Source: an uncultured Actinomycetes bacterium (GTDB lineage Bacteria; Actinomycetota; Thermoleophilia; Gaiellales; JAICJC01). From it: a stretch of DNA of 64,000 nucleotides. Below the pieces are notes generated by a model. That model made no database searches and was not told the origin of the DNA. It saw only the letters and a list, made by a program, of their open reading frames with translations. Each line of letters begins with the position of its first letter. Position 1 is the first letter of the stretch. The stretch lies in assembly GCA_963727235.1 (NCBI GenBank), contig CAVSFZ010000023.1:248-64247 (forward strand), given 5' to 3'. Both the position numbers and the translations under genes were made by a program. Shown here piece after piece: positions 1 through 64,000 of this stretch.

Positions 1-1565
1 TGCGAGTCGCCCTCGAAGGCGAGCATGTGGGTCGCGACGCGATCCAGGAACCAGCGATCGTGGGTGATCACCACCGCGCAGCCGGCGAACGAGACGAGCG
101 CGTCCTCGAGCGCCCGCAGCGTGTCCACGTCCAGATCGTTGGTGGGCTCGTCCAGCAGCAGCAGATTGCCGCCGCTGCGCAGAAGCTTCGCCAGGTGCAG
201 ACGGTTGCGCTCTCCACCGGAGAGGTCACCGACCCGCTTTTGCTGATCGCCGCCTCGGAAATTGAACGAGGCAACGTACGCGCGCGACTGCATCTCCCGC
301 TTGCCCAGCGTGATCAGGTCGCGCCCACCGGAGATCTCCTTCCACACCGTGTTGGCGGGGTCGAGATCGGCCCGGGCCTGATCGACGTAGGCGATCTGGA
401 CGGTGTCGCCGATCTTGAGCGTGCCGGAGTCGGGCTGCTCCTGGCCGGCGATCATGCGGAACAGCGTGGTCTTGCCCGCGCCGTTGGCCCCGATCACGCC
501 CACAATGCCGCCCGGCGGGAGTGAGAAGCTGAGATCCTCGATCAGCAGCCGATCGCCGAAGCCCTTGCACAGGTCGTGAGCCTCGACCACCACGTCGCCC
601 AGGCGCTCCCCGGCGGGGATGTGGATCTCGACGGTGTCGAGCTTGACCGCCGCCTCATCGGCGAGCATCTGCTCGTAGGCCGCCACCCGCGCCTTGGATT
701 TGGCCTGGCGCGCACGCGGCGACATCCGCACCCATTCGAGCTCCCGGGCGAGCGTGCGCCTGCGGGCCGACTCCTGCTTCTCCTCGACCGCCAGCCGTGC
801 CTGCTTCTGCTCCAGCCACGAGGTGTAGTTGCCCTGGAAGGGGATGCCGTGGCCGCGGTCGAGCTCCAAGATCCAGCCGGCCACGTTGTCGAGAAAGTAG
901 CGATCGTGGGTGACGGCCAGCACCGTGCCGGGAAACTCCTCCAAGAACCGCTCCAGCCAGGCCACCGAGTCGGCGTCGAGATGGTTGGTCGGCTCGTCCA
1001 GCAGCAGCAGGTCGGGCGAGGACAGCAGCAGCCGCGCCAGCGCCACCCGGCGCCGCTCACCACCCGAGAGGTTGGTCACCTCGGCCTCGCCCGGCGGCGT
1101 CCGCAGCGCGTCCATGGCGGTGTCGATCATGCGGTCGAGATTCCAGGCGTCGGTGCGCTCGATCCGGTCCTGCACGTCGCCCTGCTCCTCCAGCAGCGCC
1201 GTCATCTCGTCGTCGGACATCGGCTCGGAGAACTGCAGCGCGATCTCGTTGAAGCGATCCAGCAGCGCACGCTTCTCGGCCACGCCGTCCTCGACGTTTC
1301 CGCGGACGTCCTTGGCGGGGTCGAGCTGCGGCTCCTGCGGCAGATACCCCACCGTCGCCCCGGGCGCGATCTGGGCGGTGCCGTTGGACGGCTCGTCCAG
1401 CCCGGCCATGATCTTCAAGAGCGTCGACTTGCCGGCACCGTTGGGGCCGAGCACGCCGATCTTCGCCCCCGGCAGAAACGACAGGGAGATATCGCGCAGC
1501 ACCTGGCGCTCCGGACCGAAGAACTTGTTGCACCGATGCATCGAGTAGACGTACTGAGCACTCAT
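1..1565 (-). CDS. ettA: ABC-F family ATPase, EttA-like translational throttle; the C-terminal end lies beyond the left window edge
   Basis: Minus-strand translation from ATG 1565-1563 reads [55 protein letters not shown] (Walker A). Near position 1 it reads [15 protein letters not shown]...[12 protein letters not shown] (second-cassette signature and Walker B). The frame stays open to base 1, so it is absent from the closed-ORF track. Confidence 0.9.
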
Positions 1566-1593
1566 CGGTGCGGGATCCTAGCGGTGGATGTGC

Positions 1594-2004
1594 TCAGGAG
1601 CGCGCGTCGCGCTTGCGGCTACCCCACATGATCCCCAGGGCACAGGCCGCTGCGAAGCCCACCGCACCGGAGAGAATCGCCACGATCATGCCGCCGCCGA
1701 GGTTGTGAACACCGATCAGGCCGGGGCCTGCGATCAGGAACACGGGGATCAGCACCATCATGCGGTCGCGCATCAGCCCACGCGGACCCGACGCCCACCA
1801 CCACACACAGAACACCGAGACGACCACCGCAATCGCCACCTCGACGCGGCCTGCTGTGATCTCCGACATTGTCCCGAAGGCCACCGCGGCCACCAGGCTG
1901 TACGTCCAGATCGCGATCAGGCTGCCTGCGCACACCACGTACAGGTCGCGGCGCACCAGCTTGCGCAGGCTTTCGGGTTCCATCGCCATGACTTCCATTG
2001 TCAC
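1594..2004 (-). CDS. small integral membrane protein, unknown function (about 4 hydrophobic segments)
   Basis: ORF 1594..2058 on the minus strand. Hydrophobic stretches include LYVVCAGSLIAIWTYSLVAAVAFG, VEVAIAVVVSVFCVWWW, MMVLIPVFLIAGPGLIGV and GGMIVAILSGAVGFAAACALGIMWG. The start is uncertain: GTG 2004 follows GAGGAG, or ATG 1998. Confidence 0.5.
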   Translation of the reverse strand: MTMEVMAMEPESLRKLVRRDLYVVCAGSLIAIWTYSLVAAVAFGTMSEITAGRVEVAIAVVVSVFCVWWWASGPRGLMRDRMMVLIPVFLIAGPGLIGVHNLGGGMIVAILSGAVGFAAACALGIMWGSRKRDARS

Positions 2005-2070
2005 ACAGTCTCCTCGCATGGAAAGGGGTGGGCTGCCGACGACGGCAACCCACCCCATCCCCAGTTCAGA

Positions 2071-3676
2071 TCACGGTCCGCCGTGGATCGGAGGTTGAGT
2101 GACCTCCGCCAAGGCCTCGGCGGTACTGCCCGCACGATGCTCGGGCAGAACCTCCATCTTGTCCTTCTGGTAGCCGTAGTACAGGATCAGGCCGGAGCCC
2201 ATAGCGAGAATCACGCCGAGGATTACTCCGTACTGCTGGTACCACTTGGTGCCGTAGAAGTAATCACGCGGCCACGCCAAGTTGATCGCCATTGAGAGGC
2301 CGTACGCGATCGCGATGACGTTTGTCACCATCGCCCACGGGCCCAAGCTGAAAAGACCCTGCTTGCCTGTCGGCAGGTTGCCCGGCCAGCCCTCGCGACG
2401 CCGCTGGAACAGCGGAATCGTCACACCAAGGTAGGCGATGTACATGAAGATGATCCCCAGGCCGAGCACGATCGTGACGGCGTAGGGGTTTGCGATGTTG
2501 AGCGCCAGGACGGCGATAGCGATGGCACCGACGAGCACCGCCGGGAACACCGGCACTCGGCGCTTGCCGGAAACAGACGCCAGCTTGGATCCGCCGGGAA
2601 GGTTGTTATCCCGGCCCATCGCAAACAGAATCCGCACCGACATGGCGTGGATCGCGAGACAGCACACGAAGATCGCCAGCGCGCAATCCCACAGGAACAC
2701 ATCGCCCCAGAAGTCGCCGAGCACGTCCTTGGTGATCACCGCCAGATCCGAGGCTGGTCGGATCCTTGTAGAGCACATCGCCGACCGCCATGGTGCCGAA
2801 CAGGATCAGCAGGAAGCCCATCGTTCCGGCCGTCGCCAGCGCCTGGAGAATCGCCTTGGGTGCCTTGCGCCGCGGATCATCGGTCTCCTCGGCCAATGAC
2901 CCGGCAGAGTCGAAGCCGTACATCACGTACAACGGCATGATCGCACCCACCAACAGCGCGCCAAGGTAGCCCCAAGCATGGTCGACGGGGACATTGGCGG
3001 TATTCGCAGTGTTGGTGAGAACTTCGGTCGGCGAGCGGGTGGTGTGGATCAGGAACAGAATCACCAGTCCCGCCGCGCCGACCAACTCTGAGGCGACACC
3101 GATGTTGTTGATCTTGGAAAGGACGCTCACGCCCATCACATTGATGATGGTCGTGCAGACGATCATGATGATGCCGAGGATGATCGCGTTCTTGGCAAAC
3201 GCGGGGTTATTGAACAACGGGAAGCTCGGATCCGGACAGGTGTCGCTCGGCGTGCACTTGACCATCTGGAACCGCGGTGAGATCTGCGGCAGAATCACCT
3301 GCCACGCCAGCGCCACCGCGGGCACGGTCACGATCTGGGCGCACATATAGATCCAGCCCGTGTTCCACGCCCACGACTTGCCGGCAACCTGCTTTGACCA
3401 CTGATACACCGAACCGGCCAGGGGATAGTGCGCGGCCAGCTCGGAGAACTGCAACGCCACCATGAACTGGCCGAAGATCACGAAGATCCACGCCCAGATG
3501 AATGCGGGACCGGCGAAGTAAAAGCCTAGATATGAGGTCTGGAACATCCCGGTCAAGATCGAGATGTAGCTGAAGCCTGCGGCGAACGAGGAGAAACCCC
3601 CAAGCGTTCTGTGCAGCTCCTGTTTGTAGCCGAACTCGGCGAGATCGCTCGAGTCGGACCGCACCTGCTCCTCCAT
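2071..3676 (-). pseudogene. APC-superfamily amino acid permease split into two overlapping frames (frameshift near 2740-2780)
   Basis: ORF 2606..3676 encodes the N-terminal two thirds (MEEQVRSDSSDLAEFGYKQELHRTLGGFSSFAAGFSYISILTG...FGTMAVGDVLYKDP) and then turns into low-complexity sequence. ORF 2071..2778, in another frame, continues with permease-like sequence (ASDLAVITKDVLGDFWGDVFLWDCALAIFVCCLAIHAMSVRILFAMGRDNNLPGG...). Confidence 0.7.
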
Positions 3677-3722
3677 GGACGCTCCTTCTGACCAGAGGGG
3701 GATAATGGCCTATACCGGTGCG

Positions 3723-3751
3723 ATGATCCCGGAACCCGGAGCAAATGTCAA
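3723..3751 (-). promoter_or_regulatory. candidate sigma70-type promoter of the permease gene (-35 TTGACA, 17 nt spacer, -10 GATCAT)
   Basis: On the minus strand TTGACA lies at 3751-3746 and GATCAT at 3728-3723. An AGAAGGAG Shine-Dalgarno sits just before ATG 3676. Confidence 0.35.
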
Positions 3752-3777
3752 CGATTTGTTTGCAACCCACCAACGCA

Positions 3778-3810
3778 CGAGGGCGGCCGTGGAATCCACG
3801 ACCGCCCTCG
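3778..3810 (-). terminator. GC-rich hairpin downstream of the secreted-protein gene
   Basis: CGAGGGCGG-C-CGTGG-AAT-CCACG-A-CCGCCCTCG forms 14 bp of pairing with one internal mismatch. It lies 32 nt after the stop at 3842. There is no clear U-tract. Confidence 0.45.
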
Positions 3811-3841
3811 AGACTCCCCGCTCCACCCCCCGCGAGGTCTG

Positions 3842-5722
3842 TCAGGACGCTGAAACGAACAGTGCGCGTCCACTCCAGTCTCCGGCGCCGGTGACCAAAC
3901 TCGGCGATCCGGAGGTCACGCCGTTGGCAAAGGCGATGCTGGAAAGCCCTGCCGCTGTCGTGTAGTAGAGCTTCCCGCCGGCGATGGTCATGCTCGTGAC
4001 CGCGCTCGGCAGCGTGCCGGCGGTAAAGGTCTGACCACCGATCACGTTGTTCTCGGGCTCGAAGTAGCGGTAGTACAGGGTGCTGCTACCGCCGACCGTG
4101 TAGTACAGCCGGCCAGACGAGGGCACATACGCCATCCCGGTCAGTGACGCGATCGGGAAGTTGGTGTTGGTGAGGCCGTTGAGCGCCACCGAGGATGCGG
4201 CTCCGAAGGTGGTGCCGTCGAACGACCGTGCGTACAGATGCCCGTCGTCCTGTCCGTTGTACAGCGTGCCGTTGATCATGAATGCGCCCCGGACGTGCGA
4301 CCAGTCAACGGCGGTGGACGAGCTCGGCGAGCCCACCGTGGTGCCGTCGAACGTGCGGGTGATCAGGCCGGTCGTCCCCAGGCTGTCGAGATGGCCGGGG
4401 AGCACGCCCGAGCTCCAGGTCGGGATCGTCTCGCCGCCGGCGGCCGGCATGAATGCGATCCGGTTGCGATAGACGCCGCCGATGTAGGCGGTGTCGGAGC
4501 CGACCCATAGCCCGGTGGCCGTGGACAGAAGCGCCCACACGCCGGATCCGCGGGGATTGCGGCCGGGGTTCCACGAGAACGGCATGCCGTTGACCGGGTC
4601 GAGCGCGGCGATTCCCATCCGGCCCACCCCACCGGCGCCGAGGGCGTCACTGGCGTTGGGGTTGTTCATCCAGCGCTGGTGCCCGCCCGCGTAGATCGCG
4701 GTTCCGGTGACGGCGATGTAGGTGATGCTGTCGCCTCCGGTGTAGTCCGCCCAGATGGGCTTCTGGCCGGGGCCGGTGGCGTTGGCATCCCACTTGGTCA
4801 CCGAGTCGCACAGAACGCCGGCTGCCGGGCCGCCGGTGTACGCACCGGTGTTGCCGAGCACGAAGTAGCTGCCGTCCGGTGAGAACTCGACGTCACGGAT
4901 GTAGGTGTCGAACTTGGGGTTGCAGTTCGGCTTGAGCGCGTCGGACTGCCACGAGGACACCGACACCGGCGTGGTGGTCAGGTCGAGCATCGCGATCTGC
5001 GCTCGATCCAGGCCTCCGGCGGTCAGGAACGTGCCGGTGGCAACCAGCTTGGTGCCGTCGGGGGAGATGTCGAAGTGCGCCACCCGCAACGTGCCGGCGC
5101 GCTTGTTCGTGAACGGGATGTTGACGTTGGGGTCGGCCGCTCCGGTGTTGACGTCGACTGCGCCGAAGCGCTCGCGGGGCTGTCCACCCAGCGAGGTGAA
5201 CGCGCCGCCCACGTACAGGTCGCTGCCGAGCACCTGGATGTCCTCCACCCAGCTGCCGCTGACGGCGGGCTTGAAGGTGTTGTCGATCGAGCCGTCGGAC
5301 AGGTTGATCTTGACCAGCCGCTTCTGGGTGACGCCATTGACGGTCTGGAACTTGCCGCCGACGAAGACTGCGGCGCCACCCGGCGCGGCGGTCACGGTCG
5401 TGACCTCACCGCCGGCGAACACGGGCGCAAATTTGGTATCGACCACACCTGTGGCCGGGTCAAACGACAGCAACTCGCTGCGGGTGAGCGTGGTGCCGTT
5501 GGAAGACTTGACGGATGTGAACGTGCCGCCCACCACGATCCGGTTGCCGACCGTTGCGATGCCGTTGACCACCCCGTCGAGAATGTTGGGTGTCTTGGAA
5601 GCGGGCGTCGCGGAGACGACAACTGACTGCGCTGCGTTGACCTGTGCACCGGCGGCCGAAACCGCGGCCAGAGCAGCGAGGGGGGCGAACACGAGCGCAG
5701 CGAAGCGGACGCGTCGGAACAC
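3842..5722 (-). CDS. secreted repeat protein (beta-propeller-like repeats), paralog 1
   Basis: 626 aa. AAGGAG lies 7 nt before GTG 5722. Signal-peptide-like N-terminus MFRRVRFAALVFAPLAALAAVSAAGAQV. Recurring blocks of the form xDGSIDNTF / TGVVDTKF / VGGxF. Collinear similarity to the adjacent ORF 5876..7798. Confidence 0.8.
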   Translation of the reverse strand: MFRRVRFAALVFAPLAALAAVSAAGAQVNAAQSVVVSATPASKTPNILDGVVNGIATVGNRIVVGGTFTSVKSSNGTTLTRSELLSFDPATGVVDTKFAPVFAGGEVTTVTAAPGGAAVFVGGKFQTVNGVTQKRLVKINLSDGSIDNTFKPAVSGSWVEDIQVLGSDLYVGGAFTSLGGQPRERFGAVDVNTGAADPNVNIPFTNKRAGTLRVAHFDISPDGTKLVATGTFLTAGGLDRAQIAMLDLTTTPVSVSSWQSDALKPNCNPKFDTYIRDVEFSPDGSYFVLGNTGAYTGGPAAGVLCDSVTKWDANATGPGQKPIWADYTGGDSITYIAVTGTAIYAGGHQRWMNNPNASDALGAGGVGRMGIAALDPVNGMPFSWNPGRNPRGSGVWALLSTATGLWVGSDTAYIGGVYRNRIAFMPAAGGETIPTWSSGVLPGHLDSLGTTGLITRTFDGTTVGSPSSSTAVDWSHVRGAFMINGTLYNGQDDGHLYARSFDGTTFGAASSVALNGLTNTNFPIASLTGMAYVPSSGRLYYTVGGSSTLYYRYFEPENNVIGGQTFTAGTLPSAVTSMTIAGGKLYYTTAAGLSSIAFANGVTSGSPSLVTGAGDWSGRALFVSAS

Positions 5723-5834
5723 GGGAGATCTCCTTGTGCGATTGGAACCAGAGCCTGTGGCTCGAGCATACGAGCGCTTCTGGTGCCCCGCTAGGGTGAT
5801 CTTTGGAGTTGGATTGACGCCGCCGTCGAGGTCG

Positions 5835-5863
5835 GCCGCGGGCGGGTGATCCCCACCCGCGGC
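5835..5863 (-). terminator. hairpin between the two paralogs (12 bp stem with one mismatch, 5 nt loop)
   Basis: GCCGCGGGCGGG-TGATC-CCCACCCGCGGC, 12 nt downstream of the stop at 5876. No U-tract. Confidence 0.3.
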
Positions 5864-5875
5864 TCAGCCGCTGCG

Positions 5876-7798
5876 TCAGGCCGGCGGCACGAACAGGCCC
5901 CGCGCTCCGCTCCAGCTGCGCCGATCGACCGACGGGCCCGAGACGCGCTGCGGCCTTCCGGTGATCGTGCGCCCGTCGAAGGCGACCCGGTACAGGTCGG
6001 CGCCCTGAGTGAAGTACACAAACGATCCGATCCGCGTGATCGTGGTCGGCTGGATGTACGACCCGCCGATCTGGAACATGGCCACATGCTGTACGGCGGC
6101 GCCGAGCAGACCACTCTGGGGCTCGAACGGCCGTGAGTACAGGGCCGAGTCCCCGACCTTGATGTAGAAGAGCCGCCCCGAGGCCGGGTCGTAGAAGGCA
6201 CCGGCGATGCGGAGGCCGGCACCGGTGCCGACGAATCCCGAGAGGCCGTACAGCGGCAGGTCCCGAGCGGCCCCCACGGCGCCTCCGTTGAACGAGCGGG
6301 CGATCAGATGGTCTGCCACGGTGAACGTGTACAGCGTCGGCCCGACCATGAACGCTCCCTGCGATCGTGACCAGTTGACGCCCGACGGAACCGTGCTGGG
6401 GCTGGTGGACATCGAGGCTCCGCTGAAGCCGGTTCGCACCAGCCCGCGGCTCCCGAGTGTGTAGAGGGCGCCGAGCGTGGTGCCCACTGAACCTTGAGCG
6501 ACCGTCGTCCCGCCCGCCGTGGGGAACATGGCCAGACGAGGCCGGTACATGCCGTTCGTGTAGCCGGTGTCAGAGCCCATCCACAGCCCCTCCGGGGTAA
6601 CCAGAAAGGCGTACACGCCGGTGCCGCGTGGCTTTCGCCCCGGATTCCACGAGAACGGCATGCCGTTGATCGGATCGAGCGCGGCGATGCCCGAGCGCGG
6701 CACCGCACCGGGGGCCGGCTGGGCGCCGCGGCCCCGCGGATCGGCGACCGTGTTCTCCATCCAGCGCTGGTGTCCACCGGCGTACACTGCGGTGCCGGTG
6801 ACCGCGATCTGGGTGATGCTGTCGCCGCCCGTCGGATCGTCCCAGGTCTCGAGCTGATGGGCGCCCACCGCGCGCGCATCCCACCGGCTGATCGAATCGC
6901 ACAAGCCGATGCCTCCGCCGGTGGCGCCGACCACGAGATAGCTGCTGTCGGGCGAGAACGCGACGTCGCGAATGATCCCACCGACCTTCAGCTTGCAGGC
7001 GGTCTTGAACTGATCGGTCTCCCAGTTTGCGACCGACACCGAACCGCCCTGGAGATTGAGCATTGCGATCTGCGCGCGGTCGAGACCGTTGACGGTGGTA
7101 AACGATCCGACCGCGATCAGCCGGCTGCCGTCGGGCGCGACGTCGAAGTGGGTCACCTCCAGCGCGCCCACGGTGGGGGCGCCAAAGCTCACGTTCACAT
7201 TGGGGTCCACGGCGCCCGAACCGGCGTCCACCGCGGCAAATCCCGTGCGGGGCTGCCCACCGACGGTGGCGAATGCCCCGCTGACAAACAGCCTGCCGGC
7301 GATCACGGCGGAGTCGTCAACGATGCCCGCACCCATCGCGGGATGGAACGACGGGTCGACCGAGCCGTCGGCCAGACGCAGCCGGACGATGCCGCGCCGG
7401 TTGTCGCCGTTGACCTTGGTGAAGCGGCCGCCCACGAACACGCCCCTGCCCCCCGGGTCGGCGCTGAGCGTGAACACGCCGCCGCCGGCAAACGTGGGCG
7501 CAAACTGTGCGTCGATCGCCCCGGTGGCGGCATCAAACGCGAACAGGTCGCCGCGGTCGAGCACCGCCCCTCCCGGGGTCCGCACCTTGGTGAACGACCC
7601 GCCCACCACGATCGTGTTGCCGACCCGCACCAGCGCCTGGACGCGGCCGTCGAGCACCTGAGGGCTCCAGTTGACCGGGTTCTGTGCGACCACCACCGCC
7701 TGCGGCCCGGTGGCAGCGGCCGCGGTGGAGGCGCACCCCAGCGCCGCGGCGGCCGCCATCACCGTTGCCCCGAAAATCATCTTGATATATTGCAACAA
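5876..7798 (-). CDS. secreted repeat protein (beta-propeller-like repeats), paralog 2
   Basis: 640 aa. The N-terminus (M)LQYIKMIFGATVMAAAAALGCASTAAAA looks like a signal peptide. Long identical blocks shared with paralog 1: LDRAQIAML, GGDSIT.IAVTGTA.YAGGHQRWM, GIAALDP.NGMPFSWNPGR.PRG.GV. The start is TTG 7798 or 7795, after GGGAG. Confidence 0.8.
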   Translation of the reverse strand: MLQYIKMIFGATVMAAAAALGCASTAAAATGPQAVVVAQNPVNWSPQVLDGRVQALVRVGNTIVVGGSFTKVRTPGGAVLDRGDLFAFDAATGAIDAQFAPTFAGGGVFTLSADPGGRGVFVGGRFTKVNGDNRRGIVRLRLADGSVDPSFHPAMGAGIVDDSAVIAGRLFVSGAFATVGGQPRTGFAAVDAGSGAVDPNVNVSFGAPTVGALEVTHFDVAPDGSRLIAVGSFTTVNGLDRAQIAMLNLQGGSVSVANWETDQFKTACKLKVGGIIRDVAFSPDSSYLVVGATGGGIGLCDSISRWDARAVGAHQLETWDDPTGGDSITQIAVTGTAVYAGGHQRWMENTVADPRGRGAQPAPGAVPRSGIAALDPINGMPFSWNPGRKPRGTGVYAFLVTPEGLWMGSDTGYTNGMYRPRLAMFPTAGGTTVAQGSVGTTLGALYTLGSRGLVRTGFSGASMSTSPSTVPSGVNWSRSQGAFMVGPTLYTFTVADHLIARSFNGGAVGAARDLPLYGLSGFVGTGAGLRIAGAFYDPASGRLFYIKVGDSALYSRPFEPQSGLLGAAVQHVAMFQIGGSYIQPTTITRIGSFVYFTQGADLYRVAFDGRTITGRPQRVSGPSVDRRSWSGARGLFVPPA

Positions 7799-7892
7799 TC
7801 ACTCCCTTAAATACAACAAATATGATACGATGCAGTTCAACTCTACCCCCGTACCACTTAGAGTCAATAACCGCGAGCACTCCGGGCCGCGA

Positions 7893-7898
7893 TATCCT
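7893..7898 (+). promoter_or_regulatory. candidate -10 box (TATCCT) for a leaderless TetR transcript
   Basis: TATCCT matches TANNNT and is followed by exactly 6 nt and then ATG 7905. It sits in a visibly AT-rich divergent intergenic region. Confidence 0.35.
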
Positions 7899-7904
7899 GT
7901 GGCT

Positions 7905-8519
7905 ATGGGGACCGCCGCCAACACTCAGCGCGGCATCGGGCGGCGCGAGACGTTGTTGGACGCTGCCTGCGCGGTGATCGCCCGATCGGGTACGCGCACC
8001 CTCCGAGTCGAGGATGTCGCGCGCGAGGCCGGCGTCTCGATCGGACTCGTCTACTACTACTTCGAGGGCCGCGAGGAGCTGATCTCGCTGGCATTCGAGT
8101 ACGTGAACGAGCGCACCGAAGCCGCGTTCGCACGGCGCGGACAGCCCACCGGCACCGGCCTCGAACGAGCGGTGTCCAGGCTGCTGCGCGAGATCGCCGA
8201 CGAGCCTGAATCGCGCGAGGCCTGGATGATCTGGATCGAGATGACGTCCGACTCGTTCACGCAGCCACGCCTGCAGACACTGCTGAGCGACGCCTATGAG
8301 AGCTGGACGACCGAGATCGCCGACCTGCTCGCCGAGGGTCAGGCCGACGGATCCGTCCCCGGCGACGTCGATCCCGTGGCCTCTTCCGTCCGGCTCACGG
8401 CGACGATGGAGGGCCTCGGCACCCGGTGGATGACCGGCTCGATCCCCCACGCCGAAGCGCGGTTGCTGGCGCTGGGCGGGATCGAGCGCGAGTTGGGCGT
8501 CAAGCTTCCCTCCGCCTGA
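7905..8519 (+). CDS. TetR family transcriptional regulator
   Basis: MGTAANTQRGIGRRETLLDAACAVIARSGTRTLRVEDVAREAGVSIGLVYYYFEGREELI is a typical TetR N-terminal helix-turn-helix. In frame within ORF 7671..8519. Confidence 0.85.
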   Translation: MGTAANTQRGIGRRETLLDAACAVIARSGTRTLRVEDVAREAGVSIGLVYYYFEGREELISLAFEYVNERTEAAFARRGQPTGTGLERAVSRLLREIADEPESREAWMIWIEMTSDSFTQPRLQTLLSDAYESWTTEIADLLAEGQADGSVPGDVDPVASSVRLTATMEGLGTRWMTGSIPHAEARLLALGGIERELGVKLPSA

Positions 8520-8663
8520 GCCTCACCCGCTGGAGGCACGCACAACAGGGGGCTTGCACTTCCCCCCGCCCGGGGATGCCGTCCGGTCAGCGACCCGGCA
8601 CAGTGAGTCTGGGTGTGCCGAGCCTTGCTCGGACTTGGGGCTGATCGACTTTGGAGGGGAACG

Positions 8664-9875
8664 ATGGATCCTCGCTGCACGCGGTCGTCAAACGAGAGCG
8701 GGCAGACGCTGCCGCTGGTGGTTGCGTTCGTGCTGGTTCTGATGATCATGTGCGGCGCCGTGATCGACATCGGAAACGCCTATCGCGTGCACCAGCAGCT
8801 GCAGGCGTCGGCAGACGCGGCGGCTGCGGCCGGCGCGAGCAACCTCCCATCAGCGGCCGCGGCAATCACCGCGGCCACCAAGTTCAGCGCGGGGTCGGGC
8901 GGCAAGAACCCGATCGCCGGCGCAGGGCCGGTCGCAGTCTCTGCGACCGCCGACTGCTCGACCAGCCCGGACTTCTGCAGCCCGGCAAACACCGTGCACG
9001 TGACGCAGGACGCCGACGTACCGACCACGTTTCTGCGAGTGATCGGGATCGACACGATTCCCGAGACCGTGCACGCCCAGGCCTGCTCCCCGTGCGGCGG
9101 GCTGCCGCTGGACGTGATGATCGTGCTCGACCGGTCGGGATCGATGTCGGGGACAAAGCTGACCTCGGCCAAGGACGGCATCCTGGCGTTCCTGGGTTCG
9201 ATGGACCCGTCCCAGGACAACGTCGGTCTGGCGGTGCTGCCGCCGGCTGCCAACGCCGGCAGCCCTTGCGCGGCCTCCGCATCGGGGAACTACAACCTCG
9301 TCGGCAGCTCGTATCTGCTGGTGCCGTTGAACAACACCTATGCCTTCTCGGCCGGGAATCTCAATCCCAGCTCGCAGCTTCTCTCCACTCTCAGCTGTGT
9401 GCAGGCGGGTGGCCAGACCGCCTACGCGAACGCCCTCGACGCCGCTCAGGCCGAACTCGACGCGCACGCACGGGCGGGCACCCAGCGGGTGATCATCATC
9501 CTCTCGGACGGCGCCGCCAACTCCGGGCCGAATTATCTCCCCAACACGTCGCCGTACCGGACGCGTCCATGCGGCCAGGCCGTGAACGTGGCGACCGCGA
9601 GCAAAGCTCAGGGCGTGCTGATGTACTCGATCGCCTACGACATCTCCGGCGCGGGCGCGGACCCATGCTATGCAGCCCAGGGGGCGATCGTGAACGGCCG
9701 GCCGGCGGGCTCGAGCACCACCCCCGAGGTACCGGCGATCCAGTCGAACGAGGCGCTGCAGCAGATCGCAAGCCCCGGGAACTACTACGCCCAGCCACAG
9801 CCGACGCAGCTGACGACGATCTTCCTCGCCATCAGCGCCGACATTGCCATGGGCACCAGCCGCATCAACGGCTGA
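8664..9875 (+). CDS. TadE/TadG-like N-terminal membrane segment fused to a von Willebrand factor A domain
   Basis: GGAGGGGA lies before ATG 8664. N-terminus MDPRCTRSSNESGQTLPLVVAFVLVLMIMCGAVIDIGNAY is TadE/G-like. LDVMIVLDRSGSMSG carries the vWA MIDAS motif DxSxS. Later VIIILSDGAAN. Confidence 0.75.
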   Translation: MDPRCTRSSNESGQTLPLVVAFVLVLMIMCGAVIDIGNAYRVHQQLQASADAAAAAGASNLPSAAAAITAATKFSAGSGGKNPIAGAGPVAVSATADCSTSPDFCSPANTVHVTQDADVPTTFLRVIGIDTIPETVHAQACSPCGGLPLDVMIVLDRSGSMSGTKLTSAKDGILAFLGSMDPSQDNVGLAVLPPAANAGSPCAASASGNYNLVGSSYLLVPLNNTYAFSAGNLNPSSQLLSTLSCVQAGGQTAYANALDAAQAELDAHARAGTQRVIIILSDGAANSGPNYLPNTSPYRTRPCGQAVNVATASKAQGVLMYSIAYDISGAGADPCYAAQGAIVNGRPAGSSTTPEVPAIQSNEALQQIASPGNYYAQPQPTQLTTIFLAISADIAMGTSRING

Positions 9876-9881
9876 GAAGTA

Positions 9882-9926
9882 CGCATGGAGGGGGCGGTAG
9901 CGGGGGCGCACGGCCCCCTCCATGCG
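9882..9926 (+). terminator. hairpin after the vWA gene (13 bp perfect stem, 19 nt loop)
   Basis: CGCATGGAGGGGG ... CCCCCTCCATGCG begins 7 nt after the TGA at 9873-9875. No U-tract. Confidence 0.4.
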
Positions 9927-10149
9927 GAAGAAGTTGGGTGATCCTTCCAGGCTTTACGGTTTGTTCACGAACTGATGCCTGGGTGCTTACACCTTCTGCC
10001 GATGACTACTGCGCCCCATCATCGACACCCTGATCCGATCCCACGGGGCCACCGGCCACACCTCCCGGCCGGGCCACACCTCCCCCACCCGCCCGGCGCT
10101 CAATGCCGACTCTGAGCGCCGGGAGTGGGGAGCGTGTAGCGTCTGAAGG

Positions 10150-10908
10150 ATGGTCGAACGAGACTTCGGCGGGACGGGCACGCCGGTGGCCTTGCTGCAC
10201 GGCCTGGCAGGTTATGCCGGCGAGTGGACAGAGACCGCTTCTTGGCTCACCGAGAACCACCACGTGCTGGCGTTGGAGCAACGCGGCCACGGGCGAGACG
10301 GCCTGACCGGCACCGATGTCTCGCGGGCGGCATTCGTTGCCGACGCAGAGCGGTGGCTGGAGCGCGTCGGCCCGGCCGTGGTGGTGGGGCAATCGCTGGG
10401 CGGGCACACCGCCTTGCTCGTGGCCGCCGAGCGACCCGATCTCGTACGTGCACTGGTGATCGCGGAGGCGACACCGGCGGCCGATCCCGAAGCACCTGAA
10501 ATCGTCCGCGGCTGGCTCGAGTCGTGGCCGGTGCCCTTTCCCGATCGGGAGCACGCGCAGCGGTTCTTCGGAGGCGATACAACGCGGTCGCAGGCATGGG
10601 CCGGCGGCCTGGAACAGCGCGACGACGGACTTTGGCCGGCGTTCGACATCGACCTGATGGTGGCCGCCCTGGAAGAGGTCAGCCGAACGTCGTACTGGGA
10701 TGCGTGGGCGGCTGTTCGCTGCCCGATCTTGATCGTAAGAGCAGCCGCCGGAGACGGGTGGGCCGACTACCAACGGATGGTCGAGTTGCAGCCCGACGCG
10801 CAGCTGGTCGAGATCGCCGACGCCGGGCACGACGTCCATCTCGACCAGCCACAACGTTGGCGGGAAGCGCTCGAGCGCTTCCTCACGGAGATCCCGCTAG
10901 ACCGCTGA
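10150..10908 (+). CDS. alpha/beta-fold hydrolase
   Basis: PVALLHGLAGYAGEW, HHVLALEQRGHG, nucleophile elbow GQSLGGH, and C-terminal IADAGHDVHLDQP. Confidence 0.8.
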   Translation: MVERDFGGTGTPVALLHGLAGYAGEWTETASWLTENHHVLALEQRGHGRDGLTGTDVSRAAFVADAERWLERVGPAVVVGQSLGGHTALLVAAERPDLVRALVIAEATPAADPEAPEIVRGWLESWPVPFPDREHAQRFFGGDTTRSQAWAGGLEQRDDGLWPAFDIDLMVAALEEVSRTSYWDAWAAVRCPILIVRAAAGDGWADYQRMVELQPDAQLVEIADAGHDVHLDQPQRWREALERFLTEIPLDR

Positions 10909-11637
10909 CGCAACCGTCGGCTGTACCGAAGGCTGGGTGCCGCCCTGGTTCTCGCCACCACCGTTGCCCATCGGCGGACCGCCCCACGCGTGGTGGAACT
11001 CGAACCCGTGGGTGATCAGCTGGTCGATCCGCTGTGACAGGAACTTCTCGATCTTGGCGGCCTGGGTCTTGGTGATCCGGCCAGACTTGACCGCGTCGTT
11101 GAGCGGCTTTTTTGCCGACTGCAGCAGCTCCTGCTCCAGGCCGGCGACGGTCTTGCCGTGCGCCTTGGCGATGGCAGCCGGGGTCTTGCCGCTGCGAAGC
11201 TCCTTGAGGAGCTGCTGATCGGTGATGCCCAGGTAGGTGGCTGCGGTGTGCAGCCAGACCATCGGCCCGCCGTGCCGCGGACCGCCGGGGCCGGCGAACA
11301 TGTGGTGGCGCGGCCCGCCGAACCCGGGGCCACCCATGCCGAAACCGGGGCCACCCATGCCGAACCCGGGGCCGTCGTGGTCCTTCAGGTGCTGCTTGAT
11401 GCGCTCCGCCTGTGCCTTGGTCAGCTTGCCGTCCTTGACCAGCTGGTCGAGGCGGTCGGCCATCGCGCCCTGATACGCCGAGCGCACCTTGGCCGGCGAG
11501 ACGCCCAACCGCCGCGCGAAGTCGTTGAGAAGCGACGGGGACGAGCCCGCGCCTGCTCCCAGGGCCGTACCGGCGATGCCCACCACACCGACCGCGATGG
11601 CACCGATGATCGCTATCCGCTTCCTGTGTGCACCCAC
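10897..11637 (-). CDS. membrane-anchored protein with a duplicated helical module and a (GPGFGMG)n tract; unknown function
   Basis: AAGGAG lies 7 nt before GTG 11637. N-terminal anchor RKRIAIIGAIAVGVVGIAGTALGAGAG. Two similar modules, DGKLTKAQAERIKQHL and SGRITKTQAAKIEKFL. Central GPGFGMGGPGFGMGGPGFGGP. Confidence 0.6.
   Translation of the reverse strand: MGAHRKRIAIIGAIAVGVVGIAGTALGAGAGSSPSLLNDFARRLGVSPAKVRSAYQGAMADRLDQLVKDGKLTKAQAERIKQHLKDHDGPGFGMGGPGFGMGGPGFGGPRHHMFAGPGGPRHGGPMVWLHTAATYLGITDQQLLKELRSGKTPAAIAKAHGKTVAGLEQELLQSAKKPLNDAVKSGRITKTQAAKIEKFLSQRIDQLITHGFEFHHAWGGPPMGNGGGENQGGTQPSVQPTVASAV
11317..11373. repeat. 21-bp tandem repeat, about 2.7 copies, inside the CDS
   Basis: GCCGAACCCGGGGCCACCCAT / GCCGAAACCGGGGCCACCCAT / GCCGAACCCGGGGCC. 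On the minus strand it encodes GPGFGMG repeats. Confidence 0.9.
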
Positions 11638-11730
11638 GTCAAGCTCCTTTGGCAAACCGAGTCTTCTCCTCGGAATATGCGCGTGCAGAAGCCGACCCGC
11701 AAGCGAATTAGCGTGATTCTGGGGAAACTC

Positions 11731-12357
11731 TCAGGAAGCGACAGCCGCCCGCAGCGACTCGACGACCTGGTCGCTGGTCATCGGCTGCGAGAACATCGGG
11801 TAGTCGCGAGCGGTGGCAACCCGCTGTTCCTCGTCACTTGTGGCCGCCGTGCAGTCGGTCAGCGTGACCACGTCGTAGCCCTTCTCATAGGCGGTGCGCA
11901 TGGTCGACTCGACACAGCAGTTTGTCAGGAACCCCGCCAGGATGACCGTCTCCACCTCACGGCTTCGCAGCACGAAATCGAGGTTGGTGGAGGCGAATGT
12001 ATCCAGCCCCCGCTTGCCCTCGATCACGATGTCGTCCTCCTCCGGGGCGAGCTGATCACAGATCTCGGCGCCCCACGTTCCCTTGACGAACGCACCAGAG
12101 TCGATCACGCCCTTGAGAATCCCGTACACCTTGTCGGGGTCACCGAGCTCGCCGTAGCCGGGTGCGAACGTGATCGGTGCGTGCAGCACCGTCACCCCGG
12201 CAGCGCGAGCCTCGGCAACCACCTTGCGGGTGTTCTCAATCATCTGACTGTCGTCCATCACGCCTTTGACGGCGTCGTGCAGAGCACCGCCCTCCGAGGT
12301 GAAGTCGTTCTGATACTCGATCAGCACCACAGCGGTCTTGTCGGGATCGATCTCCAT
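11731..12357 (-). CDS. isochorismatase-family cysteine hydrolase
   Basis: TAVVLIEYQNDF, KRGLDTFASTNLDFVLRSREVETVILAGFLTNCCVESTMRTAYEKGYDV (catalytic Cys context). ATG 12357 overlaps the upstream stop in a TGATG junction. Confidence 0.85.
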   Translation of the reverse strand: MEIDPDKTAVVLIEYQNDFTSEGGALHDAVKGVMDDSQMIENTRKVVAEARAAGVTVLHAPITFAPGYGELGDPDKVYGILKGVIDSGAFVKGTWGAEICDQLAPEEDDIVIEGKRGLDTFASTNLDFVLRSREVETVILAGFLTNCCVESTMRTAYEKGYDVVTLTDCTAATSDEEQRVATARDYPMFSQPMTSDQVVESLRAAVAS

Positions 12358-12638
12358 CACGCACCTCCTGAAGGGTCGGGAACACCGGCCTCGGCCTTCT
12401 CCCGAAGTCGCATCCGGGCGTCCCCGATCTGCTCCCGCATGGCGTCGATGGCGGGATCCTTCGGGGGCGGTGGAACAACGACCTCGGTGACATCATCGAT
12501 CTCTTCGACGGTCACGGCCGCAACCGTGCTCACAGTACTGTCGTCGTCGCGGTGGCGGCGGGAGCGCACCGCGGCTCCGGCAGCAACAGCGCCGGCGGCG
12601 GACGCCACTCCGGCAACGAACCATCCAATCCGCTTCAT
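12357..12638 (-). CDS. small membrane-anchored protein, unknown function
   Basis: GGAGG lies before ATG 12638. MKRIGWFVAGVASAAGAVAAGAAV is followed by an acidic, proline-containing tail. Translationally coupled to the isochorismatase-family gene. Confidence 0.5.
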   Translation of the reverse strand: MKRIGWFVAGVASAAGAVAAGAAVRSRRHRDDDSTVSTVAAVTVEEIDDVTEVVVPPPPKDPAIDAMREQIGDARMRLREKAEAGVPDPSGGA

Positions 12639-12785
12639 GTGCACCTCCGTGTGGGAGACCGCCGAGTATACTGCCGTCTCCAATCGAGCAGCTTCCTGTC
12701 TCGGCGTGGTGCCGCACTCCTGATCGTGGCACCGAAGTGGCGGTTCCCCGCCAAGCACGCCGAGGCCGCTTTCAGTCCAGAGGAG

Positions 12786-13130
12786 GTGATCAGGATCAAC
12801 CAATACGAGATCATGCTGATGATCGACCCGGAGGTCGCTGAAGGGCGGCAGACCGAGATCATCGATCGAGTCAAGGCCGACATCACCGAGCGTGGTGGCA
12901 CCTGGGTGTCCATCGACCCCTGGGGCAAGCGCAAGCTGGCCTACGAAATCGACCACCAGACCGACGCGTGGTACTACGTGCTCAACTTCGACAGCAGCCC
13001 CGAGGCGCTGGACGAAGCCACACGAGTGCTCGCCATCACCGACGGCGTTATGCGCCATATGGCCGTGACCCGCATCCAACCGAGCGGACAGCCGGCCTCG
13101 TCGCCGGAGCCCGCCGAACTCGCCGGCTGA
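12786..13130 (+). CDS. rpsF: 30S ribosomal protein S6
   Basis: INQYEIMLMIDPEVAEGRQTEIIDRVKADITERGGTWVSIDPWGKRKLAYEI. The start is uncertain (GTG 12786, right after GAGGAG). Confidence 0.85.
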   Translation: MIRINQYEIMLMIDPEVAEGRQTEIIDRVKADITERGGTWVSIDPWGKRKLAYEIDHQTDAWYYVLNFDSSPEALDEATRVLAITDGVMRHMAVTRIQPSGQPASSPEPAELAG

Positions 13131-13197
13131 CAGCCGACGGCGTGCCTACCATGATCGAACGCACGTTCGCAAAAGCACGCTAGAGGAGGTATTCCCA

Positions 13198-13653
13198 ATG
13201 GCAAACATCAATCGCGTCATCCTCACCGGAAATCTGACTGCAGACCCAGAACTGTCCACGCTTCCCAGCGGCACCTCGGTGTGCAAGCTGCGCCTGGCCG
13301 TGAATCGCCGTTACAAGGACAGCGCCAGCGGTGAATGGGTCGAGAAGCCCAACTACTTCGACATCAAGGTCTGGGGAGCGCAGGGCGAGAACTGCGCCAC
13401 CTACCTGAGCAAAGGCCGCCCCGTGGCGGTCGACGGACGGCTGGAGTGGCGCGAGTGGGAGTCCCAGGACGGCGGCAAGCGGTCGGCCGTCGAGGTGGTC
13501 GCCGACACCGTGCAGTTCCTCGGCTCACGCGGCGACGGTGACGGCGGCGGCGGCGGACAGGCCCGCCCCAGCTTCACCCAGACTGCCGAGCTCAAGCCCG
13601 AGCCGGTCGAGACGTTCGCAGGCTCAGGCTCAGACGACGACATCCCGTTTTAG
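13198..13653 (+). CDS. ssb: single-stranded DNA-binding protein
   Basis: MANINRVILTGNLTADPELSTLPSGTSVCKLRLAVNRRY, a glycine-rich linker, and the acidic tail DDDIPF. Confidence 0.95.
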   Translation: MANINRVILTGNLTADPELSTLPSGTSVCKLRLAVNRRYKDSASGEWVEKPNYFDIKVWGAQGENCATYLSKGRPVAVDGRLEWREWESQDGGKRSAVEVVADTVQFLGSRGDGDGGGGGQARPSFTQTAELKPEPVETFAGSGSDDDIPF

Positions 13654-13664
13654 GAAGGTAACGA

Positions 13665-13931
13665 ATGGCATCCAAGCCCAAACGCCGCACAGCGCCCAAG
13701 CGTGGCGCCGGCACCGGCCCCCAGACTCGCCGAAAGCCCTGCTACTTCTGCAAGGACAAGGTCGAGGAGATCGACTACAAGAACTTCAATCAGCTGCGGC
13801 GCTACACGTCCGAGAAGGGCAAGATCCGGTCCCGCCGGATCTCCGGGGCGTGCCGCCGGCATCAACGCCAGGTGGCGACGGCGGTGAAGCGGGCGCGTGA
13901 GATGGCGCTGCTGCCGTACGCCGTCAACTAA
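13665..13931 (+). CDS. rpsR: 30S ribosomal protein S18
   Basis: [62 protein letters not shown]. Confidence 0.95.
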
Positions 13932-14049
13932 CCCTCGGCAGAGCACCGTTTCTCGCTCGCTGCGGGTGTTTCGGAAGCGCGGGGGTGGCCAACGCCGCCC
14001 CGGCATGCGACCATCGACGCGGCCACGCCGCCTGAACATCGAGGATGGG

Positions 14050-14574
14050 ATGACACAGAGAGGTACACAGGCGATCCTGTTGCAGGACGTCGAGAAGTTG
14101 GGACGCAAGGGCGACGTCGTCCAGGTGGCCCCCGGCTACTTCCGCAACTACCTCGGCCCGCGCCGTCTGGCCGAAGCCGCCAGCGACGCTCGGGTGGCCG
14201 AGGCGCAGCACCAGGAAGAGATGCGCCGGCGGCACGAGGCGCAGTCCGAAGAGCAGGCCCACGATGTGGCCCACACGCTCAACCGCACCGTGCTCACGAT
14301 CAAGGAGCGGGCCGGAGTCGGCGACAAGCTGTACGGCTCGGTGACCAACTCCGACGTGGCCGACGCGATCTGGAAGGCCCGCAAGATCCGGGTCGACCGC
14401 CGCAAGGTGCACATGGAAGAGCCGATCAAGACGCTCGGCAGCCACCTCGTCAGCGTCACCGTGTGGGGTGAGGTCAAGGCCACCATCAAGGTCATGGTCG
14501 TGCCCGGCGCCGCCGGCGAAGAGGGTTCTGTCGAGGCCTTCGAGGGCGAGCCCTCCGAGCCGCTCGACTACTAG
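14050..14574 (+). CDS. rplI: 50S ribosomal protein L9
   Basis: MTQRGTQAILLQDVEKLGRKGDVVQVAPGYFRNYLGPRRLA. In frame within ORF 13897..14574. Confidence 0.9.
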   Translation: MTQRGTQAILLQDVEKLGRKGDVVQVAPGYFRNYLGPRRLAEAASDARVAEAQHQEEMRRRHEAQSEEQAHDVAHTLNRTVLTIKERAGVGDKLYGSVTNSDVADAIWKARKIRVDRRKVHMEEPIKTLGSHLVSVTVWGEVKATIKVMVVPGAAGEEGSVEAFEGEPSEPLDY

Positions 14575-14593
14575 ACGACAAAGGCGAAACTCG

Positions 14594-15939
14594 ATGGCAG
14601 TCGCTCCCCAGCAGGTACCCAATCTCCCGCCCCAGGACCTGGACGCGGAAGAGTCGGTGCTGGGAGCGATGCTGGTTTCGCCCACCGCGGTGGCCGTCGT
14701 TTCGGAGCTGCTCCAGCCCGAGGACTTCTACCGCGGATCCCACGCCCACATCTACCGCACCATCCTGGACATGTACGGCGGGGGCGAGACGATCGACTCG
14801 ATCACGCTCACCAATGCCCTGGGCAGCCGCGGGCTGCTCGACCAGGTCGGCGGCAAAGCGGTGGTGCACACGCTGGCCGCGACGGTACCGGCGGCCGCCA
14901 ACGCGCGCCACTACGCCCAGATCGTCCGCGACGCCGCCACCTACCGCTCGCTGATCAGAGCCGGCACCGAGATCGCGACGCTCGGCTACGAGCATCTGGG
15001 CGAGCCCGGGGAGGTCGTGGACAAGGCCGAGCAGATCGTGTTCGGCATCGCCGATCAGCGCATCAGCGGAGACTTCGCCGCGATCAAGACGCTCCTGAAC
15101 GAGTCGTTCGAGCGGCTCGCGGCACTGGCCGAGTCGGGCAGCGACCTGACCGGCGTGCCCTCGGGTCTGCGCGACCTCGACCGCATCACCGCCGGCTTCC
15201 AGGACTCCAACCTGGTGGTGATGGCCGCCCGCCCGGGCATGGGCAAGACCTCGCTGGCACTCAACATCGCCGCCCACCTGGGCGTGCGCGAAAACGTTCC
15301 GGTGGCGATCTTCTCGCTGGAGATGTCGCAGGAGGAGGTGACCCAGCGGCTGATGTGCGCCGAGGCCCGGGTCGACTCCAAGCGGCTGCGCACCGGCTCG
15401 CTGGACGACGCCGACTGGGCCAAGCTGACCAACGCCTGCGACAAGCTCTCCCGGGCGCCGATCTACATCGACGATACGGCCGGCGTGACGCCGATCGAGA
15501 TCAAGGCCAAGACCCGCCGGCTGCAGTCGCGGCTCAAGGAAGAGGGCGGCCTGGGGTTGGTGGTCGTCGACTACCTGCAGCTGATGGGCGGGCAGGCGCG
15601 AGTCGAGAACCGGGTGCAGGAGATCTCGCAGATCTCACGTTCGCTGAAGCTGATCGCCCGCGACCTGAACGTGCCGGTGATCGCCATCTCGCAGCTCTCG
15701 CGAGCGGTCGAGGCTCGATCGGACAAGCGTCCCCAGCTGTCCGACCTGCGCGAGTCCGGCTCGATCGAGCAGGACGCCGACCTGGTCATGTTCGTCTACC
15801 GCGACGACTACTACAACAAGGACTCCGAGGATATGGGAACTGCCGAGCTGATCGTCGCCAAGCACCGCAACGGGCCGCTGGACACGGTGCGCCTGTCCTA
15901 CGTCGGCCGCTACACCCGATTCGACAACCTGGGCCGATC

Positions 15940-15943
<4 letters not shown>
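14594..15943 (+). CDS. dnaB: replicative DNA helicase DnaB
   Basis: PPQDLDAEESVLGAMLVS, Walker A ARPGMGKTSLALN, LVVVDYLQLM, and VIAISQLSRAVEARSDKRPQLSDLRESGSIEQDADLV. Confidence 0.95.
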
Positions 15944-17238
<1,295 letters not shown>

Positions 17239-17244
17239 CTGTCG

Positions 17245-19671
17245 TCAGCTTCGGATCCGCTCCCCCTTGGGGTCGTAGAGCGGCTCGGCGGCCACCTCCG
17301 CCGGCACCCACTCGCCGAACACCTCGATGTCGACGGCGGTGCCGACTTCGGCATGCGCGGTCGGCAGGTACGCGAGCGCAATCGAGCGCCCGACCGCGTA
17401 GCCGAGGCCGCCGGTGGTGACCCGGCCGACGACCTCGCCGCCCACCCGCACCGGCTCTGATCCGAGCGTGACAGCCCGCGGGTCGGACAGCACCAGGCAG
17501 GCCAAGCGCCGCTCGAGCCCGCGCTCACGGGCAGCCATCACCGCGTCTCGGCCGATGAAGCCGCCGGGCTTGTCGATCTTGACGGCAAACCCCAGCCCGG
17601 CCTCGTCGGGCCCGTCCTCCGGGGTGATGTCCGAGCCCCACACGCGGTAGCCCTTCTCGATCCGAAGCGCATCGATGGCGCGGTACCCGCACGCCGCCAG
17701 GCCGTGGTCGGCTCCGGCCTGCCACAGCAGATCCCACAACCCGGCGCCGTACTCGGCCGGGCAGTACAGCTCCCAGCCGAGCTCGCCCACATATGTCACC
17801 CGAGCGGCCACCGCGGGCACGTCGCCGATCGAGAGCTCGCGCGCGGTCATATACCGAAAGCCCTCGTGCGAGAGGTCGGCCTTGGTCAGCGGCTGGAGGA
17901 TGTCGCGTGCCCGCGGGCCCCACAGGCAGAAGCAGGCGTAGGCGGAGCTGACATCGTTCAGCACCACCGAGCCGTCGGCGGGCAGATGCTTTCGCAGCCA
18001 ACCCATGTCGTGGTTTCCGAAGGCGGTGCCGGTGACGATCCTGAAGCGCGATTCGCCCAGGCGGGTGACGGTGAAATCGGACTCGATCCCGCCGGTCTGG
18101 TTCAGCATCTGGGTGTACACGAGCGTTCCCACCGGCCGGTCGATGTCGTTGGCGCACAGCCGCTGGAGGAAGCCGAGTGCGCCCTGCCCCTGCACCTCGA
18201 TCTTGGCGAACGAGCTCTGGTCGAACAGTCCGGCCCGCTCGCGGGTGGCCATCGCCTCGGCGGCGATCGCCGGCGACCAGTTCTCTCCAGCCCAGCCGCG
18301 CGGGCGCAGACTCTCATCCCCGGAGGCTGCGTTGGGATCGAACCAGTTGGCCCGCTCCCATCCTGACTTCTCGCCGAAGCTCGCCCCCAGCGCCTGCAGC
18401 CGGGTGTACGCCGGGGACAGCCGCAGCGGCCGTCCCGCCTTTCGCTCGTAGTTGGGATACTTGATGTCGTAGTAGGTGGCGTACACCTCGGTGGCACGGG
18501 CCAGGGTGTAGCGCTGGCTGCGGTACTGGCCGCCGAAGCGGCGGATGTCCATGTGCCACAGGTCGAGGCTGGGCTCACCCTCGGTGATCCACTCGCCCAT
18601 CATCCAGCCGATGCCGCCGGCGCCCGCAAGGCCGTGCGCGCAGAAGCCGGCGGCCACCCAGAATCCCGGCACCTCGGACTCACCCAGGATGAACTCGCCG
18701 TCGGGGGTGAACGCCTCGGGGCCGTTGTAGAGCTTCTTGACCTCTGCCGACTCCATCGCCGGCACCCGCGTGATCGAGTTCTGGAGGATCTCGTCGAACC
18801 GATCCCAATCCTCCGGCAGAAGCTCTGCCTCGAAACCGTCGGGGACGCCGTCGAGCGCCCACGGATCGGGGTTTCGCTCATACCCGCCCATGATCAGCCC
18901 ACCGACCTCGGTGCGGTAGTAGATCAGGTTGTCGGGGTCGCGCAGGGTGGGCAGCGGAGCGAGCGCCGGGCTGAACGTCTCGGTCACCAAAAACTCGTGG
19001 GCATACGGGATGATCGGGACGTTGACGCCCACCAGCCGTGCGATCTGCGGGGCGTACATGCCGCCCGCGCACACGACCACGTCGGTGCGGATCGTGCCCT
19101 TGTCGGTCACCACCTCGTGCACCCGCCCGTTCTTGAGCGTGATGTCGAGCACCTTGGTGCGCTGCTCGATCTCGGCACCGCGCAGGCGGGCGCCGTCGGC
19201 CAGCGCGAACGTCAGCTGGCTGGGATCGAGGTAGCCGTCGTGAGGCAGGAACGCCGCCGCCAGCACGCCGTCGGTCGACATCAGCGGAAACATCTCCTGG
19301 GCTTCCTGGGCCGACACGATCTCGATCGGCAACCCGAAGCTCTTGGCCCAGCCGGCCTGACGCTGGATCTCCTCGTAGCGGGCCTGCGACGAGGCCAGCC
19401 GAAGACCGCCCAGCTCGTGCCAGCCGGGGTCCTTGCCGGTCTCCTTGGCCAGCTCTGCGTAGAGGCCGACCGAGTACTGCATCATCTTGGTCAGGCTGAC
19501 GGTCGATCGCAGCTGGCCGACGAGGCCGGCGGAGTGCCAGGTCGAGCCGTGAGTGAGGCCGTACTGCTCCACCAGCACCACGTCGTCCCAACCCATTTTG
19601 GCCAGGTGGTACAGGATGCTGCATCCACCGACACCGCCACCGATGACGACTGCTCGTGCCTCACTCCGCAT
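17245..19671 (-). CDS. FAD-dependent oxidoreductase fused to a GcvT-type aminomethyltransferase domain (dimethylglycine/sarcosine dehydrogenase family)
   Basis: 808 aa. N-terminal AVVIGGGVGGCSILYHLAKMG dinucleotide-binding fold. The C-terminal half has GcvT-like blocks (FAKIEVQG, YVGELGWELY, RIEKGYRVWG). Confidence 0.85.
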   Translation of the reverse strand: MRSEARAVVIGGGVGGCSILYHLAKMGWDDVVLVEQYGLTHGSTWHSAGLVGQLRSTVSLTKMMQYSVGLYAELAKETGKDPGWHELGGLRLASSQARYEEIQRQAGWAKSFGLPIEIVSAQEAQEMFPLMSTDGVLAAAFLPHDGYLDPSQLTFALADGARLRGAEIEQRTKVLDITLKNGRVHEVVTDKGTIRTDVVVCAGGMYAPQIARLVGVNVPIIPYAHEFLVTETFSPALAPLPTLRDPDNLIYYRTEVGGLIMGGYERNPDPWALDGVPDGFEAELLPEDWDRFDEILQNSITRVPAMESAEVKKLYNGPEAFTPDGEFILGESEVPGFWVAAGFCAHGLAGAGGIGWMMGEWITEGEPSLDLWHMDIRRFGGQYRSQRYTLARATEVYATYYDIKYPNYERKAGRPLRLSPAYTRLQALGASFGEKSGWERANWFDPNAASGDESLRPRGWAGENWSPAIAAEAMATRERAGLFDQSSFAKIEVQGQGALGFLQRLCANDIDRPVGTLVYTQMLNQTGGIESDFTVTRLGESRFRIVTGTAFGNHDMGWLRKHLPADGSVVLNDVSSAYACFCLWGPRARDILQPLTKADLSHEGFRYMTARELSIGDVPAVAARVTYVGELGWELYCPAEYGAGLWDLLWQAGADHGLAACGYRAIDALRIEKGYRVWGSDITPEDGPDEAGLGFAVKIDKPGGFIGRDAVMAARERGLERRLACLVLSDPRAVTLGSEPVRVGGEVVGRVTTGGLGYAVGRSIALAYLPTAHAEVGTAVDIEVFGEWVPAEVAAEPLYDPKGERIRS

Positions 19672-20356
19672 GCTCGTTCCACCCTTCGACCAGTGGTATA
19701 GACCAGTTCAGAGTTGACACTACCGCATCGGCCTGGTCGAGGTGCTCGGAGGCCATTGTGCCCTCCACCACCACGCAGCGCATTCCTGCCGCATGGGCCG
19801 ACTCCAGTCCCATGATCGAATCCTCGAAAACGAGCACATCGGCGGCGGGGATCGGCTCGCGCAGGCCGGCGTTGACAAGCTCGAGCGCGCGCCGGTAGCC
19901 CTCGGGGTCGGGCTTCCCGCGTTTCACGTCCTCGGCCGCCACGATCACGTCGAACAGCTCCCGCAGATCGCTTGCCACCAGCACGGCGGCGATCTCGTCG
20001 CCGGCCGCGCCCGAGGCGATCGCCACCGGCACCCGGGCCGCCACCTCGCGCACGAACCGGGCCGCCTCGGGACGAACCGGCGACCGCACCGCGATCTCCT
20101 CGAGGTAGAGCTCGGCGCGGCGATCGATCAGGCGCTGGTCGAGGCCGTCCCCGTCCAACTGGAAGCGCGTCAGCATGCGTTCGACGATCTCGGGGTCGCT
20201 ATAGCCCGCGAAGTCCGCGAAGTAGAGCTCCTCCGAGACCTCGATTCCGATCTCCGAAAACATCCGCACGAAGATCCGCGCCAGGAGCGGCTCGTCGTCG
20301 GAGATCGTGCCGTTGAAGTCGAACAGCACCACTCGCGGAGGTGTCAGTAGCGCCAC
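19661..20356 (-). CDS. HAD-superfamily hydrolase (subfamily IA-like)
   Basis: VVLFDFNGTISDDEP (DxD-type motif I region), KRGKPDPEGY, and VFEDSIMGLESAHAAGM. Its stop overlaps the start of the downstream oxidoreductase by 11 nt. The start is uncertain (GTG 20356 or 20395). Confidence 0.75.
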   Translation of the reverse strand: MALLTPPRVVLFDFNGTISDDEPLLARIFVRMFSEIGIEVSEELYFADFAGYSDPEIVERMLTRFQLDGDGLDQRLIDRRAELYLEEIAVRSPVRPEAARFVREVAARVPVAIASGAAGDEIAAVLVASDLRELFDVIVAAEDVKRGKPDPEGYRRALELVNAGLREPIPAADVLVFEDSIMGLESAHAAGMRCVVVEGTMASEHLDQADAVVSTLNWSIPLVEGWNEHAE

Positions 20357-21456
20357 ACGATCTACGATACGGCATCGACACCGCGACGCTCGCAACCCAC
20401 CGCACCGACCGCTGGCTGGTGCTCCAAAGCGACGCTCCGGATCCCTTCGGGAGGCTGGAGACGTTCCTGGCCGACTCCGGATTCGCGGTCACGCCCGGCG
20501 CATCGGCCGACGCCGGCACCATGGTCGCCGACCTCTATCTGGGCTACGGGCTGGCCGCCACGCTCGCAGGCGTGACCACCGACCAGCCGTCTGAGCCCTG
20601 CCGACTCCCCGGGCTTGCCTGCCACATCCATGCGCGCTCGCATCAGCCGGAACCGGGGGTGGCGTCGGTGGGGAAGTTCCAGCCGACCTGGTCGCCGGCT
20701 CAGTACCGCTCGGCGATCGAGGCCGCCCAGGCCGCCATCGGCCGCGGCGACGTCTACCAGGTCAACCTCGTGCAGCACATGAAGGCGCCGTTCTCGGGCG
20801 ATCCGCGGGGAGTGTTGCCGCTGCTCGCCCCGGTAGCAGGGGCGTGGGCGATGGACATGCATGGGGACGGCTGGTCGGTCGTGTCGGCTTCGCCGGAGCT
20901 GTTTCTGCGCACGCAGGGCCGGTGGGTCGAGACGATGCCGATCAAGGGAACGCGCCCGGCCGAGGGCGGCGGCGCGATCGCCGACAGCGCCAAGGATCGC
21001 GCCGAGCACATCATGATCGTCGACCTCGAGCGCAACGACCTGGGCCGGGTGTGTGAACCGGGCAGCGTGCACGTGCCGTCGCTGATGACCGAGTCGCCGA
21101 TGGCGGGGGTGCGCCATCTCATCTCGACGGTGGCGGGCACGCTGCGACCGGAGGTCGGCCTGGCCGAGCTGCTGCGGGCGACGTTCCCCGGCGGTTCGGT
21201 GACCGGTGCACCCAAGATCTCGGCGATCAATCACATCGCCCGGCTGGAGCCGGTCGGCCGGGGAGCGTCGATGGCGGCGCTGGGGACGGTGTCCCCGAAC
21301 GGCGATCTCGACCTGGGCCTGACGATCCGCACGTTCGCGATCGCCGGCTCCGAGATTCACCTGTGGGTGGGCGGCGGGATCGTGTGGGACTCCGATTCCG
21401 AGGCCGAGGTCGAGGAGTCGCTGGTCAAGGCACGACCGCTGCTAGCGCTGCTCTAG
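20341..21456 (+). CDS. pabB: chorismate-binding enzyme, aminodeoxychorismate synthase component I-like
   Basis: GDVYQVNLVQ, SASPELFLR, MPIKGTRP, DRAEHIMIVDLERNDLGRVC, TFPGGSVTGAPK, and GGGIVWDSDSEAEVEES. The start is uncertain. Confidence 0.8.
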   Translation: MSVAPHDLRYGIDTATLATHRTDRWLVLQSDAPDPFGRLETFLADSGFAVTPGASADAGTMVADLYLGYGLAATLAGVTTDQPSEPCRLPGLACHIHARSHQPEPGVASVGKFQPTWSPAQYRSAIEAAQAAIGRGDVYQVNLVQHMKAPFSGDPRGVLPLLAPVAGAWAMDMHGDGWSVVSASPELFLRTQGRWVETMPIKGTRPAEGGGAIADSAKDRAEHIMIVDLERNDLGRVCEPGSVHVPSLMTESPMAGVRHLISTVAGTLRPEVGLAELLRATFPGGSVTGAPKISAINHIARLEPVGRGASMAALGTVSPNGDLDLGLTIRTFAIAGSEIHLWVGGGIVWDSDSEAEVEESLVKARPLLALL

Positions 21457-22483
21457 CCTCGCGGCCGGCCGGTGACTGCCACCACTGGGCATGGCCGAGC
21501 ACGTAGGTGTCCCAGGCCCAGTCGGCCTTGGGCCGGTCGTGCTCCACGCCCCAGTAGTAGTCGAGGAACGAGATTCCGTACTGGAACTGGCAGATCGCCA
21601 GCACGTCCACGAGCGCCGCGCGCTCGGCGGGGGTGAGCGGCTCGGCTCGGTGGTAGGCGGCGATCAGCGCCTGCGCGTGGGTGATGTCGAAGGCGCCATC
21701 GTCGCCGTCGGAGATCCTGTTCCAGAAGAAGCAGTTGCGCTCGATGGCGACCGCCAGGTCGAGCAGGCGCGGGCCGCAGTCGGCCTGATGGAAGTCGATG
21801 ATGCCGGTGACGCGATCGCCCTCGAAGAAGAGGTTGTTGGTCTGCCAATCGCCGTGCAGCGGAGCGACCGGGAGGTCGGGGGCGACCGGCGCCAGCCGCT
21901 CGAACAGCTCGGAGTAGGCGTCATCGACCGGTGACAGGTCGCGGCCGGAGAGGTGCTCGGCCACGGCAGGGCGCTCACGCGAGAGCTGCGCCACGACCTG
22001 GGACGGCGCCCGATCGAGCGGCCCCAGCTGCACCACGAACCCGGCCTGGGGCTGCGGCGTGATCGGCGCGAAGTCGACACCGGCCTGATGGAATTGCGCC
22101 AACATGGTGCCGGCCGCCTTCACGTGGGCGATCGACCGAAACGGCTCCCAGGTGTCGGTGTCGGTGTAGGAGTCGAACCCACCGGCCGGCTCCCATAGCT
22201 CGTACCACAGCTCGCCCCGCTCGATCAGGCCGAGCGGGCGGGTGGCCGGCACGCCGCGGTCGGCGACGTGGGAAGCCACGGCGTGCTGCCACTCGACCTG
22301 GGCAAGCGCCCGGCCCATGGCGGGCTGACGCTTGAGGTAGACGACCCCCTGAGGCGTCTCGCACCGGGAGACCGCGAACAGCCAGCGGCGATGTCGCTCA
22401 GTGACCCGCACACCGGCGCCGAGCACCTCCTCAGCCTCGGTCTGCTCGATCGGATCCCAGTAGCGGTCGTCAACTCCCATCAC
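21425..22483 (-). CDS. APH/homoserine-kinase-II-like phosphotransferase
   Basis: PLHGDWQTNNLFFEGDRVTGIIDFHQAD is the kinase catalytic and DF(G)-like motif region. The start is GTG 22483 or ATG 22480. Confidence 0.75.
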   Translation of the reverse strand: MMGVDDRYWDPIEQTEAEEVLGAGVRVTERHRRWLFAVSRCETPQGVVYLKRQPAMGRALAQVEWQHAVASHVADRGVPATRPLGLIERGELWYELWEPAGGFDSYTDTDTWEPFRSIAHVKAAGTMLAQFHQAGVDFAPITPQPQAGFVVQLGPLDRAPSQVVAQLSRERPAVAEHLSGRDLSPVDDAYSELFERLAPVAPDLPVAPLHGDWQTNNLFFEGDRVTGIIDFHQADCGPRLLDLAVAIERNCFFWNRISDGDDGAFDITHAQALIAAYHRAEPLTPAERAALVDVLAICQFQYGISFLDYYWGVEHDRPKADWAWDTYVLGHAQWWQSPAGREARAALAAVVP

Positions 22484-22486
22484 GGG

Positions 22487-22492
22487 ACGGTA
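22487..22492 (-). promoter_or_regulatory. candidate -10 box (TACCGT) for a leaderless kinase transcript
   Basis: On the minus strand, TACCGT is followed by 6 nt (CCCGTG) and then ATG 22480. It directly abuts palindrome copy A. Confidence 0.3.
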
Positions 22493-22493
22493 C

Positions 22494-22526
22494 GTGAATA
22501 AATGGTGCCTGGCACCATTTATTCAC
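22494..22526. repeat. palindromic repeat copy A (33 bp, linker AT)
   Basis: GTGAATAAATGGTGCCTGGCACCATTTATTCAC is a perfect palindrome. It fills the 56-bp gap between two divergent gene starts. Confidence 0.95.
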
Positions 22527-22530
22527 GGTC

Positions 22531-22536
22531 TAGCAT
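22531..22536 (+). promoter_or_regulatory. candidate -10 box (TAGCAT) for a leaderless sulfurtransferase transcript
   Basis: TAGCAT is followed by 6 nt (CCGGTG) and then ATG 22543. It lies 5 nt after palindrome copy A. Confidence 0.3.
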
Positions 22537-22539
22537 CCG

Positions 22540-23385
22540 GTGATGGGATCGGATCTGCTGGTGACGGCCGAGTGGCTTCGTGACCACCTCGACCAGGTGC
22601 GGGTGCTGGACGTGCGCGGCGAGGTGGCAAGTGACGAGCCCCGCTACCGCGCCTACGTCGAGCGCTATCGCGAAGGCCACATCCCCGGAGCCGTGTTCGC
22701 CGACTGGCGCACCGACTTCACCGATCGCGACGCGGATGTGCCCGTGACGCTCGCGCCGCCGGCCGTGTTCGAGGCCGACGCAGCGCGGCTCGGAATCGGA
22801 GCCGACACGGTGGTGGTCGCCTATGACGACTACCGAAACGCGCTCGCGGGACGGATCGCATGGGTGCTTCGAAGTGTGGGGCACGACGCCACCCACATCC
22901 TCGACGGCGGGCTCTCCGCCTGGGAGGCGGCTGGACTCCCACTGGAATCCGGCGAGCACCACCCCGAGCCGCCCGAACCCCCGCTGCGTGTGACCTCGGT
23001 CGACGGGCTGATCGACATCGACGCTGTACGCGACGCGCTGGCCGCCGGCCTCCAGGTCGTGGACGCGCGCTCGACCGCGCAGTACACCGGCGCCGAAACC
23101 CACTCCCGCCGGGCCGGCCACATCCCCGGCGCGATCTCGATGCCGTACACCGACCTGTTGGCACCCGACGGCCGGTTCCTCGAGCCGGAGCAGCTCGCCG
23201 CACGGCTCGCCGAGGCAGGCGTCAACACCTCCGCGCCCGGGGTTACCTACTGCAACGGCGGCGTCTCGGCCACCGTGGTCGCGCACGCCGTCGAGCTCGC
23301 CGGCGGGTCGCGGCCAAGGATCTACGACGGCTCCTGGAATGAGTGGGGCAACCGCAGCGACACCCCTGTCGCCACCGGCGACTAG
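22540..23385 (+). CDS. tandem-rhodanese thiosulfate/3-mercaptopyruvate sulfurtransferase
   Basis: LVTAEWLRDHLDQVRVLDVR, two rhodanese modules, and the active-site loop YCNGGVSA. The start is GTG 22540 or ATG 22543. Confidence 0.85.
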   Translation: MMGSDLLVTAEWLRDHLDQVRVLDVRGEVASDEPRYRAYVERYREGHIPGAVFADWRTDFTDRDADVPVTLAPPAVFEADAARLGIGADTVVVAYDDYRNALAGRIAWVLRSVGHDATHILDGGLSAWEAAGLPLESGEHHPEPPEPPLRVTSVDGLIDIDAVRDALAAGLQVVDARSTAQYTGAETHSRRAGHIPGAISMPYTDLLAPDGRFLEPEQLAARLAEAGVNTSAPGVTYCNGGVSATVVAHAVELAGGSRPRIYDGSWNEWGNRSDTPVATGD

Positions 23386-23530
23386 CGTCCGCCACATGTC
23401 CGGTCGCATGCTCGCGTGCGCGCCTGAGTGGTTAAGATCGCCATTGCGCGGGTGTGGAACCGCCGCATAGCCTTGGTCGCCGGCGATGACGCCGCGACCT
23501 GTGGAAGCAGTCACTGCGAAGGAGGAGTTC

Positions 23531-24928
23531 GTGCCGACCGACCTTGAACGGTTCGTCGCGGCCGATGGCCGGGACGACGCGATCGCGAACGTGCGCAGGC
23601 GTATCGACGCCGAAGGCGTGACCTATATCTACTACCAGTTCATCTCCGTCACCGGACGGATCATGGGCAAAGGCGTACCTGCGCCGCACTGGGAGTCGAT
23701 GGCCAAGAAGGGCTTCCAGCTCGTGTACGGCTCCACCGCCAACCTCTTCACCGACCGCCACGGCGAGTACATCGGGTACGGGCCTGAGGCGTGGGAGCTG
23801 GTGGGCATCCCCGAGCCGGAGACGTTCCAGGTGCTGCCGTGGGACAAGAAGGTGGCGCGGGTGTGGTGCACCTGCTTCCGCGGCCGCGAGGACGAGAAAG
23901 ACGGCGGCGCCTTCCTGACCTCGGACTGTCGCAGCAACCTCAAGCAGATCCAGGCGGCGTTCGAGAAGAGCACCGGCCTGCACCTGCGCGCCGGCACCGA
24001 GCCGGAGATGATGTGGCTGAGGATGAAGGACGACGGCACGCCCGACGTCCAGGGCGCAACCAAGCCCTACTGCTACCACATCGACCAGTTCTCGGAGCTG
24101 CAGCCGGTCATCCACAAGGTGATCGAATACGGCCAGGCGATGGGCCTGGACATGATCCAGGGCGACCACGAGGACGCGCCGGGTCAGATCGAGCTCAACT
24201 TCAACTTCGACCGGGCTGAGCAGACCGCCGACAACCTCTCCACCTTCCGCCAGATCTGCAAGCAGGTCGGGCGCGAGCTGAACGTGTTCCCCTGCTTCAT
24301 GCCCAAGCCGTTCATGGGCGTGTCGGCCAACGGCTGCCACCACAACATCTCGCTGTGGGAAGGCGATACCAACGCCTTCATGCCCGAGGGTGAGGATCAG
24401 CGCCTGCCCAGCCAGATCGGCCTGTACGCGATCGGCGGGGTGCTCGAGCACCTTGCCGCACTGACGGCGGTGACCGCACCGACGGTGAACTCCTATCGAC
24501 GGTTGTGGGACACCGGCTTCTGGGCGCCGGTGTTTGCCGACTGGGGCTTCCAGAACCGCACCACCGCACTGCGCGTGTCGGCGCCGGGACGGTTCGAGTA
24601 CCGCTCGGTCGACTCGGCGGTCAACCCGTACCTGTCGCTGGCGACCCTGATCAAGGCGATGGAGGACGGGATCGAGCGCAAGATCGACCCGGGTCCTCCG
24701 GAGGAGCGAAACATCTACGACGCCATGGCCGGAGGCAAGGAGGTCAAGAGGATTCCGATGACCTTCGGCGACGCCCTCGATGCGCTGGACGAGGACGAGG
24801 TGATCCAGTCGGCCCTGCCCGACGAGATGTTCAAGGTGTTCCGGCACTACAAGCGGGACGAGTGGGAGCGCTACTGCGCCGAGGTGACCGAGTGGGACGT
24901 CAAGGAGTACCTCGACATCCTGCCGTAA
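23531..24928 (+). CDS. glutamine-synthetase-family ligase (GlnT / gamma-glutamylmethylamide-synthetase-like)
   Basis: AGGAGG lies 5 nt before GTG 23531. GS catalytic-domain blocks: HHEDAPGQIELNFNF, KPFMGVSANGCHHNISLW, NSYRRL, and NRTTALRV. Confidence 0.85.
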   Translation: MPTDLERFVAADGRDDAIANVRRRIDAEGVTYIYYQFISVTGRIMGKGVPAPHWESMAKKGFQLVYGSTANLFTDRHGEYIGYGPEAWELVGIPEPETFQVLPWDKKVARVWCTCFRGREDEKDGGAFLTSDCRSNLKQIQAAFEKSTGLHLRAGTEPEMMWLRMKDDGTPDVQGATKPYCYHIDQFSELQPVIHKVIEYGQAMGLDMIQGDHEDAPGQIELNFNFDRAEQTADNLSTFRQICKQVGRELNVFPCFMPKPFMGVSANGCHHNISLWEGDTNAFMPEGEDQRLPSQIGLYAIGGVLEHLAALTAVTAPTVNSYRRLWDTGFWAPVFADWGFQNRTTALRVSAPGRFEYRSVDSAVNPYLSLATLIKAMEDGIERKIDPGPPEERNIYDAMAGGKEVKRIPMTFGDALDALDEDEVIQSALPDEMFKVFRHYKRDEWERYCAEVTEWDVKEYLDILP

Positions 24929-25113
24929 ACCCACCGGGCTGATTTGACGGCTGGGCACCGGGCGACCGGTGTCCAGCGCCGTTAACGGCACCGCCAGTAT
25001 GGAGGATCGGCCATACCGGCAAAGCCTCTTCGGCCGGTACGATTGCTGTCCTACCTCCGGTCTATAAGCGGGATCGGGCCCGCCTTGCCAAGGCCATCCG
25101 AAAGGCGATCAGT

Positions 25114-26043
25114 ATGTGTGGAATCGCAGGAATCATCTATCGAGACGGCGCCCGCGGAGTCGGGCAGGACATGACTCGCATGCTTCAGTCGATGAAGCAT
25201 CGCGGCCCTGATTCGACCGGCTACGCGCTGTTCGCGCCGCCCTCGCCAAACATCGTCATGCGCTACACGCTGGCAGACACCGGCGACGCGCGCGACTTCG
25301 AGTTCGCCGACCGACTCGAACGCCACCGGTTCGAAGTCGAGCACAGGCTGCGGGAGATCGGCGCAACCGTCCACAGCGTGGAGGCCGAGACCGAGTACGC
25401 CTACCGCGCCACGATCGCCTATGACGGCGACCTCAAAAAGCTCGCCGACTACGTCGAGGACGTGCCGGCCGTCGAGGTGCTCTCGCTCGGGCACTCGCTC
25501 GAGATCGTGAAGGACCTGGGCGACGCCGAGACCGTCTCCGACCAGTACGGCCTGGGCGAGTTCAACGGCACCCACGCCATCGGCCACGTGCGCATGGCGA
25601 CCGAATCCGACGTCGACATCTCCGGCGCGCACCCCTACTGGGCGTATCCGTTCTCGGACATCGCCGTGGTGCACAACGGACAGCTGACCAACTACTTCTA
25701 CTGGCGCCGGCGGCTGGAGCGAAGCGGCCATCGGTTCCAGTCCGAGTGCGACTCCGAGATCATCGCGGTGTACCTGGCCGAGAAGATGAGCGAGGGCGAG
25801 ACGCTCGAGCAGGCGATGCACTCCAGCCTGGACGAGCTTGACGGAGTCTTCACCTACATGTGCGTCACCGCCGACGCGCTCGGAGTGGCCAAGGACGAGA
25901 TGGCCGCCAAGCCGCTGGTGCTGTACGAAGGCGAGGACATGGTCGCACTCGCATCCGAAGAGATCGCGATCCGTGCGGTGATCGATCACGAGATCGACAC
26001 CTACGATCCGTATGAGGGGGAGGTGCTGGTATGGACGCGGTAG
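25114..26043 (+). CDS. class-II glutamine amidotransferase domain protein (GlxB/MgsA-like)
   Basis: MCGIAGIIY has the N-terminal catalytic Cys. Also GHVRMATESDV and VVHNGQLTNY. Confidence 0.85.
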   Translation: MCGIAGIIYRDGARGVGQDMTRMLQSMKHRGPDSTGYALFAPPSPNIVMRYTLADTGDARDFEFADRLERHRFEVEHRLREIGATVHSVEAETEYAYRATIAYDGDLKKLADYVEDVPAVEVLSLGHSLEIVKDLGDAETVSDQYGLGEFNGTHAIGHVRMATESDVDISGAHPYWAYPFSDIAVVHNGQLTNYFYWRRRLERSGHRFQSECDSEIIAVYLAEKMSEGETLEQAMHSSLDELDGVFTYMCVTADALGVAKDEMAAKPLVLYEGEDMVALASEEIAIRAVIDHEIDTYDPYEGEVLVWTR

Positions 26044-26819
26044 GCGAAAGCCGTATCAACTATGACGCGCGCGGCCTGGCCGAGCCGGACGCGGCGGTAC
26101 CCAACGTGTCCGAGATCGACGGCGACTCGGCCGTGTTCGATGCCGCCAACCTGACCACGCGCCAGATCAACCTCGAGATCCGCAATCTCGTGTACGAGCG
26201 CGGGATCAAGAATGTGACCGTGCAGAACCCCGGCTCCAAGCATTCGCTTGGCGTCGGCATCCTGACCCGCTGCCAGATCACCTTCGAAGGCAGCCTCGGC
26301 TACTTCGGCTGCGGCGTCATCGACGGCCCCGAGGTGCACATCACCGGCCGCGTGGGCTGGTCGGTGTGCGAGAACATGATGTCGGGCACGGTCGTGATCG
26401 AAGGCAACGCGGGATCGCTCACCGGCGCGGCGCTGCGCGGCGGCGACCTGGTGGTGAAGGGCCGCTGCGGGGCGCGCTCGGGCATCGACCAGAAGGGCGG
26501 GCTGATCTTCACGATGGGCTCGGTCGGCTCGATGACCGGGTTCATGATGCAGCGCGGCCGGCAGATCATCTGCGGCGACGCGGGCCCCGGCCTCGGTGAC
26601 TCCATGTACGACGGCACCATCTACGTCGGCGGCAAGGTCAAGGCGCTCGGGATCGACTGCGTCCCGGGTGAGTGGACCGACGCCGACACCGAATACATCA
26701 ATCGCAAGTTCTCGATCTATGACCTGGGCACGCCGCCGGAGTTCCAGAAGTTCGTGTGCGGCAAGAAGCTCTACAACTACGACAACCTCGAGCCTTCCGA
26801 GCGGAAGCTCGTCCTCTAG
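26031..26819 (+). CDS. GXGXG-motif protein (glutamate synthase alpha-subunit C-terminal domain family; GlxC/MgsB-like)
   Basis: Repeated beta-helix turns GSLGYFGCG, GNAGSLTGAALRGG, GRCGARSGIDQKGG and GSVGSMTGFMMQRG. Overlaps the upstream gene by 13 nt. Confidence 0.85.
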   Translation: MDAVGESRINYDARGLAEPDAAVPNVSEIDGDSAVFDAANLTTRQINLEIRNLVYERGIKNVTVQNPGSKHSLGVGILTRCQITFEGSLGYFGCGVIDGPEVHITGRVGWSVCENMMSGTVVIEGNAGSLTGAALRGGDLVVKGRCGARSGIDQKGGLIFTMGSVGSMTGFMMQRGRQIICGDAGPGLGDSMYDGTIYVGGKVKALGIDCVPGEWTDADTEYINRKFSIYDLGTPPEFQKFVCGKKLYNYDNLEPSERKLVL

Positions 26820-26827
26820 GAGGGACG

Positions 26828-28258
26828 ATGTCGACTGACAAATCCCCCGCACAGCAGAACGTGCTCGGCCATAGCCGGATCTTCACGCCCGAGGTCATCA
26901 ACGACATCCACGTGAAGTCCGAGCTGGGCCGCTACCGCATGCGCGGATTCTCGATGTTCAAGCCGATCCCACACTGGGACGAGCTGATGTTCATGCCCGG
27001 CACCCTGACCCGGTTCGTGATCGAGGGGTACCGCGAGAAGTGCGAGACCAAGACCGTCCTGGGAGCCCGGTTCGCCAAGAAGCCGATCGAGCTGGACATT
27101 CCGGTGTACATCACCGGAATGAGCTTCGGTGCGCTCTCGCTGGAGGCCAAGATGGCTCTCGCCCGCGGCGCGTCGATGGCCGGCACCGCGACCTGTTCCG
27201 GCGAGGGCGGCATGATCCCGCCCGAGCGCGATCACAGCACGAAATGGTATTACCAGTGCATTCAAAGCCGGTACGGGTTCAACCCGCACCATCTGATGCT
27301 CGCCGATGCCTGTGAGTTCTTCATCGGACAGGGCTGCAAGGTCGGCCTGGGCGGCCACCTGATGGGCCAGAAGGTGACCGAGCAGGTGGCCGAGATGCGG
27401 TCACTGCCGGCGGGAATCGACCAGCGCTCACCGGCGCGGCATCCCGACTGGCTGGGCCCCGACGACCTCTCGCTGAAGATCCAGGAGGTGCGCGAGGCCA
27501 CCGACTACCAGATCCCGATCCAGCTCAAGCTGGGTGCGTCACGGGTGTACGACGATGTGCGGATGGCGGCCAAGTGCGGCCCCGACATCATCTACCTGGA
27601 CGGCGCCGAGGGCGGCACCGGTGCCGGCCCTCACATCGCAACCGAGGAGACCGGGATTCCACTGATGGCGGCCATCCCCGAGGCGCGCCGAGCGCTCGAA
27701 GACGTCGGCTTGGCCGACCAGATCGATCTGGTCGTGGCCGGCGGGATCCGAAACGGCGGCGATGTCGCCAAGGCGCTGGCGCTGGGCGCAAAGGCGATCG
27801 CCCTCGGCCACTCGGCGCTGATGGCGCTGAACTGCAACAAGGAGATCCCCGGGGTCACCGACTACGAGGGCACCGTCGGTGTGCCGGCAGGCAAGTGCTA
27901 CCACTGCCACACCGGCCGCTGCCCAGTGGGCGTTGCCACCCAGGATCCCGAGCTGCGCAAGCGGCTGGTTGTGGAGGACGCCTCCGAGCGGGTCTACAAC
28001 TTCCTGCACACGCTCACGCTCGAGGTGCAGATGCTGGCCCGCGCGTGTGGCAAGACCAACATCCACAGCCTCGAGCCAGAGGACCTGTGCGCCCTCACCA
28101 CCGAGGCCTCGGCGATGGCCCGCGTGCCGCTGGCCGGGACGACCTACATCCCAGGTGTGACCGAGCAGGAGACGCTGTCTGAGATCAAGCGGCTGCTGGA
28201 GAAGAAGCACGAGGAAGAGGCTGTCCGCGAGGCCCATCTGGAAGCGACCGGAGACTGA
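26828..28258 (+). CDS. FMN-binding glutamate-synthase-family protein (GlxD/MgsC-like)
   Basis: GGAGGGA lies before ATG 26828. ITGMSFGALS, QGCKVGLGGHLMG, IYLDGAEGGTGAGP, VAGGIRNGGDVAKALALGA, and CHTGRCPVGVATQD. Confidence 0.85.
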   Translation: MSTDKSPAQQNVLGHSRIFTPEVINDIHVKSELGRYRMRGFSMFKPIPHWDELMFMPGTLTRFVIEGYREKCETKTVLGARFAKKPIELDIPVYITGMSFGALSLEAKMALARGASMAGTATCSGEGGMIPPERDHSTKWYYQCIQSRYGFNPHHLMLADACEFFIGQGCKVGLGGHLMGQKVTEQVAEMRSLPAGIDQRSPARHPDWLGPDDLSLKIQEVREATDYQIPIQLKLGASRVYDDVRMAAKCGPDIIYLDGAEGGTGAGPHIATEETGIPLMAAIPEARRALEDVGLADQIDLVVAGGIRNGGDVAKALALGAKAIALGHSALMALNCNKEIPGVTDYEGTVGVPAGKCYHCHTGRCPVGVATQDPELRKRLVVEDASERVYNFLHTLTLEVQMLARACGKTNIHSLEPEDLCALTTEASAMARVPLAGTTYIPGVTEQETLSEIKRLLEKKHEEEAVREAHLEATGD

Positions 28259-28260
28259 TC

Positions 28261-28695
28261 ATGAGCTACATCCTTGAACCCGAGAAGCACACCTCGATCG
28301 ATGCCGAGTTCATGGCCGGAAAGCGATTCCCCTACCAGGAGGACATCTCCCTGGTCGACGACATCGACTTGATGGCCGCCACGCCCGGGAAGGACATCAA
28401 CTGGCTCGAGGACATCGAGCTGCTGGAGGAGGACGGCACGCCGGCCGTGTTCGATCGCTACTCCAACTGCTTCATCAAGATCTACTTCGACATCCCCGAG
28501 GGCCGTGAGAACGAGCTCGCCCGCAAGGTGCTGATCAAGCACCTGACCTCGGGCAACTCGTATGGCATCCAGATGAAGGAGAAGCACTGCAAGTTCCCGC
28601 AGCCCGAGCTGGGGCCGTGGGTGGAGAACTCTCGCACCGTCGGCACCGACTGGAAACCACCGGTGCTCGAAGGTTGGGAAGCGCCGCTGCATTGA
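28261..28695 (+). CDS. acidic 144-aa protein of unknown function, tightly coupled to the glutamate-synthase-like gene
   Basis: ATG lies 2 nt after the upstream TGA and the next gene starts 7 nt after its stop. The composition is not shadow-ORF-like (MSYILEPEKHTSIDAEFMAGKRFPYQEDISLVDDIDLMAATPGKDINWLEDIELLEEDG...). I recognise no motif. Confidence 0.6.
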   Translation: MSYILEPEKHTSIDAEFMAGKRFPYQEDISLVDDIDLMAATPGKDINWLEDIELLEEDGTPAVFDRYSNCFIKIYFDIPEGRENELARKVLIKHLTSGNSYGIQMKEKHCKFPQPELGPWVENSRTVGTDWKPPVLEGWEAPLH

Positions 28696-28702
28696 GAACG
28701 GG

Positions 28703-29245
28703 GTGACGCTCGCCGTCGTGGCAGTCATCGGGTGCTATGCACTCGGCTGCCTGACGGCGGGCTACTACCTCGTCCGGCTAACGGCCGGCGCGGACGTGCG
28801 CACGGGCGGCACCGGTTCCACCGGGGCCCGCAACGTCGGTCGTGTGGCGGGCGTGCGCGTGGCCGCGCTGACGCTCGCGCTCGACTGTGCCAAGGGAGCG
28901 ATCGCGGTGGCCGTGGCGGGCGCGCTGACCGACTCCACCGCGGTGGCTGCGGCGGCCATGGTGGCGGTGGTCGCCGGCCACGTGTATCCGGCCCAGCTCC
29001 ACTTCCGCGGCGGCCGGGGCCTTGCAACCGCGCTGGGGGCGATGGCGGTGCTCGACTGGCGGGTGGCGCTGGTCGGCGTGGTGGCGGCGCTGCTGGCAAC
29101 TGCCGCGACGCGCACGCCGACGGTGGGCGGATTGGTCGGGGCGGCCTCAGCCCCGGCCGGCGCCGCAGTGCTGGGCGCCGGCCGGGCTGTGATCCTGGGG
29201 ACGCTGGCAACCCTCGCCATCATCCTGGCGGCTCACCGCCGGTGA
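28703..29245 (+). CDS. plsY: glycerol-3-phosphate acyltransferase PlsY-like membrane protein
   Basis: Polytopic hydrophobic protein with GGTGSTGARNVGR (compare the PlsY GSGNxGATN motif), LDCAKGAIAV and FRGGRGLATALG. Its stop TGA 29243-29245 lies inside palindrome copy B. Confidence 0.7.
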   Translation: MTLAVVAVIGCYALGCLTAGYYLVRLTAGADVRTGGTGSTGARNVGRVAGVRVAALTLALDCAKGAIAVAVAGALTDSTAVAAAAMVAVVAGHVYPAQLHFRGGRGLATALGAMAVLDWRVALVGVVAALLATAATRTPTVGGLVGAASAPAGAAVLGAGRAVILGTLATLAIILAAHRR

Positions 29246-29272
29246 ATAACGGTGCCTGGCACCGTTATTCAC
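29242..29272. repeat. palindromic repeat copy B (31 bp, linker C; 33 bp if the flanking G...C pair is counted)
   Basis: GTGAATAACGGTGCCTGGCACCGTTATTCAC is perfect. The flanks CACCGCC (29234-29240) and GGCGGTG (29276-29282) extend the inverted repeat. Confidence 0.95.
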
Positions 29273-29286
29273 CCTGGCGGTGTGGA

Positions 29287-29319
29287 GTGAATAATTGGTG
29301 CCTGGCACCAATTATTCAC
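29287..29319. repeat. palindromic repeat copy C (33 bp, linker TT)
   Basis: GTGAATAATTGGTGCCTGGCACCAATTATTCAC is perfect. It lies 14 bp from copy B and contains the stop codon (29316-29318, minus strand) of the FAD oxidoreductase gene. Confidence 0.95.
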
Positions 29320-30626
29320 GACCAGGGATACGGGCTGTGGGATACCGGGTGGAGGGCGCCGGTGGTGAAGCGCTCGTAGGTGAACGGCTCGAGCACGCGG
29401 GATTCGCCGCCGGTCATGACACGGGCGACCTCGCGGCCCACGCCGATCATCTTGTAACCGTGGTTGGAGTCGGCGATCACGTACACGTTGGGCAGCATGT
29501 AGTCGAACACCGGGAAGCTGTCGACGGTGAAGCAGCCGACCCCGCCCGAGCGGATGTTCTTGTAGGTGGGCCGCTTGCCCTCGAAGCGGGCCATGCAGTG
29601 TGACAGCGAGGCGCACCACATGTCGGCGAAATCCGACTCGACCGATGCGGTGGGATACGGGTCGACTTCGTAGTCATGGCCGACCACCACCGGCGCGGCT
29701 CCACCCTGCACGCCGTGGAGATCCTGCTTGAAGTAGTTGCCCCAGAACTCGTCGGTGACCAGCTTGCCCTCGTCGTCGTACAGAGGCGCGTCCGAATCGA
29801 CATGCAGCACCGGCGGCATCGAGCCGTCCTCCAGAGACAGCAGCTTGGGGTCGACGCCGATCTCACCCTCCTGGAGATACCAGTACGTCCACATCTCCTG
29901 GTCGCGGTGCACCTGCCCGTCGGGCGTATGCACGTCGAGCGTGTTCGGGAGGCCGAGCATCGTCCAGATGCGCTCGATCCAGGGGCCGACCCCGACCACG
30001 ACCTGCTCGACCTCGATGTCGCCCTGGTCGGTGTTGACCTTGGTGACCGCCCCGCTGGAGTCGGTCTCGAATCCGGTGACGCGGACGCCCTCGATCAGGC
30101 GGGCACCGGCCTGCTTGGCCTTGGCAGCGAGACCGTGCAGCGAGGCCATGTTGTTGGCAAAGCCGCCCTTCTGCTCATGCAGGCACACGTGCACCCCTTG
30201 CGCCCGCCAGTCGGGGAACATCGCCTTCATGTGCTCGCGCACCTCGGCTTCGCCGACGATCAACTGCGACGGGTACCCGATCCGGGCCTGCCGCTGGTGC
30301 ACCTCGGTGAGATCGGTGATCTGACGCTCGGCGCCGAGTGCGACGTACCCGACGTCGTGGTAGCTGAAGGCCTGCGGATCCTGCTCCCACACCTCGACGT
30401 TTGCGGCCATCAGCTCGCTCATCGCGGGCTGGTAGTAGTTGTTGCGCACAACCCCACAGGCGATGCCCGAGGCCCCGGCGCCGACACCGGTCTTGTCGAT
30501 CACCAGCACGTCCGGCTCCTCCCCGCGCGCTGTCTGTTCCTTGGCGAGATGCCAGGCCGAGGAGAGGCCGTGGATCCCGGCTCCGATGACGAGGTACTTG
30601 GCGCGCGACGGCAGGCTCATGAACAC
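29316..30626 (-). CDS. FAD-dependent oxidoreductase (DAO / sarcosine-oxidase-beta-like family)
   Basis: YLVIGAGIHGLSSAWHLAK dinucleotide fold, GACGVVRNNY-type block (GIACGVVRNNYYQP), 436 aa. Confidence 0.8.
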   Translation of the reverse strand: MFMSLPSRAKYLVIGAGIHGLSSAWHLAKEQTARGEEPDVLVIDKTGVGAGASGIACGVVRNNYYQPAMSELMAANVEVWEQDPQAFSYHDVGYVALGAERQITDLTEVHQRQARIGYPSQLIVGEAEVREHMKAMFPDWRAQGVHVCLHEQKGGFANNMASLHGLAAKAKQAGARLIEGVRVTGFETDSSGAVTKVNTDQGDIEVEQVVVGVGPWIERIWTMLGLPNTLDVHTPDGQVHRDQEMWTYWYLQEGEIGVDPKLLSLEDGSMPPVLHVDSDAPLYDDEGKLVTDEFWGNYFKQDLHGVQGGAAPVVVGHDYEVDPYPTASVESDFADMWCASLSHCMARFEGKRPTYKNIRSGGVGCFTVDSFPVFDYMLPNVYVIADSNHGYKMIGVGREVARVMTGGESRVLEPFTYERFTTGALHPVSHSPYPWS

Positions 30627-30701
30627 CCTTTCCAGTAGATTGCCACTACGGCAAAGCCATTTCCATTTCTGCTGTCATCGTAGTTCGCCCTGCCCCAGGC
30701 G

Positions 30702-31475
30702 TCAAACGCCACCCGGGTGTCCGAGCGCACGCGACATGTCGGAAGCGTGGGCCAGCAATGCGGGGAGCGCGGCCGCCTGAGCCGCCTGGTCGAAGCGGCC
30801 GGCCGGACCCTGCAGTCCCAGCACCGCCGCCAGCTCGCCGGACGCCCCGAACACCGGGGCGGCGATTGCGTTCAGGTCCGGCTCCCGCTCACCCTCGGCG
30901 CGTGCCCAGCCCTGCGACCGCACCCCGGCGAGCTCACGCTCGAGCACCGCCGGGTCGATCACGGTGCGATCGGTGTAGCGTTCGAGCACCCCGGCCGGCT
31001 GCGCGGGCGACCCGAAGGCCAGCCCCACCTTGCCGGTGGCCGTGGCATGCGCAATGCTCGGTCGGCCCACCCTTGCCACACTGGCGACCGACGCCCGGCT
31101 GGGCACGAAGTCGACCGTGACCGCATCCCGCTCGCCCGGAATGGAGAGCGTCACCGTCTCGCCGGTTTCCTCGCCCAGCTCCACCAAATGGCGTCGCGCG
31201 ATCCCGCGCAGATCGAGCCCGGCCAGCACGTGATTGGAGAGCTCCAGCAGATGGGTGCCGAGCCGGTAGCGACCGGTCTCGGGCAGATGCTCCACGTAGC
31301 CGGCGTCGACCAGCGTCGAAAGCGTGCGCGAGACGGTGGAGGCATTGATTCCGGTGATCCGCACCAGATCGGTGTTGCGGACGTCACCGGGCACCTGCAT
31401 GAAGGCGTCCAGGACGCGCAACGCGCGCTCGACTGCCGCAAGGCGGCGTTCTGCAGGTCGACCGGTGGGCGGCAT
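30702..31475 (-). CDS. IclR family transcriptional regulator
   Basis: VERALRVLDAFMQVPGDVRNTDLVRITGINASTVSRTLSTLVDAGYVEH (wHTH) followed by an IclR effector domain. Start ATG 31475. Confidence 0.85.
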   Translation of the reverse strand: MPPTGRPAERRLAAVERALRVLDAFMQVPGDVRNTDLVRITGINASTVSRTLSTLVDAGYVEHLPETGRYRLGTHLLELSNHVLAGLDLRGIARRHLVELGEETGETVTLSIPGERDAVTVDFVPSRASVASVARVGRPSIAHATATGKVGLAFGSPAQPAGVLERYTDRTVIDPAVLERELAGVRSQGWARAEGEREPDLNAIAAPVFGASGELAAVLGLQGPAGRFDQAAQAAALPALLAHASDMSRALGHPGGV

Positions 31476-31480
31476 CAGCC

Positions 31481-31487
31481 TATTATG
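31481..31487. promoter_or_regulatory. overlapping face-to-face -10 boxes in a 20-bp divergent intergenic region
   Basis: Plus strand: TATTAT (31481-31486), 9 nt before ATG 31496. Minus strand: CATAAT (31487-31482), 6 nt before ATG 31475. Confidence 0.35.
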
Positions 31488-31495
31488 GACGGGAG

Positions 31496-32029
31496 ATGGC
31501 AACCCACAGCGATCCAACCCGGCGCGTCGACTTCCGTGATGTCGTCGGCGCGTTCGCCACCGGGGTGACCGTGGTCACCTCCCGCTACGGGGATTCGCGG
31601 GCCGGCATGACGCTCAACTCGTTCACGTCGGTATCGCTCGATCCGCTGCTGGTGTTGGTGTCTCTGGCCCACGGAACCCGCACGCTGGAAAAGATCCGCC
31701 AGAGCGAGCGCTACGCCGTCAACGTGCTGCACCGCCGCCAACGCGACGTGGCACTGGCGTTCGCGAAGCCAGGAGCGGCGTTTCCCGATGGGCACACCGT
31801 GCTCGACCCCACCGGCTTCGTGGTCGTGCGCCACTCTCTGGCGATCCTCCGATGCGAGGTTTCACACGTCTTCACAGCCGGGGATCACGACCTGGTGGTG
31901 GGTGAAGTGTTCGACTTCGAAGGGTCGGGCGGGGAGCCGCTGATCTTCCACCGGGGAGCGTTCGGAGGGCTGGACGAAGACGCGCTGGTGCCCCGGGGTC
32001 GCGTGATCGGCATCGCGGGCGGCTGGTAG
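31496..32029 (+). CDS. flavin reductase domain protein (HpaC-like)
   Basis: FRDVVGAFATGVTVVTS, GMTLNSFTSVSLDPLLVLVSL, and GDHDLVVGEV. Confidence 0.85.
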   Translation: MATHSDPTRRVDFRDVVGAFATGVTVVTSRYGDSRAGMTLNSFTSVSLDPLLVLVSLAHGTRTLEKIRQSERYAVNVLHRRQRDVALAFAKPGAAFPDGHTVLDPTGFVVVRHSLAILRCEVSHVFTAGDHDLVVGEVFDFEGSGGEPLIFHRGAFGGLDEDALVPRGRVIGIAGGW

Positions 32030-32121
32030 CCCCCGTTCCGGGCGCCTGAAAACAGGCGTCAACGCTCAAGATCACGCTCGAAACAGTCGATGCAATCCCG
32101 TCTGCATAGACGCCTCCTCCC

Positions 32122-34146
32122 GTGCGTTCGATCCCCCGCCCCCACTTCCGTTTCGGCCTGCTCGGTACCTTCGCGCTGATCAGCGCGGTACCGGTGCTGC
32201 TGCTGGGCCTGGTGCTCGCCAATGTGCTGGGCAACCAGATCCGCGACCGCAGCATCAACTCGACCGTCCAAGGCATCGAGTTTGCCACCCAGGTCGGGAT
32301 CGGCCCGGCGGTTGCCAAAGGCCAGCTCAAGGACAGTCCGCTCGGCAGAAAGACCATGAAGAAGGTGGACGCCGCAGTGAAGTTCAAGGGCTCACCGTTT
32401 GCCCGGGTGAACATCTGGTCACCGGACCAGACCCTGGTGTACTCCAGCGACCACAAGCTGATCGGGACGAACATCGAGCCCTCTGACGAGCTGGTTGAGA
32501 CGCTCGAGCGAAGCGAGCCGACCACCGAGATCGTGCACGCCTCCCAGCCGCTCAAGACCGAGGCTGACAACCGTGACATCCTCAAGACCCACGGCGACCT
32601 GCTCGAGGTGTACGTCCCCTTCAAAGCAGAAGCGCGACACCAGCCACGAGGAGCGTTCGAGGTCTATCTCCCCTACACCCCCATCGCACACACGATCCGG
32701 GCGGACACCAACCGCCTGTACCTGATCCTGATCGTGGGCCTGTCGCTGCTGTATGCGATCGTTTTCCGGGTGGTCGCGCGGGCGTCGCGCAAGCTGCGGA
32801 CGCACGGCAAGGAGATGAGCGCGCACCTGGAGCGCACCAAATACGAGTCCGAGCATGACCCGCTCACCCACCTGCCCAACCGCACCCTGTTTCGCAGCCG
32901 CGCGGTGGACGCGATCGTGGCCGCCCGCCGCACCGGCGAGCAGGCCGCCCTGCTGCTGATCGACCTCGATCGGTTCAAGGAGATCAACGACACGCTCGGC
33001 CACCACTCCGGCGACCTGCTGCTCCAGGCGATCGGACCGCGGCTGGAGAAGATCCTGCACCCGTCCGATCTGCTCGCCCGTTTCGGAGGCGACGAGTTCG
33101 GAATCCTGCTGCCCCAGATCCCTGACGCCGAGACGGCGCTGGTGGTGGCCCGCAGCGCGCACAAGATGCTGGAGCAGCCGTTCGCCATCCAGGGCCTGAC
33201 GCTGGACGTGGAAGCCTCGATCGGGATTGCGCTGTTCCCCGACCACGCCCAGGACTTCGAGGAGCTGATGCAGCACGCCGACGTGGCCATGTATCTGGCC
33301 AAGGGCAAACGCACCGGCTACGAGGTGTACCAGGCCAGTGACGACGACGCCGACGCCGGACGGCTGAAGCTCGCCGGTGACCTGCGCGACGCGGTCGACC
33401 GCCACGAGCTGGTGCTGCACTACCAGCCGAAGGTCAACCTGCGTTCAGGGCGCGTGATCGGAGCCGAGGCGTTGATGCGCTGGCATCACCCCGGCCAGGG
33501 GCTGCTGATGCCCGACCGGTTCATCCCCTTGGCGGAACGCAGCGGACTGATCCGATCGCTGACGGTGTTCGCGATCGAGACGGCGGTGCGGGAGTGCCGT
33601 CGCTGGATCGACGCCGGCGCAGCCCTGACCGTCTCGGTCAACCTCTCCACCCGCGACCTGATCGACATCCAGCTGCCCGAGGACGTCGACAAGCTGCTGA
33701 AGCAGTGGCGGGTACCGGCCGGCAGCCTGGAGCTCGAGATCACCGAGAGCGTGCTGATGGCGGATCCCACCCGTGCCCGCGAGGTGGTGTCGCGGCTGGG
33801 CGCGCTGGGCGTGAAGGTCTCGATCGACGACTTCGGGTCGGGCTACTCGTCGCTGGGGTACCTCAACCGGCTGGCCGTGAACGACCTCAAGATCGACAAG
33901 TCGTTCGTGCTCAACATGATCGAGGACGCCGGCGACGCGGTGATCGTGCAGTCGACGATCGATCTCGCCCACAACCTCGGGCTGGAGGTTGTGGCAGAGG
34001 GCGTCGAGACCCAGCAGGCCTATGACCGTCTGCGATCGATGGGCTGTGACACCGCCCAGGGCTACTTCATCAGCCGCCCGATGCCGGGCGCAGAGCTGGT
34101 CGACTGGGTCGGCGCCCACGGCAACAGCCGCCTCCGCGCCGCCTAG
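32122..34146 (+). CDS. membrane sensor with GGDEF and EAL domains
   Basis: Two TM segments flank an extracytoplasmic region of about 190 aa. HDPLTHLPNR...RFGGDEFGILL is the GGDEF domain. EALMRWHHP...DDFGSGYSSLGYL...KIDKSFV is the EAL domain. Confidence 0.9.
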   Translation: MRSIPRPHFRFGLLGTFALISAVPVLLLGLVLANVLGNQIRDRSINSTVQGIEFATQVGIGPAVAKGQLKDSPLGRKTMKKVDAAVKFKGSPFARVNIWSPDQTLVYSSDHKLIGTNIEPSDELVETLERSEPTTEIVHASQPLKTEADNRDILKTHGDLLEVYVPFKAEARHQPRGAFEVYLPYTPIAHTIRADTNRLYLILIVGLSLLYAIVFRVVARASRKLRTHGKEMSAHLERTKYESEHDPLTHLPNRTLFRSRAVDAIVAARRTGEQAALLLIDLDRFKEINDTLGHHSGDLLLQAIGPRLEKILHPSDLLARFGGDEFGILLPQIPDAETALVVARSAHKMLEQPFAIQGLTLDVEASIGIALFPDHAQDFEELMQHADVAMYLAKGKRTGYEVYQASDDDADAGRLKLAGDLRDAVDRHELVLHYQPKVNLRSGRVIGAEALMRWHHPGQGLLMPDRFIPLAERSGLIRSLTVFAIETAVRECRRWIDAGAALTVSVNLSTRDLIDIQLPEDVDKLLKQWRVPAGSLELEITESVLMADPTRAREVVSRLGALGVKVSIDDFGSGYSSLGYLNRLAVNDLKIDKSFVLNMIEDAGDAVIVQSTIDLAHNLGLEVVAEGVETQQAYDRLRSMGCDTAQGYFISRPMPGAELVDWVGAHGNSRLRAA

Positions 34147-34150
34147 CTCG

Positions 34151-34183
34151 ATGAATAATTGGTGCCTGGCACCAATTATTCAT
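34151..34183. repeat. palindromic repeat copy D (33 bp, linker TT, terminal bases A...T)
   Basis: ATGAATAATTGGTGCCTGGCACCAATTATTCAT is perfect. It lies between convergent stops at 34146 and 34194. Confidence 0.95.
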
Positions 34184-34193
34184 GCTGCTCAGG

Positions 34194-34676
34194 TCACGGT
34201 CCCTCTCCCGCGACCCAGAGGAGACAGGGGGCGCGCTTGCGGACGCGCCGGGAGATGCGTGCGAACAGGCGTGGTCGGAACCTCGACCGGTCGGGGCCGA
34301 GCACCAGCAGGCCCGCCTGATACTCACCTGCCAGGTCGAGCACGGCATCGACCGGCTTGGCCGAAGGTACACGCAGGTGCTCCACCTCGAGCCCGAGACC
34401 TGCCATCTGCGCCACCAGCTCCCGGATCCGCGCACGATCCTCGTCCAGCTCCAGCTCGGCGTAGCGCATGGTCAGCGCCTGCGGCCACCACGGCCGCTCC
34501 ACCGCGTCGACCACGATCAACCGGGCGTTGGTCTCCAGCGCCGCTTGGGCCGCCACCCGCACCGCCTCGGGATCGAACGGCACCGCCAGCGTGGCCAGGA
34601 TCACCACGCTGCTTCGTGAGTGGCTCCCCCGTTCCTCGACCGGCGGTTCGACGGTGGTCGAATCGCGAACGTTCAC
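34194..34676 (-). CDS. USP-like (adenine-nucleotide alpha-hydrolase-like) protein, paralog 1
   Basis: 161 aa from GTG 34676. VVILATLAVPFDPEAVRVAAQAALE...LLVLGPDRSRFRPRLFARISRRVRKRAPCLLWVAGEGP. The C-terminal xxAPCxxxV resembles universal stress proteins. Collinear with ORF 36819..37304. Confidence 0.6.
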   Translation of the reverse strand: MNVRDSTTVEPPVEERGSHSRSSVVILATLAVPFDPEAVRVAAQAALETNARLIVVDAVERPWWPQALTMRYAELELDEDRARIRELVAQMAGLGLEVEHLRVPSAKPVDAVLDLAGEYQAGLLVLGPDRSRFRPRLFARISRRVRKRAPCLLWVAGEGP

Positions 34677-34775
34677 GCCGCCTATCTTCGCGGATGGGCG
34701 GCCGCACGGCAAGGAGCTCGCCGACAGAACCACAGGGGGCGGGCCGCTTGGCCCGCCCCCTCACGACTCCTCAGT

Positions 34776-36299
34776 TCAATGCTGTTCGGTTGAGACGCCC
34801 GCCGGAGGCACGTCGTCCGGCATTGTCGGCGCCCACAGACGGAATGCCAGCTTCTGCTTGTCCTGCCACACGACCCTGATGATGTAGAGAACCGCGGCGA
34901 TGCAGAGCACGCCGATGCCCTCGAACACAATCGTCTTACTCGTGTTGCCGTAGGCGAGGCCAGAGTTCCAACCACCCCAAACCAACAGCAGCAGGTCGAA
35001 CGCCGCCAAGGCACCGGCAATCGGAAGCCAGATCGAGTGAACCTTGATCGGGCGCGGCCAGTTGGGACGATCCCTGCGCAGCAGCAGGAAGCCCGACATC
35101 GCGAACACGTGGCAGGTCACGTACCCGAGGTTGGAGAAGATCAGGATCTTGATCGCCCCCGACGGGTCGTATGCGTAGGTGAACAGCAGCACGATATTCA
35201 GCAACGCGTCGAGCGTCATCGCGTTTGCCGGCACATGTTTCCCGTTGAGTTTGCCGAACCACTTGATGGTCATACCGTCCTGGGCGATCCCGTACAGTGC
35301 GCGGGAGCCGTCCGCTGTGGCGGTGTTCATGGCCAGCACGATTCCCGCGCACAGCGAGAACACTGCGATGCTCGTGAGGATGCTGCCGAGCAGTATGTGC
35401 AGCGTTTCCGGCATGAACGTGTAGATGTTGGTGATATCGATGTTCTGGTCACCGAACGTGCCGATCGCGCCCATCGGCAGCAGACCGTAGGTGATCACGC
35501 CGAACACGGCCGCAACCCGCAGCGCCTTGGGCGTGTCCTTGGCGGTGTCGTGGTACTCCGGAGCGAAGGTCGCACAACACTCCATCCCGTACGCCGACCA
35601 GCACATGGTGTACAGCCACACGATGATCAGGGTGAAGCTGGTCACCCCCAGCGAGCCCGCGGTGGCGCTGATGTTGTTATGCAGGTTCGCGCTGTCCCAC
35701 TTGCCGTCGAGATAGGGCAGAAACATCATGACCGCCAGCGGAATCATCAGCAGTGCGCCGGTGACGTAGCCGACCCAAACCGCGGGGCGCATCCCCAGCA
35801 CGTTGAAGAGCCAGATAACCGCGATGATCACCGTGGTCAGCGCGATCGGGAAGCTGAAGTAGATCGTCTGACCCAGGAACTGCCAGCTGTGATTCCAGCT
35901 GGTCGAGGTCGCCGAGGAGGTGTACCACTCGTTCTGAACCAAGAACCCGACGACCACGCCGGTCGCCGAAAGCACCACCGACCAGCCGATCCAGTACCCG
36001 AAGGCTGAAATCGGGCCGACGAACGAGAAGTACTTCTTCCACGCTTCGTGGGCGTAGATCGCAATGCCGCCGGACAGTTTCGGAAACATCGCCGCGGTCT
36101 CGGAATAGATGTAGTTGTGACCGGCACCGAGAACCACTGACACAGTCCACAGAATGACGGCTCCCCAACCGCCCAGGCTGAGCACCGACGCGCCCAGGGC
36201 GGTGATCAGGAAGCTCGGGTTCGCAAGCGCGACCACAAACCCGTCGAACCAGCTGATCGATTTGAGGAGTTCTCGTTCCTCGACTGCAACGGTCGCCAT
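34776..36299 (-). CDS. APC-superfamily amino acid/polyamine permease
   Basis: 507 aa and about 12 hydrophobic segments. MATVAVEERELLKSISWFDGFVVALANPSFLI...GAGHNYIYSETAAMFPKLSGGIAIYAHEAW. Confidence 0.85.
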   Translation of the reverse strand: MATVAVEERELLKSISWFDGFVVALANPSFLITALGASVLSLGGWGAVILWTVSVVLGAGHNYIYSETAAMFPKLSGGIAIYAHEAWKKYFSFVGPISAFGYWIGWSVVLSATGVVVGFLVQNEWYTSSATSTSWNHSWQFLGQTIYFSFPIALTTVIIAVIWLFNVLGMRPAVWVGYVTGALLMIPLAVMMFLPYLDGKWDSANLHNNISATAGSLGVTSFTLIIVWLYTMCWSAYGMECCATFAPEYHDTAKDTPKALRVAAVFGVITYGLLPMGAIGTFGDQNIDITNIYTFMPETLHILLGSILTSIAVFSLCAGIVLAMNTATADGSRALYGIAQDGMTIKWFGKLNGKHVPANAMTLDALLNIVLLFTYAYDPSGAIKILIFSNLGYVTCHVFAMSGFLLLRRDRPNWPRPIKVHSIWLPIAGALAAFDLLLLVWGGWNSGLAYGNTSKTIVFEGIGVLCIAAVLYIIRVVWQDKQKLAFRLWAPTMPDDVPPAGVSTEQH

Positions 36300-36330
36300 G
36301 GAACCTCCTGGAAACTAGGACAAGGAAAAA

Positions 36331-36352
36331 TGCTTGATCTGAGAATCAAACA
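36331..36352. promoter_or_regulatory. inverted repeat TGCTTGAT-N6-ATCAAACA in an AT-rich divergent intergenic region (candidate operator)
   Basis: 8-bp arms with one mismatch, between permease start 36299 and the Zn-ribbon gene. Confidence 0.25.
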
Positions 36353-36438
36353 GGATCGTGAGGGAGCGGTCAAGACTTCGCGCCAACCGATTTGCACGCG
36401 CACTTGCGGCGCCGCCCTGCCTTGAGGAAGATACGCAG

Positions 36439-36822
36439 GTGAAACTCCCTCTCCCACACGCGTTCGCGCCGCCGCGGCTGACGCTTCGCTGCGAGTGCGG
36501 CACCGAAGGACTGGTGGGCTATGGCGACCAGTGGACGTGCCCAAACTGCGGCCGAAACTATGACACGTCACACATCCCCAGCGAGGATTACGACCGCATC
36601 CTCGCCCTCAACCGCCGGTACACGATCGGTGCGGTGGCAGTGGTTGCCGTGCTCGCCGTGATCGTGTTGGTAATCGCGATCACAGGGCAGATCGTCACGA
36701 TCTTCGCCGGATTGGCCCTGACCCTGCTCGGCTGGTTTCTCTTCATCAAACCCGTCATCCATCGACGGCACAAGAATGCCGTCGGCGATCTCGTGCGCAA
36801 CTGGGATCTGGAGGCCGAGTGA
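36439..36822 (+). CDS. zinc-ribbon protein with two C-terminal transmembrane segments
   Basis: LRCECGTEGLVGYGDQWTCPNCGRNYD (CxC...CxxC), then IGAVAVVAVLAVIVLVIAITG and IFAGLALTLLGWFLFI. GAGGAAG lies 8 nt before GTG 36439. Its stop overlaps the next start (GTGA). Confidence 0.55.
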   Translation: MKLPLPHAFAPPRLTLRCECGTEGLVGYGDQWTCPNCGRNYDTSHIPSEDYDRILALNRRYTIGAVAVVAVLAVIVLVIAITGQIVTIFAGLALTLLGWFLFIKPVIHRRHKNAVGDLVRNWDLEAE

Positions 36823-37304
36823 CCCGGACGGTCGACTCCGGCCCACGGGTACCCGAAGCCCCGCGACTCGACGGCGACTCTCGCGGCCAGCCGGTGGTGC
36901 TCGCCACCCTGGCAGTGCCGTTCGAGCCCGAGTCAGCCCGAGTCGCAATCCAGGCGGCGCTGGAAAGCCATGCCAAGCTGGTGGTCGTGGACGCGGTCGA
37001 GATGCCGCTGTGGCACCAGTGCCTGACCACCCGCCGAGCAGAGCTCGAGCTGGACGAGGACCGGCAGGAGATCCGGCGGCTGGTCGGAGATGCGCACGGC
37101 CTGGGATTGCAGGTCGAGCACCTGCGAGTGCGCAGCCCGCGGCCGGTGGACGCCCTGCTCGAGGTGGTGGAGGAGTGCAATGCCGGCCTGCTGGTGCTCG
37201 GCCCCGACCCCGCCAGGCTCACCAAACGGCTGTTCGCACGCGCGGTGCGCAAGATCCGCAAGCGGGCGCCGTGCCTGACGTGGATCGCCGGCGAAGGCCC
37301 CTGA
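36819..37304 (+). CDS. USP-like (adenine-nucleotide alpha-hydrolase-like) protein, paralog 2
   Basis: 161 aa. VVLATLAVPFEPESARVAIQAALE...LLVLGPDPARLTKRLFARAVRKIRKRAPCLTWIAGEGP. Same length as 34194..34676 and collinear with it. Confidence 0.6.
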   Translation: MTRTVDSGPRVPEAPRLDGDSRGQPVVLATLAVPFEPESARVAIQAALESHAKLVVVDAVEMPLWHQCLTTRRAELELDEDRQEIRRLVGDAHGLGLQVEHLRVRSPRPVDALLEVVEECNAGLLVLGPDPARLTKRLFARAVRKIRKRAPCLTWIAGEGP

Positions 37305-37313
37305 GAGCCGGCG

Positions 37314-37346
37314 GTGAATAAAAGGTGCCTGGCACCTTTTATTCAG
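37314..37346. repeat. palindromic repeat copy E (33 bp, linker AA; last base G instead of C)
   Basis: GTGAATAAAAGGTGCCTGGCACCTTTTATTCAG. It contains the stop codon (37343-37345, minus strand) of the CheW-CheC gene. Confidence 0.95.
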
Positions 37347-38350
37347 GCCGCGCGCCGGCCCAGGCCGAGGTTCTGGAGCAGTGCCTCGACCGAAGCGATG
37401 CGGGGCATGAACAGGAACGAGAACTGCGCGTCTGTGGAATCGACGCTCATCACCGAGCGCATCATCACCACCGGATCTCCTGGGTCGACGCCGGCCAGGC
37501 AGCGCTCGACCAGCGAGCCCAGCACATCCACGTCCACCACGGGCGGCTCGGGATCGAGCGTCATGCCGGTCATCTCCACGATCGCATTCAGGTATGAGCT
37601 GGCCAGGATGTTTCCCACCTCGCCCAGCGCAGACCGGCCCACCTCGTCGTCGATGTTCGTCCCCAGCAGCCGGCAGACGCTTCCGCCCGATCCTTCCGGG
37701 AACATCAGCAGCACGCGGCCGCCGTCTCGCCGCACCGCCGTCTCGATCACGGCCGACGCGGCGGCGGACGAACCGATCTTGTCGGCCGCCTCGGCCACCG
37801 TCACCAGTGCCGCATCGGGGTAGCTGATCTCGACAGGGCGGCCAAGCAAGGCCGACAACGAGGTGGCGGCATTCCCCGAACCGATGTTGGCGACCTCGAA
37901 CAACGCACTTCGCTGCATCTCGCTGAACCCGAAGGCGTCGCCGGTCAGCGGCGCCCAGGCACCCGCGACCACTCCCGGCTCGACCACCGGCACCACCTCA
38001 CCGCCGTCGATGACCACGATCCCGGCCACATACGGGCCCCGGGCGACCGCCGGCACCTCGACCCGCTCCAGCCACATCTGGCCGATCAGCTCGTCCACGG
38101 CGAACGCGCGGCGGCGACCTCCGGCCCAGACGATCACGGCCGATCGGCGATCGGCGTGGGCGCCGACACCCAGCACATCGGCGATGTCGACCACCTCCAG
38201 CGCCGAGTCGCGGAACATGACCATGGGCACGCCTGCGACCCGATGCACGCTGCGCCCCGTCAGCTCGAGTGTCTGATCGACGTTGTCGATCGGAACGGCC
38301 CACAGCATGCCCCCCGCCTTGACGACGAGAACGTGGACGGGTTCGGACAT
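37343..38350 (-). CDS. CheW-like domain fused to a CheC-type (CheC/CheX/FliY family) phosphatase domain
   Basis: The N-terminal ~130 aa are CheW-like (HVLVVKAGGMLWAVPIDNVDQTLEL...VAGVPMVMFRDSALEVVDIADVLG...AVIVWAGGRRRAFAVDELIG). The C-terminal half has two CheC motifs: ALFEVANIGSGNAATSLSALLG and ALGEVGNILASSYLNAIVEMTG. Confidence 0.8.
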   Translation of the reverse strand: MSEPVHVLVVKAGGMLWAVPIDNVDQTLELTGRSVHRVAGVPMVMFRDSALEVVDIADVLGVGAHADRRSAVIVWAGGRRRAFAVDELIGQMWLERVEVPAVARGPYVAGIVVIDGGEVVPVVEPGVVAGAWAPLTGDAFGFSEMQRSALFEVANIGSGNAATSLSALLGRPVEISYPDAALVTVAEAADKIGSSAAASAVIETAVRRDGGRVLLMFPEGSGGSVCRLLGTNIDDEVGRSALGEVGNILASSYLNAIVEMTGMTLDPEPPVVDVDVLGSLVERCLAGVDPGDPVVMMRSVMSVDSTDAQFSFLFMPRIASVEALLQNLGLGRRAA

Positions 38351-38360
38351 GCAAAGACTC

Positions 38361-38413
38361 CTTGATCGGCGAGGGCGTCGCCGAGTAATCGGCCTTCGCC
38401 CTCGCCGATCAAG
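38361..38413 (-). terminator. strong compound hairpin between the ACAD-like gene and the CheW-CheC gene
   Basis: Perfect 17-bp arms, CTTGATCGGCGAGGGCG (38361-38377) and CGCCCTCGCCGATCAAG (38397-38413), with an inner GCCGA-GTAA-TCGGC stem-loop. On the minus strand the 3' arm ends in the AAG of the AAGGAG Shine-Dalgarno of the CheW-CheC gene. Confidence 0.5.
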
Positions 38414-38421
38414 AACCAGAG

Positions 38422-39795
38422 TTACCCGGCGTTTGCCTCCGCCAGGAGCTTCTCGGCCAGCTCGCGCTTCTCGTCGGAGGTCATCTTCTTGAGCTCATTG
38501 GAGAGGGCGCGCTGGTTGATCACGACGTTCCAGTAGTCGAGCGATTCCATTCCCAGAAGGGCGGTCTTGCCGACGAACTGGCGCAGCACCTCATTGGTCG
38601 GCCCCATCACCCAGCCGGCCTTGCCGTCGCGCAGGTAGCGCTCGAGCTGGAGCGGCTCCTTCTTGTACGCGGTGCCGCCGCAGCAGTGCAGCATCTTGTC
38701 GACCACATGGGCGACGTTCTTGGCTGCCGTGAACTTGATCTGCCAGCACCACGGGAGGTAGTTGCCGCGGGCCAGCTCGTTGGTGATCTTGGCCTGCGAA
38801 CCATCGGTCACCAGGTCGAGGGCATGGGCCACCCCGAACGTCATCAGGCGGGAGGCGTTGGTATCCATGATGGCCTCGCCGACCGCGTCCTGGATGGTGG
38901 GATAGTCACACACGCGCAGGCCCACGTCCTTGTGGGTCTTGCGGGTGGTGTGCCGAATGGCGATGTCGATCGCCCCCAGGGCGATCCCGTTCCAGGTGCC
39001 GGACGACCCGATCAGGAAGTTGGGGTCGACCGACTCGTCGTTGGAGAAGGCACCGTCGCCGATCTCACCGACCAGCTGTTCGCCGGGGACGAACTTCCAG
39101 TCGAGCAGCAGCGTGCCGGACTGGTTACCACGAAGACCCATGGCATCCCACTCCTCCGGCTTGGCCTCGATCTCGCTCTTGTCGACCACAAACACCGACA
39201 GGTTCGAGTAGTCGCCGTTGTACTCCGGTGACGTGGTCTGAAGCACGTAGAAGTCGGCGAAGCCGGCAGACGTCGTCCACGACGCCTTCTTCAGCACCTC
39301 GTAGCCGCCGTCGACGCTGCGCGCGCCGGAGGCGATCGGGTACCAGAAGTGCGAGCCGGTCTCGGGGTCGGAGTAGGACAGGGTGCCGATCAGGCCGTCG
39401 CGAGTCTTCGACAGATAGTTCTCGACCAGGTAGTCGGTGGCGCGCAGCTTGAGCGTCTCCACCGCACCGATGTGCATGACGTAACACATCGCGGCCGACG
39501 CATCGCCGTAGCGGGCGATCGTCTCGGTCACGTTTGCGTACATCACGTGGTTCTGACCGAGGCCGCCCCACTCCTTGGGCAGCATCAGGCCGAGAAACCC
39601 GTCGGGCCCCAGCGCCTCGAGGCTCTTGCGCGGGAAGGTCAGCGTGCGGTCGTTCTCCGCCGCCAGCGGCCGAATGGTCTCTTCGCAGATCTCCTTCAAC
39701 CGCTCCAGCAGCTTGAGCTGCTCGTCATCCAGATACCAATCGGGCTGGAACATGGGGTCCAGCCCGTTCATCGCGGACTCGGCGACCGTTGCCAT
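38422..39795 (-). CDS. acyl-CoA-dehydrogenase-family flavoprotein with a C-terminal extension
   Basis: 457 aa. AAGGGAG lies 6 nt before ATG 39795. ACAD-like blocks: LGLMLPKEWGGLG, SDPETGSHFW, WDAMGLRGNQSG, and ERYLRDGKAG. The tail is ELKKMTSDEKRELAEKLLAEANAG. Confidence 0.7.
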   Translation of the reverse strand: MATVAESAMNGLDPMFQPDWYLDDEQLKLLERLKEICEETIRPLAAENDRTLTFPRKSLEALGPDGFLGLMLPKEWGGLGQNHVMYANVTETIARYGDASAAMCYVMHIGAVETLKLRATDYLVENYLSKTRDGLIGTLSYSDPETGSHFWYPIASGARSVDGGYEVLKKASWTTSAGFADFYVLQTTSPEYNGDYSNLSVFVVDKSEIEAKPEEWDAMGLRGNQSGTLLLDWKFVPGEQLVGEIGDGAFSNDESVDPNFLIGSSGTWNGIALGAIDIAIRHTTRKTHKDVGLRVCDYPTIQDAVGEAIMDTNASRLMTFGVAHALDLVTDGSQAKITNELARGNYLPWCWQIKFTAAKNVAHVVDKMLHCCGGTAYKKEPLQLERYLRDGKAGWVMGPTNEVLRQFVGKTALLGMESLDYWNVVINQRALSNELKKMTSDEKRELAEKLLAEANAG

Positions 39796-39963
39796 CCGGG
39801 TCTCCCTTCGTCGTCAATAGGCAGCGATATCCTACTGTTCTCGCAGCCCCCCAGTCTATGGTGGTTACTCCACCTGATGGCGAGATGTCCATGCCGAGGT
39901 GGACATGAAAGCCTGCAACAAGCGCCAAGAAGGTCGGCGCGGCGGGCAACCGGCTCCCGGCGG

Positions 39964-39969
39964 TACCAT
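39964..39969 (+). promoter_or_regulatory. candidate -10 box (TACCAT) for a leaderless PucR-type regulator transcript
   Basis: TACCAT is followed by 6 nt (CTGGAT) and then GTG 39976. Confidence 0.3.
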
Positions 39970-39975
39970 CTGGAT

Positions 39976-41793
39976 GTGTCCGTTTCGCACACATCCGCAG
40001 ATGCCGCGGAGGCGGCCGTGCCGATCGCGCCACAGCGCGGCGTCGACAGCCGCTATCTCCACCAGATCATCAACACGGTGTCGTCGACGCTCGACCTCGA
40101 CCGGGTGCTGCGGGCAATCGTCGAGGTGATCACCGACGCGATCGACTGCCACGCCTGCTTCATCTACTTCGTCGACCCCGACGACGGCTCGCTCACGCTG
40201 CGATCGGTGTCCGAGCCCTACGGCAGCCTGGTCGGCAGGCTCCGCTTCGAGCACGGCGAGGGTCTGGCCGGATGGGTGGCGGTCAACAACCAGCCGGTGT
40301 TCCTCGACGACAACGCGCTGGCCGACCCGCGCGTGAAGATCGTGCCGGAAGCCGAGGAAGAGGACTACCAGTCGCTGGTCGCGGTGCCGCTGAACGACAA
40401 GTCGGGCACCGTCATCGGCGTGATCGCGCTGCACGCCGAGGCGCCCCGGGAGTTCACCCAGGCCGACTCAGACTTCCTGATGCATTCGGCCACCCTGGTG
40501 GCCGGTGCGATCGAGAACGCGCGGCTGTACCAGGACACCCGCCGCCGGCTGGCGTTGGTGGAGGGCCTGGCCGACCTGGCCCGGGCGGTTGCCGACGCGG
40601 CCCGCCTGGACGACCTGCTGCCGGCCGTGGCCAAGCGCGCACACCGGCTGCTGACCGTCGACGCCTGCCAGCTGTATGTGGTCGATCCCGCCGGGGGAAG
40701 CGAGCTCTTGTGCAGCGCCTGGCCGCCCGAGGCCGGTCCGCCGACGCCGATCACCGCTCAGGAGATGGGGGTCGAGATCGCCCGCCGCACCCCCGGCAGC
40801 GGACGCCTGGCTGCTCGCCTGTGGGATCGCGACTCGCAGGGATCGGCGGCGGTGCTGTCGCTGGTGGCCGCCGATGAGCTGGTGGGATTCCTCGCCCTGC
40901 GGATTCCCGAGGGCCGCCGGATGGACGCCGAGGAGCGCGAGATCGCGGCTTCGATCGCCGGGCAGACGGCCGTTGCCATCAAGAAGGTCGAGCTGATCGA
41001 CCGGCTCACGGAGCGAAACGCGATCAAGGACCTGCTCGAGGATCTGGCGCACGCCACCGCCACCCCGGAGGAGCTCGGCGCCCGCGCCCGGGCGCTGGGC
41101 ACGGATCTCGACCGGCCGCATCTGGTGATGCAGGCCGTGCCCCGTCCGGGGACGGCCTCACGGACGTGGGACGAAGTCGCAACGGCGTTGGAGAGCACCG
41201 CCACCCGCTCGTTCCCCGGCTCGCTGTTCGACCGCCGCGACGCCGCTCTGCGCGGACTGATCCGACTCGACGCCGGCGGCGAGAAGGCCGCCGTGGCGAA
41301 GCTGCGCGAGCTGCACGCCACCCTCAACGCCCGCCACCCGCTCGCAATCGGGCTGTCGCAGCGCTGCGAAGGGGCGGCCAGCTTCCGCACCGGATTCGAA
41401 GAGGCCGAGCAGGCCGTGGCCGCAGCCGCGATCGTCAGTCCCGAGCCAAGCGTGGTCGGCTTCGACGACCTGGGCGCCTACAAGTACCTGCTGCGGGTGG
41501 GCCAGGACGGCCGGGTGCGCGACCCCCGCGGCGACGCTTTGAAGGTGCTGGTCGAGTACGACCGGCGGCACCGGTCACAGCTTTTGTCGACCCTGGAGGA
41601 GTACCTCAAGCGCCGCGGAAACATCGCAGCGGCGGCCCAGACGCTGTACGTGCACCCCAACACCCTGCGGCAGCGCCTGCGGCGAATTCAGGATCTCACC
41701 GGGCTGGACGTCGCCAACGAAGATTGGCTCATGATCGAGATCGAGCTGAAGCTGCTGCGGCTCGAGCACACGCTGGGCCGACCAAGCTCGTGA
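39976..41793 (+). CDS. GAF-domain protein with a C-terminal PucR-type helix-turn-helix (PucR/CdaR family regulator)
   Basis: LDLDRVLRAIVEVITDAIDCHACFIYFVD...GEGLAGWVAVNNQPVFLDD...VAVPL...GVIALH (GAF), followed by a second GAF-like region. The C-terminus is LEEYLKRRGNIAAAAQTLYVHPNTLRQRLRRIQDLTG. The upstream part of ORF 39349.. is antisense to the ACAD-like gene and was not called. Confidence 0.75.
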   Translation: MSVSHTSADAAEAAVPIAPQRGVDSRYLHQIINTVSSTLDLDRVLRAIVEVITDAIDCHACFIYFVDPDDGSLTLRSVSEPYGSLVGRLRFEHGEGLAGWVAVNNQPVFLDDNALADPRVKIVPEAEEEDYQSLVAVPLNDKSGTVIGVIALHAEAPREFTQADSDFLMHSATLVAGAIENARLYQDTRRRLALVEGLADLARAVADAARLDDLLPAVAKRAHRLLTVDACQLYVVDPAGGSELLCSAWPPEAGPPTPITAQEMGVEIARRTPGSGRLAARLWDRDSQGSAAVLSLVAADELVGFLALRIPEGRRMDAEEREIAASIAGQTAVAIKKVELIDRLTERNAIKDLLEDLAHATATPEELGARARALGTDLDRPHLVMQAVPRPGTASRTWDEVATALESTATRSFPGSLFDRRDAALRGLIRLDAGGEKAAVAKLRELHATLNARHPLAIGLSQRCEGAASFRTGFEEAEQAVAAAAIVSPEPSVVGFDDLGAYKYLLRVGQDGRVRDPRGDALKVLVEYDRRHRSQLLSTLEEYLKRRGNIAAAAQTLYVHPNTLRQRLRRIQDLTGLDVANEDWLMIEIELKLLRLEHTLGRPSS

Positions 41794-42017
41794 TGTGACC
41801 AGACGGTGGAGGACCGCACACATGGGTGCAATGAATTGTTCTCGCCCTGGCACTGACCGCAGGGGCCTATCTGCCTTAGGATCTGAGCTGGTCCCGGGAA
41901 AGGATGCCGCTGTGCGCCGTGTGTGTGGTTTTCTCTATAAGCGAATCAGGCCACACGTGCCACAACCGCTCATGCTGACCCGAATCGTCTGAACCTGAAG
42001 GGATCTGCTGACCCGCG

Positions 42018-42281
42018 ATGAGTTTTCTCTTAGCTTGCCCCAACTGCGGCCGCCGGCCGGTCGACGAGTTCTCCTACGGAGGCGAAATCACCTTCCGGCC
42101 GGACTCCTCTGAAGACGAGCATGCGCTCTTCAGCTACCTGTACTTCCGCCGCAACACCGCCGGCGAGCAGACCGAGTGGTGGTTTCACTCCTCCGGGTGC
42201 CGCGAGTGGTTCCAGGCGCGCCGCATCACCTCTGACAACACGGTGATCGAAACCGCCAAGCCGGGAGCGCTCAGTGCCTAA
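42018..42281 (+). CDS. soxD: heterotetrameric sarcosine oxidase-type delta subunit
   Basis: MSFLLACPNCGRRPVDEFSYGGE...YLYFRRNTAGEQTEWWFHSSGCREWF. Confidence 0.85.
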   Translation: MSFLLACPNCGRRPVDEFSYGGEITFRPDSSEDEHALFSYLYFRRNTAGEQTEWWFHSSGCREWFQARRITSDNTVIETAKPGALSA

Positions 42282-45000
42282 CCCCCGTTTGCTGGAACAC
42301 AACGGCGAGCTGATCGACCGCTCGCGCGAGATCGCGTTTTCGTGGCAGGGTGAGCCGTACACCGGCTATGCGGGCGACACGGTCGCCTCGGCGCTGTACG
42401 CCGCAGGTGTGCGGGTGTTCTCCCGCTCGTTCAAGTACCACCGCCCGCGCGGCCTGCTGTGCTGCAGCGGCCAATGCCCCAACTGCCTGGTGCAGGTGGA
42501 TGGGGTGCCCACGGTGCGGGCCTGCATGACGCCGATCCGGGGCGGGATGCAGGTGCAGCACATCAACGCCTGGCCTTCGCTCGAGCGAGACGCGCTGCAC
42601 GCATTGACCAAGGTCACCCCCGGTTTCGGCATGCAGGTCGGCTTCTACTACAAGACCTTCATCCGGCCACGGTGGGCGTGGAAGTACTACGAGAAGTTTC
42701 TCCGCACCGCCGCCGGCCTGGGCAAGCTCGACCCCGAGCATCGCCGCACCCGCCGGTTCGAGAAGGTGCACCGGCACGTGGACGTCCTGGTGATCGGCGG
42801 AGGCCCCGCCGGCCTCGAAGCCGCCATCGCCGCTGCCGGCGAAGGCCGCGATGTGGCGCTGGTGGACGAAGGCCTGGCTCTGGGCGGGCACCTCGCCTAC
42901 TCCGGCCACAAGGCCGCCACGGCGGCTCAGGAACTGGCCGATCGCGCCCGGGATCTGGGCGTCCACATCCTCCAGCCGGCCTACGCCGGAGGCATGTACG
43001 AAGGCAACCTCGTGCCCGTCTACCAGGGCGACACGATGCACCGCTTCCGCGCCGAGGAAGTGGTGCTGGCCAGCGGCACCATCGAGCAGCCGCTGGTGTT
43101 CGCCGGCAACGATCGGCCGGGCGTGATGCTGGGAAGCGCCGCCCGCCGCCTCGTGAACCAGTTCCGGATCCCGCCCGGCGAACAGGCGGTGGTGGTGTGC
43201 GCCGACGATGCCGGCATCGACGCCGCGCTGGATCTGGCTCACGCCGGGATGGTCGTCACGGCGGTGGCCGATACCCGCGCGGGCGCGCGCGATGAGCGCC
43301 TCGCCCAGGCCGGGATCGAGCATCTCACCGGGTTTGCGCCGGTGCGCACCAAAGGTCGCAAGTCGGTCACCGGCGTCGAGGTGGCCCGCGGCTCGGAGAC
43401 GCGCAGCCTGAGCGGCGACGTGGTGCTGATGTCCGGAGGCCAGGTCGGCCAGCTGGGCTTCCTCACCCAGGCCGGCGGCACCATCCGGTACGACCGCGAG
43501 CAGCGGGTGTACGTCCCCGACCACGTCCCCAACGGCGTGCGCGTGGCGGTTGAGCCGGTGGGCTCGAGCGAAGCCATCCCGGCCAAGTGCGCAGACGCAT
43601 CCGGCAAGCAGTTCGTGTGTTACTGCGAGGACGTGACCACCAAGGACGTGCACCAGTCGATCGAGGAAGGTTTCGCGTCGCTGGAGCTCAGCAAGCGCTA
43701 CACCACCGTCACCATGGGCCCCTGTCAGGGACGCATGTGCCACCGCAACTCGGGCCTGCTGATCGCCTCCGAGCTGGGGATCGATCCCGACGGCCAGCAG
43801 GCCGGTGTGACCACCGCCCGGCCGCCGCATCACCCGACCAGCTTCTCGCTGCTGGCCGGGCGCGGCTATGAGCCGGTCAAGCGCACCACCATGCACCACT
43901 GGCACGAGGAGCACGGCGGCCGGATGCTGTGGGCCGGCGACTGGAAGCGGCCCTACGACTACGGCTCACCGGACGACGAGACCGCGGCGGTGCACGACTC
44001 GCTGGGCCTGATCGACGTGTCCACCCTGGGCAAGCTGATCGTCCGCGGGCCCGATGCTGCCGAGTTCCTGGAACGGCTCTACCCCAACCGGTTCGGCGAC
44101 ATGAAGCTGGCTCGGGTGCGATACGCGGTGGTCTGCGGCGACGACGGCTCGATCATCGACGACGGCACCGTTGCCCGCCTGTCGGACACCGAGTACTACG
44201 TCACCACCACCTCGTCGGGAGCCGGCGGGATGGAGCAGTGGTTCACATGGTGGAACGCCGTGTGGAACATGGACGTGCAGGTGATCAACGTCACCAGCGC
44301 GATCGCTGCGGTCAACGTGGCCGGGCCCAACGCCCGCACCGCGCTGGGCAAGCTGACCCAGTTCGACCTCTCCAACGAGGCCTTCCCGTACCTGGGAGCC
44401 GGCCATGCCACCATCGCCGGAGTCCCCGGACTGGTGCTGCGGATCGGCTTCGTCGGTGAGCTCGGATACGAGATTCACTATCCCAGCGCTGCCGGCGAGT
44501 ACCTGTGGGAACAGCTGATGGAGGCTGGTGCCGAGTTCTCGGTGAAGCCGTTCGGGCTCGAGCCCCAGCGCGTGCTGCGGCTGGAGAAGATGCACGTGAT
44601 CGTCGGCCAGGACACCAACGCCGAGTCCAGCCCGCTGGAGGCGGCGATGCCGTGGATCGTGAAGCTGGACAAGGAGTCACCCTGGATCGGCCGCTACGCG
44701 CTGGAGTACTTCAAGCGCCGCGGAGACCGGTTCGCGCTGATCGGATTCACCGTCGACAACGGCAAGACCCCGGTCGAGGGAACCCAGGTGATCGGGCCGA
44801 ACGGCCGGCCGATCGGCCGCATCACCAGCTCCCGCTTCTCCAAACGGCTGGGCAAGGCGATCGGAATCGCCTGGGTGCCGATCGACTTCGCCGAGGAGGG
44901 CAACGCGATCACCATCTCGGATCCCTCCGGGGCCAAGATCCCCGCGACCGTGACGCACAAAGCGTTCTACGACCCCGACGGAGAGAAGCTGCGCTCATGA
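42274..45000 (+). CDS. soxA: heterotetrameric sarcosine oxidase-type alpha subunit
   Basis: 908 aa. FSWQGEPYTGYAGDTVASALYAAGVRVFSRSFKYHRPRGLLCCSGQCPNCLVQVDG, VDVLVIGGGPAGLEAA, and a C-terminal GcvT-like folate-binding region. Confidence 0.9.
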   Translation: MPNPRLLEHNGELIDRSREIAFSWQGEPYTGYAGDTVASALYAAGVRVFSRSFKYHRPRGLLCCSGQCPNCLVQVDGVPTVRACMTPIRGGMQVQHINAWPSLERDALHALTKVTPGFGMQVGFYYKTFIRPRWAWKYYEKFLRTAAGLGKLDPEHRRTRRFEKVHRHVDVLVIGGGPAGLEAAIAAAGEGRDVALVDEGLALGGHLAYSGHKAATAAQELADRARDLGVHILQPAYAGGMYEGNLVPVYQGDTMHRFRAEEVVLASGTIEQPLVFAGNDRPGVMLGSAARRLVNQFRIPPGEQAVVVCADDAGIDAALDLAHAGMVVTAVADTRAGARDERLAQAGIEHLTGFAPVRTKGRKSVTGVEVARGSETRSLSGDVVLMSGGQVGQLGFLTQAGGTIRYDREQRVYVPDHVPNGVRVAVEPVGSSEAIPAKCADASGKQFVCYCEDVTTKDVHQSIEEGFASLELSKRYTTVTMGPCQGRMCHRNSGLLIASELGIDPDGQQAGVTTARPPHHPTSFSLLAGRGYEPVKRTTMHHWHEEHGGRMLWAGDWKRPYDYGSPDDETAAVHDSLGLIDVSTLGKLIVRGPDAAEFLERLYPNRFGDMKLARVRYAVVCGDDGSIIDDGTVARLSDTEYYVTTTSSGAGGMEQWFTWWNAVWNMDVQVINVTSAIAAVNVAGPNARTALGKLTQFDLSNEAFPYLGAGHATIAGVPGLVLRIGFVGELGYEIHYPSAAGEYLWEQLMEAGAEFSVKPFGLEPQRVLRLEKMHVIVGQDTNAESSPLEAAMPWIVKLDKESPWIGRYALEYFKRRGDRFALIGFTVDNGKTPVEGTQVIGPNGRPIGRITSSRFSKRLGKAIGIAWVPIDFAEEGNAITISDPSGAKIPATVTHKAFYDPDGEKLRS

Positions 45001-45674
45001 CGGTTACCGACCCCTACGCATTCCTGTCGCCGGCCGCCGTGGCACCGTCGGGATCGCATACACCCAGCCTGCGCACGCCCATGGAGCGGGCGCACATCAA
45101 CGCCGGAGCGGCGCTCACCGACCACCAGGGCTGGCGGATCGCCACGTATCCGGCCGAGTCGGCCGAGCTGTGGATCGCCGATCGCTCGCATCTCGGCAAG
45201 CTCGACCTGCGCGGCACTGCCGAGCAGCTGGACACGCTCACCGGCGGGCTCGAGCCCGGCCACGCCCGTGACGACGGAGGCGTGTGGACGCTGCGGCTGA
45301 CCGCGACCCACGGATACGTGATCTGCGGATTCGACCGTGTGGCCGAGCTGCGGGAGCGAATCGGAGCGGCCGGAATCGACATCACCTGCGCCATGGCGGC
45401 GGTCGAGATCGGCGGGGAGCAGTGGCGCGAGGTGTTCATGCGCTCGTCCGGCTCGGACGTGCGCGCGAGCAGGTTCCCACACAACCGCTGCGTCGCCGGA
45501 TCGGTGATGCGCTGCCCGGCGCTGATCCTGAATGCCGGTGACCGGGTGTTGATGCTGATCGGGTGGGAGTTCGGCGAGTACTTCTGGGAGGCCATCCTGG
45601 ACGCCGGAGTCAACCTCGGCATCACCCCCATCAACCCACTTGGCAACCCGACCCAGCAGGAGGAGCAGGCATGA
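44997..45674 (+). CDS. soxG: heterotetrameric sarcosine oxidase-type gamma subunit
   Basis: ATGA overlap with soxA. The position and size (225 aa) fit, and DRSHLGKLDLRG is a gamma-subunit-like block. Confidence 0.7.
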   Translation: MTVTDPYAFLSPAAVAPSGSHTPSLRTPMERAHINAGAALTDHQGWRIATYPAESAELWIADRSHLGKLDLRGTAEQLDTLTGGLEPGHARDDGGVWTLRLTATHGYVICGFDRVAELRERIGAAGIDITCAMAAVEIGGEQWREVFMRSSGSDVRASRFPHNRCVAGSVMRCPALILNAGDRVLMLIGWEFGEYFWEAILDAGVNLGITPINPLGNPTQQEEQA

Positions 45675-46882
45675 TCGGGCTGCTCAAGAAGCACCGGTTC
45701 TTCAAGGCACACGAGCTCAAGTCGTCCTACGACGTGATCATCATCGGCGCCGGCGCGCACGGCCTCGCCACCGCCTACTACCTGGCCAAGAACCACGGCG
45801 TCAAGAACATCGCCGTGCTGGACAAGTCGTACATGGGCGCGGGTGGATCGGGCCGCAACACCACCATCATCCGCTCCAACTACCTCACACCCGAGGGGGC
45901 GCTGTTCTACGAGGCCAGCGTGAAGCTGTACGAGAACCTGTCCAAGGAACTCAACTTCAACACCATGTTCTCCCAGCACGGCCACCTGACACTGGCGCAC
46001 TCCGACCGCTCGGTCAACACCATGATGGAGCGGGCCGAGGTCAACCGGCTGGTGGGCGTCGACTCGCGGGTCGTGTATCCGGACGAGATCAAGGAGCTGT
46101 GCCCGCAGCTGGACACCACCGAGCACCCCACGTTCCCGATCCTGGCCGCGCTCTACCACCCGCCCGGCGGCATCATCCGCCACGACGCGGTGGTGTGGGG
46201 CTACGGTAAGGAGTCGGTGCGGATGGGCGTCGAGATCCACCCCTACACCGAGGTCACCGCCATCAACACCGCGGGCGGCAAAGTCACCGGGGTGGAGACC
46301 AATCGCGGCACCATCAACGCGGGCACGGTGATCTCGTGCACCGCAGGGTGGAGCAGCGGCATCTGCGACATGGTCAACATCCCGCTGCCGCTCACCACGC
46401 ACATCCTCCAGGCCTGCGTGACCGAGCCGGTCAAACCGCTGCTGGACAAGATCATCGTCTCCGGCACGCTGCACATCTACATCAGCCAGTCTGACCGCGG
46501 AGAGTTCGTGATGGGCTCGGAGATCGAGCCGTACTCGGGATACTCCACCAAGGGCACGTTCCGATTCATCGAGGATCTGGCGATGCACATGATCGAGCTC
46601 TTGCCGATGCTCGGCGAAGCCCGCATCCTGCGCCAGTGGACGGGGCTGTGCGACGTCTCGCCCGACTACTCGCCGATCATGGGCGAGACCGAGGTGGACG
46701 GGTTCGTGGTCGACGCCGGCTGGGGCACGTACGGCTTCAAGGCCTCGCCGATCGTGGGCCACACCATCGCCGAGCTGGTTGCGTCGAAGAAGACGCCGCA
46801 GCTGATCGAGCCGTTCAAGCTGTCGCGGTTCTACGAGGACCGGCTGGTTTCTGAGCGCGGCGCCGCCGCGGTTTCACACTAG
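45671..46882 (+). CDS. soxB: heterotetrameric sarcosine oxidase-type beta subunit (FAD)
   Basis: ATGA overlap with soxG. YDVIIIGAGAHGLATAYYLAKNHG and GGSGRNTTIIRSNY. Confidence 0.9.
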   Translation: MIGLLKKHRFFKAHELKSSYDVIIIGAGAHGLATAYYLAKNHGVKNIAVLDKSYMGAGGSGRNTTIIRSNYLTPEGALFYEASVKLYENLSKELNFNTMFSQHGHLTLAHSDRSVNTMMERAEVNRLVGVDSRVVYPDEIKELCPQLDTTEHPTFPILAALYHPPGGIIRHDAVVWGYGKESVRMGVEIHPYTEVTAINTAGGKVTGVETNRGTINAGTVISCTAGWSSGICDMVNIPLPLTTHILQACVTEPVKPLLDKIIVSGTLHIYISQSDRGEFVMGSEIEPYSGYSTKGTFRFIEDLAMHMIELLPMLGEARILRQWTGLCDVSPDYSPIMGETEVDGFVVDAGWGTYGFKASPIVGHTIAELVASKKTPQLIEPFKLSRFYEDRLVSERGAAAVSH

Positions 46883-46905
46883 ATTCGAACCAAGGGAGCA
46901 CTTCG

Positions 46906-48579
46906 TTGAAGTCAAGCCTCGAGATTGCGCAGGAAGCGGTCCTCCGACCGATCATGGATGTCGCCCTGGAGATGGGGCTCGAGGAAGACGAGGTCGATCT
47001 CTACGGCAAGTACAAGGCCAAGGTCAGCCTGAGCGCGATCGATCGGCTGCAGGACGCTCCCGACGCAAAGATCGTGTGCGTCTCGGCGATCACGCCGACC
47101 AAGGCGGGCGAGGGCAAGACGACCACCTCGGTGTCGCTCACCCAGGGCCTGGGCGCGATCGGCAAGAAGCCGGTGCTGTGCCTGCGCGAGCCGTCGCTGG
47201 GGCCGATCTTCGGCATCAAGGGCGGCGCCGCCGGCGGCGGGCTCACCCAGGTCGTGCCGATGGAGGATCTCAACCTGCACTTCACCGGCGACTTCCACGC
47301 CGTGGCCGCAGCCAACAACATGCTGGCCGCGTTCGTTGATCGCCACATCTTCTACGGCAACGAGTGCCGGATCGCGCCGCACGGCGTGTCCTGGCGGCGA
47401 GCGGTCGACATGAACGACCGCAACCTGCGAAACATCGTCACCGGCCTGGGCGGCCCCACCCATGGGATCCCCCGCGAAACCGGCTTCGACATCGTCGCCG
47501 CCTCCGAGATCATGGCGATCATGGGCATGGCCACCTCGCTGCAGGATCTGCGACGGCGGGTGGGTGCGATCACCGTCGGGTACAACGTCGACGGGGCACC
47601 GGTCACAGCCGAGCAGATGGGCTGCGCGGGCGCGATGACGGTGCTGCTCAAGGATGCGCTCAAGCCCAACCTGATTCAGACGCTGGAGGGCCAGCCGTGC
47701 TTCATGCACATCGGCCCGTTCGGGAACATCGCCCACGGCAACAGCTCGGTGATCGCCGACCTGGCCGGTAGGAAGCTGGGTGACTACCTGATCACCGAGG
47801 CCGGCTTCGGCTCGGATCTGGGCATGGAGAAGTTCATGGACATCGTCTGCCGGGCGGGCGGGTTCGGCCCCAATGCTGTGGTGATCGTGGCCACGGCCAA
47901 GGCGCTCAAGCACCACGCCGGCATGACCGACCAGAACGCCTCGGCCGCAGACAACCTGAAGGCGATCGAGGAGGGCTCCAAGAACTTGGAGCGCCATATC
48001 CTCAACGCCAAGGAGTTCGGCGTCCCGTGCGTGGTCGCAGCCAACCGTTTCCCCGGCGACACCGACGACGAGGTGGCGCTGGTGCAGAAGCTGGGCCTGG
48101 AGTACGGCGCCCATGCCGCGGTGCTGAACGAGGGCTTCACCAAAGGTGGAGCGGGTGCCGCCGAGATGGCCGAGGCCGTGGCCGACGCCGCCGATCAGCC
48201 CAACTCGTTCAACTTCATGTACGAGGACTCGGATCCGATCGACCAGAAGATCGAGAAGATCGCCAAGCGCATCTACCGAGCCGACGGGGTCGACTTCCTT
48301 CCGGCTGCGCGGCAGAAGATCGAGCAGTTCACCCGCGACGGACTCACGGGGCTCTCGATCTGCATGGCCAAGACCCACCTCTCGCTGTCCGCCGATGCCG
48401 CGCTGGCGAATGCACCCACGGGGTATCGGATTCCGGTGCGCGACATCCGGCCCTACACCGGCGCCGGGTTCCTGACGGCGCTGTGCGGCGACATCATGCA
48501 GATGCCCGGCCTGGGGGTGTCCCCGGCCGGCTTCAACGTCGACATCGATGAGAATGGAAAAACAGTCGGACTCTTCTAG
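46906..48579 (+). CDS. fhs: formate--tetrahydrofolate ligase
   Basis: TTG start. MKSSLEIAQEA, SAITPTKAGEGKTTTSV, and EPSLGPIFGIKGGAAGGG. Confidence 0.95.
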   Translation: MKSSLEIAQEAVLRPIMDVALEMGLEEDEVDLYGKYKAKVSLSAIDRLQDAPDAKIVCVSAITPTKAGEGKTTTSVSLTQGLGAIGKKPVLCLREPSLGPIFGIKGGAAGGGLTQVVPMEDLNLHFTGDFHAVAAANNMLAAFVDRHIFYGNECRIAPHGVSWRRAVDMNDRNLRNIVTGLGGPTHGIPRETGFDIVAASEIMAIMGMATSLQDLRRRVGAITVGYNVDGAPVTAEQMGCAGAMTVLLKDALKPNLIQTLEGQPCFMHIGPFGNIAHGNSSVIADLAGRKLGDYLITEAGFGSDLGMEKFMDIVCRAGGFGPNAVVIVATAKALKHHAGMTDQNASAADNLKAIEEGSKNLERHILNAKEFGVPCVVAANRFPGDTDDEVALVQKLGLEYGAHAAVLNEGFTKGGAGAAEMAEAVADAADQPNSFNFMYEDSDPIDQKIEKIAKRIYRADGVDFLPAARQKIEQFTRDGLTGLSICMAKTHLSLSADAALANAPTGYRIPVRDIRPYTGAGFLTALCGDIMQMPGLGVSPAGFNVDIDENGKTVGLF

Positions 48580-49171
48580 CAGCGACGATCCCTACCTGTC
48601 CTCGACCGTCGAGGAGTTCCTCGATTCGCTGGCCGGTCGCACCCCCGCCCCAGGCGGGGGTGGAGCGGCTGCTGTGACCTGTGCGATGGCCGCCGCGTTG
48701 GTTGAGATGGCGACCTCGTTCGGGTCGGCCCGCGGCCTGGAGCGCACGCACGAGCGCGCGCATCAGCTGCGGCTGACGGTGCAGCAGCTGGCCCACGCCG
48801 ACGGCGAGGCCTACGGCGCGGTGATCGCGGCGTTACGCCTGCCGCTCGGCGAAGACCGCCAGCACCAGCTCGACGCCGCGGTGGCGGGGGCGATCGCATC
48901 GCCGATGGCGATACTCGAGATCGCGTCCGAGGTGGCCACGCTGGCCGCTGACGTGGCCGAGACCGGTAACCGCAACCTGGAGGGCGATGCGCTCACCGGC
49001 GCGCTGCTCGCCGAGGCCGCATCGCGCTCAGCCGCGACCCTCGCCCAGCTGAACGTGACCATGCTCTCGCGCCACGCCATGATCGACGCCCACCTCGAGG
49101 ATCTCCGACCCGCACTGGCCCGCGCCACCCGCGCTCGCGAGCGCGCGGTCAGCGCCTACGCAGCCATGTGA
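48548..49171 (+). CDS. cyclodeaminase/cyclohydrolase-family protein (FTCD C-terminal domain; methenyl-THF cyclohydrolase-like)
   Basis: FLDSLAGRTPAPGGGGAAAVTCAMAAALVEMA. The start is ATG 48548 or 48554 and overlaps the fhs 3' end. The stop TGA 49169-49171 lies inside palindrome copy F. Confidence 0.75.
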   Translation: MRMEKQSDSSSSDDPYLSSTVEEFLDSLAGRTPAPGGGGAAAVTCAMAAALVEMATSFGSARGLERTHERAHQLRLTVQQLAHADGEAYGAVIAALRLPLGEDRQHQLDAAVAGAIASPMAILEIASEVATLAADVAETGNRNLEGDALTGALLAEAASRSAATLAQLNVTMLSRHAMIDAHLEDLRPALARATRARERAVSAYAAM

Positions 49172-49200
49172 ATAAAAGGTGCCTGGCACCTTTTATTCAC
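49168..49200. repeat. palindromic repeat copy F (33 bp, linker AA)
   Basis: GTGAATAAAAGGTGCCTGGCACCTTTTATTCAC is perfect. Confidence 0.95.
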
Positions 49201-49226
49201 ACCCCCCTCCAACGCGGTGCCGCCCG

Positions 49227-49257
49227 GTGAATAACGGTGCCTGGCACCGTTATTCAC
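49227..49257. repeat. palindromic repeat copy G (31 bp, linker C)
   Basis: GTGAATAACGGTGCCTGGCACCGTTATTCAC is identical to copies B and J. It lies 26 bp after copy F. Confidence 0.95.
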
Positions 49258-49289
49258 CATCACGGCGTCGCCCACATGGGGCGTCGATG

Positions 49290-49295
49290 TAGACT
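49290..49295 (+). promoter_or_regulatory. candidate -10 box (TAGACT) for a leaderless purD transcript
   Basis: TAGACT is followed by 7 nt and then ATG 49303. There is no Shine-Dalgarno in between. Confidence 0.35.
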
Positions 49296-49302
49296 CGCAG
49301 CC

Positions 49303-50589
49303 ATGCGCGTTTTGGTGGTCGGATCTGGGGCACGCGAGCATGCGCTTGCCTGGAAACTGAGCTCGTCGCCCGAACTCACGTCGCTGCATGCCGCGCCGGG
49401 GAATCCCGGCATCGGCACTCTGGCTGAGCTTCACGACGTGGCCGTCACCGACCTCGAAGGTTTGACGTCGCTGGCCCAGCGAATCGAGGTCGACCTGGTG
49501 GTGGTCGGACCCGAGGTGCCGCTGGTCGCCGGACTCGTCGACCGGTTCACGGCCGCGGGCATCCCGGCCTTCGGCCCGGATATGGCCGCGGCCGAACTGG
49601 AGGGCTCCAAGGCGTTTTCAAAGCAGCTGATGTCCGACATCGGCGTGCCCACCGCGCGCTACTCGGTGTGCGACACGATGGCCGCGGTCGAGGCCGCCAT
49701 CGCCGAGTCGGACGGCCAGGTTGTGATCAAGGCCGACGGGCTGGCCGCCGGCAAGGGCGTGGTCGTGTGCTCGTCTGCGCGTGAGGCCAACGCCGCCGCG
49801 CGCGCGTGCCTGGTTAACGGGCGCTTCGGTACCGCCGGCGGCCGGGTGGTGGTGGAGGAGCGGATGTGGGGGCCCGAGATCTCATTGCTGGCGCTGTGCG
49901 ACGGCGAGCGGGTGCTGCCGCTGGCACCGGCCCGCGACTTCAAGCCCGCCTACGACAACGACGAGGGGCCGAACACCGGCGGGATGGGCTGCATCTCGCC
50001 CCTGCCGGATGTCGACGCGGAGTTGATCGAGCAGATCCTGGCCACCGTGCACCGGCCGGTGGTGTACGAGATGGCCCGCCGCGGAAAGCCGTTCCGCGGC
50101 TGTCTCTACGCCGGGCTGATGCTGACCGCAGACGGCCCCCGCGTGATCGAGTTCAACGCCCGCTTCGGCGATCCCGAGGCCCAGGTGATCCTGCCGCGGC
50201 TGGACGGTGACCTGCTGCCTGCGCTGCACGCCTCAGCCACCGGCTCGCTCGAGCACACAACCTTGGCGGCCGCCGACAACGCCTGCGTGACGGTCGTGAT
50301 GGCAGCCCGCGGATATCCGGACGCGCCCGAGGCGGGTGCTGTGATCGACGGCATCGACGACGCCGAGACGATCGAGGGCGTGCAGGTATTCCACGCCGGC
50401 ACTGCGATCCGCGACGGCGCCCTGGTCGCCGCCGGCGGCCGGATTCTGAACGTGACCGCGCTCGCACCCGATCTCGCCGCCGCCCGCGAACGCGCATATG
50501 CGGCGGTCGATCGGATCACGATCGCGGGATCTCACCATCGAAGCGACATAGGAGCCGAAGCAGTGGCAAAGGAACACAACCATGTCTGA
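49303..50589 (+). CDS. purD: phosphoribosylamine--glycine ligase
   Basis: MRVLVVGSGAREHALAWKL, AAPGNPG, and the ATP-grasp blocks VIKADGLAAGKGV and EFNARFGDPE. Confidence 0.95.
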   Translation: MRVLVVGSGAREHALAWKLSSSPELTSLHAAPGNPGIGTLAELHDVAVTDLEGLTSLAQRIEVDLVVVGPEVPLVAGLVDRFTAAGIPAFGPDMAAAELEGSKAFSKQLMSDIGVPTARYSVCDTMAAVEAAIAESDGQVVIKADGLAAGKGVVVCSSAREANAAARACLVNGRFGTAGGRVVVEERMWGPEISLLALCDGERVLPLAPARDFKPAYDNDEGPNTGGMGCISPLPDVDAELIEQILATVHRPVVYEMARRGKPFRGCLYAGLMLTADGPRVIEFNARFGDPEAQVILPRLDGDLLPALHASATGSLEHTTLAAADNACVTVVMAARGYPDAPEAGAVIDGIDDAETIEGVQVFHAGTAIRDGALVAAGGRILNVTALAPDLAAARERAYAAVDRITIAGSHHRSDIGAEAVAKEHNHV

Positions 50590-51061
50590 TCCTGCACCAA
50601 TGGCCGAAGTCAAACACCTCTGGGATCAGCTCGAAGGAGACGGGCCGCAGGTGGGCATTCTGATGGGCTCGGAGTCCGACAAGGAGGTGATGCAGAAGGC
50701 GGCCGATGAGCTGCTGGAGCGGGGCATCACCTTCGAGATGAACGTCATCTCCGCCCACCGCAACCCTCACGCAGTCGCCGACTACGCCACCGGCGCCGCG
50801 CTGCGCGGAATGCGGGTGCTGATCGCGGGGGCCGGCAAGGCAGCGGCGCTCCCGGGAGTGGTCGCGGCCTACAGCGACCTGCCGGTGATCGGCGTGCCGA
50901 TCAAGACATCCGATCTGGGCGGCATGGACTCGCTGCTGTCGATCGTGCAGATGCCGCCCGGCGTGCCGGTGGCGTGCATGGCGATCAACGGCGCCCGCAA
51001 CGCCGCCATCTTCGCCGCCAAGATCATCGCCCAGGGAGCGCAGCCACCTCCCAGCGAATAG
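50582..51061 (+). CDS. purE: 5-(carboxyamino)imidazole ribonucleotide mutase
   Basis: [35 protein letters not shown], and PVIGVPI. Confidence 0.95.
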
Positions 51062-51063
51062 CC

Positions 51064-51094
51064 GTGAACAACGGTGCCTGGCACCGCTATTCAC
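51064..51094. repeat. palindromic repeat copy H (31 bp type, degenerate)
   Basis: GTGAACAACGGTGCCTGGCACCGCTATTCAC has two arm mismatches. It starts 3 nt after the purE stop. Confidence 0.9.
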
Positions 51095-51117
51095 CGGGAG
51101 GCTCCGGGAGGTGCGGT

Positions 51118-51126
51118 TGATAAACT
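51118..51126 (+). promoter_or_regulatory. candidate extended -10 promoter (TGATAAACT) upstream of purB
   Basis: GGTTGATAAACT contains a TG, one nt, and then TAAACT (TANNNT), about 43 nt before TTG 51169. GAAAGG lies upstream of the start. Confidence 0.3.
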
Positions 51127-51168
51127 TCGTGACGTTCCGATGACTCGTCGAAAGGCAGCGACGCCGGC

Positions 51169-52488
51169 TTGATCTCGCGCTACACCCGCCCCGCAATGGG
51201 TGCCGTCTGGTCAGACGAGCGCAAATTCCAGCGGTGGCTGGATGTCGAGATCGCAGCGATGGCCGCCTGGGCGGAGCTGGACGTGGTCCCGCAGGCGGCC
51301 GTGGAGGCTGTCCGCGACCGCGCCCGCATCGACGTCGCCCGCATCCGCGAGATCGAGGATCGCACCCATCACGACGTGCTGGCGTTCACCGAGTCGGTCG
51401 CCGAGCAGGTGGGCGACCCCGAGCACTCACGCTGGTTTCACTACGGATTGACCTCCTCGGACGTGGGCGACACCGCGCTGGCGCTGCAGCTGCGCGACGC
51501 CGGCGAGCTGATCGTGGCAGCGATCGCCGAGGTCGAGCAGGTGGCGCTGAGGCGGGCCGAGGAGTACCGGCACACCCCGATGATCGGGCGAACCCACGGC
51601 GTCCATGCCGAGCCCACCACCTTCGGCCTCAAGCTGCTCGGCTGGGTGACCGAGCTGCGCCGCCAGCGCGAACGCCTGCAGGCTGCGTTCGACGGGGTGG
51701 CGGTGGGCAAGCTCTCCGGTGCAGTGGGTGCGTACGCCAACACCGATCCGCGAGTCGAAGAGATCGCGCTCGAGGCCCTCGGCCTGCAGCGCGAGGATGT
51801 CGCCACCCAGGTGATTCCGCGCGACCGCCACGCCGCACTGCTGGCGGCGATCGCCGGCGCCGGTGCCAGCCTGGAGCGATATGCCCTGGAGGTGCGCCAC
51901 CTGCAGCGCACCGAGGTGCGCGAGGCCCGCGAACCCTTCGCGAAGGGCCAGAAAGGCTCCTCGGCGATGCCCCACAAGCAGAACCCGATCGTGTGCGAGC
52001 GGATCTGCGGCCTGGCGCGGGTGCTGCGCGGAAACGCCATCGTGGGATTCGAAGACATCGCGCTGTGGCACGAGCGCGACATCTCCCACTCCTCGGCCGA
52101 GCGGGTGGTGCTGCCCGACTCCACCATCGCGCTGGACTACATGCTGGAGAAGAGCAGGTGGCTGATCGACGGGCTGGTGGTGTTCCCCGATCGCATGCTC
52201 AAGAACCTGGAGGACTCCCACGGCCTGGTGTTCTCGGGCCGGGTGCTGCTGCAGCTGGTCGAGTCAGGGCTGTCGCGGGAGGCTGCCTACGAGATCGTCC
52301 AGCGAAACGCTCTGGCGGCGTGGGACAACGGCGCGCAGCTGCGCGAACTGCTGGAGGCCGACCCCGACGCGGTGGCCGCACTCGGCCCCGCGGCGCTCGA
52401 TGCCGCATTTGACCTGGACTCGTTCCTGCGCCACGTGGACGAGATCTTCAACCGCACGCTCATGACGCTCGAGGTGACTCATGTCTGA
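51169..52488 (+). CDS. purB: adenylosuccinate lyase
   Basis: (M)[35 protein letters not shown], and [11 protein letters not shown]. Confidence 0.95.
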
Positions 52489-53389
52489 ACAGAACACGCT
52501 CGCCGGCCTGCACGAGATGTCCGGCAAAGTACGCGAGATGTACGGCTTCGGCGACCAGATCCTGATGGTCGCATCCGACCGCATCTCCGCGTTCGACGTC
52601 GTGCTCCCAACGCCGATCCCGCACAAGGGCCGGGTGCTCACGGGCATGTCGCTGTTCTGGTTCGAGCACTTCAAAGACGTCGCGCGCAACCACCTGATCT
52701 CCGCGGAGCCCAAAAACTTTCCCATCCAGGCACAGAACGACCCCGACCTGGCCGGCCGTTCGATGGTGGTGCAGCGGCTGACGATGCTTCCGATCGAATG
52801 CGTCGTGCGCGGCTACCTGGTCGGCTCGGGCTGGAAGGACTATCAGGCCACCGGGGCGGTGTGCGGCCATGCGCTTCCCGCCGGGATGCAGGAGGCCGAG
52901 AAGCTGCCCAAGCCGATCTTCACCCCGGCCACCAAGGCCACCGACGGGCATGACATCAACATCGACCGGTCGGCCGGCAAGATCCTGGTGGGCGACGACC
53001 GCTTCGACGAGATCGAGCGGATCTCGATCGAGCTGTACGAGGCAGCCTCCGACTACGCCGCCACCCGCGGGATCATCATCGCCGACACCAAGTTCGAGTT
53101 CGGCCTCGACGGCAGCAACCAGGTGGTGCTGGGCGACGAGGTGCTGACGCCCGACTCGTCACGCTTCTGGCCGGCCGATACCTACAAGCCCGGCAGCTCT
53201 CCACAGTCGTTCGACAAGCAGTACGTCCGCGACTGGCTGGAGACGCTCGACTGGGACAAGCAGCCCCCCGGCCCCGAGGTACCTGCCGACGTGGTCGCCG
53301 GCACCCAGAAGCGCTACATCGAGGCCTATGAAGTGGTCACCGGCGGATCGTTCGATGCATACCTGGCCAGCATGGGCGTGACGCCGTGA
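52481..53389 (+). CDS. purC: phosphoribosylaminoimidazole-succinocarboxamide synthase
   Basis: GKVREMY, LMVASDRISAFDVV, and IIADTKFEFG. Confidence 0.95.
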   Translation: MSEQNTLAGLHEMSGKVREMYGFGDQILMVASDRISAFDVVLPTPIPHKGRVLTGMSLFWFEHFKDVARNHLISAEPKNFPIQAQNDPDLAGRSMVVQRLTMLPIECVVRGYLVGSGWKDYQATGAVCGHALPAGMQEAEKLPKPIFTPATKATDGHDINIDRSAGKILVGDDRFDEIERISIELYEAASDYAATRGIIIADTKFEFGLDGSNQVVLGDEVLTPDSSRFWPADTYKPGSSPQSFDKQYVRDWLETLDWDKQPPGPEVPADVVAGTQKRYIEAYEVVTGGSFDAYLASMGVTP

Positions 53390-53637
53390 AGATCACCGTC
53401 ACCGTGCGACCGCGAGACGGCATCCTCGACCCCCAGGGCGAGACGCTGCGGCGATCGCTGGCCGGGCTGGGATACGCGGCCTCCGCGGTGCACGCGGGCA
53501 AGGTGTTCGACCTCGAGCTCGATGTCGACGACCCGGCCGAGGCCCACCGGCTGGCCGAGGAGATCGCCGACCGGCTGCTGGCCAACCCGCTGATCGAGCA
53601 GTACGCGATCGAGTCGCCGGCCGAGGCTCCCGCGTGA
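53386..53637 (+). CDS. purS: FGAM synthase subunit PurS
   Basis: 83 aa. MKITVTVRPRDGILDPQGETLRRSLAGLGY. GTGA overlap with purC. Confidence 0.9.
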   Translation: MKITVTVRPRDGILDPQGETLRRSLAGLGYAASAVHAGKVFDLELDVDDPAEAHRLAEEIADRLLANPLIEQYAIESPAEAPA

Positions 53638-54341
53638 GCGTGACGGTCGGGATCGTCACCTTCCCCGGCGCCTGTGATGACCGCGACGCCGCCCACGCGG
53701 TGGAGCTGATGGGTGGCGAGCCGGTGGTGCTGTGGCACGCCGACGATGATCTCAAGGGCGTGGACGCGGTCCTGATCCCAGGCGGCTTCTCCTACGGCGA
53801 CCATCTGCGCCCGGGTGCGATCGCGGCGCTCTCGCCGGTGATGGCGGCGGTGGGCAGGCACGCCGATGCGGGCGGTCGGGTGCTGGGGATCTGCAACGGC
53901 TTCCAGGTGCTGACCGAAGCCCACCTCCTCCCGGGAGCCCTGCGACCGAACTCGACGCTGCTATTCCGCTGCCACGACGCGGTGCTGCGCGTCCAGCACG
54001 CGTCACCATGGCTGCCCGGGTGCGCTGAGGGCGACACCCTGACGATCCCGATGAAGCATCACGACGGCTGCTTCTTCGCCTCCACCGAGGAGGTGCGCAG
54101 GCTGGAGCACGGCGGCCAGGTGCTGGTGCGCTACGAGCCCAATCCCAACGGATCGGTCGACAGCATCGCGGGGGTCACCAACGCCCGCGGCAATGTGGCC
54201 GGCTTGATGCCTCACCCCGAGCACGCCGTGGACGAGCTGCTCGGCTCGACCGACGGCCGGGTGCTGTTGGCAGGGCTGATGGGACGGTCACACGCCGATC
54301 CCGCACCCGCGGATTCACGCGAGGCCCTGCCCGCAGCATGA
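53634..54341 (+). CDS. purQ: FGAM synthase glutaminase subunit PurQ
   Basis: VGIVTFPGACDDRD, IPGGFSYGD, GICNGFQ, and MPHPE. Confidence 0.95.
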   Translation: MSVTVGIVTFPGACDDRDAAHAVELMGGEPVVLWHADDDLKGVDAVLIPGGFSYGDHLRPGAIAALSPVMAAVGRHADAGGRVLGICNGFQVLTEAHLLPGALRPNSTLLFRCHDAVLRVQHASPWLPGCAEGDTLTIPMKHHDGCFFASTEEVRRLEHGGQVLVRYEPNPNGSVDSIAGVTNARGNVAGLMPHPEHAVDELLGSTDGRVLLAGLMGRSHADPAPADSREALPAA

Positions 54342-56509
54342 ACGCCGTCACGCCGCAACCGCTGCATCGCAGCCTCGGCCTCACAGACGCCGAGCTGGAG
54401 AACATCCAGGAGCTGCTGGGACGCGATCCCAACGACTTCGAGCTGGCCGTCTTCTCGCTGCTTTGGAGCGAGCACTGCGGCTACAAGCACTCGCGGCTGC
54501 TGCTGAAGCGACTGCCCAGCGCCGGCGCAGCGGTGTTGCAAGGCCCGGGCGAGAACGCCGGCGTGATCGCTGCCGGCGACGGCTTGGGGGTGGCGCTGAA
54601 GGTCGAGAGCCACAACCACCCATCGGCCGTGGAGCCGTTCCAGGGAGCCGCCACCGGGGTGGGCGGCATCCTCCGCGACATCTTCGCGATGGGTGCGCGG
54701 CCGATCGCGATTCTGGATTCGCTTCGGTTCGGCGAGCTGGACGGCGACGGTCAGAAGGGGCTGTTTCGGGGAGTGGTCAAAGGCGTCGGCCACTACGGAA
54801 ACTGCGTCGGCGTGGCCAACGTCGGCGGCGAGGTCGTGTTCGAGCAGGCCTATCACCACAACTGCCTGGTGAACGCGATGTGCGTGGGGGTGCTCCCGGT
54901 CGAGCGGATCCAATCGGCCGCCGCAGCCGGGTCGGGCAACCTGGTGGTGCTGTACGGCGCCCGCACCGGCCGCGACGGGATCGGCGGAGCCAGCGTGCTC
55001 GCATCACAAGGATTTGACGAGGGCTCGGGCGCGAAGCGGCCGTCGGTGCAGATCGGCGACCCGTTCACCGGCAAGAAGCTGATCGAGTGCACGCTGGCGC
55101 TGCTGGACGCCGGGCTGGTGGTGTCGCTGCAGGATCTGGGTGCGGCCGGGCTGGCCTCGTCCACGGCCGAGATGGCGTCATCCGGAGGGGTGGGACTGGA
55201 CGTCGACCTCAGCCGGGTGCCGCTGCGCGAGGCCGGCATGGAGCCGTTCGAGATCATGATCTCGGAGTCGCAGGAGCGGATGGCGGCGATCGTCGCCCCC
55301 GAGCGCTGGCCCGAAGTGGAGGCGCTGTGCGCCCACTGGGATATCGACGCCACCGTGATCGGCGAGGTCACCGATCGCGGCCGGCTGCGCGCGTTTCATG
55401 ACGGCGCCGAAGTCGGCGACATCCCGGTGTCCGCACTGGTGGAGGACTGTCCCCGCTACCCACTCTCGCCCGAACGGCCTGCGCGGCTCCGCGACCAGCC
55501 CGTCGATCCACCGGCCCCGCCGGCGGATGCCACCGCAACTCTGCGACTCCTGCTGGCCTCGCCCAACATCGCCAGCCGCCGCTGGATCACGCGTCAGTAC
55601 GACCAGCTGGTGGGGTCGGGCACCGTCATCCGGCCCGGCGGCGACGCGGGCGTGGTGCGACTGACGCCGTCGCAGCGCGCGATCGCGATCGCGCTCGACG
55701 GCAACGGCCGCCGCACCTGGCTCGACCCCCGCCGCGGCGGTGCTGCGGCGGTGTGCGAAGCCGCCCGCAACGTGGCCTGTACCGGCGCTCGACCGGCGGC
55801 AGTCACGAACTGCCTCAACTTCGGAAATCCCGAGACTCCCGACGTCGCCTACGAGCTGGGCGAGGCGATCGAGGGCATGGCGCTGGCGTGCGAAGCGCTG
55901 GGCCTGCCGGTGGTGTCGGGCAACGTCTCGCTCTATAACGAGCACATGGGAAACCCGATCTACCCCACCCCGGTGGTCGGAGTGGTGGGCCTGCTCGACG
56001 ACGCCTCGCTGGCCGTGGGAGCGGGCTTCCGCAATGAGGGAGACCACGTGTACCTGGTGGGCGGCGGAGCAGCCGCGGTCGACGGGTCGGAGTACCAGAA
56101 GCTGGTGCTGGGGACGGTCGAGGGCCGTATCCCCGAGCCCGACCTGGCAAACGAGCGAAAGCTCCATCAACTCTTGGCCGCGGCCGCGGAGGCGCGGCTG
56201 CTGTCGAGCGCGCACGACGTGTCCGACGGCGGCCTGGCCGTATGCCTGGCAGAATCGGCGATCGCCGGGGCGATCGGCGTCACCGCCGAGGCAGACGAGC
56301 TCTTCTGGGAAGGTGAAGGCCGGGCGGTGATCTCGGTCGCACCCGAGCACGCCGCGGCGGTAATCGAGCTGACCGGCAACCTTCCGATCCAGCGCCTCGG
56401 CACGGTCGGTGGCGACCTGATCTCGATCGGTCAGGCACAATTAGGTGTGAGTGAAGCCGCCGAGATTCACTCCTCGGCGATACCCGACGCGATGGGAGAC
56501 CCTGAGTAA
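54338..56509 (+). CDS. purL: FGAM synthase subunit PurL
   Basis: FSLLWSEHCGYKHS, VESHNHPSAVEPFQGAATGVGGILRD, and SGNVSLYNE. Confidence 0.95.
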   Translation: MNAVTPQPLHRSLGLTDAELENIQELLGRDPNDFELAVFSLLWSEHCGYKHSRLLLKRLPSAGAAVLQGPGENAGVIAAGDGLGVALKVESHNHPSAVEPFQGAATGVGGILRDIFAMGARPIAILDSLRFGELDGDGQKGLFRGVVKGVGHYGNCVGVANVGGEVVFEQAYHHNCLVNAMCVGVLPVERIQSAAAAGSGNLVVLYGARTGRDGIGGASVLASQGFDEGSGAKRPSVQIGDPFTGKKLIECTLALLDAGLVVSLQDLGAAGLASSTAEMASSGGVGLDVDLSRVPLREAGMEPFEIMISESQERMAAIVAPERWPEVEALCAHWDIDATVIGEVTDRGRLRAFHDGAEVGDIPVSALVEDCPRYPLSPERPARLRDQPVDPPAPPADATATLRLLLASPNIASRRWITRQYDQLVGSGTVIRPGGDAGVVRLTPSQRAIAIALDGNGRRTWLDPRRGGAAAVCEAARNVACTGARPAAVTNCLNFGNPETPDVAYELGEAIEGMALACEALGLPVVSGNVSLYNEHMGNPIYPTPVVGVVGLLDDASLAVGAGFRNEGDHVYLVGGGAAAVDGSEYQKLVLGTVEGRIPEPDLANERKLHQLLAAAAEARLLSSAHDVSDGGLAVCLAESAIAGAIGVTAEADELFWEGEGRAVISVAPEHAAAVIELTGNLPIQRLGTVGGDLISIGQAQLGVSEAAEIHSSAIPDAMGDPE

Positions 56510-56513
56510 CCCG

Positions 56514-57929
56514 ATGTGCGGAGTCTTTGGCATCTACGATCCCGCCGGTGCACCCGACCGAGACGTCGCCCGGTTGACGTTTTTCGGCCTGTACGCCCTC
56601 CAGCATCGTGGGCAGGAGTCGGCCGGGATCGCGGTTTCCGACGGGGCGCGGGTGACCGCCATGAAGGACATGGGGCTGGTCAGTCAGGTGTTCGACGAGC
56701 CCAAGCTCTCGGGCCTTCCGGGGCGGATGGCGATCGGCCACGCCCGCTACTCGACCACCGGCTCGACGGTGTGGCAGAACGCCCAGCCGGTCGTCCGGCA
56801 CGGCCACGGCCACACCATCGCCCTGGGTCACAACGGCAACCTCACCAACACCGTCGAGCTGCGCGACCAGCTGCAGTCAGACGGCGTCAGGCTGCATTCG
56901 AGCTCCGACACCGAGGCCATCGCCGCCCTGATCGCCCAGAACCCGTCCAACGACCTCGAAGAGTCGATCGCGGCCACGATGGGGCGGATCGAAGGCGCGT
57001 TTGCAGCGGTCGTCCTGACCGAGACCGCCATCGCCGGGTTCCGCGACCCCGACGGCATCCGACCGCTGGTGGTCGGCCGGCTGGACGATGCCTGGGTGCT
57101 GGCCTCCGAGACATGCGCACTGGATCTGATCGGCGCCAGCCTGGAACGCGAGCTCGGCCCGGGCGAGCTGGTCGTAATCGACGAGCAGGGCCCCCGCTAC
57201 CGGCAGGCGGTGGAGCGGCGCAGCGGCGCGCTCTGCATCTTCGAGTACATCTACTTCGCCCGCCCCGACTCGTCGATGCAGGGTGAGATGCTGCACGATG
57301 TGCGCCGGCGGATGGGCGAGCGGCTGGCAGCGGAAGCGCCCGCGGACGCCGACGTGGTCATCGGCGTGCCCGATTCGGGAACACCGGCCGCGATCGGCTA
57401 TGCCAACGCCAGCGGCATCCCCTACGGCGAGGGCCTGGTCAAGAACCGCTACGTCGGCCGCACCTTCATCCAACCGGACCAGGAGCTGCGTGAGCGCGGC
57501 GTCCGGCTGAAGTTCAACGTGCTGCGCTCGGTGCTCGAAGGCAAGCGGGTGGTGGTGGTCGACGATTCGATCGTGCGCGGCTCGACCACGCGCAAGCTGG
57601 TCGCGATGCTGTTCGACGCCGGCGCGCTGGAGGTGCACCTGCGGGTGTCGTCGCCGCCGATCGTCTCGCCCTGCTTCTACGGCATCGACATGGCCGATCA
57701 GGACCAGCTGATCGCCGCCGGGCGGGAGCTCGATCAGATTCGCGAGAAGCTGGGCGCGACCTCGCTCGCCTACCTGTCACTGGAAGGGCTCCAGACCGCG
57801 GCCGGACAACCCGCGTCGAGATTCTGCCGCGCCTGCCTGACCGGTGACTACCCCACCGAGATCCCCGCCGACGTGCGCCTGGCCAAACTGCGCTTCGAGT
57901 CGCGGGCGGTTCCGGTGGAGATTCGGTGA
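56514..57929 (+). CDS. purF: amidophosphoribosyltransferase
   Basis: MCGVFGIY, LQHRGQESAGIA, DSGTPAA, VVVDDSIVRGSTT, and the C-terminal Cys cluster CFYGID...CRACLTGDYP. Confidence 0.95.
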   Translation: MCGVFGIYDPAGAPDRDVARLTFFGLYALQHRGQESAGIAVSDGARVTAMKDMGLVSQVFDEPKLSGLPGRMAIGHARYSTTGSTVWQNAQPVVRHGHGHTIALGHNGNLTNTVELRDQLQSDGVRLHSSSDTEAIAALIAQNPSNDLEESIAATMGRIEGAFAAVVLTETAIAGFRDPDGIRPLVVGRLDDAWVLASETCALDLIGASLERELGPGELVVIDEQGPRYRQAVERRSGALCIFEYIYFARPDSSMQGEMLHDVRRRMGERLAAEAPADADVVIGVPDSGTPAAIGYANASGIPYGEGLVKNRYVGRTFIQPDQELRERGVRLKFNVLRSVLEGKRVVVVDDSIVRGSTTRKLVAMLFDAGALEVHLRVSSPPIVSPCFYGIDMADQDQLIAAGRELDQIREKLGATSLAYLSLEGLQTAAGQPASRFCRACLTGDYPTEIPADVRLAKLRFESRAVPVEIR

Positions 57930-58951
57930 CCGACCCCGAGCCGCTCACCTACGCTGACGCGGGTGTCAGCCTCGACGCCGCCGAAACGGTCGTCGACCGG
58001 ATCCGATCGGCGGTCGCTTCGACCCACTCACGCGAGGTGCTGGACAACCATGGGGGCTTCGCCGGACTGTTCACCCCCAGCGTGGGTGACCCGCTGATCT
58101 CGGCGGGGTGTGACGGAGTCGGCACCAAGGTGCTGCTGGGCCTCGCCGCCAGGCGGTTGCACGGGCTGGGCGTCGACCTGGTGGCGATGAGCGTCAACGA
58201 CGTGATCACCTCCGGCGGCCGGCCGGCATTCTTTCTCGATGTGATCACCTGCGGGCGGATCGACCCGGACACGATCGCGGAGCTGGTCGAGGGCATCGCC
58301 GACGGCTGTAAACAGGCCCGCTGTGCCCTCCTGGGCGGCGAGACCGCCGAGCACCCCGACATGATGCAGCCCGATGAGATCGATCTGGCCGGATTCTGCG
58401 TCGCCCTGTCGGAGCGGCGCGAGCTGGTCTCCGGTGCCCGTGTCAAACCCGGCGATGCCATCATCGCGCTGCCCTCCAGCGGTCCGCACTCCAACGGCTT
58501 CTCGCTGATTCGGCGGTTGCTGGAACGGGCAAACGTCGACCTCGACTCGACCCCCGCCGAGCTGGGAGGAGCGTCAGTCGCCGACGCGCTTCTGGAGCCG
58601 ACCAGGATCTATGCAGCGCCGGTGAATGAGCTGACCCGCACGGTCGATGTCCGCGGCATGGCGCACATCACCGGGGGCGGCATACCGGGAAACCTGACTC
58701 GCCAGTTCCCCGACGGCACCGGGGCAAAGATCGATCTGGGCTCGTGGACGCGGCCGGCGGTGTTCGACTGGCTGGCGGGACTGGGAGTGGAAGAGCAGGA
58801 GATGCGCGCGGTGTTCAACCTCGGCGTGGGTTTCGCCGCGGTCGTCGAGCAGGAGTCGGTGGACACGGCGCTGACCGCCCTGGAACGGGGCGGCTGTCCC
58901 GGTTGGGTGGCGGGCACGGTGACCGCATCCTCGGGGGTGGAGCTGACCTGA
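57926..58951 (+). CDS. purM: phosphoribosylformylglycinamidine cyclo-ligase
   Basis: LTYADAGVSLDA, DGVGTKV, LGGETAEHP, and PSSGPHSNGFSL. Confidence 0.95.
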   Translation: MTDPEPLTYADAGVSLDAAETVVDRIRSAVASTHSREVLDNHGGFAGLFTPSVGDPLISAGCDGVGTKVLLGLAARRLHGLGVDLVAMSVNDVITSGGRPAFFLDVITCGRIDPDTIAELVEGIADGCKQARCALLGGETAEHPDMMQPDEIDLAGFCVALSERRELVSGARVKPGDAIIALPSSGPHSNGFSLIRRLLERANVDLDSTPAELGGASVADALLEPTRIYAAPVNELTRTVDVRGMAHITGGGIPGNLTRQFPDGTGAKIDLGSWTRPAVFDWLAGLGVEEQEMRAVFNLGVGFAAVVEQESVDTALTALERGGCPGWVAGTVTASSGVELT

Positions 58952-59475
58952 GGATCGGGGTCCTGATCTCGGGCAACGGCACCAACCTGCAGGCGCTGAT
59001 CGATGCCGGCGACATCGAGATTGCGTGCGTGGTCTCGAGCCGCGCAGATGCGCCGGGCATTGGGCGTGCGGAGCGAGCCGCGATTCCGGTGATCGCCACG
59101 ACCGACGAGGGGGACACCGCGGCCTTTCTGGAGCAGCATGAGGTGGAGCTGGTGGTGCTGGCGGGATATATGCAGATCCTCACCCCCGCCTTTCTCGCCC
59201 GATTCCCGCGGGGGGTGATCAACGTCCACCCGTCGCTGCTACCCGCGTTCCCCGGACGCACCGCGATCGCCGACGCGCTCGCCCACGGCGTGCGTGTCAC
59301 CGGAGTCACGGTGCACCGGGTGGACGCCGGTATCGACACCGGCCCCATCCTGCTGCAGGAGGCCGTGACGGTTCCGTATGATGACGACGCCTTGGATCTC
59401 GAGGATCGCATCCACCAGGTTGAGCACCGGCTGCTGGTACAGGCGGTGCGCGACATCCGAACTCAGGGACGGTGA
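58948..59475 (+). CDS. purN: phosphoribosylglycinamide formyltransferase
   Basis: RIGVLISGNGTNLQALID, LAGYMQIL, INVHPSLLPAF, and VTVHRVDAGIDTGPIL. The start codon is uncertain: the nearest in-frame candidate is CTG 58948, overlapping the purM stop. Confidence 0.85.
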   Translation: MRIGVLISGNGTNLQALIDAGDIEIACVVSSRADAPGIGRAERAAIPVIATTDEGDTAAFLEQHEVELVVLAGYMQILTPAFLARFPRGVINVHPSLLPAFPGRTAIADALAHGVRVTGVTVHRVDAGIDTGPILLQEAVTVPYDDDALDLEDRIHQVEHRLLVQAVRDIRTQGR

Positions 59476-61016
59476 CCATGAAGATCGCACGCGCTCTGAT
59501 ATCGGTTTCGGACAAGAACGGGCTGTCGACGTTCGCCCAGGGGCTGCACAAGCTCGGAGTGGAGCTGATCTCGACGTCGGGGACCGCGGATTTCCTCGAG
59601 TCGGCGGGGCTCCCGGTCACCCGGGTGGAGACGCTCACCGAACAGGCCGAGCTGCTGGACGGCCGGGTAAAGACGCTTCATCCCGTTGTATTCGCCGGCA
59701 TTCTGGCGCGACGCGACAACGTCGAGGACATGGCGTCGCTGCGCGAGCGGGGGATCCAGCCGATCGACATGGTGGTCTCGAACCTGTACCCGTTCCGCTC
59801 GGTGGCCGGGCGGCGGGGGGTGCCCGATCACGAGGTGCTCGAGAACATCGACATCGGCGGCCCGTCGATGGTCCGAGCTGCCGCCAAGAACCACGTGGCG
59901 GTAGCGGTCGTGACCGAGCCCGAGCGCTACGGCTTCGTGCTGGATGAGCTGCGCTCGCGCAACGGCGAGCTGTCGGCAGAAACCCGCCGGGAGCTGGCCG
60001 GCGACGCCTTCTCGCACACCGCATCGTATGACGCGGCGATCGCAACCTGGTTCACCGACACCGAGCCGTTCCCGGAACGACTCACCCTCGACTACCTCAA
60101 GGTCACCGACCTGGCTTATGGGGAGAATCCGCACCAGCGCGCTGCCTTCTATCGCGACGCCGGCGCGCGCCGAAACCTGTTGTCACGCGTCGAGCAGCAC
60201 GGCGGCCCACAGCTCTCGTTCAACAACCTCGGAGATCTCCAAGCCGCGCGAATGCTGGCTGCCGCCTTCCAGGTGCCGGCGGTGGTGATCATCAAGCACG
60301 CGATCCCCTCGGGCGTGGCGGTTGGCGCGAGCCTGAGCCAGGCGTTCGATCAGGCACTCGCATGTGATCCTGCCGCAGCGTTCGGCGGGGTAATTGCGGT
60401 CAACCGGCCGGTGTCAGCCGACCTGGCGGCGGCCATGACCGAGCGCAAGCTGGACGTGCTGTTCGCGCCCGGCTACGAGGATGGAGCGCTGGAAGTGCTG
60501 CAGCGCAAGGAGAGCCTTCGCATCCTCGAGGACAAGGAGCGGCGCAAAGCCTCGCCGGGCGAACGCGACGTGCGCAGAGTGCTGGGCGGGCTGCTGGTGC
60601 AGGATCGCGACATGGAGCTGGACGAGCGCGAGACGATGACGGTGGTGACAGAAGCCTCGCCCACCAAACGGCAGTGGGACGACCTGCTGTTCGCCTGGCG
60701 GGTGGCGCATTTCGTGCGTTCCAACGCGATCGTGCTGGCCCGCGACCTGGCGACCGTCGGCATCGGGGCCGGCCAGGTCAGCCGGGTGGACGCGGTGCGG
60801 CTCGCGATCGAGAAGGCCGGCGAGCGGGCCGGTGAGTCGGTGTTGGCCTCAGACGCCTTCTTCCCGTTCGAAGACGGCCCGAAAGCGGCCTTCGACGCGG
60901 GCGTAACGGCGGTGATTCAGCCGGGCGGGTCGGTGCGAGACGACGATATCGTTGCAGCCGCCAACGCCGCCGGCGTGTCGATGGTCTTCACCGGCCGCCG
61001 CCACTTCGCCCACTGA
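59472..61016 (+). CDS. purH: bifunctional AICAR transformylase / IMP cyclohydrolase
   Basis: RALISVSDKNGL, STSGTADFL, GRVKTLHP, and the C-terminal ASDAFFPF...VIQPGGSVRD...TGRRHFAH. The start is GTG 59472 (GTGA overlap) or ATG 59478. Confidence 0.95.
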   Translation: MTMKIARALISVSDKNGLSTFAQGLHKLGVELISTSGTADFLESAGLPVTRVETLTEQAELLDGRVKTLHPVVFAGILARRDNVEDMASLRERGIQPIDMVVSNLYPFRSVAGRRGVPDHEVLENIDIGGPSMVRAAAKNHVAVAVVTEPERYGFVLDELRSRNGELSAETRRELAGDAFSHTASYDAAIATWFTDTEPFPERLTLDYLKVTDLAYGENPHQRAAFYRDAGARRNLLSRVEQHGGPQLSFNNLGDLQAARMLAAAFQVPAVVIIKHAIPSGVAVGASLSQAFDQALACDPAAAFGGVIAVNRPVSADLAAAMTERKLDVLFAPGYEDGALEVLQRKESLRILEDKERRKASPGERDVRRVLGGLLVQDRDMELDERETMTVVTEASPTKRQWDDLLFAWRVAHFVRSNAIVLARDLATVGIGAGQVSRVDAVRLAIEKAGERAGESVLASDAFFPFEDGPKAAFDAGVTAVIQPGGSVRDDDIVAAANAAGVSMVFTGRRHFAH

Positions 61017-61136
61017 GGCTGGTCCGCGGCGGCTCTGGCGGCGTCCCACGCGGCGGTGCGGTGCTCAACGTGGCTTTGCCACGCCTCCGCTCCGCCCACC
61101 GCTCGATCCTTGCCAGAACCACCGCGTCCTGCGCCT

Positions 61137-61224
61137 CAGGGCGCCTGTCGAACCTGAGCGTTACTTGAATAATTGGTGCCTGGCACCAATTATTCACAGG
61201 GCGCGTGTCGAACCTGAGCGGTAC
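61137..61224. repeat. 28-bp direct repeat pair bracketing palindrome copy I
   Basis: CAGGGCGCCTGTCGAACCTGAGCGTTAC (61137-61164) and CAGGGCGCGTGTCGAACCTGAGCGGTAC (61197-61224) match at 26 of 28 positions and are offset by 60 bp. Confidence 0.9.
61165..61197. repeat. palindromic repeat copy I (33 bp, linker TT; first base T instead of G)
   Basis: TTGAATAATTGGTGCCTGGCACCAATTATTCAC. Confidence 0.95.
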
Positions 61225-61237
61225 TCGGCGTAAGACG

Positions 61238-61268
61238 GTGAATAACGGTGCCTGGCACCGTTATTCAC
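61238..61268. repeat. palindromic repeat copy J (31 bp, linker C)
   Basis: GTGAATAACGGTGCCTGGCACCGTTATTCAC is identical to B and G. The last two codons and the TAA stop of the glycosyltransferase (GGT GAA TAA, minus strand, stop 61261-61263) are repeat sequence. Confidence 0.95.
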
Positions 61269-62286
61269 CCAGGAGCAGGGAGTAGGCGGCTTCGTAGTCG
61301 GACACCATGCGCTCGGCTGAGAAGCGCTCGTGGGCGGCGCGGGAGGTGTCGGCGCGGTCGCAGGCGACCGCTTCGGGGAAGCGGGCGATCAGCGCCTCGA
61401 CGGTGTCGTCGACGATCCCGCTGCGGCCGTCCTCGACCACCTCGGGCACCGCTCCCAAGCCGATCGCCGCCACCGGGGTGCCGCAGGCCATCGACTCGAC
61501 CATCACCAGTCCGAACGGCTCCGGCCACTGGATCGGGAAGAGGGTCACCATCGCCCGCTGGAGCAGTTCGACCTTCTCGTCGTGCGAAACCTCACCGAGG
61601 TACTCGATGTTGCCGTCAAGGTGCGGGCGCACCGCCGCCTCGAAGTGGGCCTTCTCTTCGACGTCGTGGATCTTCCCCACCAGCTTCAGCGGCATGCCGG
61701 TCGCACGCGCGATCTCGACCGCGTTGTGAGCGCCCTTGTCGGGTGACATCCGCCCCACGAACAGCAGGTAGCCGTCGTGATCGGCGCTGAACGGATAGGC
61801 ATCGAGGTCGATCGCGTTGTGACACGTCGCCAGCCAGTTCAGCTCGGGTCGCGGGGAGCGCTGATCCTCGGACAGCGAGATCAGCCGCACGTCCGGGGCG
61901 ATCGCTCTGATCTGCGCGTACACCAAGCCCGGCTCGCCGGTGAGCGGTCCGTGGGTGGTGTGGCAGAACGGCGAGTTGATGGTGGCTCCCAGGGCACAGG
62001 CCAGCGGGCCGGAGTGATCGTTCACGAGATCGAACTCGTCCGCCCGCTCGAGACAGGTGAGCGTGTGGTGCAGGTCTGGCAGCGACATCCCGATGCGATA
62101 CGACGGCGGATCGTCGTACGCGGTGACCAGATGGGCTTTGGTGCGTGACTCGCCGGCTGCAAACAGCGTCACGTCATGGCCGCGGTCGACCAGCCCATCG
62201 GCGAGGATCGACACCACCCACTCGATGCCGCCGTAGCGAACCGGGGGCACGGCGAACCAGGCGGGCGCCAGCAGCGCGATCTTCAC
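61261..62286 (-). CDS. GT-B fold glycosyltransferase (family 4-like)
   Basis: From GTG 62286: VKIALLAPAWFAVPPVRYGGIEWVV..., later FVGRMSPDKG and PEPFGLVMVESMACGTPV (E-x7-E region). The upstream extension in the ORF track is not supported. Confidence 0.8.
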   Translation of the reverse strand: MKIALLAPAWFAVPPVRYGGIEWVVSILADGLVDRGHDVTLFAAGESRTKAHLVTAYDDPPSYRIGMSLPDLHHTLTCLERADEFDLVNDHSGPLACALGATINSPFCHTTHGPLTGEPGLVYAQIRAIAPDVRLISLSEDQRSPRPELNWLATCHNAIDLDAYPFSADHDGYLLFVGRMSPDKGAHNAVEIARATGMPLKLVGKIHDVEEKAHFEAAVRPHLDGNIEYLGEVSHDEKVELLQRAMVTLFPIQWPEPFGLVMVESMACGTPVAAIGLGAVPEVVEDGRSGIVDDTVEALIARFPEAVACDRADTSRAAHERFSAERMVSDYEAAYSLLLGE

Positions 62287-62891
62287 GGACGTTGGGCCTT
62301 GGGAATCACGAACTTCTCGGCGGTGTGGGTCTCGGAGAAGCGCACCACCTTCACATCGAGCAGCCCCGAGGCCCGCCCGGCGGCGCGCACGTCCGACTCG
62401 CTCACGTGAGCGTCCTTGCCCTTTCGCCGGATCGTCCACAAGCCGCCGTCGGGTGCCAGCCGCGCTCTCAACCGGGCGAGCTTGGCAAGGTCATCCTGGC
62501 TCTCGGCGGCGGCGAACAGGTGATCGAGGTCGACGCCCGAGTCGACCAGATCGGCGCCGCGATCGGCCAGCAGCTCCCGGAAGTCGGGATCGTCGAGACC
62601 CTCCAGAGCGACCCGCTGGCCCGGCTTGACGCCAAGCTTCTCGATCACGGTCTTTGGGTGCAGGACGGCGTGTGCCCACCGCTCGGCCCGATCTCCCAAC
62701 TCCAGCTTCAGTGGCCCACCGGGGTAGTCGAGCACCAGCGTGCCGCCGTCCGTCTTGGCGGACGTGACATCTCTGTGTGCCACGTTCACCCGGAACTCGC
62801 CTCGGAAGCGGACCTCGTCCGCCTCCAGCTGCGCACGGCCTTGGGAGGTGACGCCCGCGTGGTGGGCGGTGCAGGTGACTTCTTGACCCAT
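62283..62891 (-). CDS. hypothetical protein with a DUF3052-like C-terminal half
   Basis: EKLGVKPGQRVALEGLDDPDFRELL...DGGLWTIRRKGKDAHVSESDVRAAGRASGL follows the pattern I recall for actinobacterial DUF3052 proteins. Its stop overlaps the glycosyltransferase start (GTGA). Confidence 0.5.
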   Translation of the reverse strand: MGQEVTCTAHHAGVTSQGRAQLEADEVRFRGEFRVNVAHRDVTSAKTDGGTLVLDYPGGPLKLELGDRAERWAHAVLHPKTVIEKLGVKPGQRVALEGLDDPDFRELLADRGADLVDSGVDLDHLFAAAESQDDLAKLARLRARLAPDGGLWTIRRKGKDAHVSESDVRAAGRASGLLDVKVVRFSETHTAEKFVIPKAQRP

Positions 62892-62908
62892 GAGCCAAGT
62901 GTAATCAC

Positions 62909-62948
62909 CTGCGGCTTCTCTCAGGGTTAAGCCTGAGAGAAGCCGCAG
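62909..62948 (-). terminator. perfect 17-bp stem, 6-nt loop hairpin downstream of the IPT/TIG gene
   Basis: CTGCGGCTTCTCTCAGG-GTTAAG-CCTGAGAGAAGCCGCAG, 10 nt after the stop at 62958. Confidence 0.55.
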
Positions 62949-62957
62949 TCGGCACGT

Positions 62958-64000
62958 CTACGACGTAACGGTGAACGCCTGCTGGGACGTCGCCACATGG
63001 CTCCCAACCCACACTCTCACCGTGTCGGTGACCGCACCGCTGGGTACCGTCGCGGTGATTTTGGTATTCGAGTTGACCGTGAAGGTTGCATCAATGCCGT
63101 TGAACACCACCTCCGTCGCACCCGTGAACCCTGAACCGGTAATCACCACCTGCGTCCCGACAGGCCCATGGTCGGGGCTCATCGACGTGATGAAGAAGGG
63201 AATCACCGTGAAGACCGAGGCTGTCTGCCAGGAATGTCCAGGGGCGATAGCTGTGACGGGGCCTGTCTTGGCGCCCCAAGGAACGGTGACCCAGATGCTG
63301 TTGGCTCCCCCGACCGTGAACGATGTCGCGGGGACGCCACCGAACTGAACGCTGGTCGCGTCGGCCACACCGGTGCCATCGATTTGCACTTGAATGCCCG
63401 GCTGGGCGCTGGACGGGGTGACCGTGATCAGCGCTGGGGTTCCGCCGCCCCCGTTATTGCACTGACAGTCGCCCTTGATCCACGCAGTTGCGGACTTGAC
63501 GCTGCCGGAGGGCGTGGTCACTTTGATCTTGGTTTTGACCGGAGCCGTGAGCGGCACGATCGCGGTGATCTGCGTATCCGAATCGACGGTGAATGCCGCG
63601 GATGTCCCGAACGTGACAGCGGTGGCGCCGATGAAATGTGTGCCGGTGATCACCACGGCACTGCCGGTGCCGCTGGTCGTAGGGCTGAACGACGTGATCG
63701 TTGGGTTGGCCGGCGTGGACTTGGTGAACGCTGTGGCGCTGGTGGCGGTGCCCGCGGGCGTGGTCACCTTGATCTTGCCCTTGGCAGGCGCAGCCGCCGG
63801 AACCGTTGCGGTGATCTGCGTGTCCGAGTCGACGTGATAGGTCGCGGCGGCGGCGCCGAACGTGACACCCGTCGCCCCGGTGAACCCAGCTCCTTGGATC
63901 ACCACCGAAGCGCCGGGGCCGGCCGACCCCGGATCGAAGGATGTGATCTTGAGACCCGCCCCCAACACCACCGAGGTGCTCATAACCATCATCGCCGCCA
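62958..64000 (-). CDS. IPT/TIG-repeat surface protein (N-terminus probably beyond the right window edge)
   Basis: Four repeats of the type ITSFxPxxGxxGxxVxIxGxxFxGAT.VxFG...A.F.V.SDTQITA.VP. The frame stays open upstream of the listed Met to base 64000 (AAMMVMSTSVVLGAG looks like part of a signal or anchor segment). Confidence 0.75.
   Translation of the reverse strand, partial: AAMMVMSTSVVLGAGLKITSFDPGSAGPGASVVIQGAGFTGATGVTFGAAAATYHVDSDTQITATVPAAAPAKGKIKVTTPAGTATSATAFTKSTPANPTITSFSPTTSGTGSAVVITGTHFIGATAVTFGTSAAFTVDSDTQITAIVPLTAPVKTKIKVTTPSGSVKSATAWIKGDCQCNNGGGGTPALITVTPSSAQPGIQVQIDGTGVADATSVQFGGVPATSFTVGGANSIWVTVPWGAKTGPVTAIAPGHSWQTASVFTVIPFFITSMSPDHGPVGTQVVITGSGFTGATEVVFNGIDATFTVNSNTKITATVPSGAVTDTVRVWVGSHVATSQQAFTVTS

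Follow-up and report, generated by a model that had tools for sequence, protein, structure and literature searches.

A perfect palindrome of 35 bp, copy A, is located at positions 22493-22527 of the 64-kb stretch of DNA analyzed here (the window), between two divergent genes. The minus-strand gene (21425-22480, 351 aa from its ATG) codes for an APH-family phosphotransferase (Pfam PF01636, E = 7e-23), a kinase-like protein, and the plus-strand gene (22543-23385, 280 aa; Pfam PF00581) for a rhodanese / thiosulfate sulfurtransferase. The sequence of copy A is CGTGAATAAATGGTGCC-T-GGCACCATTTATTCACG, two perfect arms of 17 nt around a single central T. Written as CGTGAATAAAT GGTGCC T GGCACC ATTTATTCACG, it is a member of a dispersed REP-like family. 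As RNA it folds into a strong hairpin, with an energy of -27.3 kcal/mol (z-score -6.5) for the plus strand and -25.0 kcal/mol (z-score -7.7) for the minus strand. No tRNAs were found in the whole window.

Each of the two genes is preceded by a -10-like hexamer of a putative leaderless promoter. On the kinase side TACCGT (22487-22492, minus strand, ACGGTA on the plus strand) is followed by six nucleotides (CCCGTG) and the ATG at 22480-22478, while on the rhodanese side TAGCAT (22531-22536, plus strand) is followed by CCGGTG and the ATG at 22543. The earlier note on this DNA had placed a TANNNT hexamer exactly 6 nt before each ATG on opposite strands, and the sequence bears out these coordinates. 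In leaderless promoters of actinobacteria TANNNT lies about 7 nt upstream of an ATG or GTG that is both transcription start and start codon. On both strands the junction in the window has a hexamer at 5-8 nt before the start codon and lacks a ribosome-binding site. A consensus promoter scan found no sigma-70 -35/-10 pair at copy A. The core also contains TGGCAC, which brings to mind the -24 box of sigma-54; this candidate was dismissed because the -12 element is mismatched and Actinobacteria are not known to have sigma-54.

The region had also been described as 56 bp long and flanked by genes that both begin with GTGATGGGA. This sequence does open both genes (22483-22475, reverse complement, and 22540-22548) and 56 bp is indeed the distance from GTG to GTG, but the ATG codons are 62 bp apart. 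Judged by comparison with related sequences, the ATG is the real start of both genes, since a database protein of 280 aa (P0001) is 100% identical to the rhodanese of the window, the APH orthologue of L001 has 351 aa, and the upstream GTG is absent from both sides in L001 and from the APH side in L102. As the GTG is missing in these relatives, the symmetry of GTGATGGGA is specific to the window and probably coincidental.

A dispersed family of palindromes

Ten copies with the core GGTGCCTGGCACC are present in the window, roughly one per 6 kb, where shuffled sequences give an expectation of 0. The family consensus is SGTGAATAA-(1-2 nt)-GGTGCC-W-GGCACC-(1-2 nt)-TTATTCACS and the unit is 33-35 bp long, a short extragenic palindrome in many copies, comparable to the units of 20-40 nt in REP/REPIN systems. 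At least about 125-140 non-redundant copies were recovered from related Thermoleophilia/Gaiellales-like MAGs, and the genome matches listed are all MAGs of a single clade of uncultured Actinomycetes, Gaiellales or Thermoleophilia. An Rfam search of the whole window at the gathering threshold gave no match, so the family is not among the known RNA families, and a literature search with the core sequence returned only irrelevant mammalian papers.

The other nine copies of the window are all situated at gene 3' ends, at four convergent and two tandem sites, and copy A is therefore, as had been claimed, the only one not behind a gene. Between convergent genes lies a doublet of a C/G variant (29241-29273) and a TT/AA variant (29287-29319), the right arm of the second holding the stop of the minus-strand gene that ends at 29316; this doublet is absent from the orthologous site in L001 and L006. 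Further copies between convergent genes are a TT/AA variant at 34151-34183 and an AA/TT variant at 37315-37345, which lies between the genes 36819-37304 (plus) and 37343-38350 (minus) and supplies the stop codon of the latter. At 49167-49201 an AA/TT variant overlaps with the stop codon, TGA, of a gene that ends at 49171; the second unit of this doublet, a C/G variant at 49226-49258, lies upstream of the next plus-strand gene. The copy at 51064-51094, in a tandem intergenic region, is degenerate (GTGAACAAC...GCTATTCAC) and folds weakly (z = -1.5). A TT/AA variant at 61166-61196, between convergent genes, is flanked by 27-bp direct repeats, and the right arm of a C/G variant at 61237-61269 holds the stop of the minus-strand gene ending at 61261.

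Gene context could be classified for 78 copies of the family, of which 42 (54%) are convergent, 31 tandem and only 5 divergent, three of these five being the orthologous kinase-rhodanese site itself. Sites of a regulator would be concentrated in the promoters of its regulon, and this distribution is not of that kind. The stop codon lies inside an arm for 49 of 115 adjacent gene ends (about 43%); the outer arm TGAATAA contains stop codons in two reading frames and the unit reads identically on both strands. Doublets occur three times in the window, and overall 13 pairs are less than 150 bp apart; the relative orientation of the units within them is undefinable since each is a perfect palindrome. 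The central base is T on the plus strand in all 10 copies of the window. A rule of orientation for this base was considered and rejected, as A and T are mixed within contigs elsewhere, adjacent copies agree in a ratio of 21:17, and there is no consistent link with gene direction.

In 112 of 125 copies the variable 1-2 nt on either side of the core are complementary to each other, and differences in arm length between copies are likewise symmetric. Changes on both sides were seen at columns 14/30 in 14 and at columns 15/29 in 22 of 48 sequences, which none of 500 shuffles reached. Symmetric change of this kind is expected of a hairpin and not of half-sites for a dimer. The core stem GGUGC/GCACC is followed by AUUUAUUC, GUUAUUCA or UUUUAUUC, with 4-6 U per 8 nt. 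With a GC-rich core hairpin, A-rich 5' and U-rich 3' flanks on both strands and, apart from copy A, a location that is most often convergent, the palindromes partly resemble bidirectional intrinsic terminators. However, they form one repeated family and are not independently evolved hairpins, their U-tract is short, interrupted and fully paired in a 16-bp stem, and copy A is behind no gene. Their role as terminators is putative. The palindromes were not called by a consensus terminator scan because the U-rich tract pairs with the A-rich arm in the long stem.

REP/REPIN elements of Proteobacteria are mobilised by RAYT (Y1/HUH) transposases. The family described here is similar to them in being a short palindrome of about 33-35 nt with hundreds of copies per genome, in its extragenic position, for the most part behind genes and in some cases as doublets, in its variable presence and absence among relatives, which was observed at other orthologous sites as well as at the kinase-rhodanese one, and in the lack of a target-site duplication. 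Flanking duplications are at chance level (2-mers in 11, 3-mers in 2 and 4-mers in 1 of 123 copies), direct repeats in the flanks, whether short or long, are no commoner than in the controls, and a 27-bp flanking repeat is confined to a single isolated copy. It differs in its host, Thermoleophilia/Gaiellales-like Actinomycetota, and in its unrelated sequence, in being perfect and not imperfect, in lacking the conserved GTAG-type 5' tetranucleotide, and in arms that carry stop codons used by neighboring genes. There is no flanking consensus, as the profile falls to background beyond S-GTGAATAA without any asymmetric conserved tetranucleotide; TAC adjoining the element is only 1.65-fold enriched, and the enrichment of TAG and TAA in the flanks is due to neighboring stop codons. 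Among the ORFs between nearby copies (about 0.9 Mb of fragments) nothing suggestive of a RAYT-like gene was found.

The family shares with REPs the property of being an insertion target, since in L007 an IS110-family element sits exactly inside a palindrome. A candidate target for pairing with a left-end bridge RNA of this element is GTGAATAAC|GGTGCC. Published IS110 elements likewise insert into REPs (PMC11208160, PMC12288879). The Correia elements (CREE) of Neisseria and other MITEs are comparable as small repeats able to occupy promoters, with -10-like sequence at their junctions, and copy A has TA on either side as they do. In contrast to them, the family has no target-site duplication of TA or any other sequence (11 of 123 being chance), no terminal inverted repeats apart from the hairpin, and a much shorter unit. 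A family-wide TA-duplication mechanism, IS630- or Correia-like, was rejected on the control-level flank repeats.

Empty and filled alleles of the orthologous junction

Comparison with relatives that lack the insertion, as the earlier note had proposed, revealed an undivided junction in at least nine orthologous loci (L097, L101, L103, L104, L105, L107-L109 and L111). In these empty alleles the start codons are 21-23 bp apart and hold between them two overlapping -10 hexamers only, back to back on opposite strands through a shared TA (TTTGTACCAT or ACGGTACCAT). Such a short distance leaves no room for leaders or ribosome-binding sites, and the leaderless geometry suggested before for the window is thus supported at the level of sequence. 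The hexamers are kept in orthologues beyond what chance would give. TANNNT is found 5-8 nt upstream on both sides in L001, L006, L097, L099 and L102 (8 nt only for the rhodanese of L006), and all orthologues examined have it on the rhodanese side. Kinase-side hexamers are TACGTT, TACCGT, TAGGTT, TATGTT or TACAAA, 5-7 nt from the start codon. The last of these, TTTGTA when read on the plus strand, has a final A and so misfits TANNNT; it is that of the distant empty loci L101 and L103-L111. Within the window TANNNT is not enriched upstream of all in-frame candidate starts (9 found, about 12 expected), as every in-frame candidate was counted and true starts were not fixed. We therefore used conservation in orthologues in place of this count as evidence for leaderless promoters.

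L001, L102 and L006 have the palindrome at the site orthologous to that of copy A. Altogether five relatives carry an element at the junction, always between TAC and TAG-CAT, and in one of them, L099, the interior is different while the ends TGAATAA/TTATTCA are the same. Filled alleles differ from empty ones by an insertion between TAC and CAT only, with TAC to the left and TAGCAT to the right as shared junctions, which corroborates the suggestion that an element inserted into the promoter region. That the flanks adapted to it holds in part: the -10 of the rhodanese, 6-8 nt before the start codon, is without exception TAGCAT when the site is filled and TACCAT when it is empty. In the window, L001, L102 and L006, respectively, the palindrome is separated from the kinase -10 by 0, 1, 1 and 13 bp and from the rhodanese -10 by 3, 2, 2 and 28 bp, so that the position of the palindrome relative to the promoter elements is not fixed. 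A tree of the rhodanese places the empty L097 together with the filled L006, which means that a single gain is insufficient and loss or repeated gains are needed. A metagenome scan for closer relatives yielded orthologues of at most 67% identity, among them extra empty alleles and no new filled ones.

Bidirectional promoters of bacteria whose -10 elements overlap or are shared are said to have been described by Warman et al. in 2021. The empty alleles, and only they, have this arrangement, with overlapping hexamers and divergent starts that would be 23-24 bp apart. In the described classes of bacterial bidirectional promoters divergent transcription starts are 10, 18 or 23 bp apart (PMC12825309), and the empty alleles would come near the 23-bp class. 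The junction differs from such promoters in that both putative transcripts are leaderless mRNAs and in that the module of the window is split by a 40-bp insertion, which would place its divergent starts 63 bp apart.

Origin and possible roles of the palindrome at the junction

We consider it likely that copy A is an inserted copy of a lineage-specific, high-copy REP-like repeat which splits a bidirectional leaderless promoter, and not a dedicated operator. Leaderless starts and terminator function are deduced here from sequence and conservation. The unit consists of the GC-rich hairpin core (GGTGCC-W-GGCACC) with an A-rich 5' and a U-rich 3' arm, and its copies, usually behind genes and above all between convergent ones, would most plausibly serve in both directions as a small device that combines a stop codon with a 3'-end hairpin or terminator. 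The ancestral kinase-rhodanese junction was probably a minimal bidirectional promoter of two leaderless mRNAs with -10 hexamers overlapping via TA, and the element probably landed between TAC and CAT; either both hexamers survived the insertion or that of the rhodanese was restored in the form TAGCAT. Both promoters would then fire outward from the flanks of the palindrome, which itself would not be transcribed. A likely consequence is that the two promoters are physically uncoupled and have no common RNA polymerase binding site, and that about -13 to -50 of each is repeat and no longer the coding sequence of its neighbor. Both promoters presumably tolerate the repeat upstream, possibly because they depend on the -10 alone.

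If copy A were an operator, a possibility raised by the earlier note, a dimeric regulator would bind it and control kinase and rhodanese together by occupying the spacer and -35 of their promoters, the other copies being sites of the same global regulator. Copy A does overlap the spacer and -35 of both putative promoters, four lineages have kept it intact here although their 4-fold sites have diverged by up to 54%, and the invariant TGAATAA and GGTGCC blocks, of which L099 keeps the TGAATAA/TTATTCA ends, resemble sequence-specific recognition. Nevertheless, we find this explanation very improbable: few family members are divergent compared with those between convergent 3' ends, many overlap stop codons, their variable positions, like the length of their arms, show the covariation of a stem, orthologues have between 0 and 28 bp from palindrome to -10 boxes, the palindrome is dispensable in at least nine orthologous promoters, and L099 has a different element. 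That palindrome and symmetric hexamers are coincidental, or products of long-read assembly errors, has a practically negligible probability. Frameshift-type gene fragmentation typical of long reads does occur in related assemblies, and the central base is A or T between near-identical strains, but the same element is present at the same site in the independent short-read (k141) contig L102, shuffled sequence is expected to have no copies, and the hexamers are conserved in many orthologues; L102 and the shuffle controls effectively refute this explanation.

A small but real probability belongs to the possibility that copy A is retained as an insulator, a two-way terminator or roadblock which shields the leaderless promoters from antisense transcription or read-through, or uncouples competing promoters. 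A GC hairpin followed by AUUUAUU on both strands has the layout of a bidirectional terminator. A possible source of read-through is the chorismate-binding gene at 20341-21456 (plus), which overlaps the 3' end of the convergent kinase gene (21425-22480, minus) by 32 bp with no hairpin or terminator between them. The GC-rich centre of the palindrome would disfavor cruciform extrusion, which counts against this possibility, and empty-site relatives with the same upstream gene order manage without the palindrome. Polymerase competition at shared -10 elements, as the insulator would relieve, is documented in E. coli (PMC12825309). The sequence of the palindrome is, moreover, maintained over substantial divergence: its 29 non-variable positions show 0-2 differences between lineages whose 4-fold degenerate sites have diverged by 21-54%. 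A passive passenger should have decayed in this time, and either copy A is functional here or the family is homogenised as a whole, which could explain the maintenance equally well. Conservation at the family's invariant positions far exceeds that at synonymous sites, a point that still speaks to some extent for the earlier note: the repeat sequence is probably recognised by a family-wide protein or homogenising process. These ideas can be joined in a single reading, which we regard as quite unlikely, where the repeat, instead of being selfish and passive, is a self-symmetrising cassette of stop codon and two-way terminator that is recognised by its specific sequence, spread and kept perfect by a hypothetical hairpin-dependent machinery and co-opted as an insulator at the kinase-rhodanese junction. 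If this were true, a shared polymerase site that serves one direction at a time would have become two independently firing leaderless promoters, and the insulator role would be the reason why copy A stayed intact while synonymous sites diverged by about 50%.

On the preferred reading, that of an inserted repeat, these results describe a previously undescribed REP-like repeat family of uncultured soil actinobacteria (Thermoleophilia/Gaiellales-like MAGs), whose palindromes are to be annotated as repeat or 3'-end elements and not as operators. The junction is a natural experiment in which one gene pair has either an intact 23-bp bidirectional leaderless promoter or the same promoter split by a 40-bp hairpin repeat. 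The two alleles bear on whether a shared -10 couples divergent genes and on whether actinobacterial leaderless promoters need any sequence upstream of the -10. Clues to the upkeep and movement of the repeat come from its variable positions, which evolve symmetrically, from the stop codons that it donates and from its precise targeting by an IS110-family element.

The kinase-rhodanese junction with and without the element

Copy A (22493-22527) reads CGTGAATAAATGGTGCC-T-GGCACCATTTATTCACG on inspection, two perfect 17-nt arms around one central base, and lies between the genes for an APH-family phosphotransferase (the kinase; minus strand, ATG at 22480) and a rhodanese sulfurtransferase (plus strand, ATG at 22543). 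The TANNNT hexamer that the earlier note placed 6 nt before each ATG is there in the sequence: for the kinase it is TACCGT (minus strand; ACGGTA at 22487-22492 as read on the plus strand), for the rhodanese TAGCAT (plus strand, 22531-22536). The 56 bp given for the region is a real distance, but it runs from GTG to GTG, in-frame codons upstream of both ATGs which produce the common GTGATGGGA with which both genes had been said to begin. Judging from homologues the ATGs are the true starts, since the identical database rhodanese has 280 aa, the kinase orthologue has 351 aa, and the upstream GTG is missing on both sides in one related locus (L001) and on the kinase side in another (L102). The symmetry of GTGATGGGA is therefore probably a local coincidence. 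At its other end the kinase gene (ending at 21425) overlaps a chorismate-binding-enzyme gene (plus strand, ending at 21456) tail to tail by 32 bp (21425-21456), with no hairpin between the two, and read-through from the latter would cross the kinase antisense toward copy A.

Relatives share the gene order on either side of the pair, and the comparison with relatives lacking the insertion, suggested in the earlier note, yielded at least nine distinct orthologous loci with an empty junction (L097, L101, L103, L104, L105, L107, L108, L109 and L111; rhodanese identity 59-73%). Their start codons are 21-23 bp apart, and the interval consists of 5-7 nt, the 10-mer TTTGTACCAT (ACGGTACCAT in L097) and 6-7 nt. 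The 10-mer holds two opposite-strand -10-like hexamers with a common TA; that of the rhodanese is TACCAT, that of the kinase TACAAA or TACCGT. As TACAAA ends in A, the distant empty loci are not strictly TANNNT on the kinase side. Such an interval is too small for leaders, ribosome-binding sites or separate promoters, so the proposed leaderless geometry is well supported by sequence comparison. In having overlapping -10 elements the empty junction corresponds to a known type of bidirectional promoter, and its divergent starts, which we infer to be 23-24 bp apart, are close to a class with 23-bp start spacing described in E. coli (PMC12825309). More geometries of the leaderless type were seen elsewhere in the window: TACCAT-N6-GTG at 39957-39978 (GTG at 39976), beside a divergent gene, and TAGACT-N7-ATG at 49287-49305 (ATG at 49303), which follows the palindrome copy at 49226-49258 by about 25 nt.

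Filled alleles were found in the window (variable pair AT/AT), in L001 (94% identity, TC/GA), in L102 (88%, C/G, an independent short-read contig) and in L006 with its sister strains (79%, C/G). All of them read ...TAC / element / TAG-CAT... where empty alleles have TACCAT; the element separates the two parts of a -10 region that was once shared, and each hexamer still stands 5-8 nt from its start codon. This bears out the earlier suggestion that an element inserted into a promoter region: copy A belongs to the repeat family described below and was inserted into a compact, conserved divergent junction, which kept both -10-like hexamers. From palindrome to hexamer the gap measures 0 bp (kinase) and 3 bp (rhodanese) in the window, 1 and 2 bp in both L001 and L102, and 13 and 28 bp in L006. 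The junction of L099 (71%), bordered by TAC and TAG-CAT like the others, is filled by another element, present as an inverted pair (L099:5890-5995). It reads TGAATAA-GAGGGGTCAGTCGCCAT-TTATTCA, with a non-palindromic interior, and the 7-nt ends TGAATAA/TTATTCA, which it shares with the main family, may be the recognised part. In a single-gene tree L099 branches outside both empty L097 and filled L006, which group together, so that the history, as read from this tree, requires a loss or more than one gain. At 4-fold degenerate sites the divergence between window and L006 is 54%, while the 29 non-variable positions of copy A show at most two differences, in the outermost bases only; every lineage has altered the variable pair, each time in both arms alike.

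A dispersed family of symmetric hairpins

Ten copies, all with the invariant core GGTGCCTGGCACC, occur in the window, centred at 22510, 29257, 29303, 34167, 37330, 49184, 49242, 51079, 61181 and 61253; shuffled sequence contains none. Genes were called by inspecting ORFs and from codon-position GC content. On these calls four convergent junctions hold six of the copies and two tandem junctions hold three, and copy A alone stands between divergent starts, as had been noted. A pattern scan was made with one genome per species; among the matches listed, all fall in a small clade of uncultured 'Actinomycetes' MAGs (MFD, Microflora Danica), one Gaiellales MAG and one Thermoleophilia MAG, and the rhodanese homologues are likewise labelled Gaiellales. 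About 125-140 non-redundant copies from about 0.9 Mb of recovered loci give the consensus S-GTGAATAA-(1-2 nt)-GGTGCC-W-GGCACC-(1-2 nt)-TTATTCAC-S. The variable nucleotides beside the core are C/G in 63 copies, AT/AT in 18, AA/TT in 14, TT/AA in 9 and CC/GG in 6, with rarer types; 112 of 125 copies show complementary nucleotides here, a requirement that the search pattern did not impose, and arm length (1 or 2 variable nt) also changes symmetrically. Two stem positions vary on both sides in 14 and 22 of 48 aligned sequences, a covariation level reached in none of 500 shuffles. The folding energy of copy A is -27.3 kcal/mol (z = -6.5) for the plus strand and -25.0 kcal/mol (z = -7.7) for the minus strand; intact convergent-site copies range from -23 to -29 kcal/mol, with z between -5.3 and -5.5. 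Conservation ends at the palindrome boundaries, and the flanks across the family show neither target-site duplication nor a convincing target motif. A MITE or Correia-type mechanism was rejected because such a duplication is missing.

Individual copies show further peculiarities. A long flanking duplication accompanies only the copy at 61166-61196 of about 120 copies, a 27-bp direct repeat on both sides (61138-61224), CAGGGCGC[C/G]TGTCGAACCTGAGCG[T/G]TAC. L097 (12110-12150 and 660-700) carries a symmetric variant, GTGAATCAAT...ATTGATTCAC, in which A-to-C in one arm is mirrored by T-to-G, and a second, asymmetric copy, GAATACAC...GTTTATTC. More distant relatives have tandem arrays of a ~195-bp unit bounded by palindromes (L068:4930-5180, L010:4440-4965, L069:220-800, L014:6845-6929); the unit is absent from the window, where the 13-nt doublet spacer at 29274-29286 (CCTGGCGGTGTGG) matches its start. 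The central base is T on the plus strand in all ten window copies. Contigs of related genomes contain both A and T copies (neighbouring copies agree only 21:17), and near-identical strains differ in this base at the site orthologous to copy A (L004 and L007 vs L005 and L006). Loop flipping, regional bias or a polishing effect could be behind the pattern. In the related long-read assemblies L001, L004-L007 and L098 many genes are broken into pieces, which points to frameshift-type errors, and single-base differences in these loci call for caution.

Genomic context, turnover and likely function

The 78 copies classifiable on both sides comprise 42 in convergent, 31 in tandem and five in divergent settings, three of the five being the same orthologous kinase-rhodanese site. 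The TGAATAA arm contains the neighbouring gene's stop codon at 49 of 115 adjacent gene ends (TGA 29, TAA 20; in the window, for example, 49169-49171, 29316-29318, 37343-37345 and 61261-61263), so insertions often replace genes' last codons. L001 and L006 lack the window doublet at 29241-29319, and L097 has one variant copy in its place; a convergent site on the purA side is occupied in L006 and L097 but not in the window or L001. In L007 a 1334-bp IS110-family element (Pfam Transposase_20 and partial DEDD_Tnp_IS110) lies exactly between GTGAATAAC and GGTGCC of the copy A orthologue (L007:8602-9935), and the target is not duplicated. Some 60 nt in from its left end the element carries CTCGTGAATAAC, a copy of the target's left half that might serve a bridge RNA as target guide. 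IS110 elements insert likewise into REP sequences in Proteobacteria (PMC11208160, PMC12288879).

By its behaviour the family is a REP-like dispersed hairpin repeat. REP/REPIN elements are the closest match, sharing unit size, copy number, extragenic 3' bias, absence of target duplication and IS110 targeting, but the GTAG-type tetranucleotide is absent, and we therefore call the family REP-like and not a member. In layout the architecture is like that of bidirectional intrinsic terminators: a GC hairpin with A-rich 5' and U-rich 3' arms, the same on both strands, and stop codons in the arms. Together with the concentration between convergent genes, it makes it most plausible that the family functions as a two-way 3'-end element or terminator. 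A simple terminator scan did not call the family sites because the U-rich tract is paired. Rfam gave no match and a literature search no earlier description, so the sequence family appears undescribed, although the kind of element is already known.

A presumably split promoter and the conservation of copy A

Both genes would be transcribed outward from the palindrome as leaderless mRNAs, which would leave it outside both transcripts. The insertion would have turned one shared polymerase-binding site into two promoters 63 bp apart, and these promoters probably tolerate foreign sequence at -13 to -50, since empty alleles have the neighbour's coding sequence there. The observation in the earlier note is thus confirmed and its interpretation partly supported: the operator it considered, a protein binding site at the promoters, is very improbable given the family's distribution (only 5 of 78 classified copies are divergent), the stem type of the covariation, the varying distance between palindrome and hexamers among orthologues, and the many orthologous promoters without the element. 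The conservation of copy A nevertheless keeps a functional or recognised role alive. Selection may act at the junction, on an insulator or terminator against antisense read-through or on promoter uncoupling, yet that copy A is kept there as an insulator seems unlikely to us; the sequence might also be recognised specifically across the whole family, or be homogenised through hairpin-templated repair or conversion. The results are of value mainly for a clean natural allele pair, an intact and a split bidirectional leaderless promoter, along with a newly noticed repeat family with tidy symmetric evolution.

Follow-up and report, generated by a model that had tools for sequence, protein, structure and literature searches.

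What are the palindromes that recur at gene ends in a 64,000-nucleotide stretch of DNA (the window) from an uncultured Actinomycetes bacterium (GCA_963727235.1 CAVSFZ010000023.1:248-64247), and what do they do? The initial annotation had claimed ten copies, and every coordinate proved correct. A search with the 13-nt core at one mismatch or fewer returned 10 sites in the window against 0.14 expected from shuffles. With 6 errors allowed, no 11th copy emerged in the window, and the shuffles likewise gave zero. All ten share the unit [G]TGAATAA + linker + GGTGCC-W-GGCACC + linker + TTATTCA[C], the arms of which are AT-rich against the 67% G+C genome. The centre base on the plus strand was T in all ten, never A, and the complementarity of the linkers was genuine in every copy. 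Perfect palindromy, which had been attributed to each copy, held for most; H, E, and I deviate through two T>C changes, a terminal G, and an initial T, respectively. The division into 31 and 33 bp classes was only nominal, since C-type copies usually carry an additional G...C pair, so that both classes are effectively 33 bp long.

The copies had also been described as intergenic throughout. This is right apart from B, C, E, F, and J, in which an arm contains the stop codon of a neighbouring gene. Copy A (22494-22526), a perfect 33-bp palindrome of the AT-linker type, occupies the 56-bp gap between the divergent genes of an APH-family kinase (21425-22483, minus strand) and a rhodanese (22540-23385, plus strand); this promoter region is the seventh locus, the divergent one. 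Copies B and C form a dimer (TT + 13 nt + C). The left-arm TGA (29243-29245) of B (29242-29272, C-linker type, 33 bp with the flanking G/C pair counted) is the stop of a plsY-like gene (28703-29245), and the right-arm TCA (29316-29318) of C (29287-29319, TT-linker type) is that of a convergent FAD-oxidoreductase gene (29316-30626, minus strand). Copy D (34151-34183, TT-linker type, terminal pair A...T) lies between convergent GGDEF-EAL (stop 34144-34146) and Usp (stop 34194-34196) genes. In copy E (37314-37346, AA-linker type, final base G instead of C), the right-arm TCA (37343-37345) ends a CheW-CheC gene (37343-38350, minus strand), and a Usp gene ends 9 nt upstream. The left-arm TGA (49169-49171) of copy F (49168-49200, AA-linker type) terminates the FTCD_C gene, and copy G (49227-49257, C-linker type) follows about 45 bp upstream of the purD start (49303). 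Copy H (51064-51094, C-linker type) begins 2 nt past the purE stop, before purB. Copy I (61165-61197, TT-linker type, initial base T instead of G) sits between the two copies of a 29-nt direct repeat (61137-61165 and 61197-61225). The right-arm TTA (61261-61263) of copy J (61238-61268, C-linker type) supplies the TAA stop of a glycosyltransferase gene (61261-62439, minus strand).

The element is a dispersed repeat, as had been supposed, and extends well beyond the window. We found it in at least 89 stretches from no fewer than 13 species-level MAGs, whose labels are Actinomycetes, Thermoleophilia, or Gaiellales; all are uncultured soil actinobacteria. In 764 kb of sequence from 13 MAG species, we counted at least 132 copies. 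The density at gene 3' ends is roughly 150 copies per Mb. MFD03975, MFD02134, and an ENA contig are 90-95% identical to the window. The motif had not been recognised as a described family, and the catalogues agree. Rfam returned nothing in the window at the gathering score, and at E ≤ 10 only chance matches to hairpin microRNA models (about 20 bits vs gathering scores of 65-86). The element was not found in plasmid, phage, and viral collections, and a sequence search of the literature gave no paper. The ten copies are thus best read as part of a lineage-specific dispersed palindromic repeat family, REP-like without the usual REP end tag. On this comparison, the 33-base palindrome itself appears to be new, and the kind of repeat (REP/TRIT-like) is already known.

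Self-complementarity had been proposed to matter, and the wider family bears this out. Six linker forms occur, and both arms match in 110 of 130 copies, compared with about 31% expected. In the alignment of copies, 90.7% of cells were paired, vs 34-46% with the partner slid, and both-side changes in the two linker pairs numbered 61. The symmetry ends 9-10 nt beyond the core. The 13-nt core is nearly invariant, and the arms are highly conserved between species; the core variant GGGGCC-T-GGCCCC and the arm variant GTGCATAA...TTATGCAC are both compensated on the two arms. Half-sites belonged to full palindromes in 247 of 249 cases, the remaining two being one copy without the centre base, and 249 of the 262 GAATAA occurrences in the 764 kb fell within the element. 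The symmetry belongs to the single strand or hairpin and not to half-sites acting independently. Among the mismatches, G-U pairs were not enriched. Copy H (GTGAACAAC...GCTATTCAC) carries two T>C changes, neither of them compensated; its sense RNA hairpin is weakened to -14.0 kcal/mol, and the antisense one, with G-U pairs retained, reaches -22.7 kcal/mol. The orthologs of H in the related stretches L080 and L090 are perfect palindromes. Since the element is symmetric, its two strands are equivalent, and head-to-head dimers are indistinguishable from head-to-tail ones.

Site-by-site selection, which the compensatory changes had seemed to suggest, is mostly not their source. Whole symmetric types swap at orthologous sites of genomes only 5-10% diverged: the linker type was switched on both arms at the orthologous D, E, and F sites and at L027/L045. 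The orthologs of D and E in L076 are C-type, in the case of D with a different, non-homologous spacer, and that of F in L080 is C-type with a flipped centre. Between F and G, inserts of 1.73 kb (L080) and 0.54 kb (L090) were present, and the G ortholog in L090 is a chimera with a TT linker on the left and a CC linker on the right. The array size also differs (three copies in L015 vs one in L053), and a private arm variant, GTGAAGTAATT, is found at three unlinked loci. Type swaps, together with imperfect variants shared by unlinked loci, point to already symmetric masters that would spread by copy-and-paste or gene conversion. A dimer of TT + ~13 nt (11-14) + C recurred at seven non-homologous loci.

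Insertion can be followed directly at two filled/empty orthologous sites, where the coding ends are intact to the base. Target duplication was absent at these sites, and whatever boundary offset was tried (k = 2-6), direct identity of the flanks stayed at or below that of the control. The target-site duplication that flanks the terminal inverted repeats of a MITE was not found. The copy ends are symmetric ([G]TGA...TCA[C]), with T at -1 in 119 and G at -2 in 97 of 123 copies. In distant relatives (74-82% identity), the same junction was occupied in 4 of 6-7 cases, on a convergent background of about 40%. No Y1/HUH transposase domain was encoded by the window genes, and when the six-frame ORFs of the 764 kb (~1-2% of the genomes) were searched with two Pfam-validated Y1_Tnp probes, no match scored below E = 0.9.

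Placement at gene 3' ends, as originally noted, is confirmed by the occupancy of the junctions. Copies were found at 51 of 127 convergent (40%), 32 of 438 codirectional, and 5 of 124 divergent (4%) junctions (convergent vs divergent, Fisher p = 7e-13), and only 2 of 130 were called genic. The stop codon lay inside the arm in 71 of 137 facing genes (41 TGA, 29 TAA; offsets -4 and -8) and within 10 nt of it in another 29, giving 100 of 137. Convergent junctions without a copy were mostly 0-10 bp long or overlapping. With a median of 207 bp, divergent gaps offer a larger non-coding target than any other junction, but they held copies ten times less often than convergent ones; the simplest explanation would be a hairpin that blocks transcription, as a terminator does. 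Copies A and G and five elsewhere are situated 5' of genes or between divergent ones, where a strong terminator would be harmful. Element-free 3' ends showed no excess folding, and a generic scan called no canonical terminators at these junctions. The neighbouring genes are functionally unrelated.

The full hairpin has a 15-bp stem of -20 to -24 kcal/mol, with the G+C-rich top GGUGC-CUG-GCACC expected of the stem-loop of an intrinsic terminator. The G+C part is followed by (N)NUUAUUCA with 4-6 U, but these bases pair with the A-rich arm. Taking the whole palindrome as the stem leaves nothing U-rich after it, whereas a canonical terminator has a U-rich tract of 7-9 nt directly after the stem; the generic scan did not call the copies. 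Mycobacterial RNA polymerase reportedly requires a U-tract (PMC3993855). Imperfect copies showed no bias toward keeping the sense-strand RNA hairpin (7 vs 6). Judged by this predicted fold, a stable hairpin with a U-rich stretch readable from either side, the element most likely terminates transcription in both directions, or at the least protects 3' ends as a hairpin.

Among known systems, REP elements and TRITs proved to be the right analogues, agreeing in 3'-end placement and palindromic form (PMC3152330, PMC3733652). TRITs are palindromic, bidirectional, sequence-conserved elements of Mycobacterium, centred about -8 from the stop codon; they have been reported only from this genus, in on the order of 150 mostly bidirectional copies that make up most of the stable gene-end structures (PMC3152330, Gardner et al. 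2011). The present element is likewise a sequence-conserved, mostly bidirectional palindromic hairpin from a high-G+C actinobacterium, narrowly positioned over the coding end, with the 71 of 137 stops inside an arm. Its hosts, in contrast, are Thermoleophilia-type MAGs, and the relation is one of description, the TRIT consensus being given only in a figure. It goes beyond TRIT in the symmetry of its linker types, in the dimer of fixed spacing, and in the insertion seen directly at filled/empty sites. REPs are 20-40 bp palindromes of Proteobacteria that are mobilised by RAYT transposases, whose genes are typically bordered by REPs. Most are found where ORFs converge or follow one another in the same direction, and roles in termination, mRNA stability, and translation have been proposed (PMC3733652, Di Nocera et al. 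2013). Our element shares with REP/BIME/REPIN sequences this size, the high copy number, the extragenic position downstream of convergent and unidirectional genes, the singletons, regular dimers, and arrays, and the variability between species. It differs in its ends (GTGA...TCAC rather than the GTAG/CGTC tag), in the stop codons built into both arms, and in its perfect palindrome, free of the loop-side mismatches needed for RAYT cleavage (PMC3733652); no RAYT gene was found in the 764 kb, ~1-2% of the genomes. Untagged REP-like palindromes of M. tuberculosis, D. radiodurans, Bordetella, Brucella, and cyanobacteria, known from the descriptions in PMC3733652, are also short and dispersed, with neither a conserved tag nor a known dedicated transposase, but have other sequences and belong to other lineages.

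Bidirectional intrinsic terminators show the same layout of an A-rich tract, a G+C hairpin, and a T-rich tract on both strands between convergent genes. Ordinary terminators, unlike the element, are not sequence-conserved repeats; in the element, the T-rich tract amounts to a short UUAUUCA (UUUUAUUCA in AA-type copies) that pairs with the A-rich arm. IS608 and ISDra2 insert by a hairpin-guided, single-strand route next to a short target without duplication. PATEs derived from IS200/IS605 resemble the element in hairpin-dependent insertion beside a short target (here TGA/TCA) and in the lack of duplication; the element differs in having one symmetric hairpin instead of distinct left and right ends, and no TnpA/Y1 gene was found in the 764 kb (~1-2% of the genomes).

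The most serious alternative, one that we consider possible though clearly the less probable, is a purely selfish, non-autonomous mobile palindrome (REP/MITE/PATE-like) without any host function, which would prefer TGA/TCA targets and be purged from genes and promoters; the built-in stop codons would then just render it harmless. Insertion polymorphism, type turnover, chimeras, array expansion, the propagated private variant, and the dimer unit would all be expected of such an element, as would 5'-region copies (A, G, and five divergent cases). Selection filtering would also produce the 3'-end enrichment, and the occupancy in distant relatives does not clearly exceed the convergent background. 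What speaks for a function is the tenfold lower occupancy of the roomy divergent gaps and the convergent genes otherwise nearly devoid of spacers and of other hairpins; the failure to find a transposase in the 764 kb (~1-2% of the genomes) also weighs against pure selfishness. A post-transcriptional RNA element seems rather unlikely, whether as a hairpin protecting against 3' exonucleases or as a brake on terminating ribosomes, placed at the stop codon to tune translation of the gene before it. In its favour, the RNA hairpin is stable, and a stop codon lies in or close to the arm in most facing genes. Translation tuning has been reported for E. coli REPs lying no more than 15 nt from the stop codon, and REPs <16 nt away reportedly down-regulate translation (earlier work cited in PMC12306157, the RepRanger paper). 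These roles are compatible with termination and not exclusive of it, but the strand-specific RNA signature is absent (7 vs 6), and the housekeeping genes plsY, purE, and purH would be odd targets for down-regulation.

A double-stranded site for a symmetric dimer, which the initial annotation had entertained, would be bound by a nucleoid-associated, partition, or global regulatory protein, with a role in chromosome organisation or neighbour regulation. The nearly invariant core, the arms conserved across species and AT-rich in a G+C-rich genome, and copy A in a promoter region agree with it, and the TRIT authors also suspected a binding factor (PMC3152330). We regard it as improbable: two half-sites need no complementary or equal-length linkers, so the matching linkers go unexplained, a compensated core variant is known, the neighbours are unrelated in function, and ~150 copies per Mb at 3' ends are unlike operators. 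Uptake sequences are common as single copies within genes. Inverted uptake-sequence pairs doubling as terminators, as in Neisseria, share only the general likeness of an abundant short motif inverted at gene ends; this analogy was rejected as scarcely credible because the half-sites never occur singly, as the counts of full palindromes and of GAATAA attest.

Next to copy I lies another hairpin repeat, unrelated to the palindrome. This 127-nt rod-like hairpin (CTGAGGCGCAGG...CCAGCCTCAG, 61013-61139, minus strand) overlaps the purH stop codon (61014-61016) with its terminal C-TGA-GG and has no Rfam match. Full copies adjoin palindromes in L002, L025, L060, and L081, and short derivatives are present in L076, L015, and L038. 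Both repeats have TGA...TCA ends and are placed on stop codons, which a selfish palindrome with a TGA/TCA preference would also predict. A more speculative and doubtful idea is that an undescribed mobilisation system, with an enzyme that is neither RAYT nor a classical transposase, might bring hairpin 'gene-end caps' with self-templating symmetry to TGA stops. Its basis is the precise insertion between coding ends, the symmetric type change, and the fixed-spacing dimer with a variable spacer.

Our preferred reading, to which we give a probability of about 0.6, is that the palindrome is REP/TRIT-like, spreads by copy-and-paste, and works as a bidirectional terminator or 3'-end hairpin. It builds on the family, symmetry, placement, insertion polymorphism, and type turnover as observed; we infer termination at the copies and a mobilising enzyme. 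The family would spread and renew itself by copy-and-paste, inserting right beside or on top of stop codons with no duplication of the target, and the copy at one site could be replaced or converted by other members; the fixed-spacing dimer would be a further form of the element. Because TGA and TAA can be read from either strand of each arm, the element could cap one or two convergent coding ends without damage. A transcript arriving from either side would fold into the 15-bp hairpin and then run into the U-rich (N)NUUAUUCA. Genes packed too tightly for a separate terminator would thereby gain one.

The ten copies of the palindrome claimed by the initial annotation were all recovered in the window (A, 22494–22526; B, 29242–29272; C, 29287–29319; D, 34151–34183; E, 37314–37346; F, 49168–49200; G, 49227–49257; H, 51064–51094; I, 61165–61197; J, 61238–61268). 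The core GGTGCC-T-GGCACC was counted ten times against 0.14 expected from shuffles, and the pattern including the arms did not occur in shuffled window sequence. A search of the whole 64 kb allowing up to six errors returned the same ten copies and none beyond. Since the window is G+C-rich (65–70%), the arms GTGAATAA/TTATTCAC are conspicuous. Inspection of each copy and its flanks reproduced the proposed linker classes, with C/G in B, G, H, and J, TT/AA in C, D, and I, AT/AT in A, and AA/TT in E and F. The C-type copies have an additional G...C pair, and thus both linker classes span 33 bp. Perfect symmetry, asserted for every copy, did not extend to E and I, in which the outermost pair is mismatched, or to H, which carries two non-compensating T>C changes. 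The sense (purE to purB) RNA hairpin of H was calculated at −14.0 kcal/mol, as compared with −22.7 kcal/mol for the antisense hairpin, where G-U pairs are kept; its orthologs in the related contigs L080 and L090 are perfect palindromes. This one case of weakening may reflect relaxed termination within the pur cluster. A consensus scan gave a promoter-like match (TTCACC, 16 nt, AATAAT) at 29268–29295, to which B contributes its right arm and C its left; this match is probably incidental.

The anatomy of the repeat was derived from 130 copies (764 kb of sequence). Their symmetry reached 9–10 nt past the 13-nt core and then fell to chance level; the conserved unit was TGAATAA...TTATTCA, extended in 79% of copies by one further G/C position. 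When only the arms served as anchors, the identical core was recovered in all cases but one, a copy without the centre base. Half-sites lay within full palindromes in 247 of 249 cases, and of 262 GAATAA hexamers across the 764 kb, 249 belonged to a palindrome. The unit is therefore the palindrome, not the half-site. The linker pairs were C/C (61), AT/AT (17), AA/AA (14), TT/TT (9), CC/CC (7), and AC/AC (2), with 20 asymmetric; the 85% symmetry, against ~31% expected under independent arms, bears out the matched linkers first described. When 85 distinct sequences were aligned, 90.7% of the cells paired, compared with 34–46% for slid partners, and both-side changes numbered 20 and 41 in the two linker pairs. 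Rarer compensated variants were also found in the arms (GTGCATAA...TTATGCAC) and in the core: a subfamily with GGGGCC-T-GGCCCC and arms TGAAT(A)TT occurs twice in chromosome OY969804.1 (L008, 6998; L069, 7590), each time 240–470 bp from a canonical copy. As RNA, the 33-mer is predicted to form a 15-bp stem closed by a CUG or CAG triloop (−20 to −24 kcal/mol); the values predicted for DNA are −14.5 to −16.6 kcal/mol. Imperfect copies showed no preference for the sense-strand RNA hairpin (7 vs 6) and no strand-specific RNA signature. On the + strand, the centre base is T in all ten window copies (centres 22510 to 61253; p ~0.002). Contigs other than the window have T and A intermixed over short distances, and two copies are flipped relative to the window in their orthologs in L080 and L090. 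An orientation linked to replication or transcription was rejected, as the centre base followed neither contig position nor neighbouring copies (18 same, 15 different), nor did it follow gene direction (23 A vs 16 T).

Occurrence of the palindrome beyond the window had been put forward as testable, and a scan of species-representative genomes with the arms trimmed by two bases yielded at least 89 stretches in at least 13 assemblies. Every match listed came from a MAG labelled uncultured Actinomycetes (Microflora Danica bins), Gaiellales or Thermoleophilia; Gaiellales is an order within Thermoleophilia, Actinomycetota. Contigs of MFD03975.bin.2.246 (L013, L080) and MFD02134.bin.3.227 (L076) match the window at 90–95% identity across 6–8 kb, and the ENA soil contig L090 matches it at 94%. 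No viral, plasmid or phage carrier of the palindrome was found: neither the viral collection nor the plasmid and phage records contain it. A metagenome scan with PurD for orthologous F/G/H junctions gave only distant PurD homologs (45–55% identity), and exact-match look-up of three window proteins found no record for two. The impression that this was not a described family held in Rfam, where no family reached the gathering score and E<=10 admitted only chance microRNA-hairpin matches, and in a full-text sequence search of the literature, which retrieved no relevant paper. Literature queries on Gaiellales, or on REP and Actinobacteria, returned nothing relevant. An unrelated metagenome contig (Ga0335394_10082322, L132) contains at ~354–376 a 23-bp palindrome, CAATAGGTGCCAGGCACCTATTG, with the identical 13-nt core and other arms, between two ORFs of one strand. 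It may represent a sister family of another lineage.

To place the copies relative to genes, we used a GC3-based caller, and the window calls were checked against Pfam. The junction types reported for the window were reproduced: convergent genes flank B/C, D, E, and I/J; F/G and H lie at same-direction junctions of the purine cluster; and A lies in a divergent gap. Over all loci, the palindrome occupied 51 of 127 convergent, 32 of 438 codirectional, and 5 of 124 divergent junctions (convergent vs divergent: odds ratio 16, p = 7e-13). The divergent gaps are the largest (median 207 bp), though the least occupied. Convergent junctions without a copy had a median gap of 7.5 bp and frequently overlapped; a convergent pair in this lineage is therefore either abutting or separated by the palindrome. 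Among 137 gene ends facing a copy, the stop codon was the TGA of G-TGA-ATAA in 41 and the TAA of GTGAA-TAA in 29, and it lay within 10 nt in 29 more. In the window, the stop codon falls within the arm as TGA at B, C, E, and F and as TAA at J. The 3′ ends of two inverted Usp-family paralogs, 34194–34733 (−) and 36819–37304 (+), face copies D and E; cross-matches gave ~70% DNA identity, and an amino-acid permease gene lies between the two.

Whole-region folding energy, a poor discriminator in such G+C-rich DNA, was −19.7 kcal/mol per 60 nt at palindrome-free gene ends, −21.5 in internal coding controls, and −27.9 at palindrome-bearing ends. A generic hairpin-plus-T-run scan detected no canonical terminators at these junctions, and the palindrome copies themselves went uncalled. 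Folds in the window had hinted at insertion into older terminator hairpins; this was rejected, as flank complementarity over 123 copies was −7.35 kcal/mol vs −7.60 kcal/mol in mismatched-partner controls. Window positions 1–22000 contain no palindrome copies. The three convergent junctions in this region overlap or are 6 bp apart. The rpsF-ssb-rpsR-rplI-dnaB cluster is located there (12552–15943); in other Actinomycetota, it lies near the replication origin. The same region holds adjacent paralogs of ~630 aa with a DUF5122 beta-propeller repeat, 3842–5722 and 5876–7798 (−). Their ~65% DNA identity comes from an off-diagonal match of 6559–7624 to L013, not from a direct gene alignment.

Comparison of filled and empty junctions showed precise insertion at coding ends. 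At the first convergent site, the empty form reads ...CGCGGT TGA G CTA GACGAC..., with two stop codons 1 nt apart, and the filled form ...CGCGGG TGAATAATT-core-GATTATTCA GACGAC...; in the latter, both reading frames stop at the unchanged codon position, on the TGA and TCA of the palindrome. At the second site, CAGGG^TCAGGC became CAGGG-TGAATAAAT-core-ATTTAT-TCAGGC, a 28-nt insertion against a pre-existing TCA stop codon, which now ends the right arm. Target-site duplications were absent at the palindrome copies at every boundary offset, which excludes a MITE. Copy I is flanked exactly by a 29-nt direct repeat (61137–61165 and 61197–61225, 93% identical). This repeat is a duplicated conserved 5′ extension of the 127-nt element described below, and such a flanking duplication was found at no other palindrome copy, leaving copy I as the single instance.

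Linker types have switched at orthologous sites of genomes that are 90–95% identical. At E, an AA-type copy in the window has a C-type ortholog in L076; at D, the window copy is TT-type and its L076 ortholog C-type, the spacers are different and non-homologous, and both coding ends are conserved. At F, the window has an AA-type copy centred on T, and L080 a C-type copy centred on A. L027 and L045 likewise have TT- and C-type copies, respectively. About 4 of 10 orthologous pairs had switched simultaneously on both arms. At such low divergence, independent compensatory mutation is inadequate as an explanation, and of the compensatory linker changes initially described, the symmetry stands and the site-by-site selection mostly does not. 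Array size varied as well, with one copy in L053 corresponding to three in L015. L090 holds a decayed copy and a chimera (left linker TT, right linker CC), the expected outcome of recombination between adjacent copies, and the imperfect arm variant GTGAAGTAATT is common to three unlinked loci. Copies are thus made and replaced rather than evolved in place, and the 33-bp palindrome is copied to, and renewed at, gene 3′ ends. Close doublets combined a C-type with a 2-nt type in 11 of 12 cases (one-sided binomial p ~0.003). A dimer of a TT-type copy, a non-conserved spacer of 11–14 nt (13 nt in five), and a C-type copy recurs at seven mutually non-homologous loci in varying gene contexts (window 29242–29319; L010, L015, L024, L038, L052, and L082).

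The agent of this spread was sought among known mobility systems. IS200/IS605 elements and RAYTs move by single-strand HUH transposition. By analogy, the palindrome would resemble such elements in being duplication-free, beside a 3-nt sequence, and hairpin-dependent (PMC3733652). Two Pfam-validated Y1_Tnp probes for a Y1/RAYT transposase had no match in 764 kb, a weak negative covering ~1–2% of the host genomes, and the window genes include no transposase-like domain. Between F and G, the 26 bp of the window (49200–49227) are replaced by a 1.73-kb insert in L080 (2358–4088) and a 0.54-kb remnant in L090 (1076–1633), in relatives of 94–95% identity, with one indel endpoint at the edge of copy F. 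The L080 insert has two minus-strand ORFs (184 and 298 aa) and, by eye, a seemingly lower G+C content; as neither ORF has a Pfam domain, it was rejected as a mobilising gene cassette. Both the symmetric type switches and the invariant core would be explained by ectopic gene conversion among hundreds of copies, an idea already put forward for REPs by Higgins et al. 1988, as cited in PMC12306157.

A second, unrelated hairpin repeat obeys the same positional logic. This 127-nt rod-like hairpin, CTGAGGCGCAGG...CCAGCCTCAG, lies on the − strand at window 61013–61139, with the purH stop codon on one side and copy I on the other. Full copies were located in L002 (3171–3297), L025 (3890–4014), L060 (1673–1799), and L081 (between 824 and 1007), and short derivatives retaining both ends in L076, L015, and L038, always 10–35 nt from a 33-bp palindrome. 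Five copies gave 49 predicted pairs, 13 with both-side changes, and Rfam returned no match. The rod ends C-TGA-GG...CC-TCA-G, and a gene stop codon occupies its terminal triplet in all four checkable full copies (window, with purH; L002; L025; L060). Adherence of two unrelated hairpin repeats to one logic argues that this logic concerns gene ends and hairpins, not one DNA-binding protein.

We infer that the palindrome acts as a bidirectional transcription terminator. On each strand, its arms offer stop codons in two reading frames, and thus it can take the place of the final codon of one gene or of two while leaving the proteins unaltered. As RNA polymerase passes in either direction, the G+C-rich top (GGUGC-CUG-GCACC with the linker) would form while the U-rich stretch (N)NUUAUUCA occupies the hybrid, which corresponds to intrinsic terminator geometry; the A-rich arm would provide bidirectionality. 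The AA type (UUUUAUUCA) is nearest to a canonical terminator and the TT type farthest. The tenfold depletion in divergent gaps is the pattern expected of a transcription-blocking hairpin. A role as 3′-end stabiliser or as brake on terminating ribosomes is compatible with these data; such a brake is reported for REPs of E. coli lying no more than 15 nt from a stop codon (PMC12306157, citing earlier work).

Among known systems, REP is the closest structural class, sharing size, copy number, placement, and dimers with the palindrome, and the TT + C unit resembles REPINs and BIMEs. The palindrome has neither the GTAG/CGTC tag nor the imperfect stem that RAYTs use, which groups it with the untagged REP-like palindromes of the REP survey, e.g., in M. 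tuberculosis and D. radiodurans (PMC3733652). The closest functional analogue, by description rather than consensus sequence, would be TRIT of Mycobacterium: 147 palindromic, mostly bidirectional, sequence-conserved hairpins, centred ~−8 from stop codons, which form the majority of stable structures at gene ends and are reported only from that genus (PMC3152330). The REP and TRIT analogues suggested at the outset hold, and the analogy to uptake-sequence pairs fails, as there are no solitary half-sites. The palindrome family is real, abundant, and previously uncatalogued, a further member of the REP/TRIT kind and not a kind of its own. It is distinguished by built-in stop codons, precise capping of coding ends, fast symmetric type turnover, and a fixed-spacing dimer.

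Convergent genes of this lineage are often 0–10 bp apart and without ordinary terminators. If the hairpins terminate, they would explain transcription punctuation in a compact, high-G+C, uncultured actinobacterial lineage, and would constitute a second independent sequence-conserved, stop-codon-overlapping terminator beside mycobacterial TRIT. In that case, one would also ask what agent spreads such elements and keeps them uniform. In Thermoleophilia/Gaiellales MAGs, the palindrome sharply marks gene 3′ ends, the limits of operons, and membership of the lineage; strains could be distinguished by its insertion polymorphisms.

Follow-up and report, generated by a model that had tools for sequence, protein, structure and literature searches.

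Several large bacterial transporters, including the targets of KdpF, AcrZ and MgtS, are acted upon by short membrane proteins encoded beside them. For the TMAO permease TmoP we know of no USP partner, nor of one resembling the zinc-ribbon membrane protein (ZNR) described below. TmoP belongs to the methylated-amine catabolism of Methylocella silvestris (Zhu et al., 2014, as related in PMC4543880), and TeaD is a USP encoded with, and regulating, the ectoine TRAP transporter TeaABC of Halomonas elongata (PDB 3HGM; Schweikhard et al., 2010, as related in PMC3673472). USPs of the ATP-binding subclass (UspFG type) carry the motif G-2x-G-9x-G-(S/T), and some archaea have fusion proteins in which AA_permease_2 is followed by USP domains (PMC3673472). 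The gene set of the N-methylglutamate (NMG) pathway comprises gmaS, mgsABC and mgdABCD-type genes (PMC5023235); in the papers we consulted on this pathway we identified no methylamine uptake route.

The DNA analysed here (the window) is a stretch of 64 kb with 67 % G+C, within which we studied the 3.2-kb block that extends from palindrome D to palindrome E. The mirror layout described for this block in a first-pass annotation is indeed present, with palindrome D, USP1 and an APC permease on the minus-strand side and ZNR, USP2 and palindrome E on the plus-strand side:

34151..34183, no strand: palindrome D, perfect 16-nt arms and one central base; separates USP1 from the convergent EAL/GGDEF gene
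34194..34676, minus strand: USP1, 160 aa, USP fold, degenerate ATP motif; Pfam Usp 44.8 bits
34684..34712, minus strand: putative USP1 promoter, TTGCCG-N17-GAAGAT, 7 nt to GTG 34676; leaderless mRNA predicted
34735..34760, minus strand: G+C-rich hairpin GGGGGCGGGCC-GCTT-GGCCCGCCCCC, directly past the permease stop codon
34776..36299, minus strand: APC-superfamily permease, 507 aa; AA_permease_2 107.7 bits, residues 17-445
36345..36373, minus strand: putative permease promoter, TTGACC-N17-TTTGAT; kept across loci (52 intergenic regions compared)
36404..36432, plus strand: putative ZNR-USP2 promoter, TTGCGG-N17-GAAGAT, 6 nt to GTG 36439; leaderless mRNA predicted
36439..36822, plus strand: ZNR, 127 aa; cytoplasmic CxC...CxxC zinc ribbon, two transmembrane helices, basic tail
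36819..37304, plus strand: USP2, 161 aa, GTGA-coupled to ZNR; Pfam Usp 32.2 bits
37315..37345, no strand: palindrome E, perfect 15-nt arms, same family as palindrome D

Also present as annotated are the GTGA overlap of the ZNR stop (TGA) with the USP2 start (GTG) at 36819-36822, and the inverted repeat TGCTTGAT-N6-ATCAAACA at 36331-36352, with 7 of 8 positions matching between its arms. The divergent region had been called AT-rich; its G+C is 55 % as a whole and falls to 44 % in 36300-36360, the window having 67 %. The block is flanked by two convergent neighbours, the EAL/GGDEF gene on the side of palindrome D and a CheC/CheW gene on the side of palindrome E.

We compared 62 related Gaiellales/Thermoleophilia loci, mostly from one bacterial order, and found ZNR adjoining the permease in all 62, across six gene arrangements. 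The commonest has one USP, translationally coupled to ZNR (USP<ZNR / permease>, 46 loci); the others are permease > ZNR without a USP (seven loci), ZNR / permease > USP (four), USP / permease > ZNR (two), the two-USP layout (two) and ZNR / permease without a USP (one). A USP gene is linked to the transporter gene inside the cassette in 54 of the 62 loci, and an RTGA stop/start overlap occurs at 43 of 58 ZNR-USP junctions. Co-occurrence across genomes defines a conserved cassette of APC permease and ZNR, usually with one USP whose start overlaps the ZNR stop, and supports the earlier proposal that the USP-like and Zn-ribbon genes are functionally tied to the transporter. Amongst distant ZNR homologues the permease is adjacent in five of six informative cases; ZNRs at 27-40 % identity lie beside a same-family permease in L064, L065, L066, L067, L070 and L073, whereas 4.6 kb separate ZNR from the permease in L071. 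The USP is absent from L045-type loci, L050, L066, L067 and L070, so the ZNR-permease pair can do without it. A second, paralogous USP-ZNR-permease cassette (30-45 % identical) stands in tandem in ten loci.

The two-USP layout is confined to the present genome and two near relatives, and in the clade of the present genome the ZNR-permease core is inverted with respect to collinear flanks, opposite to the 46 other loci. We consider it probable that an amine-uptake cassette conserved in Gaiellales/Thermoleophilia is present here in a lineage-specific, rearranged form. The earlier suggestion that the genes were acquired or rearranged as one unit bounded by the repeats is not supported; the mirror symmetry stems from a local rearrangement, with the core inverted and USP2 alone variable in presence.

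Although the USP call was originally offered as motif-level only, profile searches place USP1 and USP2 above the Pfam Usp (PF00582) gathering score of 24 bits, making the assignment firmer. The AlphaFold2 model of USP2 (pLDDT 81.8) has USPs as its best Foldseek matches (5AHW, 4WNY, 6HCD, 3HGM and 7JI4; E = 4e-6 to 1e-5, TM 0.5-0.7), TeaD being among them (E = 7.9e-6). Both TeaD and the cassette USPs are stand-alone USP-fold proteins clustered with solute uptake genes. TeaD, however, binds ATP via a near-canonical G-2x-G-9x-G-S (PMC3673472), whereas the ATP motif is absent from USP1 and USP2, in which the aligned segment reads G128-PD-P/R-9x-R-A/I; neither the paralogues nor the 49-member family alignment have the second Gly or the G-S/T pair. 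TeaD also differs in serving a TRAP transporter, where the cassette USP adjoins an APC permease, and in having no zinc-ribbon membrane partner. The length of 161 aa given for both proteins is right for USP2; USP1 cannot have 161 because the codon at that position is GGC, and its length is 160 aa if translation begins at GTG 34676 or 179 aa if it begins at GTG 34733. The conserved promoter favours the start at GTG 34676.

The two proteins are alike (67 % identity across 141 aa, E = 9e-65), but the proposal of a duplicated pair is not supported. Of 200 bootstraps, 165 place USP1 with L009/L038/L043, 185 place USP2 with L008/L010, and none joins USP1 to USP2; they derive from different USP lineages, and nothing besides the USP gene is present twice. 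The gene trees make USP1 the vertical orthologue of the USP that sister genomes couple to ZNR, and its dN/dS is 0.04-0.13 versus L060 and L044. Purifying selection is seen on USP1, USP2 and ZNR. USP2 is the extra copy, complete only in the present genome, L044 and L060; in L049 it is reduced to the last ~60 nt, and USP2 alone is polymorphic for presence or absence.

The most likely start codon of ZNR is GTG 36439 rather than 36358. Four Cys (C18, C20, C34 and C37) are conserved without exception across 65 homologues, and the AlphaFold2 model of ZNR (pLDDT 86.6) has four strands and helices at 48-82 and 85-119, the short strands lying within residues 14-42 (pLDDT 90-96). The model is a confident one of a zinc ribbon, with two Cys knuckles on a small beta ribbon, joined to a helical hairpin, and metal binding is predicted. 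Searches of Pfam, NCBIfam and PDB gave no relatives, just generic sub-threshold zinc-ribbon matches, and ZNR falls outside every curated family; we found 163 representatives among 1.84 billion proteins. KdpF, AcrZ and MgtS, in comparison, are single-helix peptides that have no zinc ribbon and no sequence relationship to ZNR, for which a comparable role is suggested by analogy. Neither ZNR-permease nor ZNR-USP fusions were found among the 163 ZNR representatives and 265 USP hits. Three apparent fusions (P0248, P0251 and L060) were set aside, as they look like frameshifted gene calls.

The permease additionally matches AA_permease (66.6 bits), which places it in the APC superfamily by profile. 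Its best NCBIfam match, and best-scoring named APC family, is the TMAO permease model NF053774 (TmoP) at 182.7 bits, so far under the 690-bit equivalog cut-off that it is not a TmoP orthologue; the ethanolamine permease model TIGR00908 gives 46.6 bits, also below its cut-off (381.75), and no sequence relatives were found in PDB. Promoters and leaderless starts were predicted from sequence conservation, a generic sigma-70 scan having flagged no promoters. The pattern TTGCS-N18-GAAGAT occurs twice in the 64 kb, ahead of USP1 and ahead of ZNR, against 0.03 occurrences expected. The USP1 promoter is kept in L044, L060, L049 and L001, and the ZNR promoter architecture is common to nearly all loci with divergent ZNR and permease; as USP1 has a ZNR-type promoter of its own, its expression probably still goes together with that of ZNR-USP2. 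The -10 element of the permease is one arm of the inverted repeat at 36331-36352, the second arm of which is retained only in L060 and partly in L044. The hairpin past the permease stop codon (-34.4 kcal/mol, z -4.5) has equivalents 3' of the permease in many related loci and is probably the permease terminator.

Palindromes D and E are two of ten copies in the window of a hairpin family with the pattern TGAATAA-N1-4-GGTGCCWGGCACC-N1-4-TTATTCA, all of them intergenic, ~31-35 nt long and often paired. The core GGTGCCTGGCACC occurs ten times; with up to two mismatches and on both strands there are 22 matches against 4.6 expected, a number reached by none of 100 shuffles. Palindrome E is identical over its 31 nt to the copy at 49169-49199, and the convergent CheC/CheW gene has its stop codon inside the right arm of palindrome E. 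As RNA, palindrome D folds at -23.9 and -23.1 kcal/mol (two strands; z about -5.9) and palindrome E at -29.7 and -28.6 kcal/mol. Stable folds are thus common to both palindromes and the permease hairpin, and a scan for consensus intrinsic terminators (G+C-rich stem plus T run) left all three unflagged. As nine of the ten family copies lie at gene 3' ends, a role as tail-less terminators or RNA ends is possible. The family resembles REP/BIME elements, i.e. repetitive extragenic palindromes, in being made of dispersed, intergenic hairpins, mostly at gene 3' ends, with copy number variable between close relatives; it differs in sequence, in its perfect stems and in its A/T-rich outer arms. Palindromes D and E may therefore be regarded as REP-like hairpin copies that could serve as bidirectional transcript ends at convergent junctions.

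These properties bear on the earlier view of a unit bounded by repeats, in which the whole block was acquired or mobilised with its ends marked by palindromes D and E. The palindromes do flank the block exactly, L044 likewise has one at each cassette border, and G+C over 35-37 kb is lower than in the window (0.62 vs 0.67). The palindromes, however, belong to a dispersed family, ten intergenic copies in 64 kb; close, near-identical relatives have zero, one or two at the cassette borders, so they do not delimit a unit; and none of the 46 syntenic loci has a family palindrome there, relatives without palindromes keeping the cassette in the same neighbourhood (DAO-IclR-flavin reductase-EAL ... ACAD-PucR). 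The reduced G+C is restricted to membrane-protein genes and the promoter region, and a Pfam search found no integrase or transposase encoded by the four genes. We regard this reading as largely refuted and very improbable. A mobile element or genomic island was likewise rejected, given repeats that are not end-specific, no mobility genes among the four and a cassette present in 62 of 62 syntenic loci. For annotation practice, bracketing palindromes in these genomes should not be taken for element boundaries. The mirror layout might also be an invertible switch, the ZNR-permease core being flipped by recombination of the inverted USP genes or of the two palindromes, with a probability that we put close to negligible: the reversed core is bracketed by inverted repeats, but USP1 and USP2 are just 67 % identical as DNA with a longest common run of 25 nt, both promoters lie within the core so that a flip leaves the wiring unchanged, and orientation is fixed per clade rather than polymorphic in close relatives.

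It is also unlikely that ZNR-USP forms an independent stress or regulatory operon with the permease as its neighbour through inherited synteny alone. USPs are generic stress proteins, the ZNR-USP promoter is separate and divergent from that of the permease, and synteny is expected where most loci come from one order; adjacency nevertheless outlasts inversion, strand switches and tandem cassette duplication. In L067 the pair is still adjacent after a strand switch, with the permease stop overlapping the ZNR start, and the pair is kept at 27 % ZNR and 43-47 % permease identity while flanking genes change. Zinc-binding anti-sigma factors combine a cytoplasmic zinc-binding domain with membrane helices, a layout that ZNR resembles, and in most loci ZNR is transcribed divergently from the permease; it might accordingly be a membrane-anchored signalling or transcription-control protein (anti-sigma or one-component style) for permease expression. 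We find this quite improbable, as there is no linked sigma-factor or DNA-binding gene at the loci compared, none of 65 members has a Pfam match to anti-sigma zinc-finger families, and several lineages have ZNR behind the permease in one transcript, the codons overlapping, an arrangement that better fits a stoichiometric subunit.

For the amine-uptake cassette, we propose that ZNR would be an accessory subunit binding the permease in the membrane, and that it may present or tether the soluble USP on the cytoplasmic side of the membrane. Transport might then be tuned by the USP in response to some signal inside the cell that is not canonical ATP binding, for which TeaD/TeaABC, by analogy, and the permease-USP fusions offer precedents. 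The fusions link an APC-type permease with USP domains and support action of the USP on the permease from the cytoplasmic side, whereas the cassette USP is made as a polypeptide of its own, with translational coupling to a small membrane protein. USP1 and USP2 may be redundant or may form a heterodimer. More tentatively, and with less than even confidence, we suggest that ZNR is the founder of an undescribed family of zinc-ribbon subunits, obligatory to a separate APC-permease subfamily that takes up methylamine or other small amines in soil Actinomycetota, and recruiting, by way of the cytoplasmic zinc ribbon, a USP that lacks the ATP motif. If true, this would be a regulated transporter of three parts, for which there is no characterised precedent. 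USPs are abundant and mostly without mechanism, and a subfamily predicted to be co-produced stoichiometrically with a small membrane protein, beside one transporter type, provides testable partners.

The substrate would be a small amine, with methylamine as the leading candidate, a view drawn from gene neighbourhood. Genes in the window include GS-III-like/GmaS, GATase, GXGXG and Glu_synthase (mgsABC-like), SoxD/A/B-like and FTHFS genes, together with a flavin reductase and IclR and PucR regulators. The NMG assignments are domain-level matches: GS-III-like scores 330 bits, below cut-off, as are the SoxD/A/B subfamily matches, and GATase, GXGXG and Glu_synthase are separate genes. These NMG-type genes lie 5-10 kb from the cassette, and unrelated EAL/GGDEF and CheC/CheW genes intervene. 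In L070, flavin reductase, permease, ZNR, gmaS and mgsABC form one co-directional string, with gmaS 72 % identical; a permease-ZNR pair within a gmaS-mgsABC operon is a candidate for the methylamine uptake step in abundant uncultured soil Gaiellales. Furthermore, the cassette is paired with amine oxidase and aldehyde dehydrogenase genes in L073, and with a trimethylamine-dehydrogenase-like flavoenzyme in L071.

The block at 34151-37346 lies in a window of 67 % G+C whose closest relatives are Gaiellales/Thermoleophilia metagenome-assembled genomes of soil origin. All of the parts described for it in the first-pass annotation were found in place, with small corrections only:

34151-34183, palindrome D
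34194-34676, minus strand, USP1, a USP-like protein of 160 aa (start GTG 34676)
34735-34760, G+C-rich hairpin
34776-36299, minus strand, APC permease
139 nt between permease and ZNR, divergent promoter region
36439-36822, plus strand, ZNR, a small Zn-ribbon two-TM protein of 127 aa (start GTG 36439)
36819-37304, plus strand, USP2, a second USP-like protein, with a GTGA overlap with ZNR
37315-37345, palindrome E

To the left the block meets a convergent GGDEF/EAL gene (EAL), and to the right a convergent CheW/CheC gene (CheCW) followed by an acyl-CoA-dehydrogenase-fold gene (ACAD). The length of 161 aa originally given for both USPs does not hold for USP1. The observation itself was confirmed, as the parts are where they were described, the two USP proteins are 67 % identical (E = 9e-65) and both pass the Pfam Usp threshold.

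We ran a permease-based scan with one genome per species, and typed the resulting 62 loci (Gaiellales, Thermoleophilia or unclassified Actinomycetota only) by tblastn with the window's proteins. ZNR adjoined the permease in 62 of 62 loci, and a USP was absent from eight.

Arrangements among the 62 loci (arrows give gene direction)
46 loci: EAL>, <USP, <ZNR, permease>, (<CheCW), <ACAD; one USP behind ZNR
2 loci (L044, L060): two-USP layout as in the window
4 loci (L001, L006, L015, L049): ZNR divergent from permease, then USP1; full USP behind ZNR absent
2 loci: USP divergent from permease, then ZNR
7 loci: permease, then ZNR; without USP
1 locus: ZNR divergent from permease; without USP

The ZNR stop and USP start overlapped as RTGA at 43 of 58 junctions. 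Ten loci carried a tandem second USP-ZNR-permease cassette of 30-45 % identity directly upstream of the main one (L002, L003, L005, L007, L011, L013, L016, L017, L053 and L054, at about 1400-3900 in each), and at most ZNR/USP junctions of this paralogous cassette RTGA is replaced by TAGCGATG. Additionally, nearly all relatives have an ACAD-fold gene and a flavin reductase alongside the cassette, and these two might form a two-component flavin monooxygenase.

The durable result is a conserved three-part cassette that includes an undescribed family of zinc-ribbon membrane proteins. Profile and structure searches upheld the USP assignment, by the Pfam threshold and by the predicted model of USP2 (pLDDT 81.8), which matches solved USPs, among them cAMP-binding MSMEG_3811, TeaD and the KdpD USP domain; for ZNR they returned no Pfam or NCBIfam family match (65 members tested), nor, in the PDB, any relative in sequence-profile or fold comparisons other than generic zinc ribbons at E ≥ 0.01. 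An exhaustive profile search of 1.84 billion cluster representatives found 163 ZNR representatives. The four Cys of the family are all invariant, and the predicted ZNR model (pLDDT 86.6) consists of a ribbon of four strands and, after it, two long helices (48-82 and 85-119). As basic residues lie ahead of the first helix and behind the second, the positive-inside rule would place both ribbon and tail in the cytoplasm. Apparent ZNR-USP fusion ORFs at L060:3998-4861 (reverse strand) and in protein representatives P0248 and P0251 change frame mid-sequence, and broken HSPs are also frequent in other genes of L060; these ORFs are probably frameshifts from assembly or gene calling and no true fusions. 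The permease belongs to the APC superfamily, its best named relative being a TMAO permease model, far under the cut-off, and a search by sequence found no solved relative.

The USP homologues (265 found) are stand-alone proteins of ∼160 aa, for the most part from Gaiellales. Where USPs carry the ATP motif G-2x-G-9x-G-S/T (PMC3673472), USP1 and USP2 read G-PD-P/R-9x-R-A/I instead, a segment largely kept across their family, in which G128, D130 and R133 as well as a C-terminal W-x-x-G-E-G-P are invariant. In the mechanism we propose, ZNR would be an accessory subunit specific to the permease, and the USP, where present, would be produced with ZNR at a constant ratio and adjust transport from the cytoplasmic side, probably in response to a ligand or partner that is not ATP. 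As precedents, TeaD is linked to the transporter TeaABC, and some proteins fuse a permease with a USP (PMC3673472). Literature searches yielded no report of a zinc-ribbon partner of APC permeases, or of USP-permease operons in Actinobacteria. The cassette can be seen as a variant of USP-associated transport systems.

The genes around the cassette point to its physiological setting:

23486-24928, GS-III-like synthetase (gmaS-like)
25114-28258, separate GATase, GXGXG and Glu_synthase genes (mgsABC-like)
29316-30626, DAO oxidoreductase
30702-31517, IclR regulator
31496-32029, flavin reductase
38422-39795, minus strand, ACAD-fold gene
39349-41793, plus strand, PucR/GAF regulator, longest ORF
42018-46882, SoxD, SoxA-like and SoxB-like genes (mgd-like)
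46906-49171, formate-THF ligase and cyclodeaminase-type gene
from 49237, purine-biosynthesis genes purD, purE, purB and purC

The N-methylglutamate route of methylamine oxidation uses gmaS, mgsABC and mgdABCD (PMC5023235), and the content of 23486-28258 and 42018-49171, on either side of the cassette, matches this route at the domain level only. Exact look-ups of ZNR family representatives supplied the contexts of distant homologues. At one of these, L070 (ZNR 27 % and permease 47 % identical), soxA-soxD-soxB and iclR occupy one strand, and flavin reductase, permease, ZNR, gmaS (72 %) and mgsABC (71-87 %) are co-directional on the other with gaps of ≤ 57 nt. At L073/L074 an amine oxidase, an aldehyde dehydrogenase and a saccharopine-dehydrogenase-like gene are divergent from permease-ZNR-USP-acetyltransferase, and at L071/L072 the USP is divergent from ZNR near a trimethylamine-dehydrogenase-like flavoenzyme, DAO and an aminotransferase, with the permease 4.6 kb distant. 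The permease and ZNR codons overlap at L067, where a GS-like gene is next, and the permease is adjacent once more at L064, L065 and L066. On the strength of this gene content and these distant contexts, we assign the cassette to amine catabolism. For the window's genome, methylamine is the likeliest single substrate, albeit a tentative choice that falls somewhat short of probable. The longest PucR/GAF ORF overlaps the divergent ACAD-fold gene by ∼450 nt, and therefore the true PucR start probably lies much further downstream.

The mirror symmetry of the block had been read as a duplicated module bounded by repeats, and neither half of this reading was sustained. The window and sister genomes such as L009 share collinear flanks, DAO, IclR, flavin reductase and EAL being found to one side and (CheCW,) ACAD and PucR to the other, whereas the ZNR-permease core is in the opposite orientation. 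In the ACAD and permease trees the window groups with L001 and L006 and, where usable sequence was available, each tree adds further loci from among L044, L049 and L015. The ACAD tree places this clade as sister to L009/L043. The USP tree (200 bootstraps) recovered USP1 of the same clade as monophyletic (199/200), with the ZNR-coupled USPs of L009, L038 and L043 as its sister group (165/200), in agreement with the species proxy. USP2 (window, L044, L060) is itself monophyletic (200/200) and groups with the USPs of L008 and L010 (185/200). Because USP1 and USP2 were never monophyletic together (0/200), and their DNA is 67 % identical with a longest common run of 25 nt, they did not arise by recent duplication in place. 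Judged from sequence, USP1 looks like the original partner of ZNR, uncoupled by inversion, and USP2 like a further USP copy of different descent. Both, like ZNR, are under purifying selection (dN/dS of 0.04-0.13 versus L060 and L044). The ZNR tree joined the window to L001 and L006 in 78/200 bootstraps and to L008/L010 in 16/200, and so backs neither a joint nor a separate arrival of the window's ZNR and USP2. USP2 is polymorphic among these relatives. Locus L049, whose neighbouring proteins are 94-99 % identical to those of the window, nevertheless retains only the last ∼60 nt of USP2: at L049:4374-4600 (reverse strand) the last 17 USP2 codons (KIRKRALCLTWIAGEGP, then stop) are fused in frame to a ZNR with an L001-type 3' end, at a short CGCGG microhomology and with the palindrome directly after. 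The join arose either by deletion or by recombination, which renders ZNR mosaic among close relatives. In L001 itself ZNR abuts the CheCW stop codon, and neither USP2 nor a palindrome is present; a candidate USP remnant behind ZNR was rejected, as this stretch belongs to the convergent CheC/CheW gene, forming its 3' end. The L001 ZNR has a C-terminal extension of 15 residues (L001:4435-4483, reverse strand), its frame entering that gene with an overlap of ∼38 nt.

As for the repeats, D and E belong to a dispersed family of perfect palindromes of 29-35 nt (consensus TGAATAA-N1-4-GGTGCCWGGCACC-N1-4-TTATTCA). The window contains ten copies of the core GGTGCCTGGCACC, all within TGAATAA-N1-4-core-N1-4-TTATTCA with perfect arms of 14-17 nt (22493-22527, 29241-29273, 29287-29319, 34151-34183, 37315-37345, 49167-49201, 49226-49258, ∼51063-51095, 61166-61196 and 61237-61269). 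All ten copies are intergenic, six between convergent, three between co-directional and one between divergent genes, and pairs spaced by 46-72 nt occur at three sites; E shares a 31-nt identity with the copy at 49169-49199. Inner spacers vary from copy to copy, yet complementarity between the arms is always kept. At the E-side border the window, L044, L049, L060 and L006 have one palindrome, and L001 and L015 none; at the D-side border the window and L044 have one, L049 two, L060, L001 and L006 none, and L015 a variant core. At the orthologous sites of L044 and L049 the spacer has changed on both arms together and copy number differs (0, 1 or 2), which points to replaced or mobile copies more than to point mutation. 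In the 46 relatives that show the common arrangement, the cassette borders are free of family palindromes. Given this variable border copy number, the co-varying spacers and the absence from these 46, D and E behave as a REP-like element, not as terminal repeats of the block. The family may also end transcripts: D and E fold at -23 to -30 kcal/mol on either strand, although they lack a T run and were not called by a terminator consensus scan.

Conservation of the divergent region points to a putative permease promoter (TTGACC-N17-TTTGAT), a strong Shine-Dalgarno sequence and a putative ZNR promoter (TTGCSN-N17-GAAGAT) that ends 6-9 nt from the start codon, implying a leaderless mRNA. A similar putative promoter, TTGCCG-N17-GAAGAT-N7-GTG, lies upstream of USP1 and is kept in L044, L060, L049 and L001; these two sites, ahead of USP1 and ahead of ZNR, are the only occurrences of the shared pattern in the 64 kb (0.03 expected). 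The window's genome keeps a pair of diverged USPs, and each would be expressed from a ZNR-type promoter. A G+C hairpin found after the permease in many loci was relocated together with it, and in the window now stands between the permease and the USP1 promoter. A sigma-70 and terminator consensus scan detected none of these conserved promoters or hairpins, and an Rfam search of 28-40 kb gave only two chance-level matches, with no riboswitch in the permease leader. The inverted repeat noted in the promoter region in the first-pass annotation is present, its arms agreeing at 7 of 8 positions, but it does not qualify as a conserved operator, since one of its arms coincides with the permease -10 element and its second arm is shared only with L060 and, in part, with L044. 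In one clade (L026-L030, L035, L041, L042, L052, L055, L057 and L062) the region ∼45-60 nt ahead of the ZNR start contains a perfect palindrome of 14 nt, GCGGAAGCTTCCGC, which overlaps the -35 element of the ZNR promoter, whilst in L022, L023 and L033 (imperfectly in L031) the permease -35/-10 regions form the inverted repeat ATCTTGA ... TCAAGAT instead; both are possible clade-specific operator sites.
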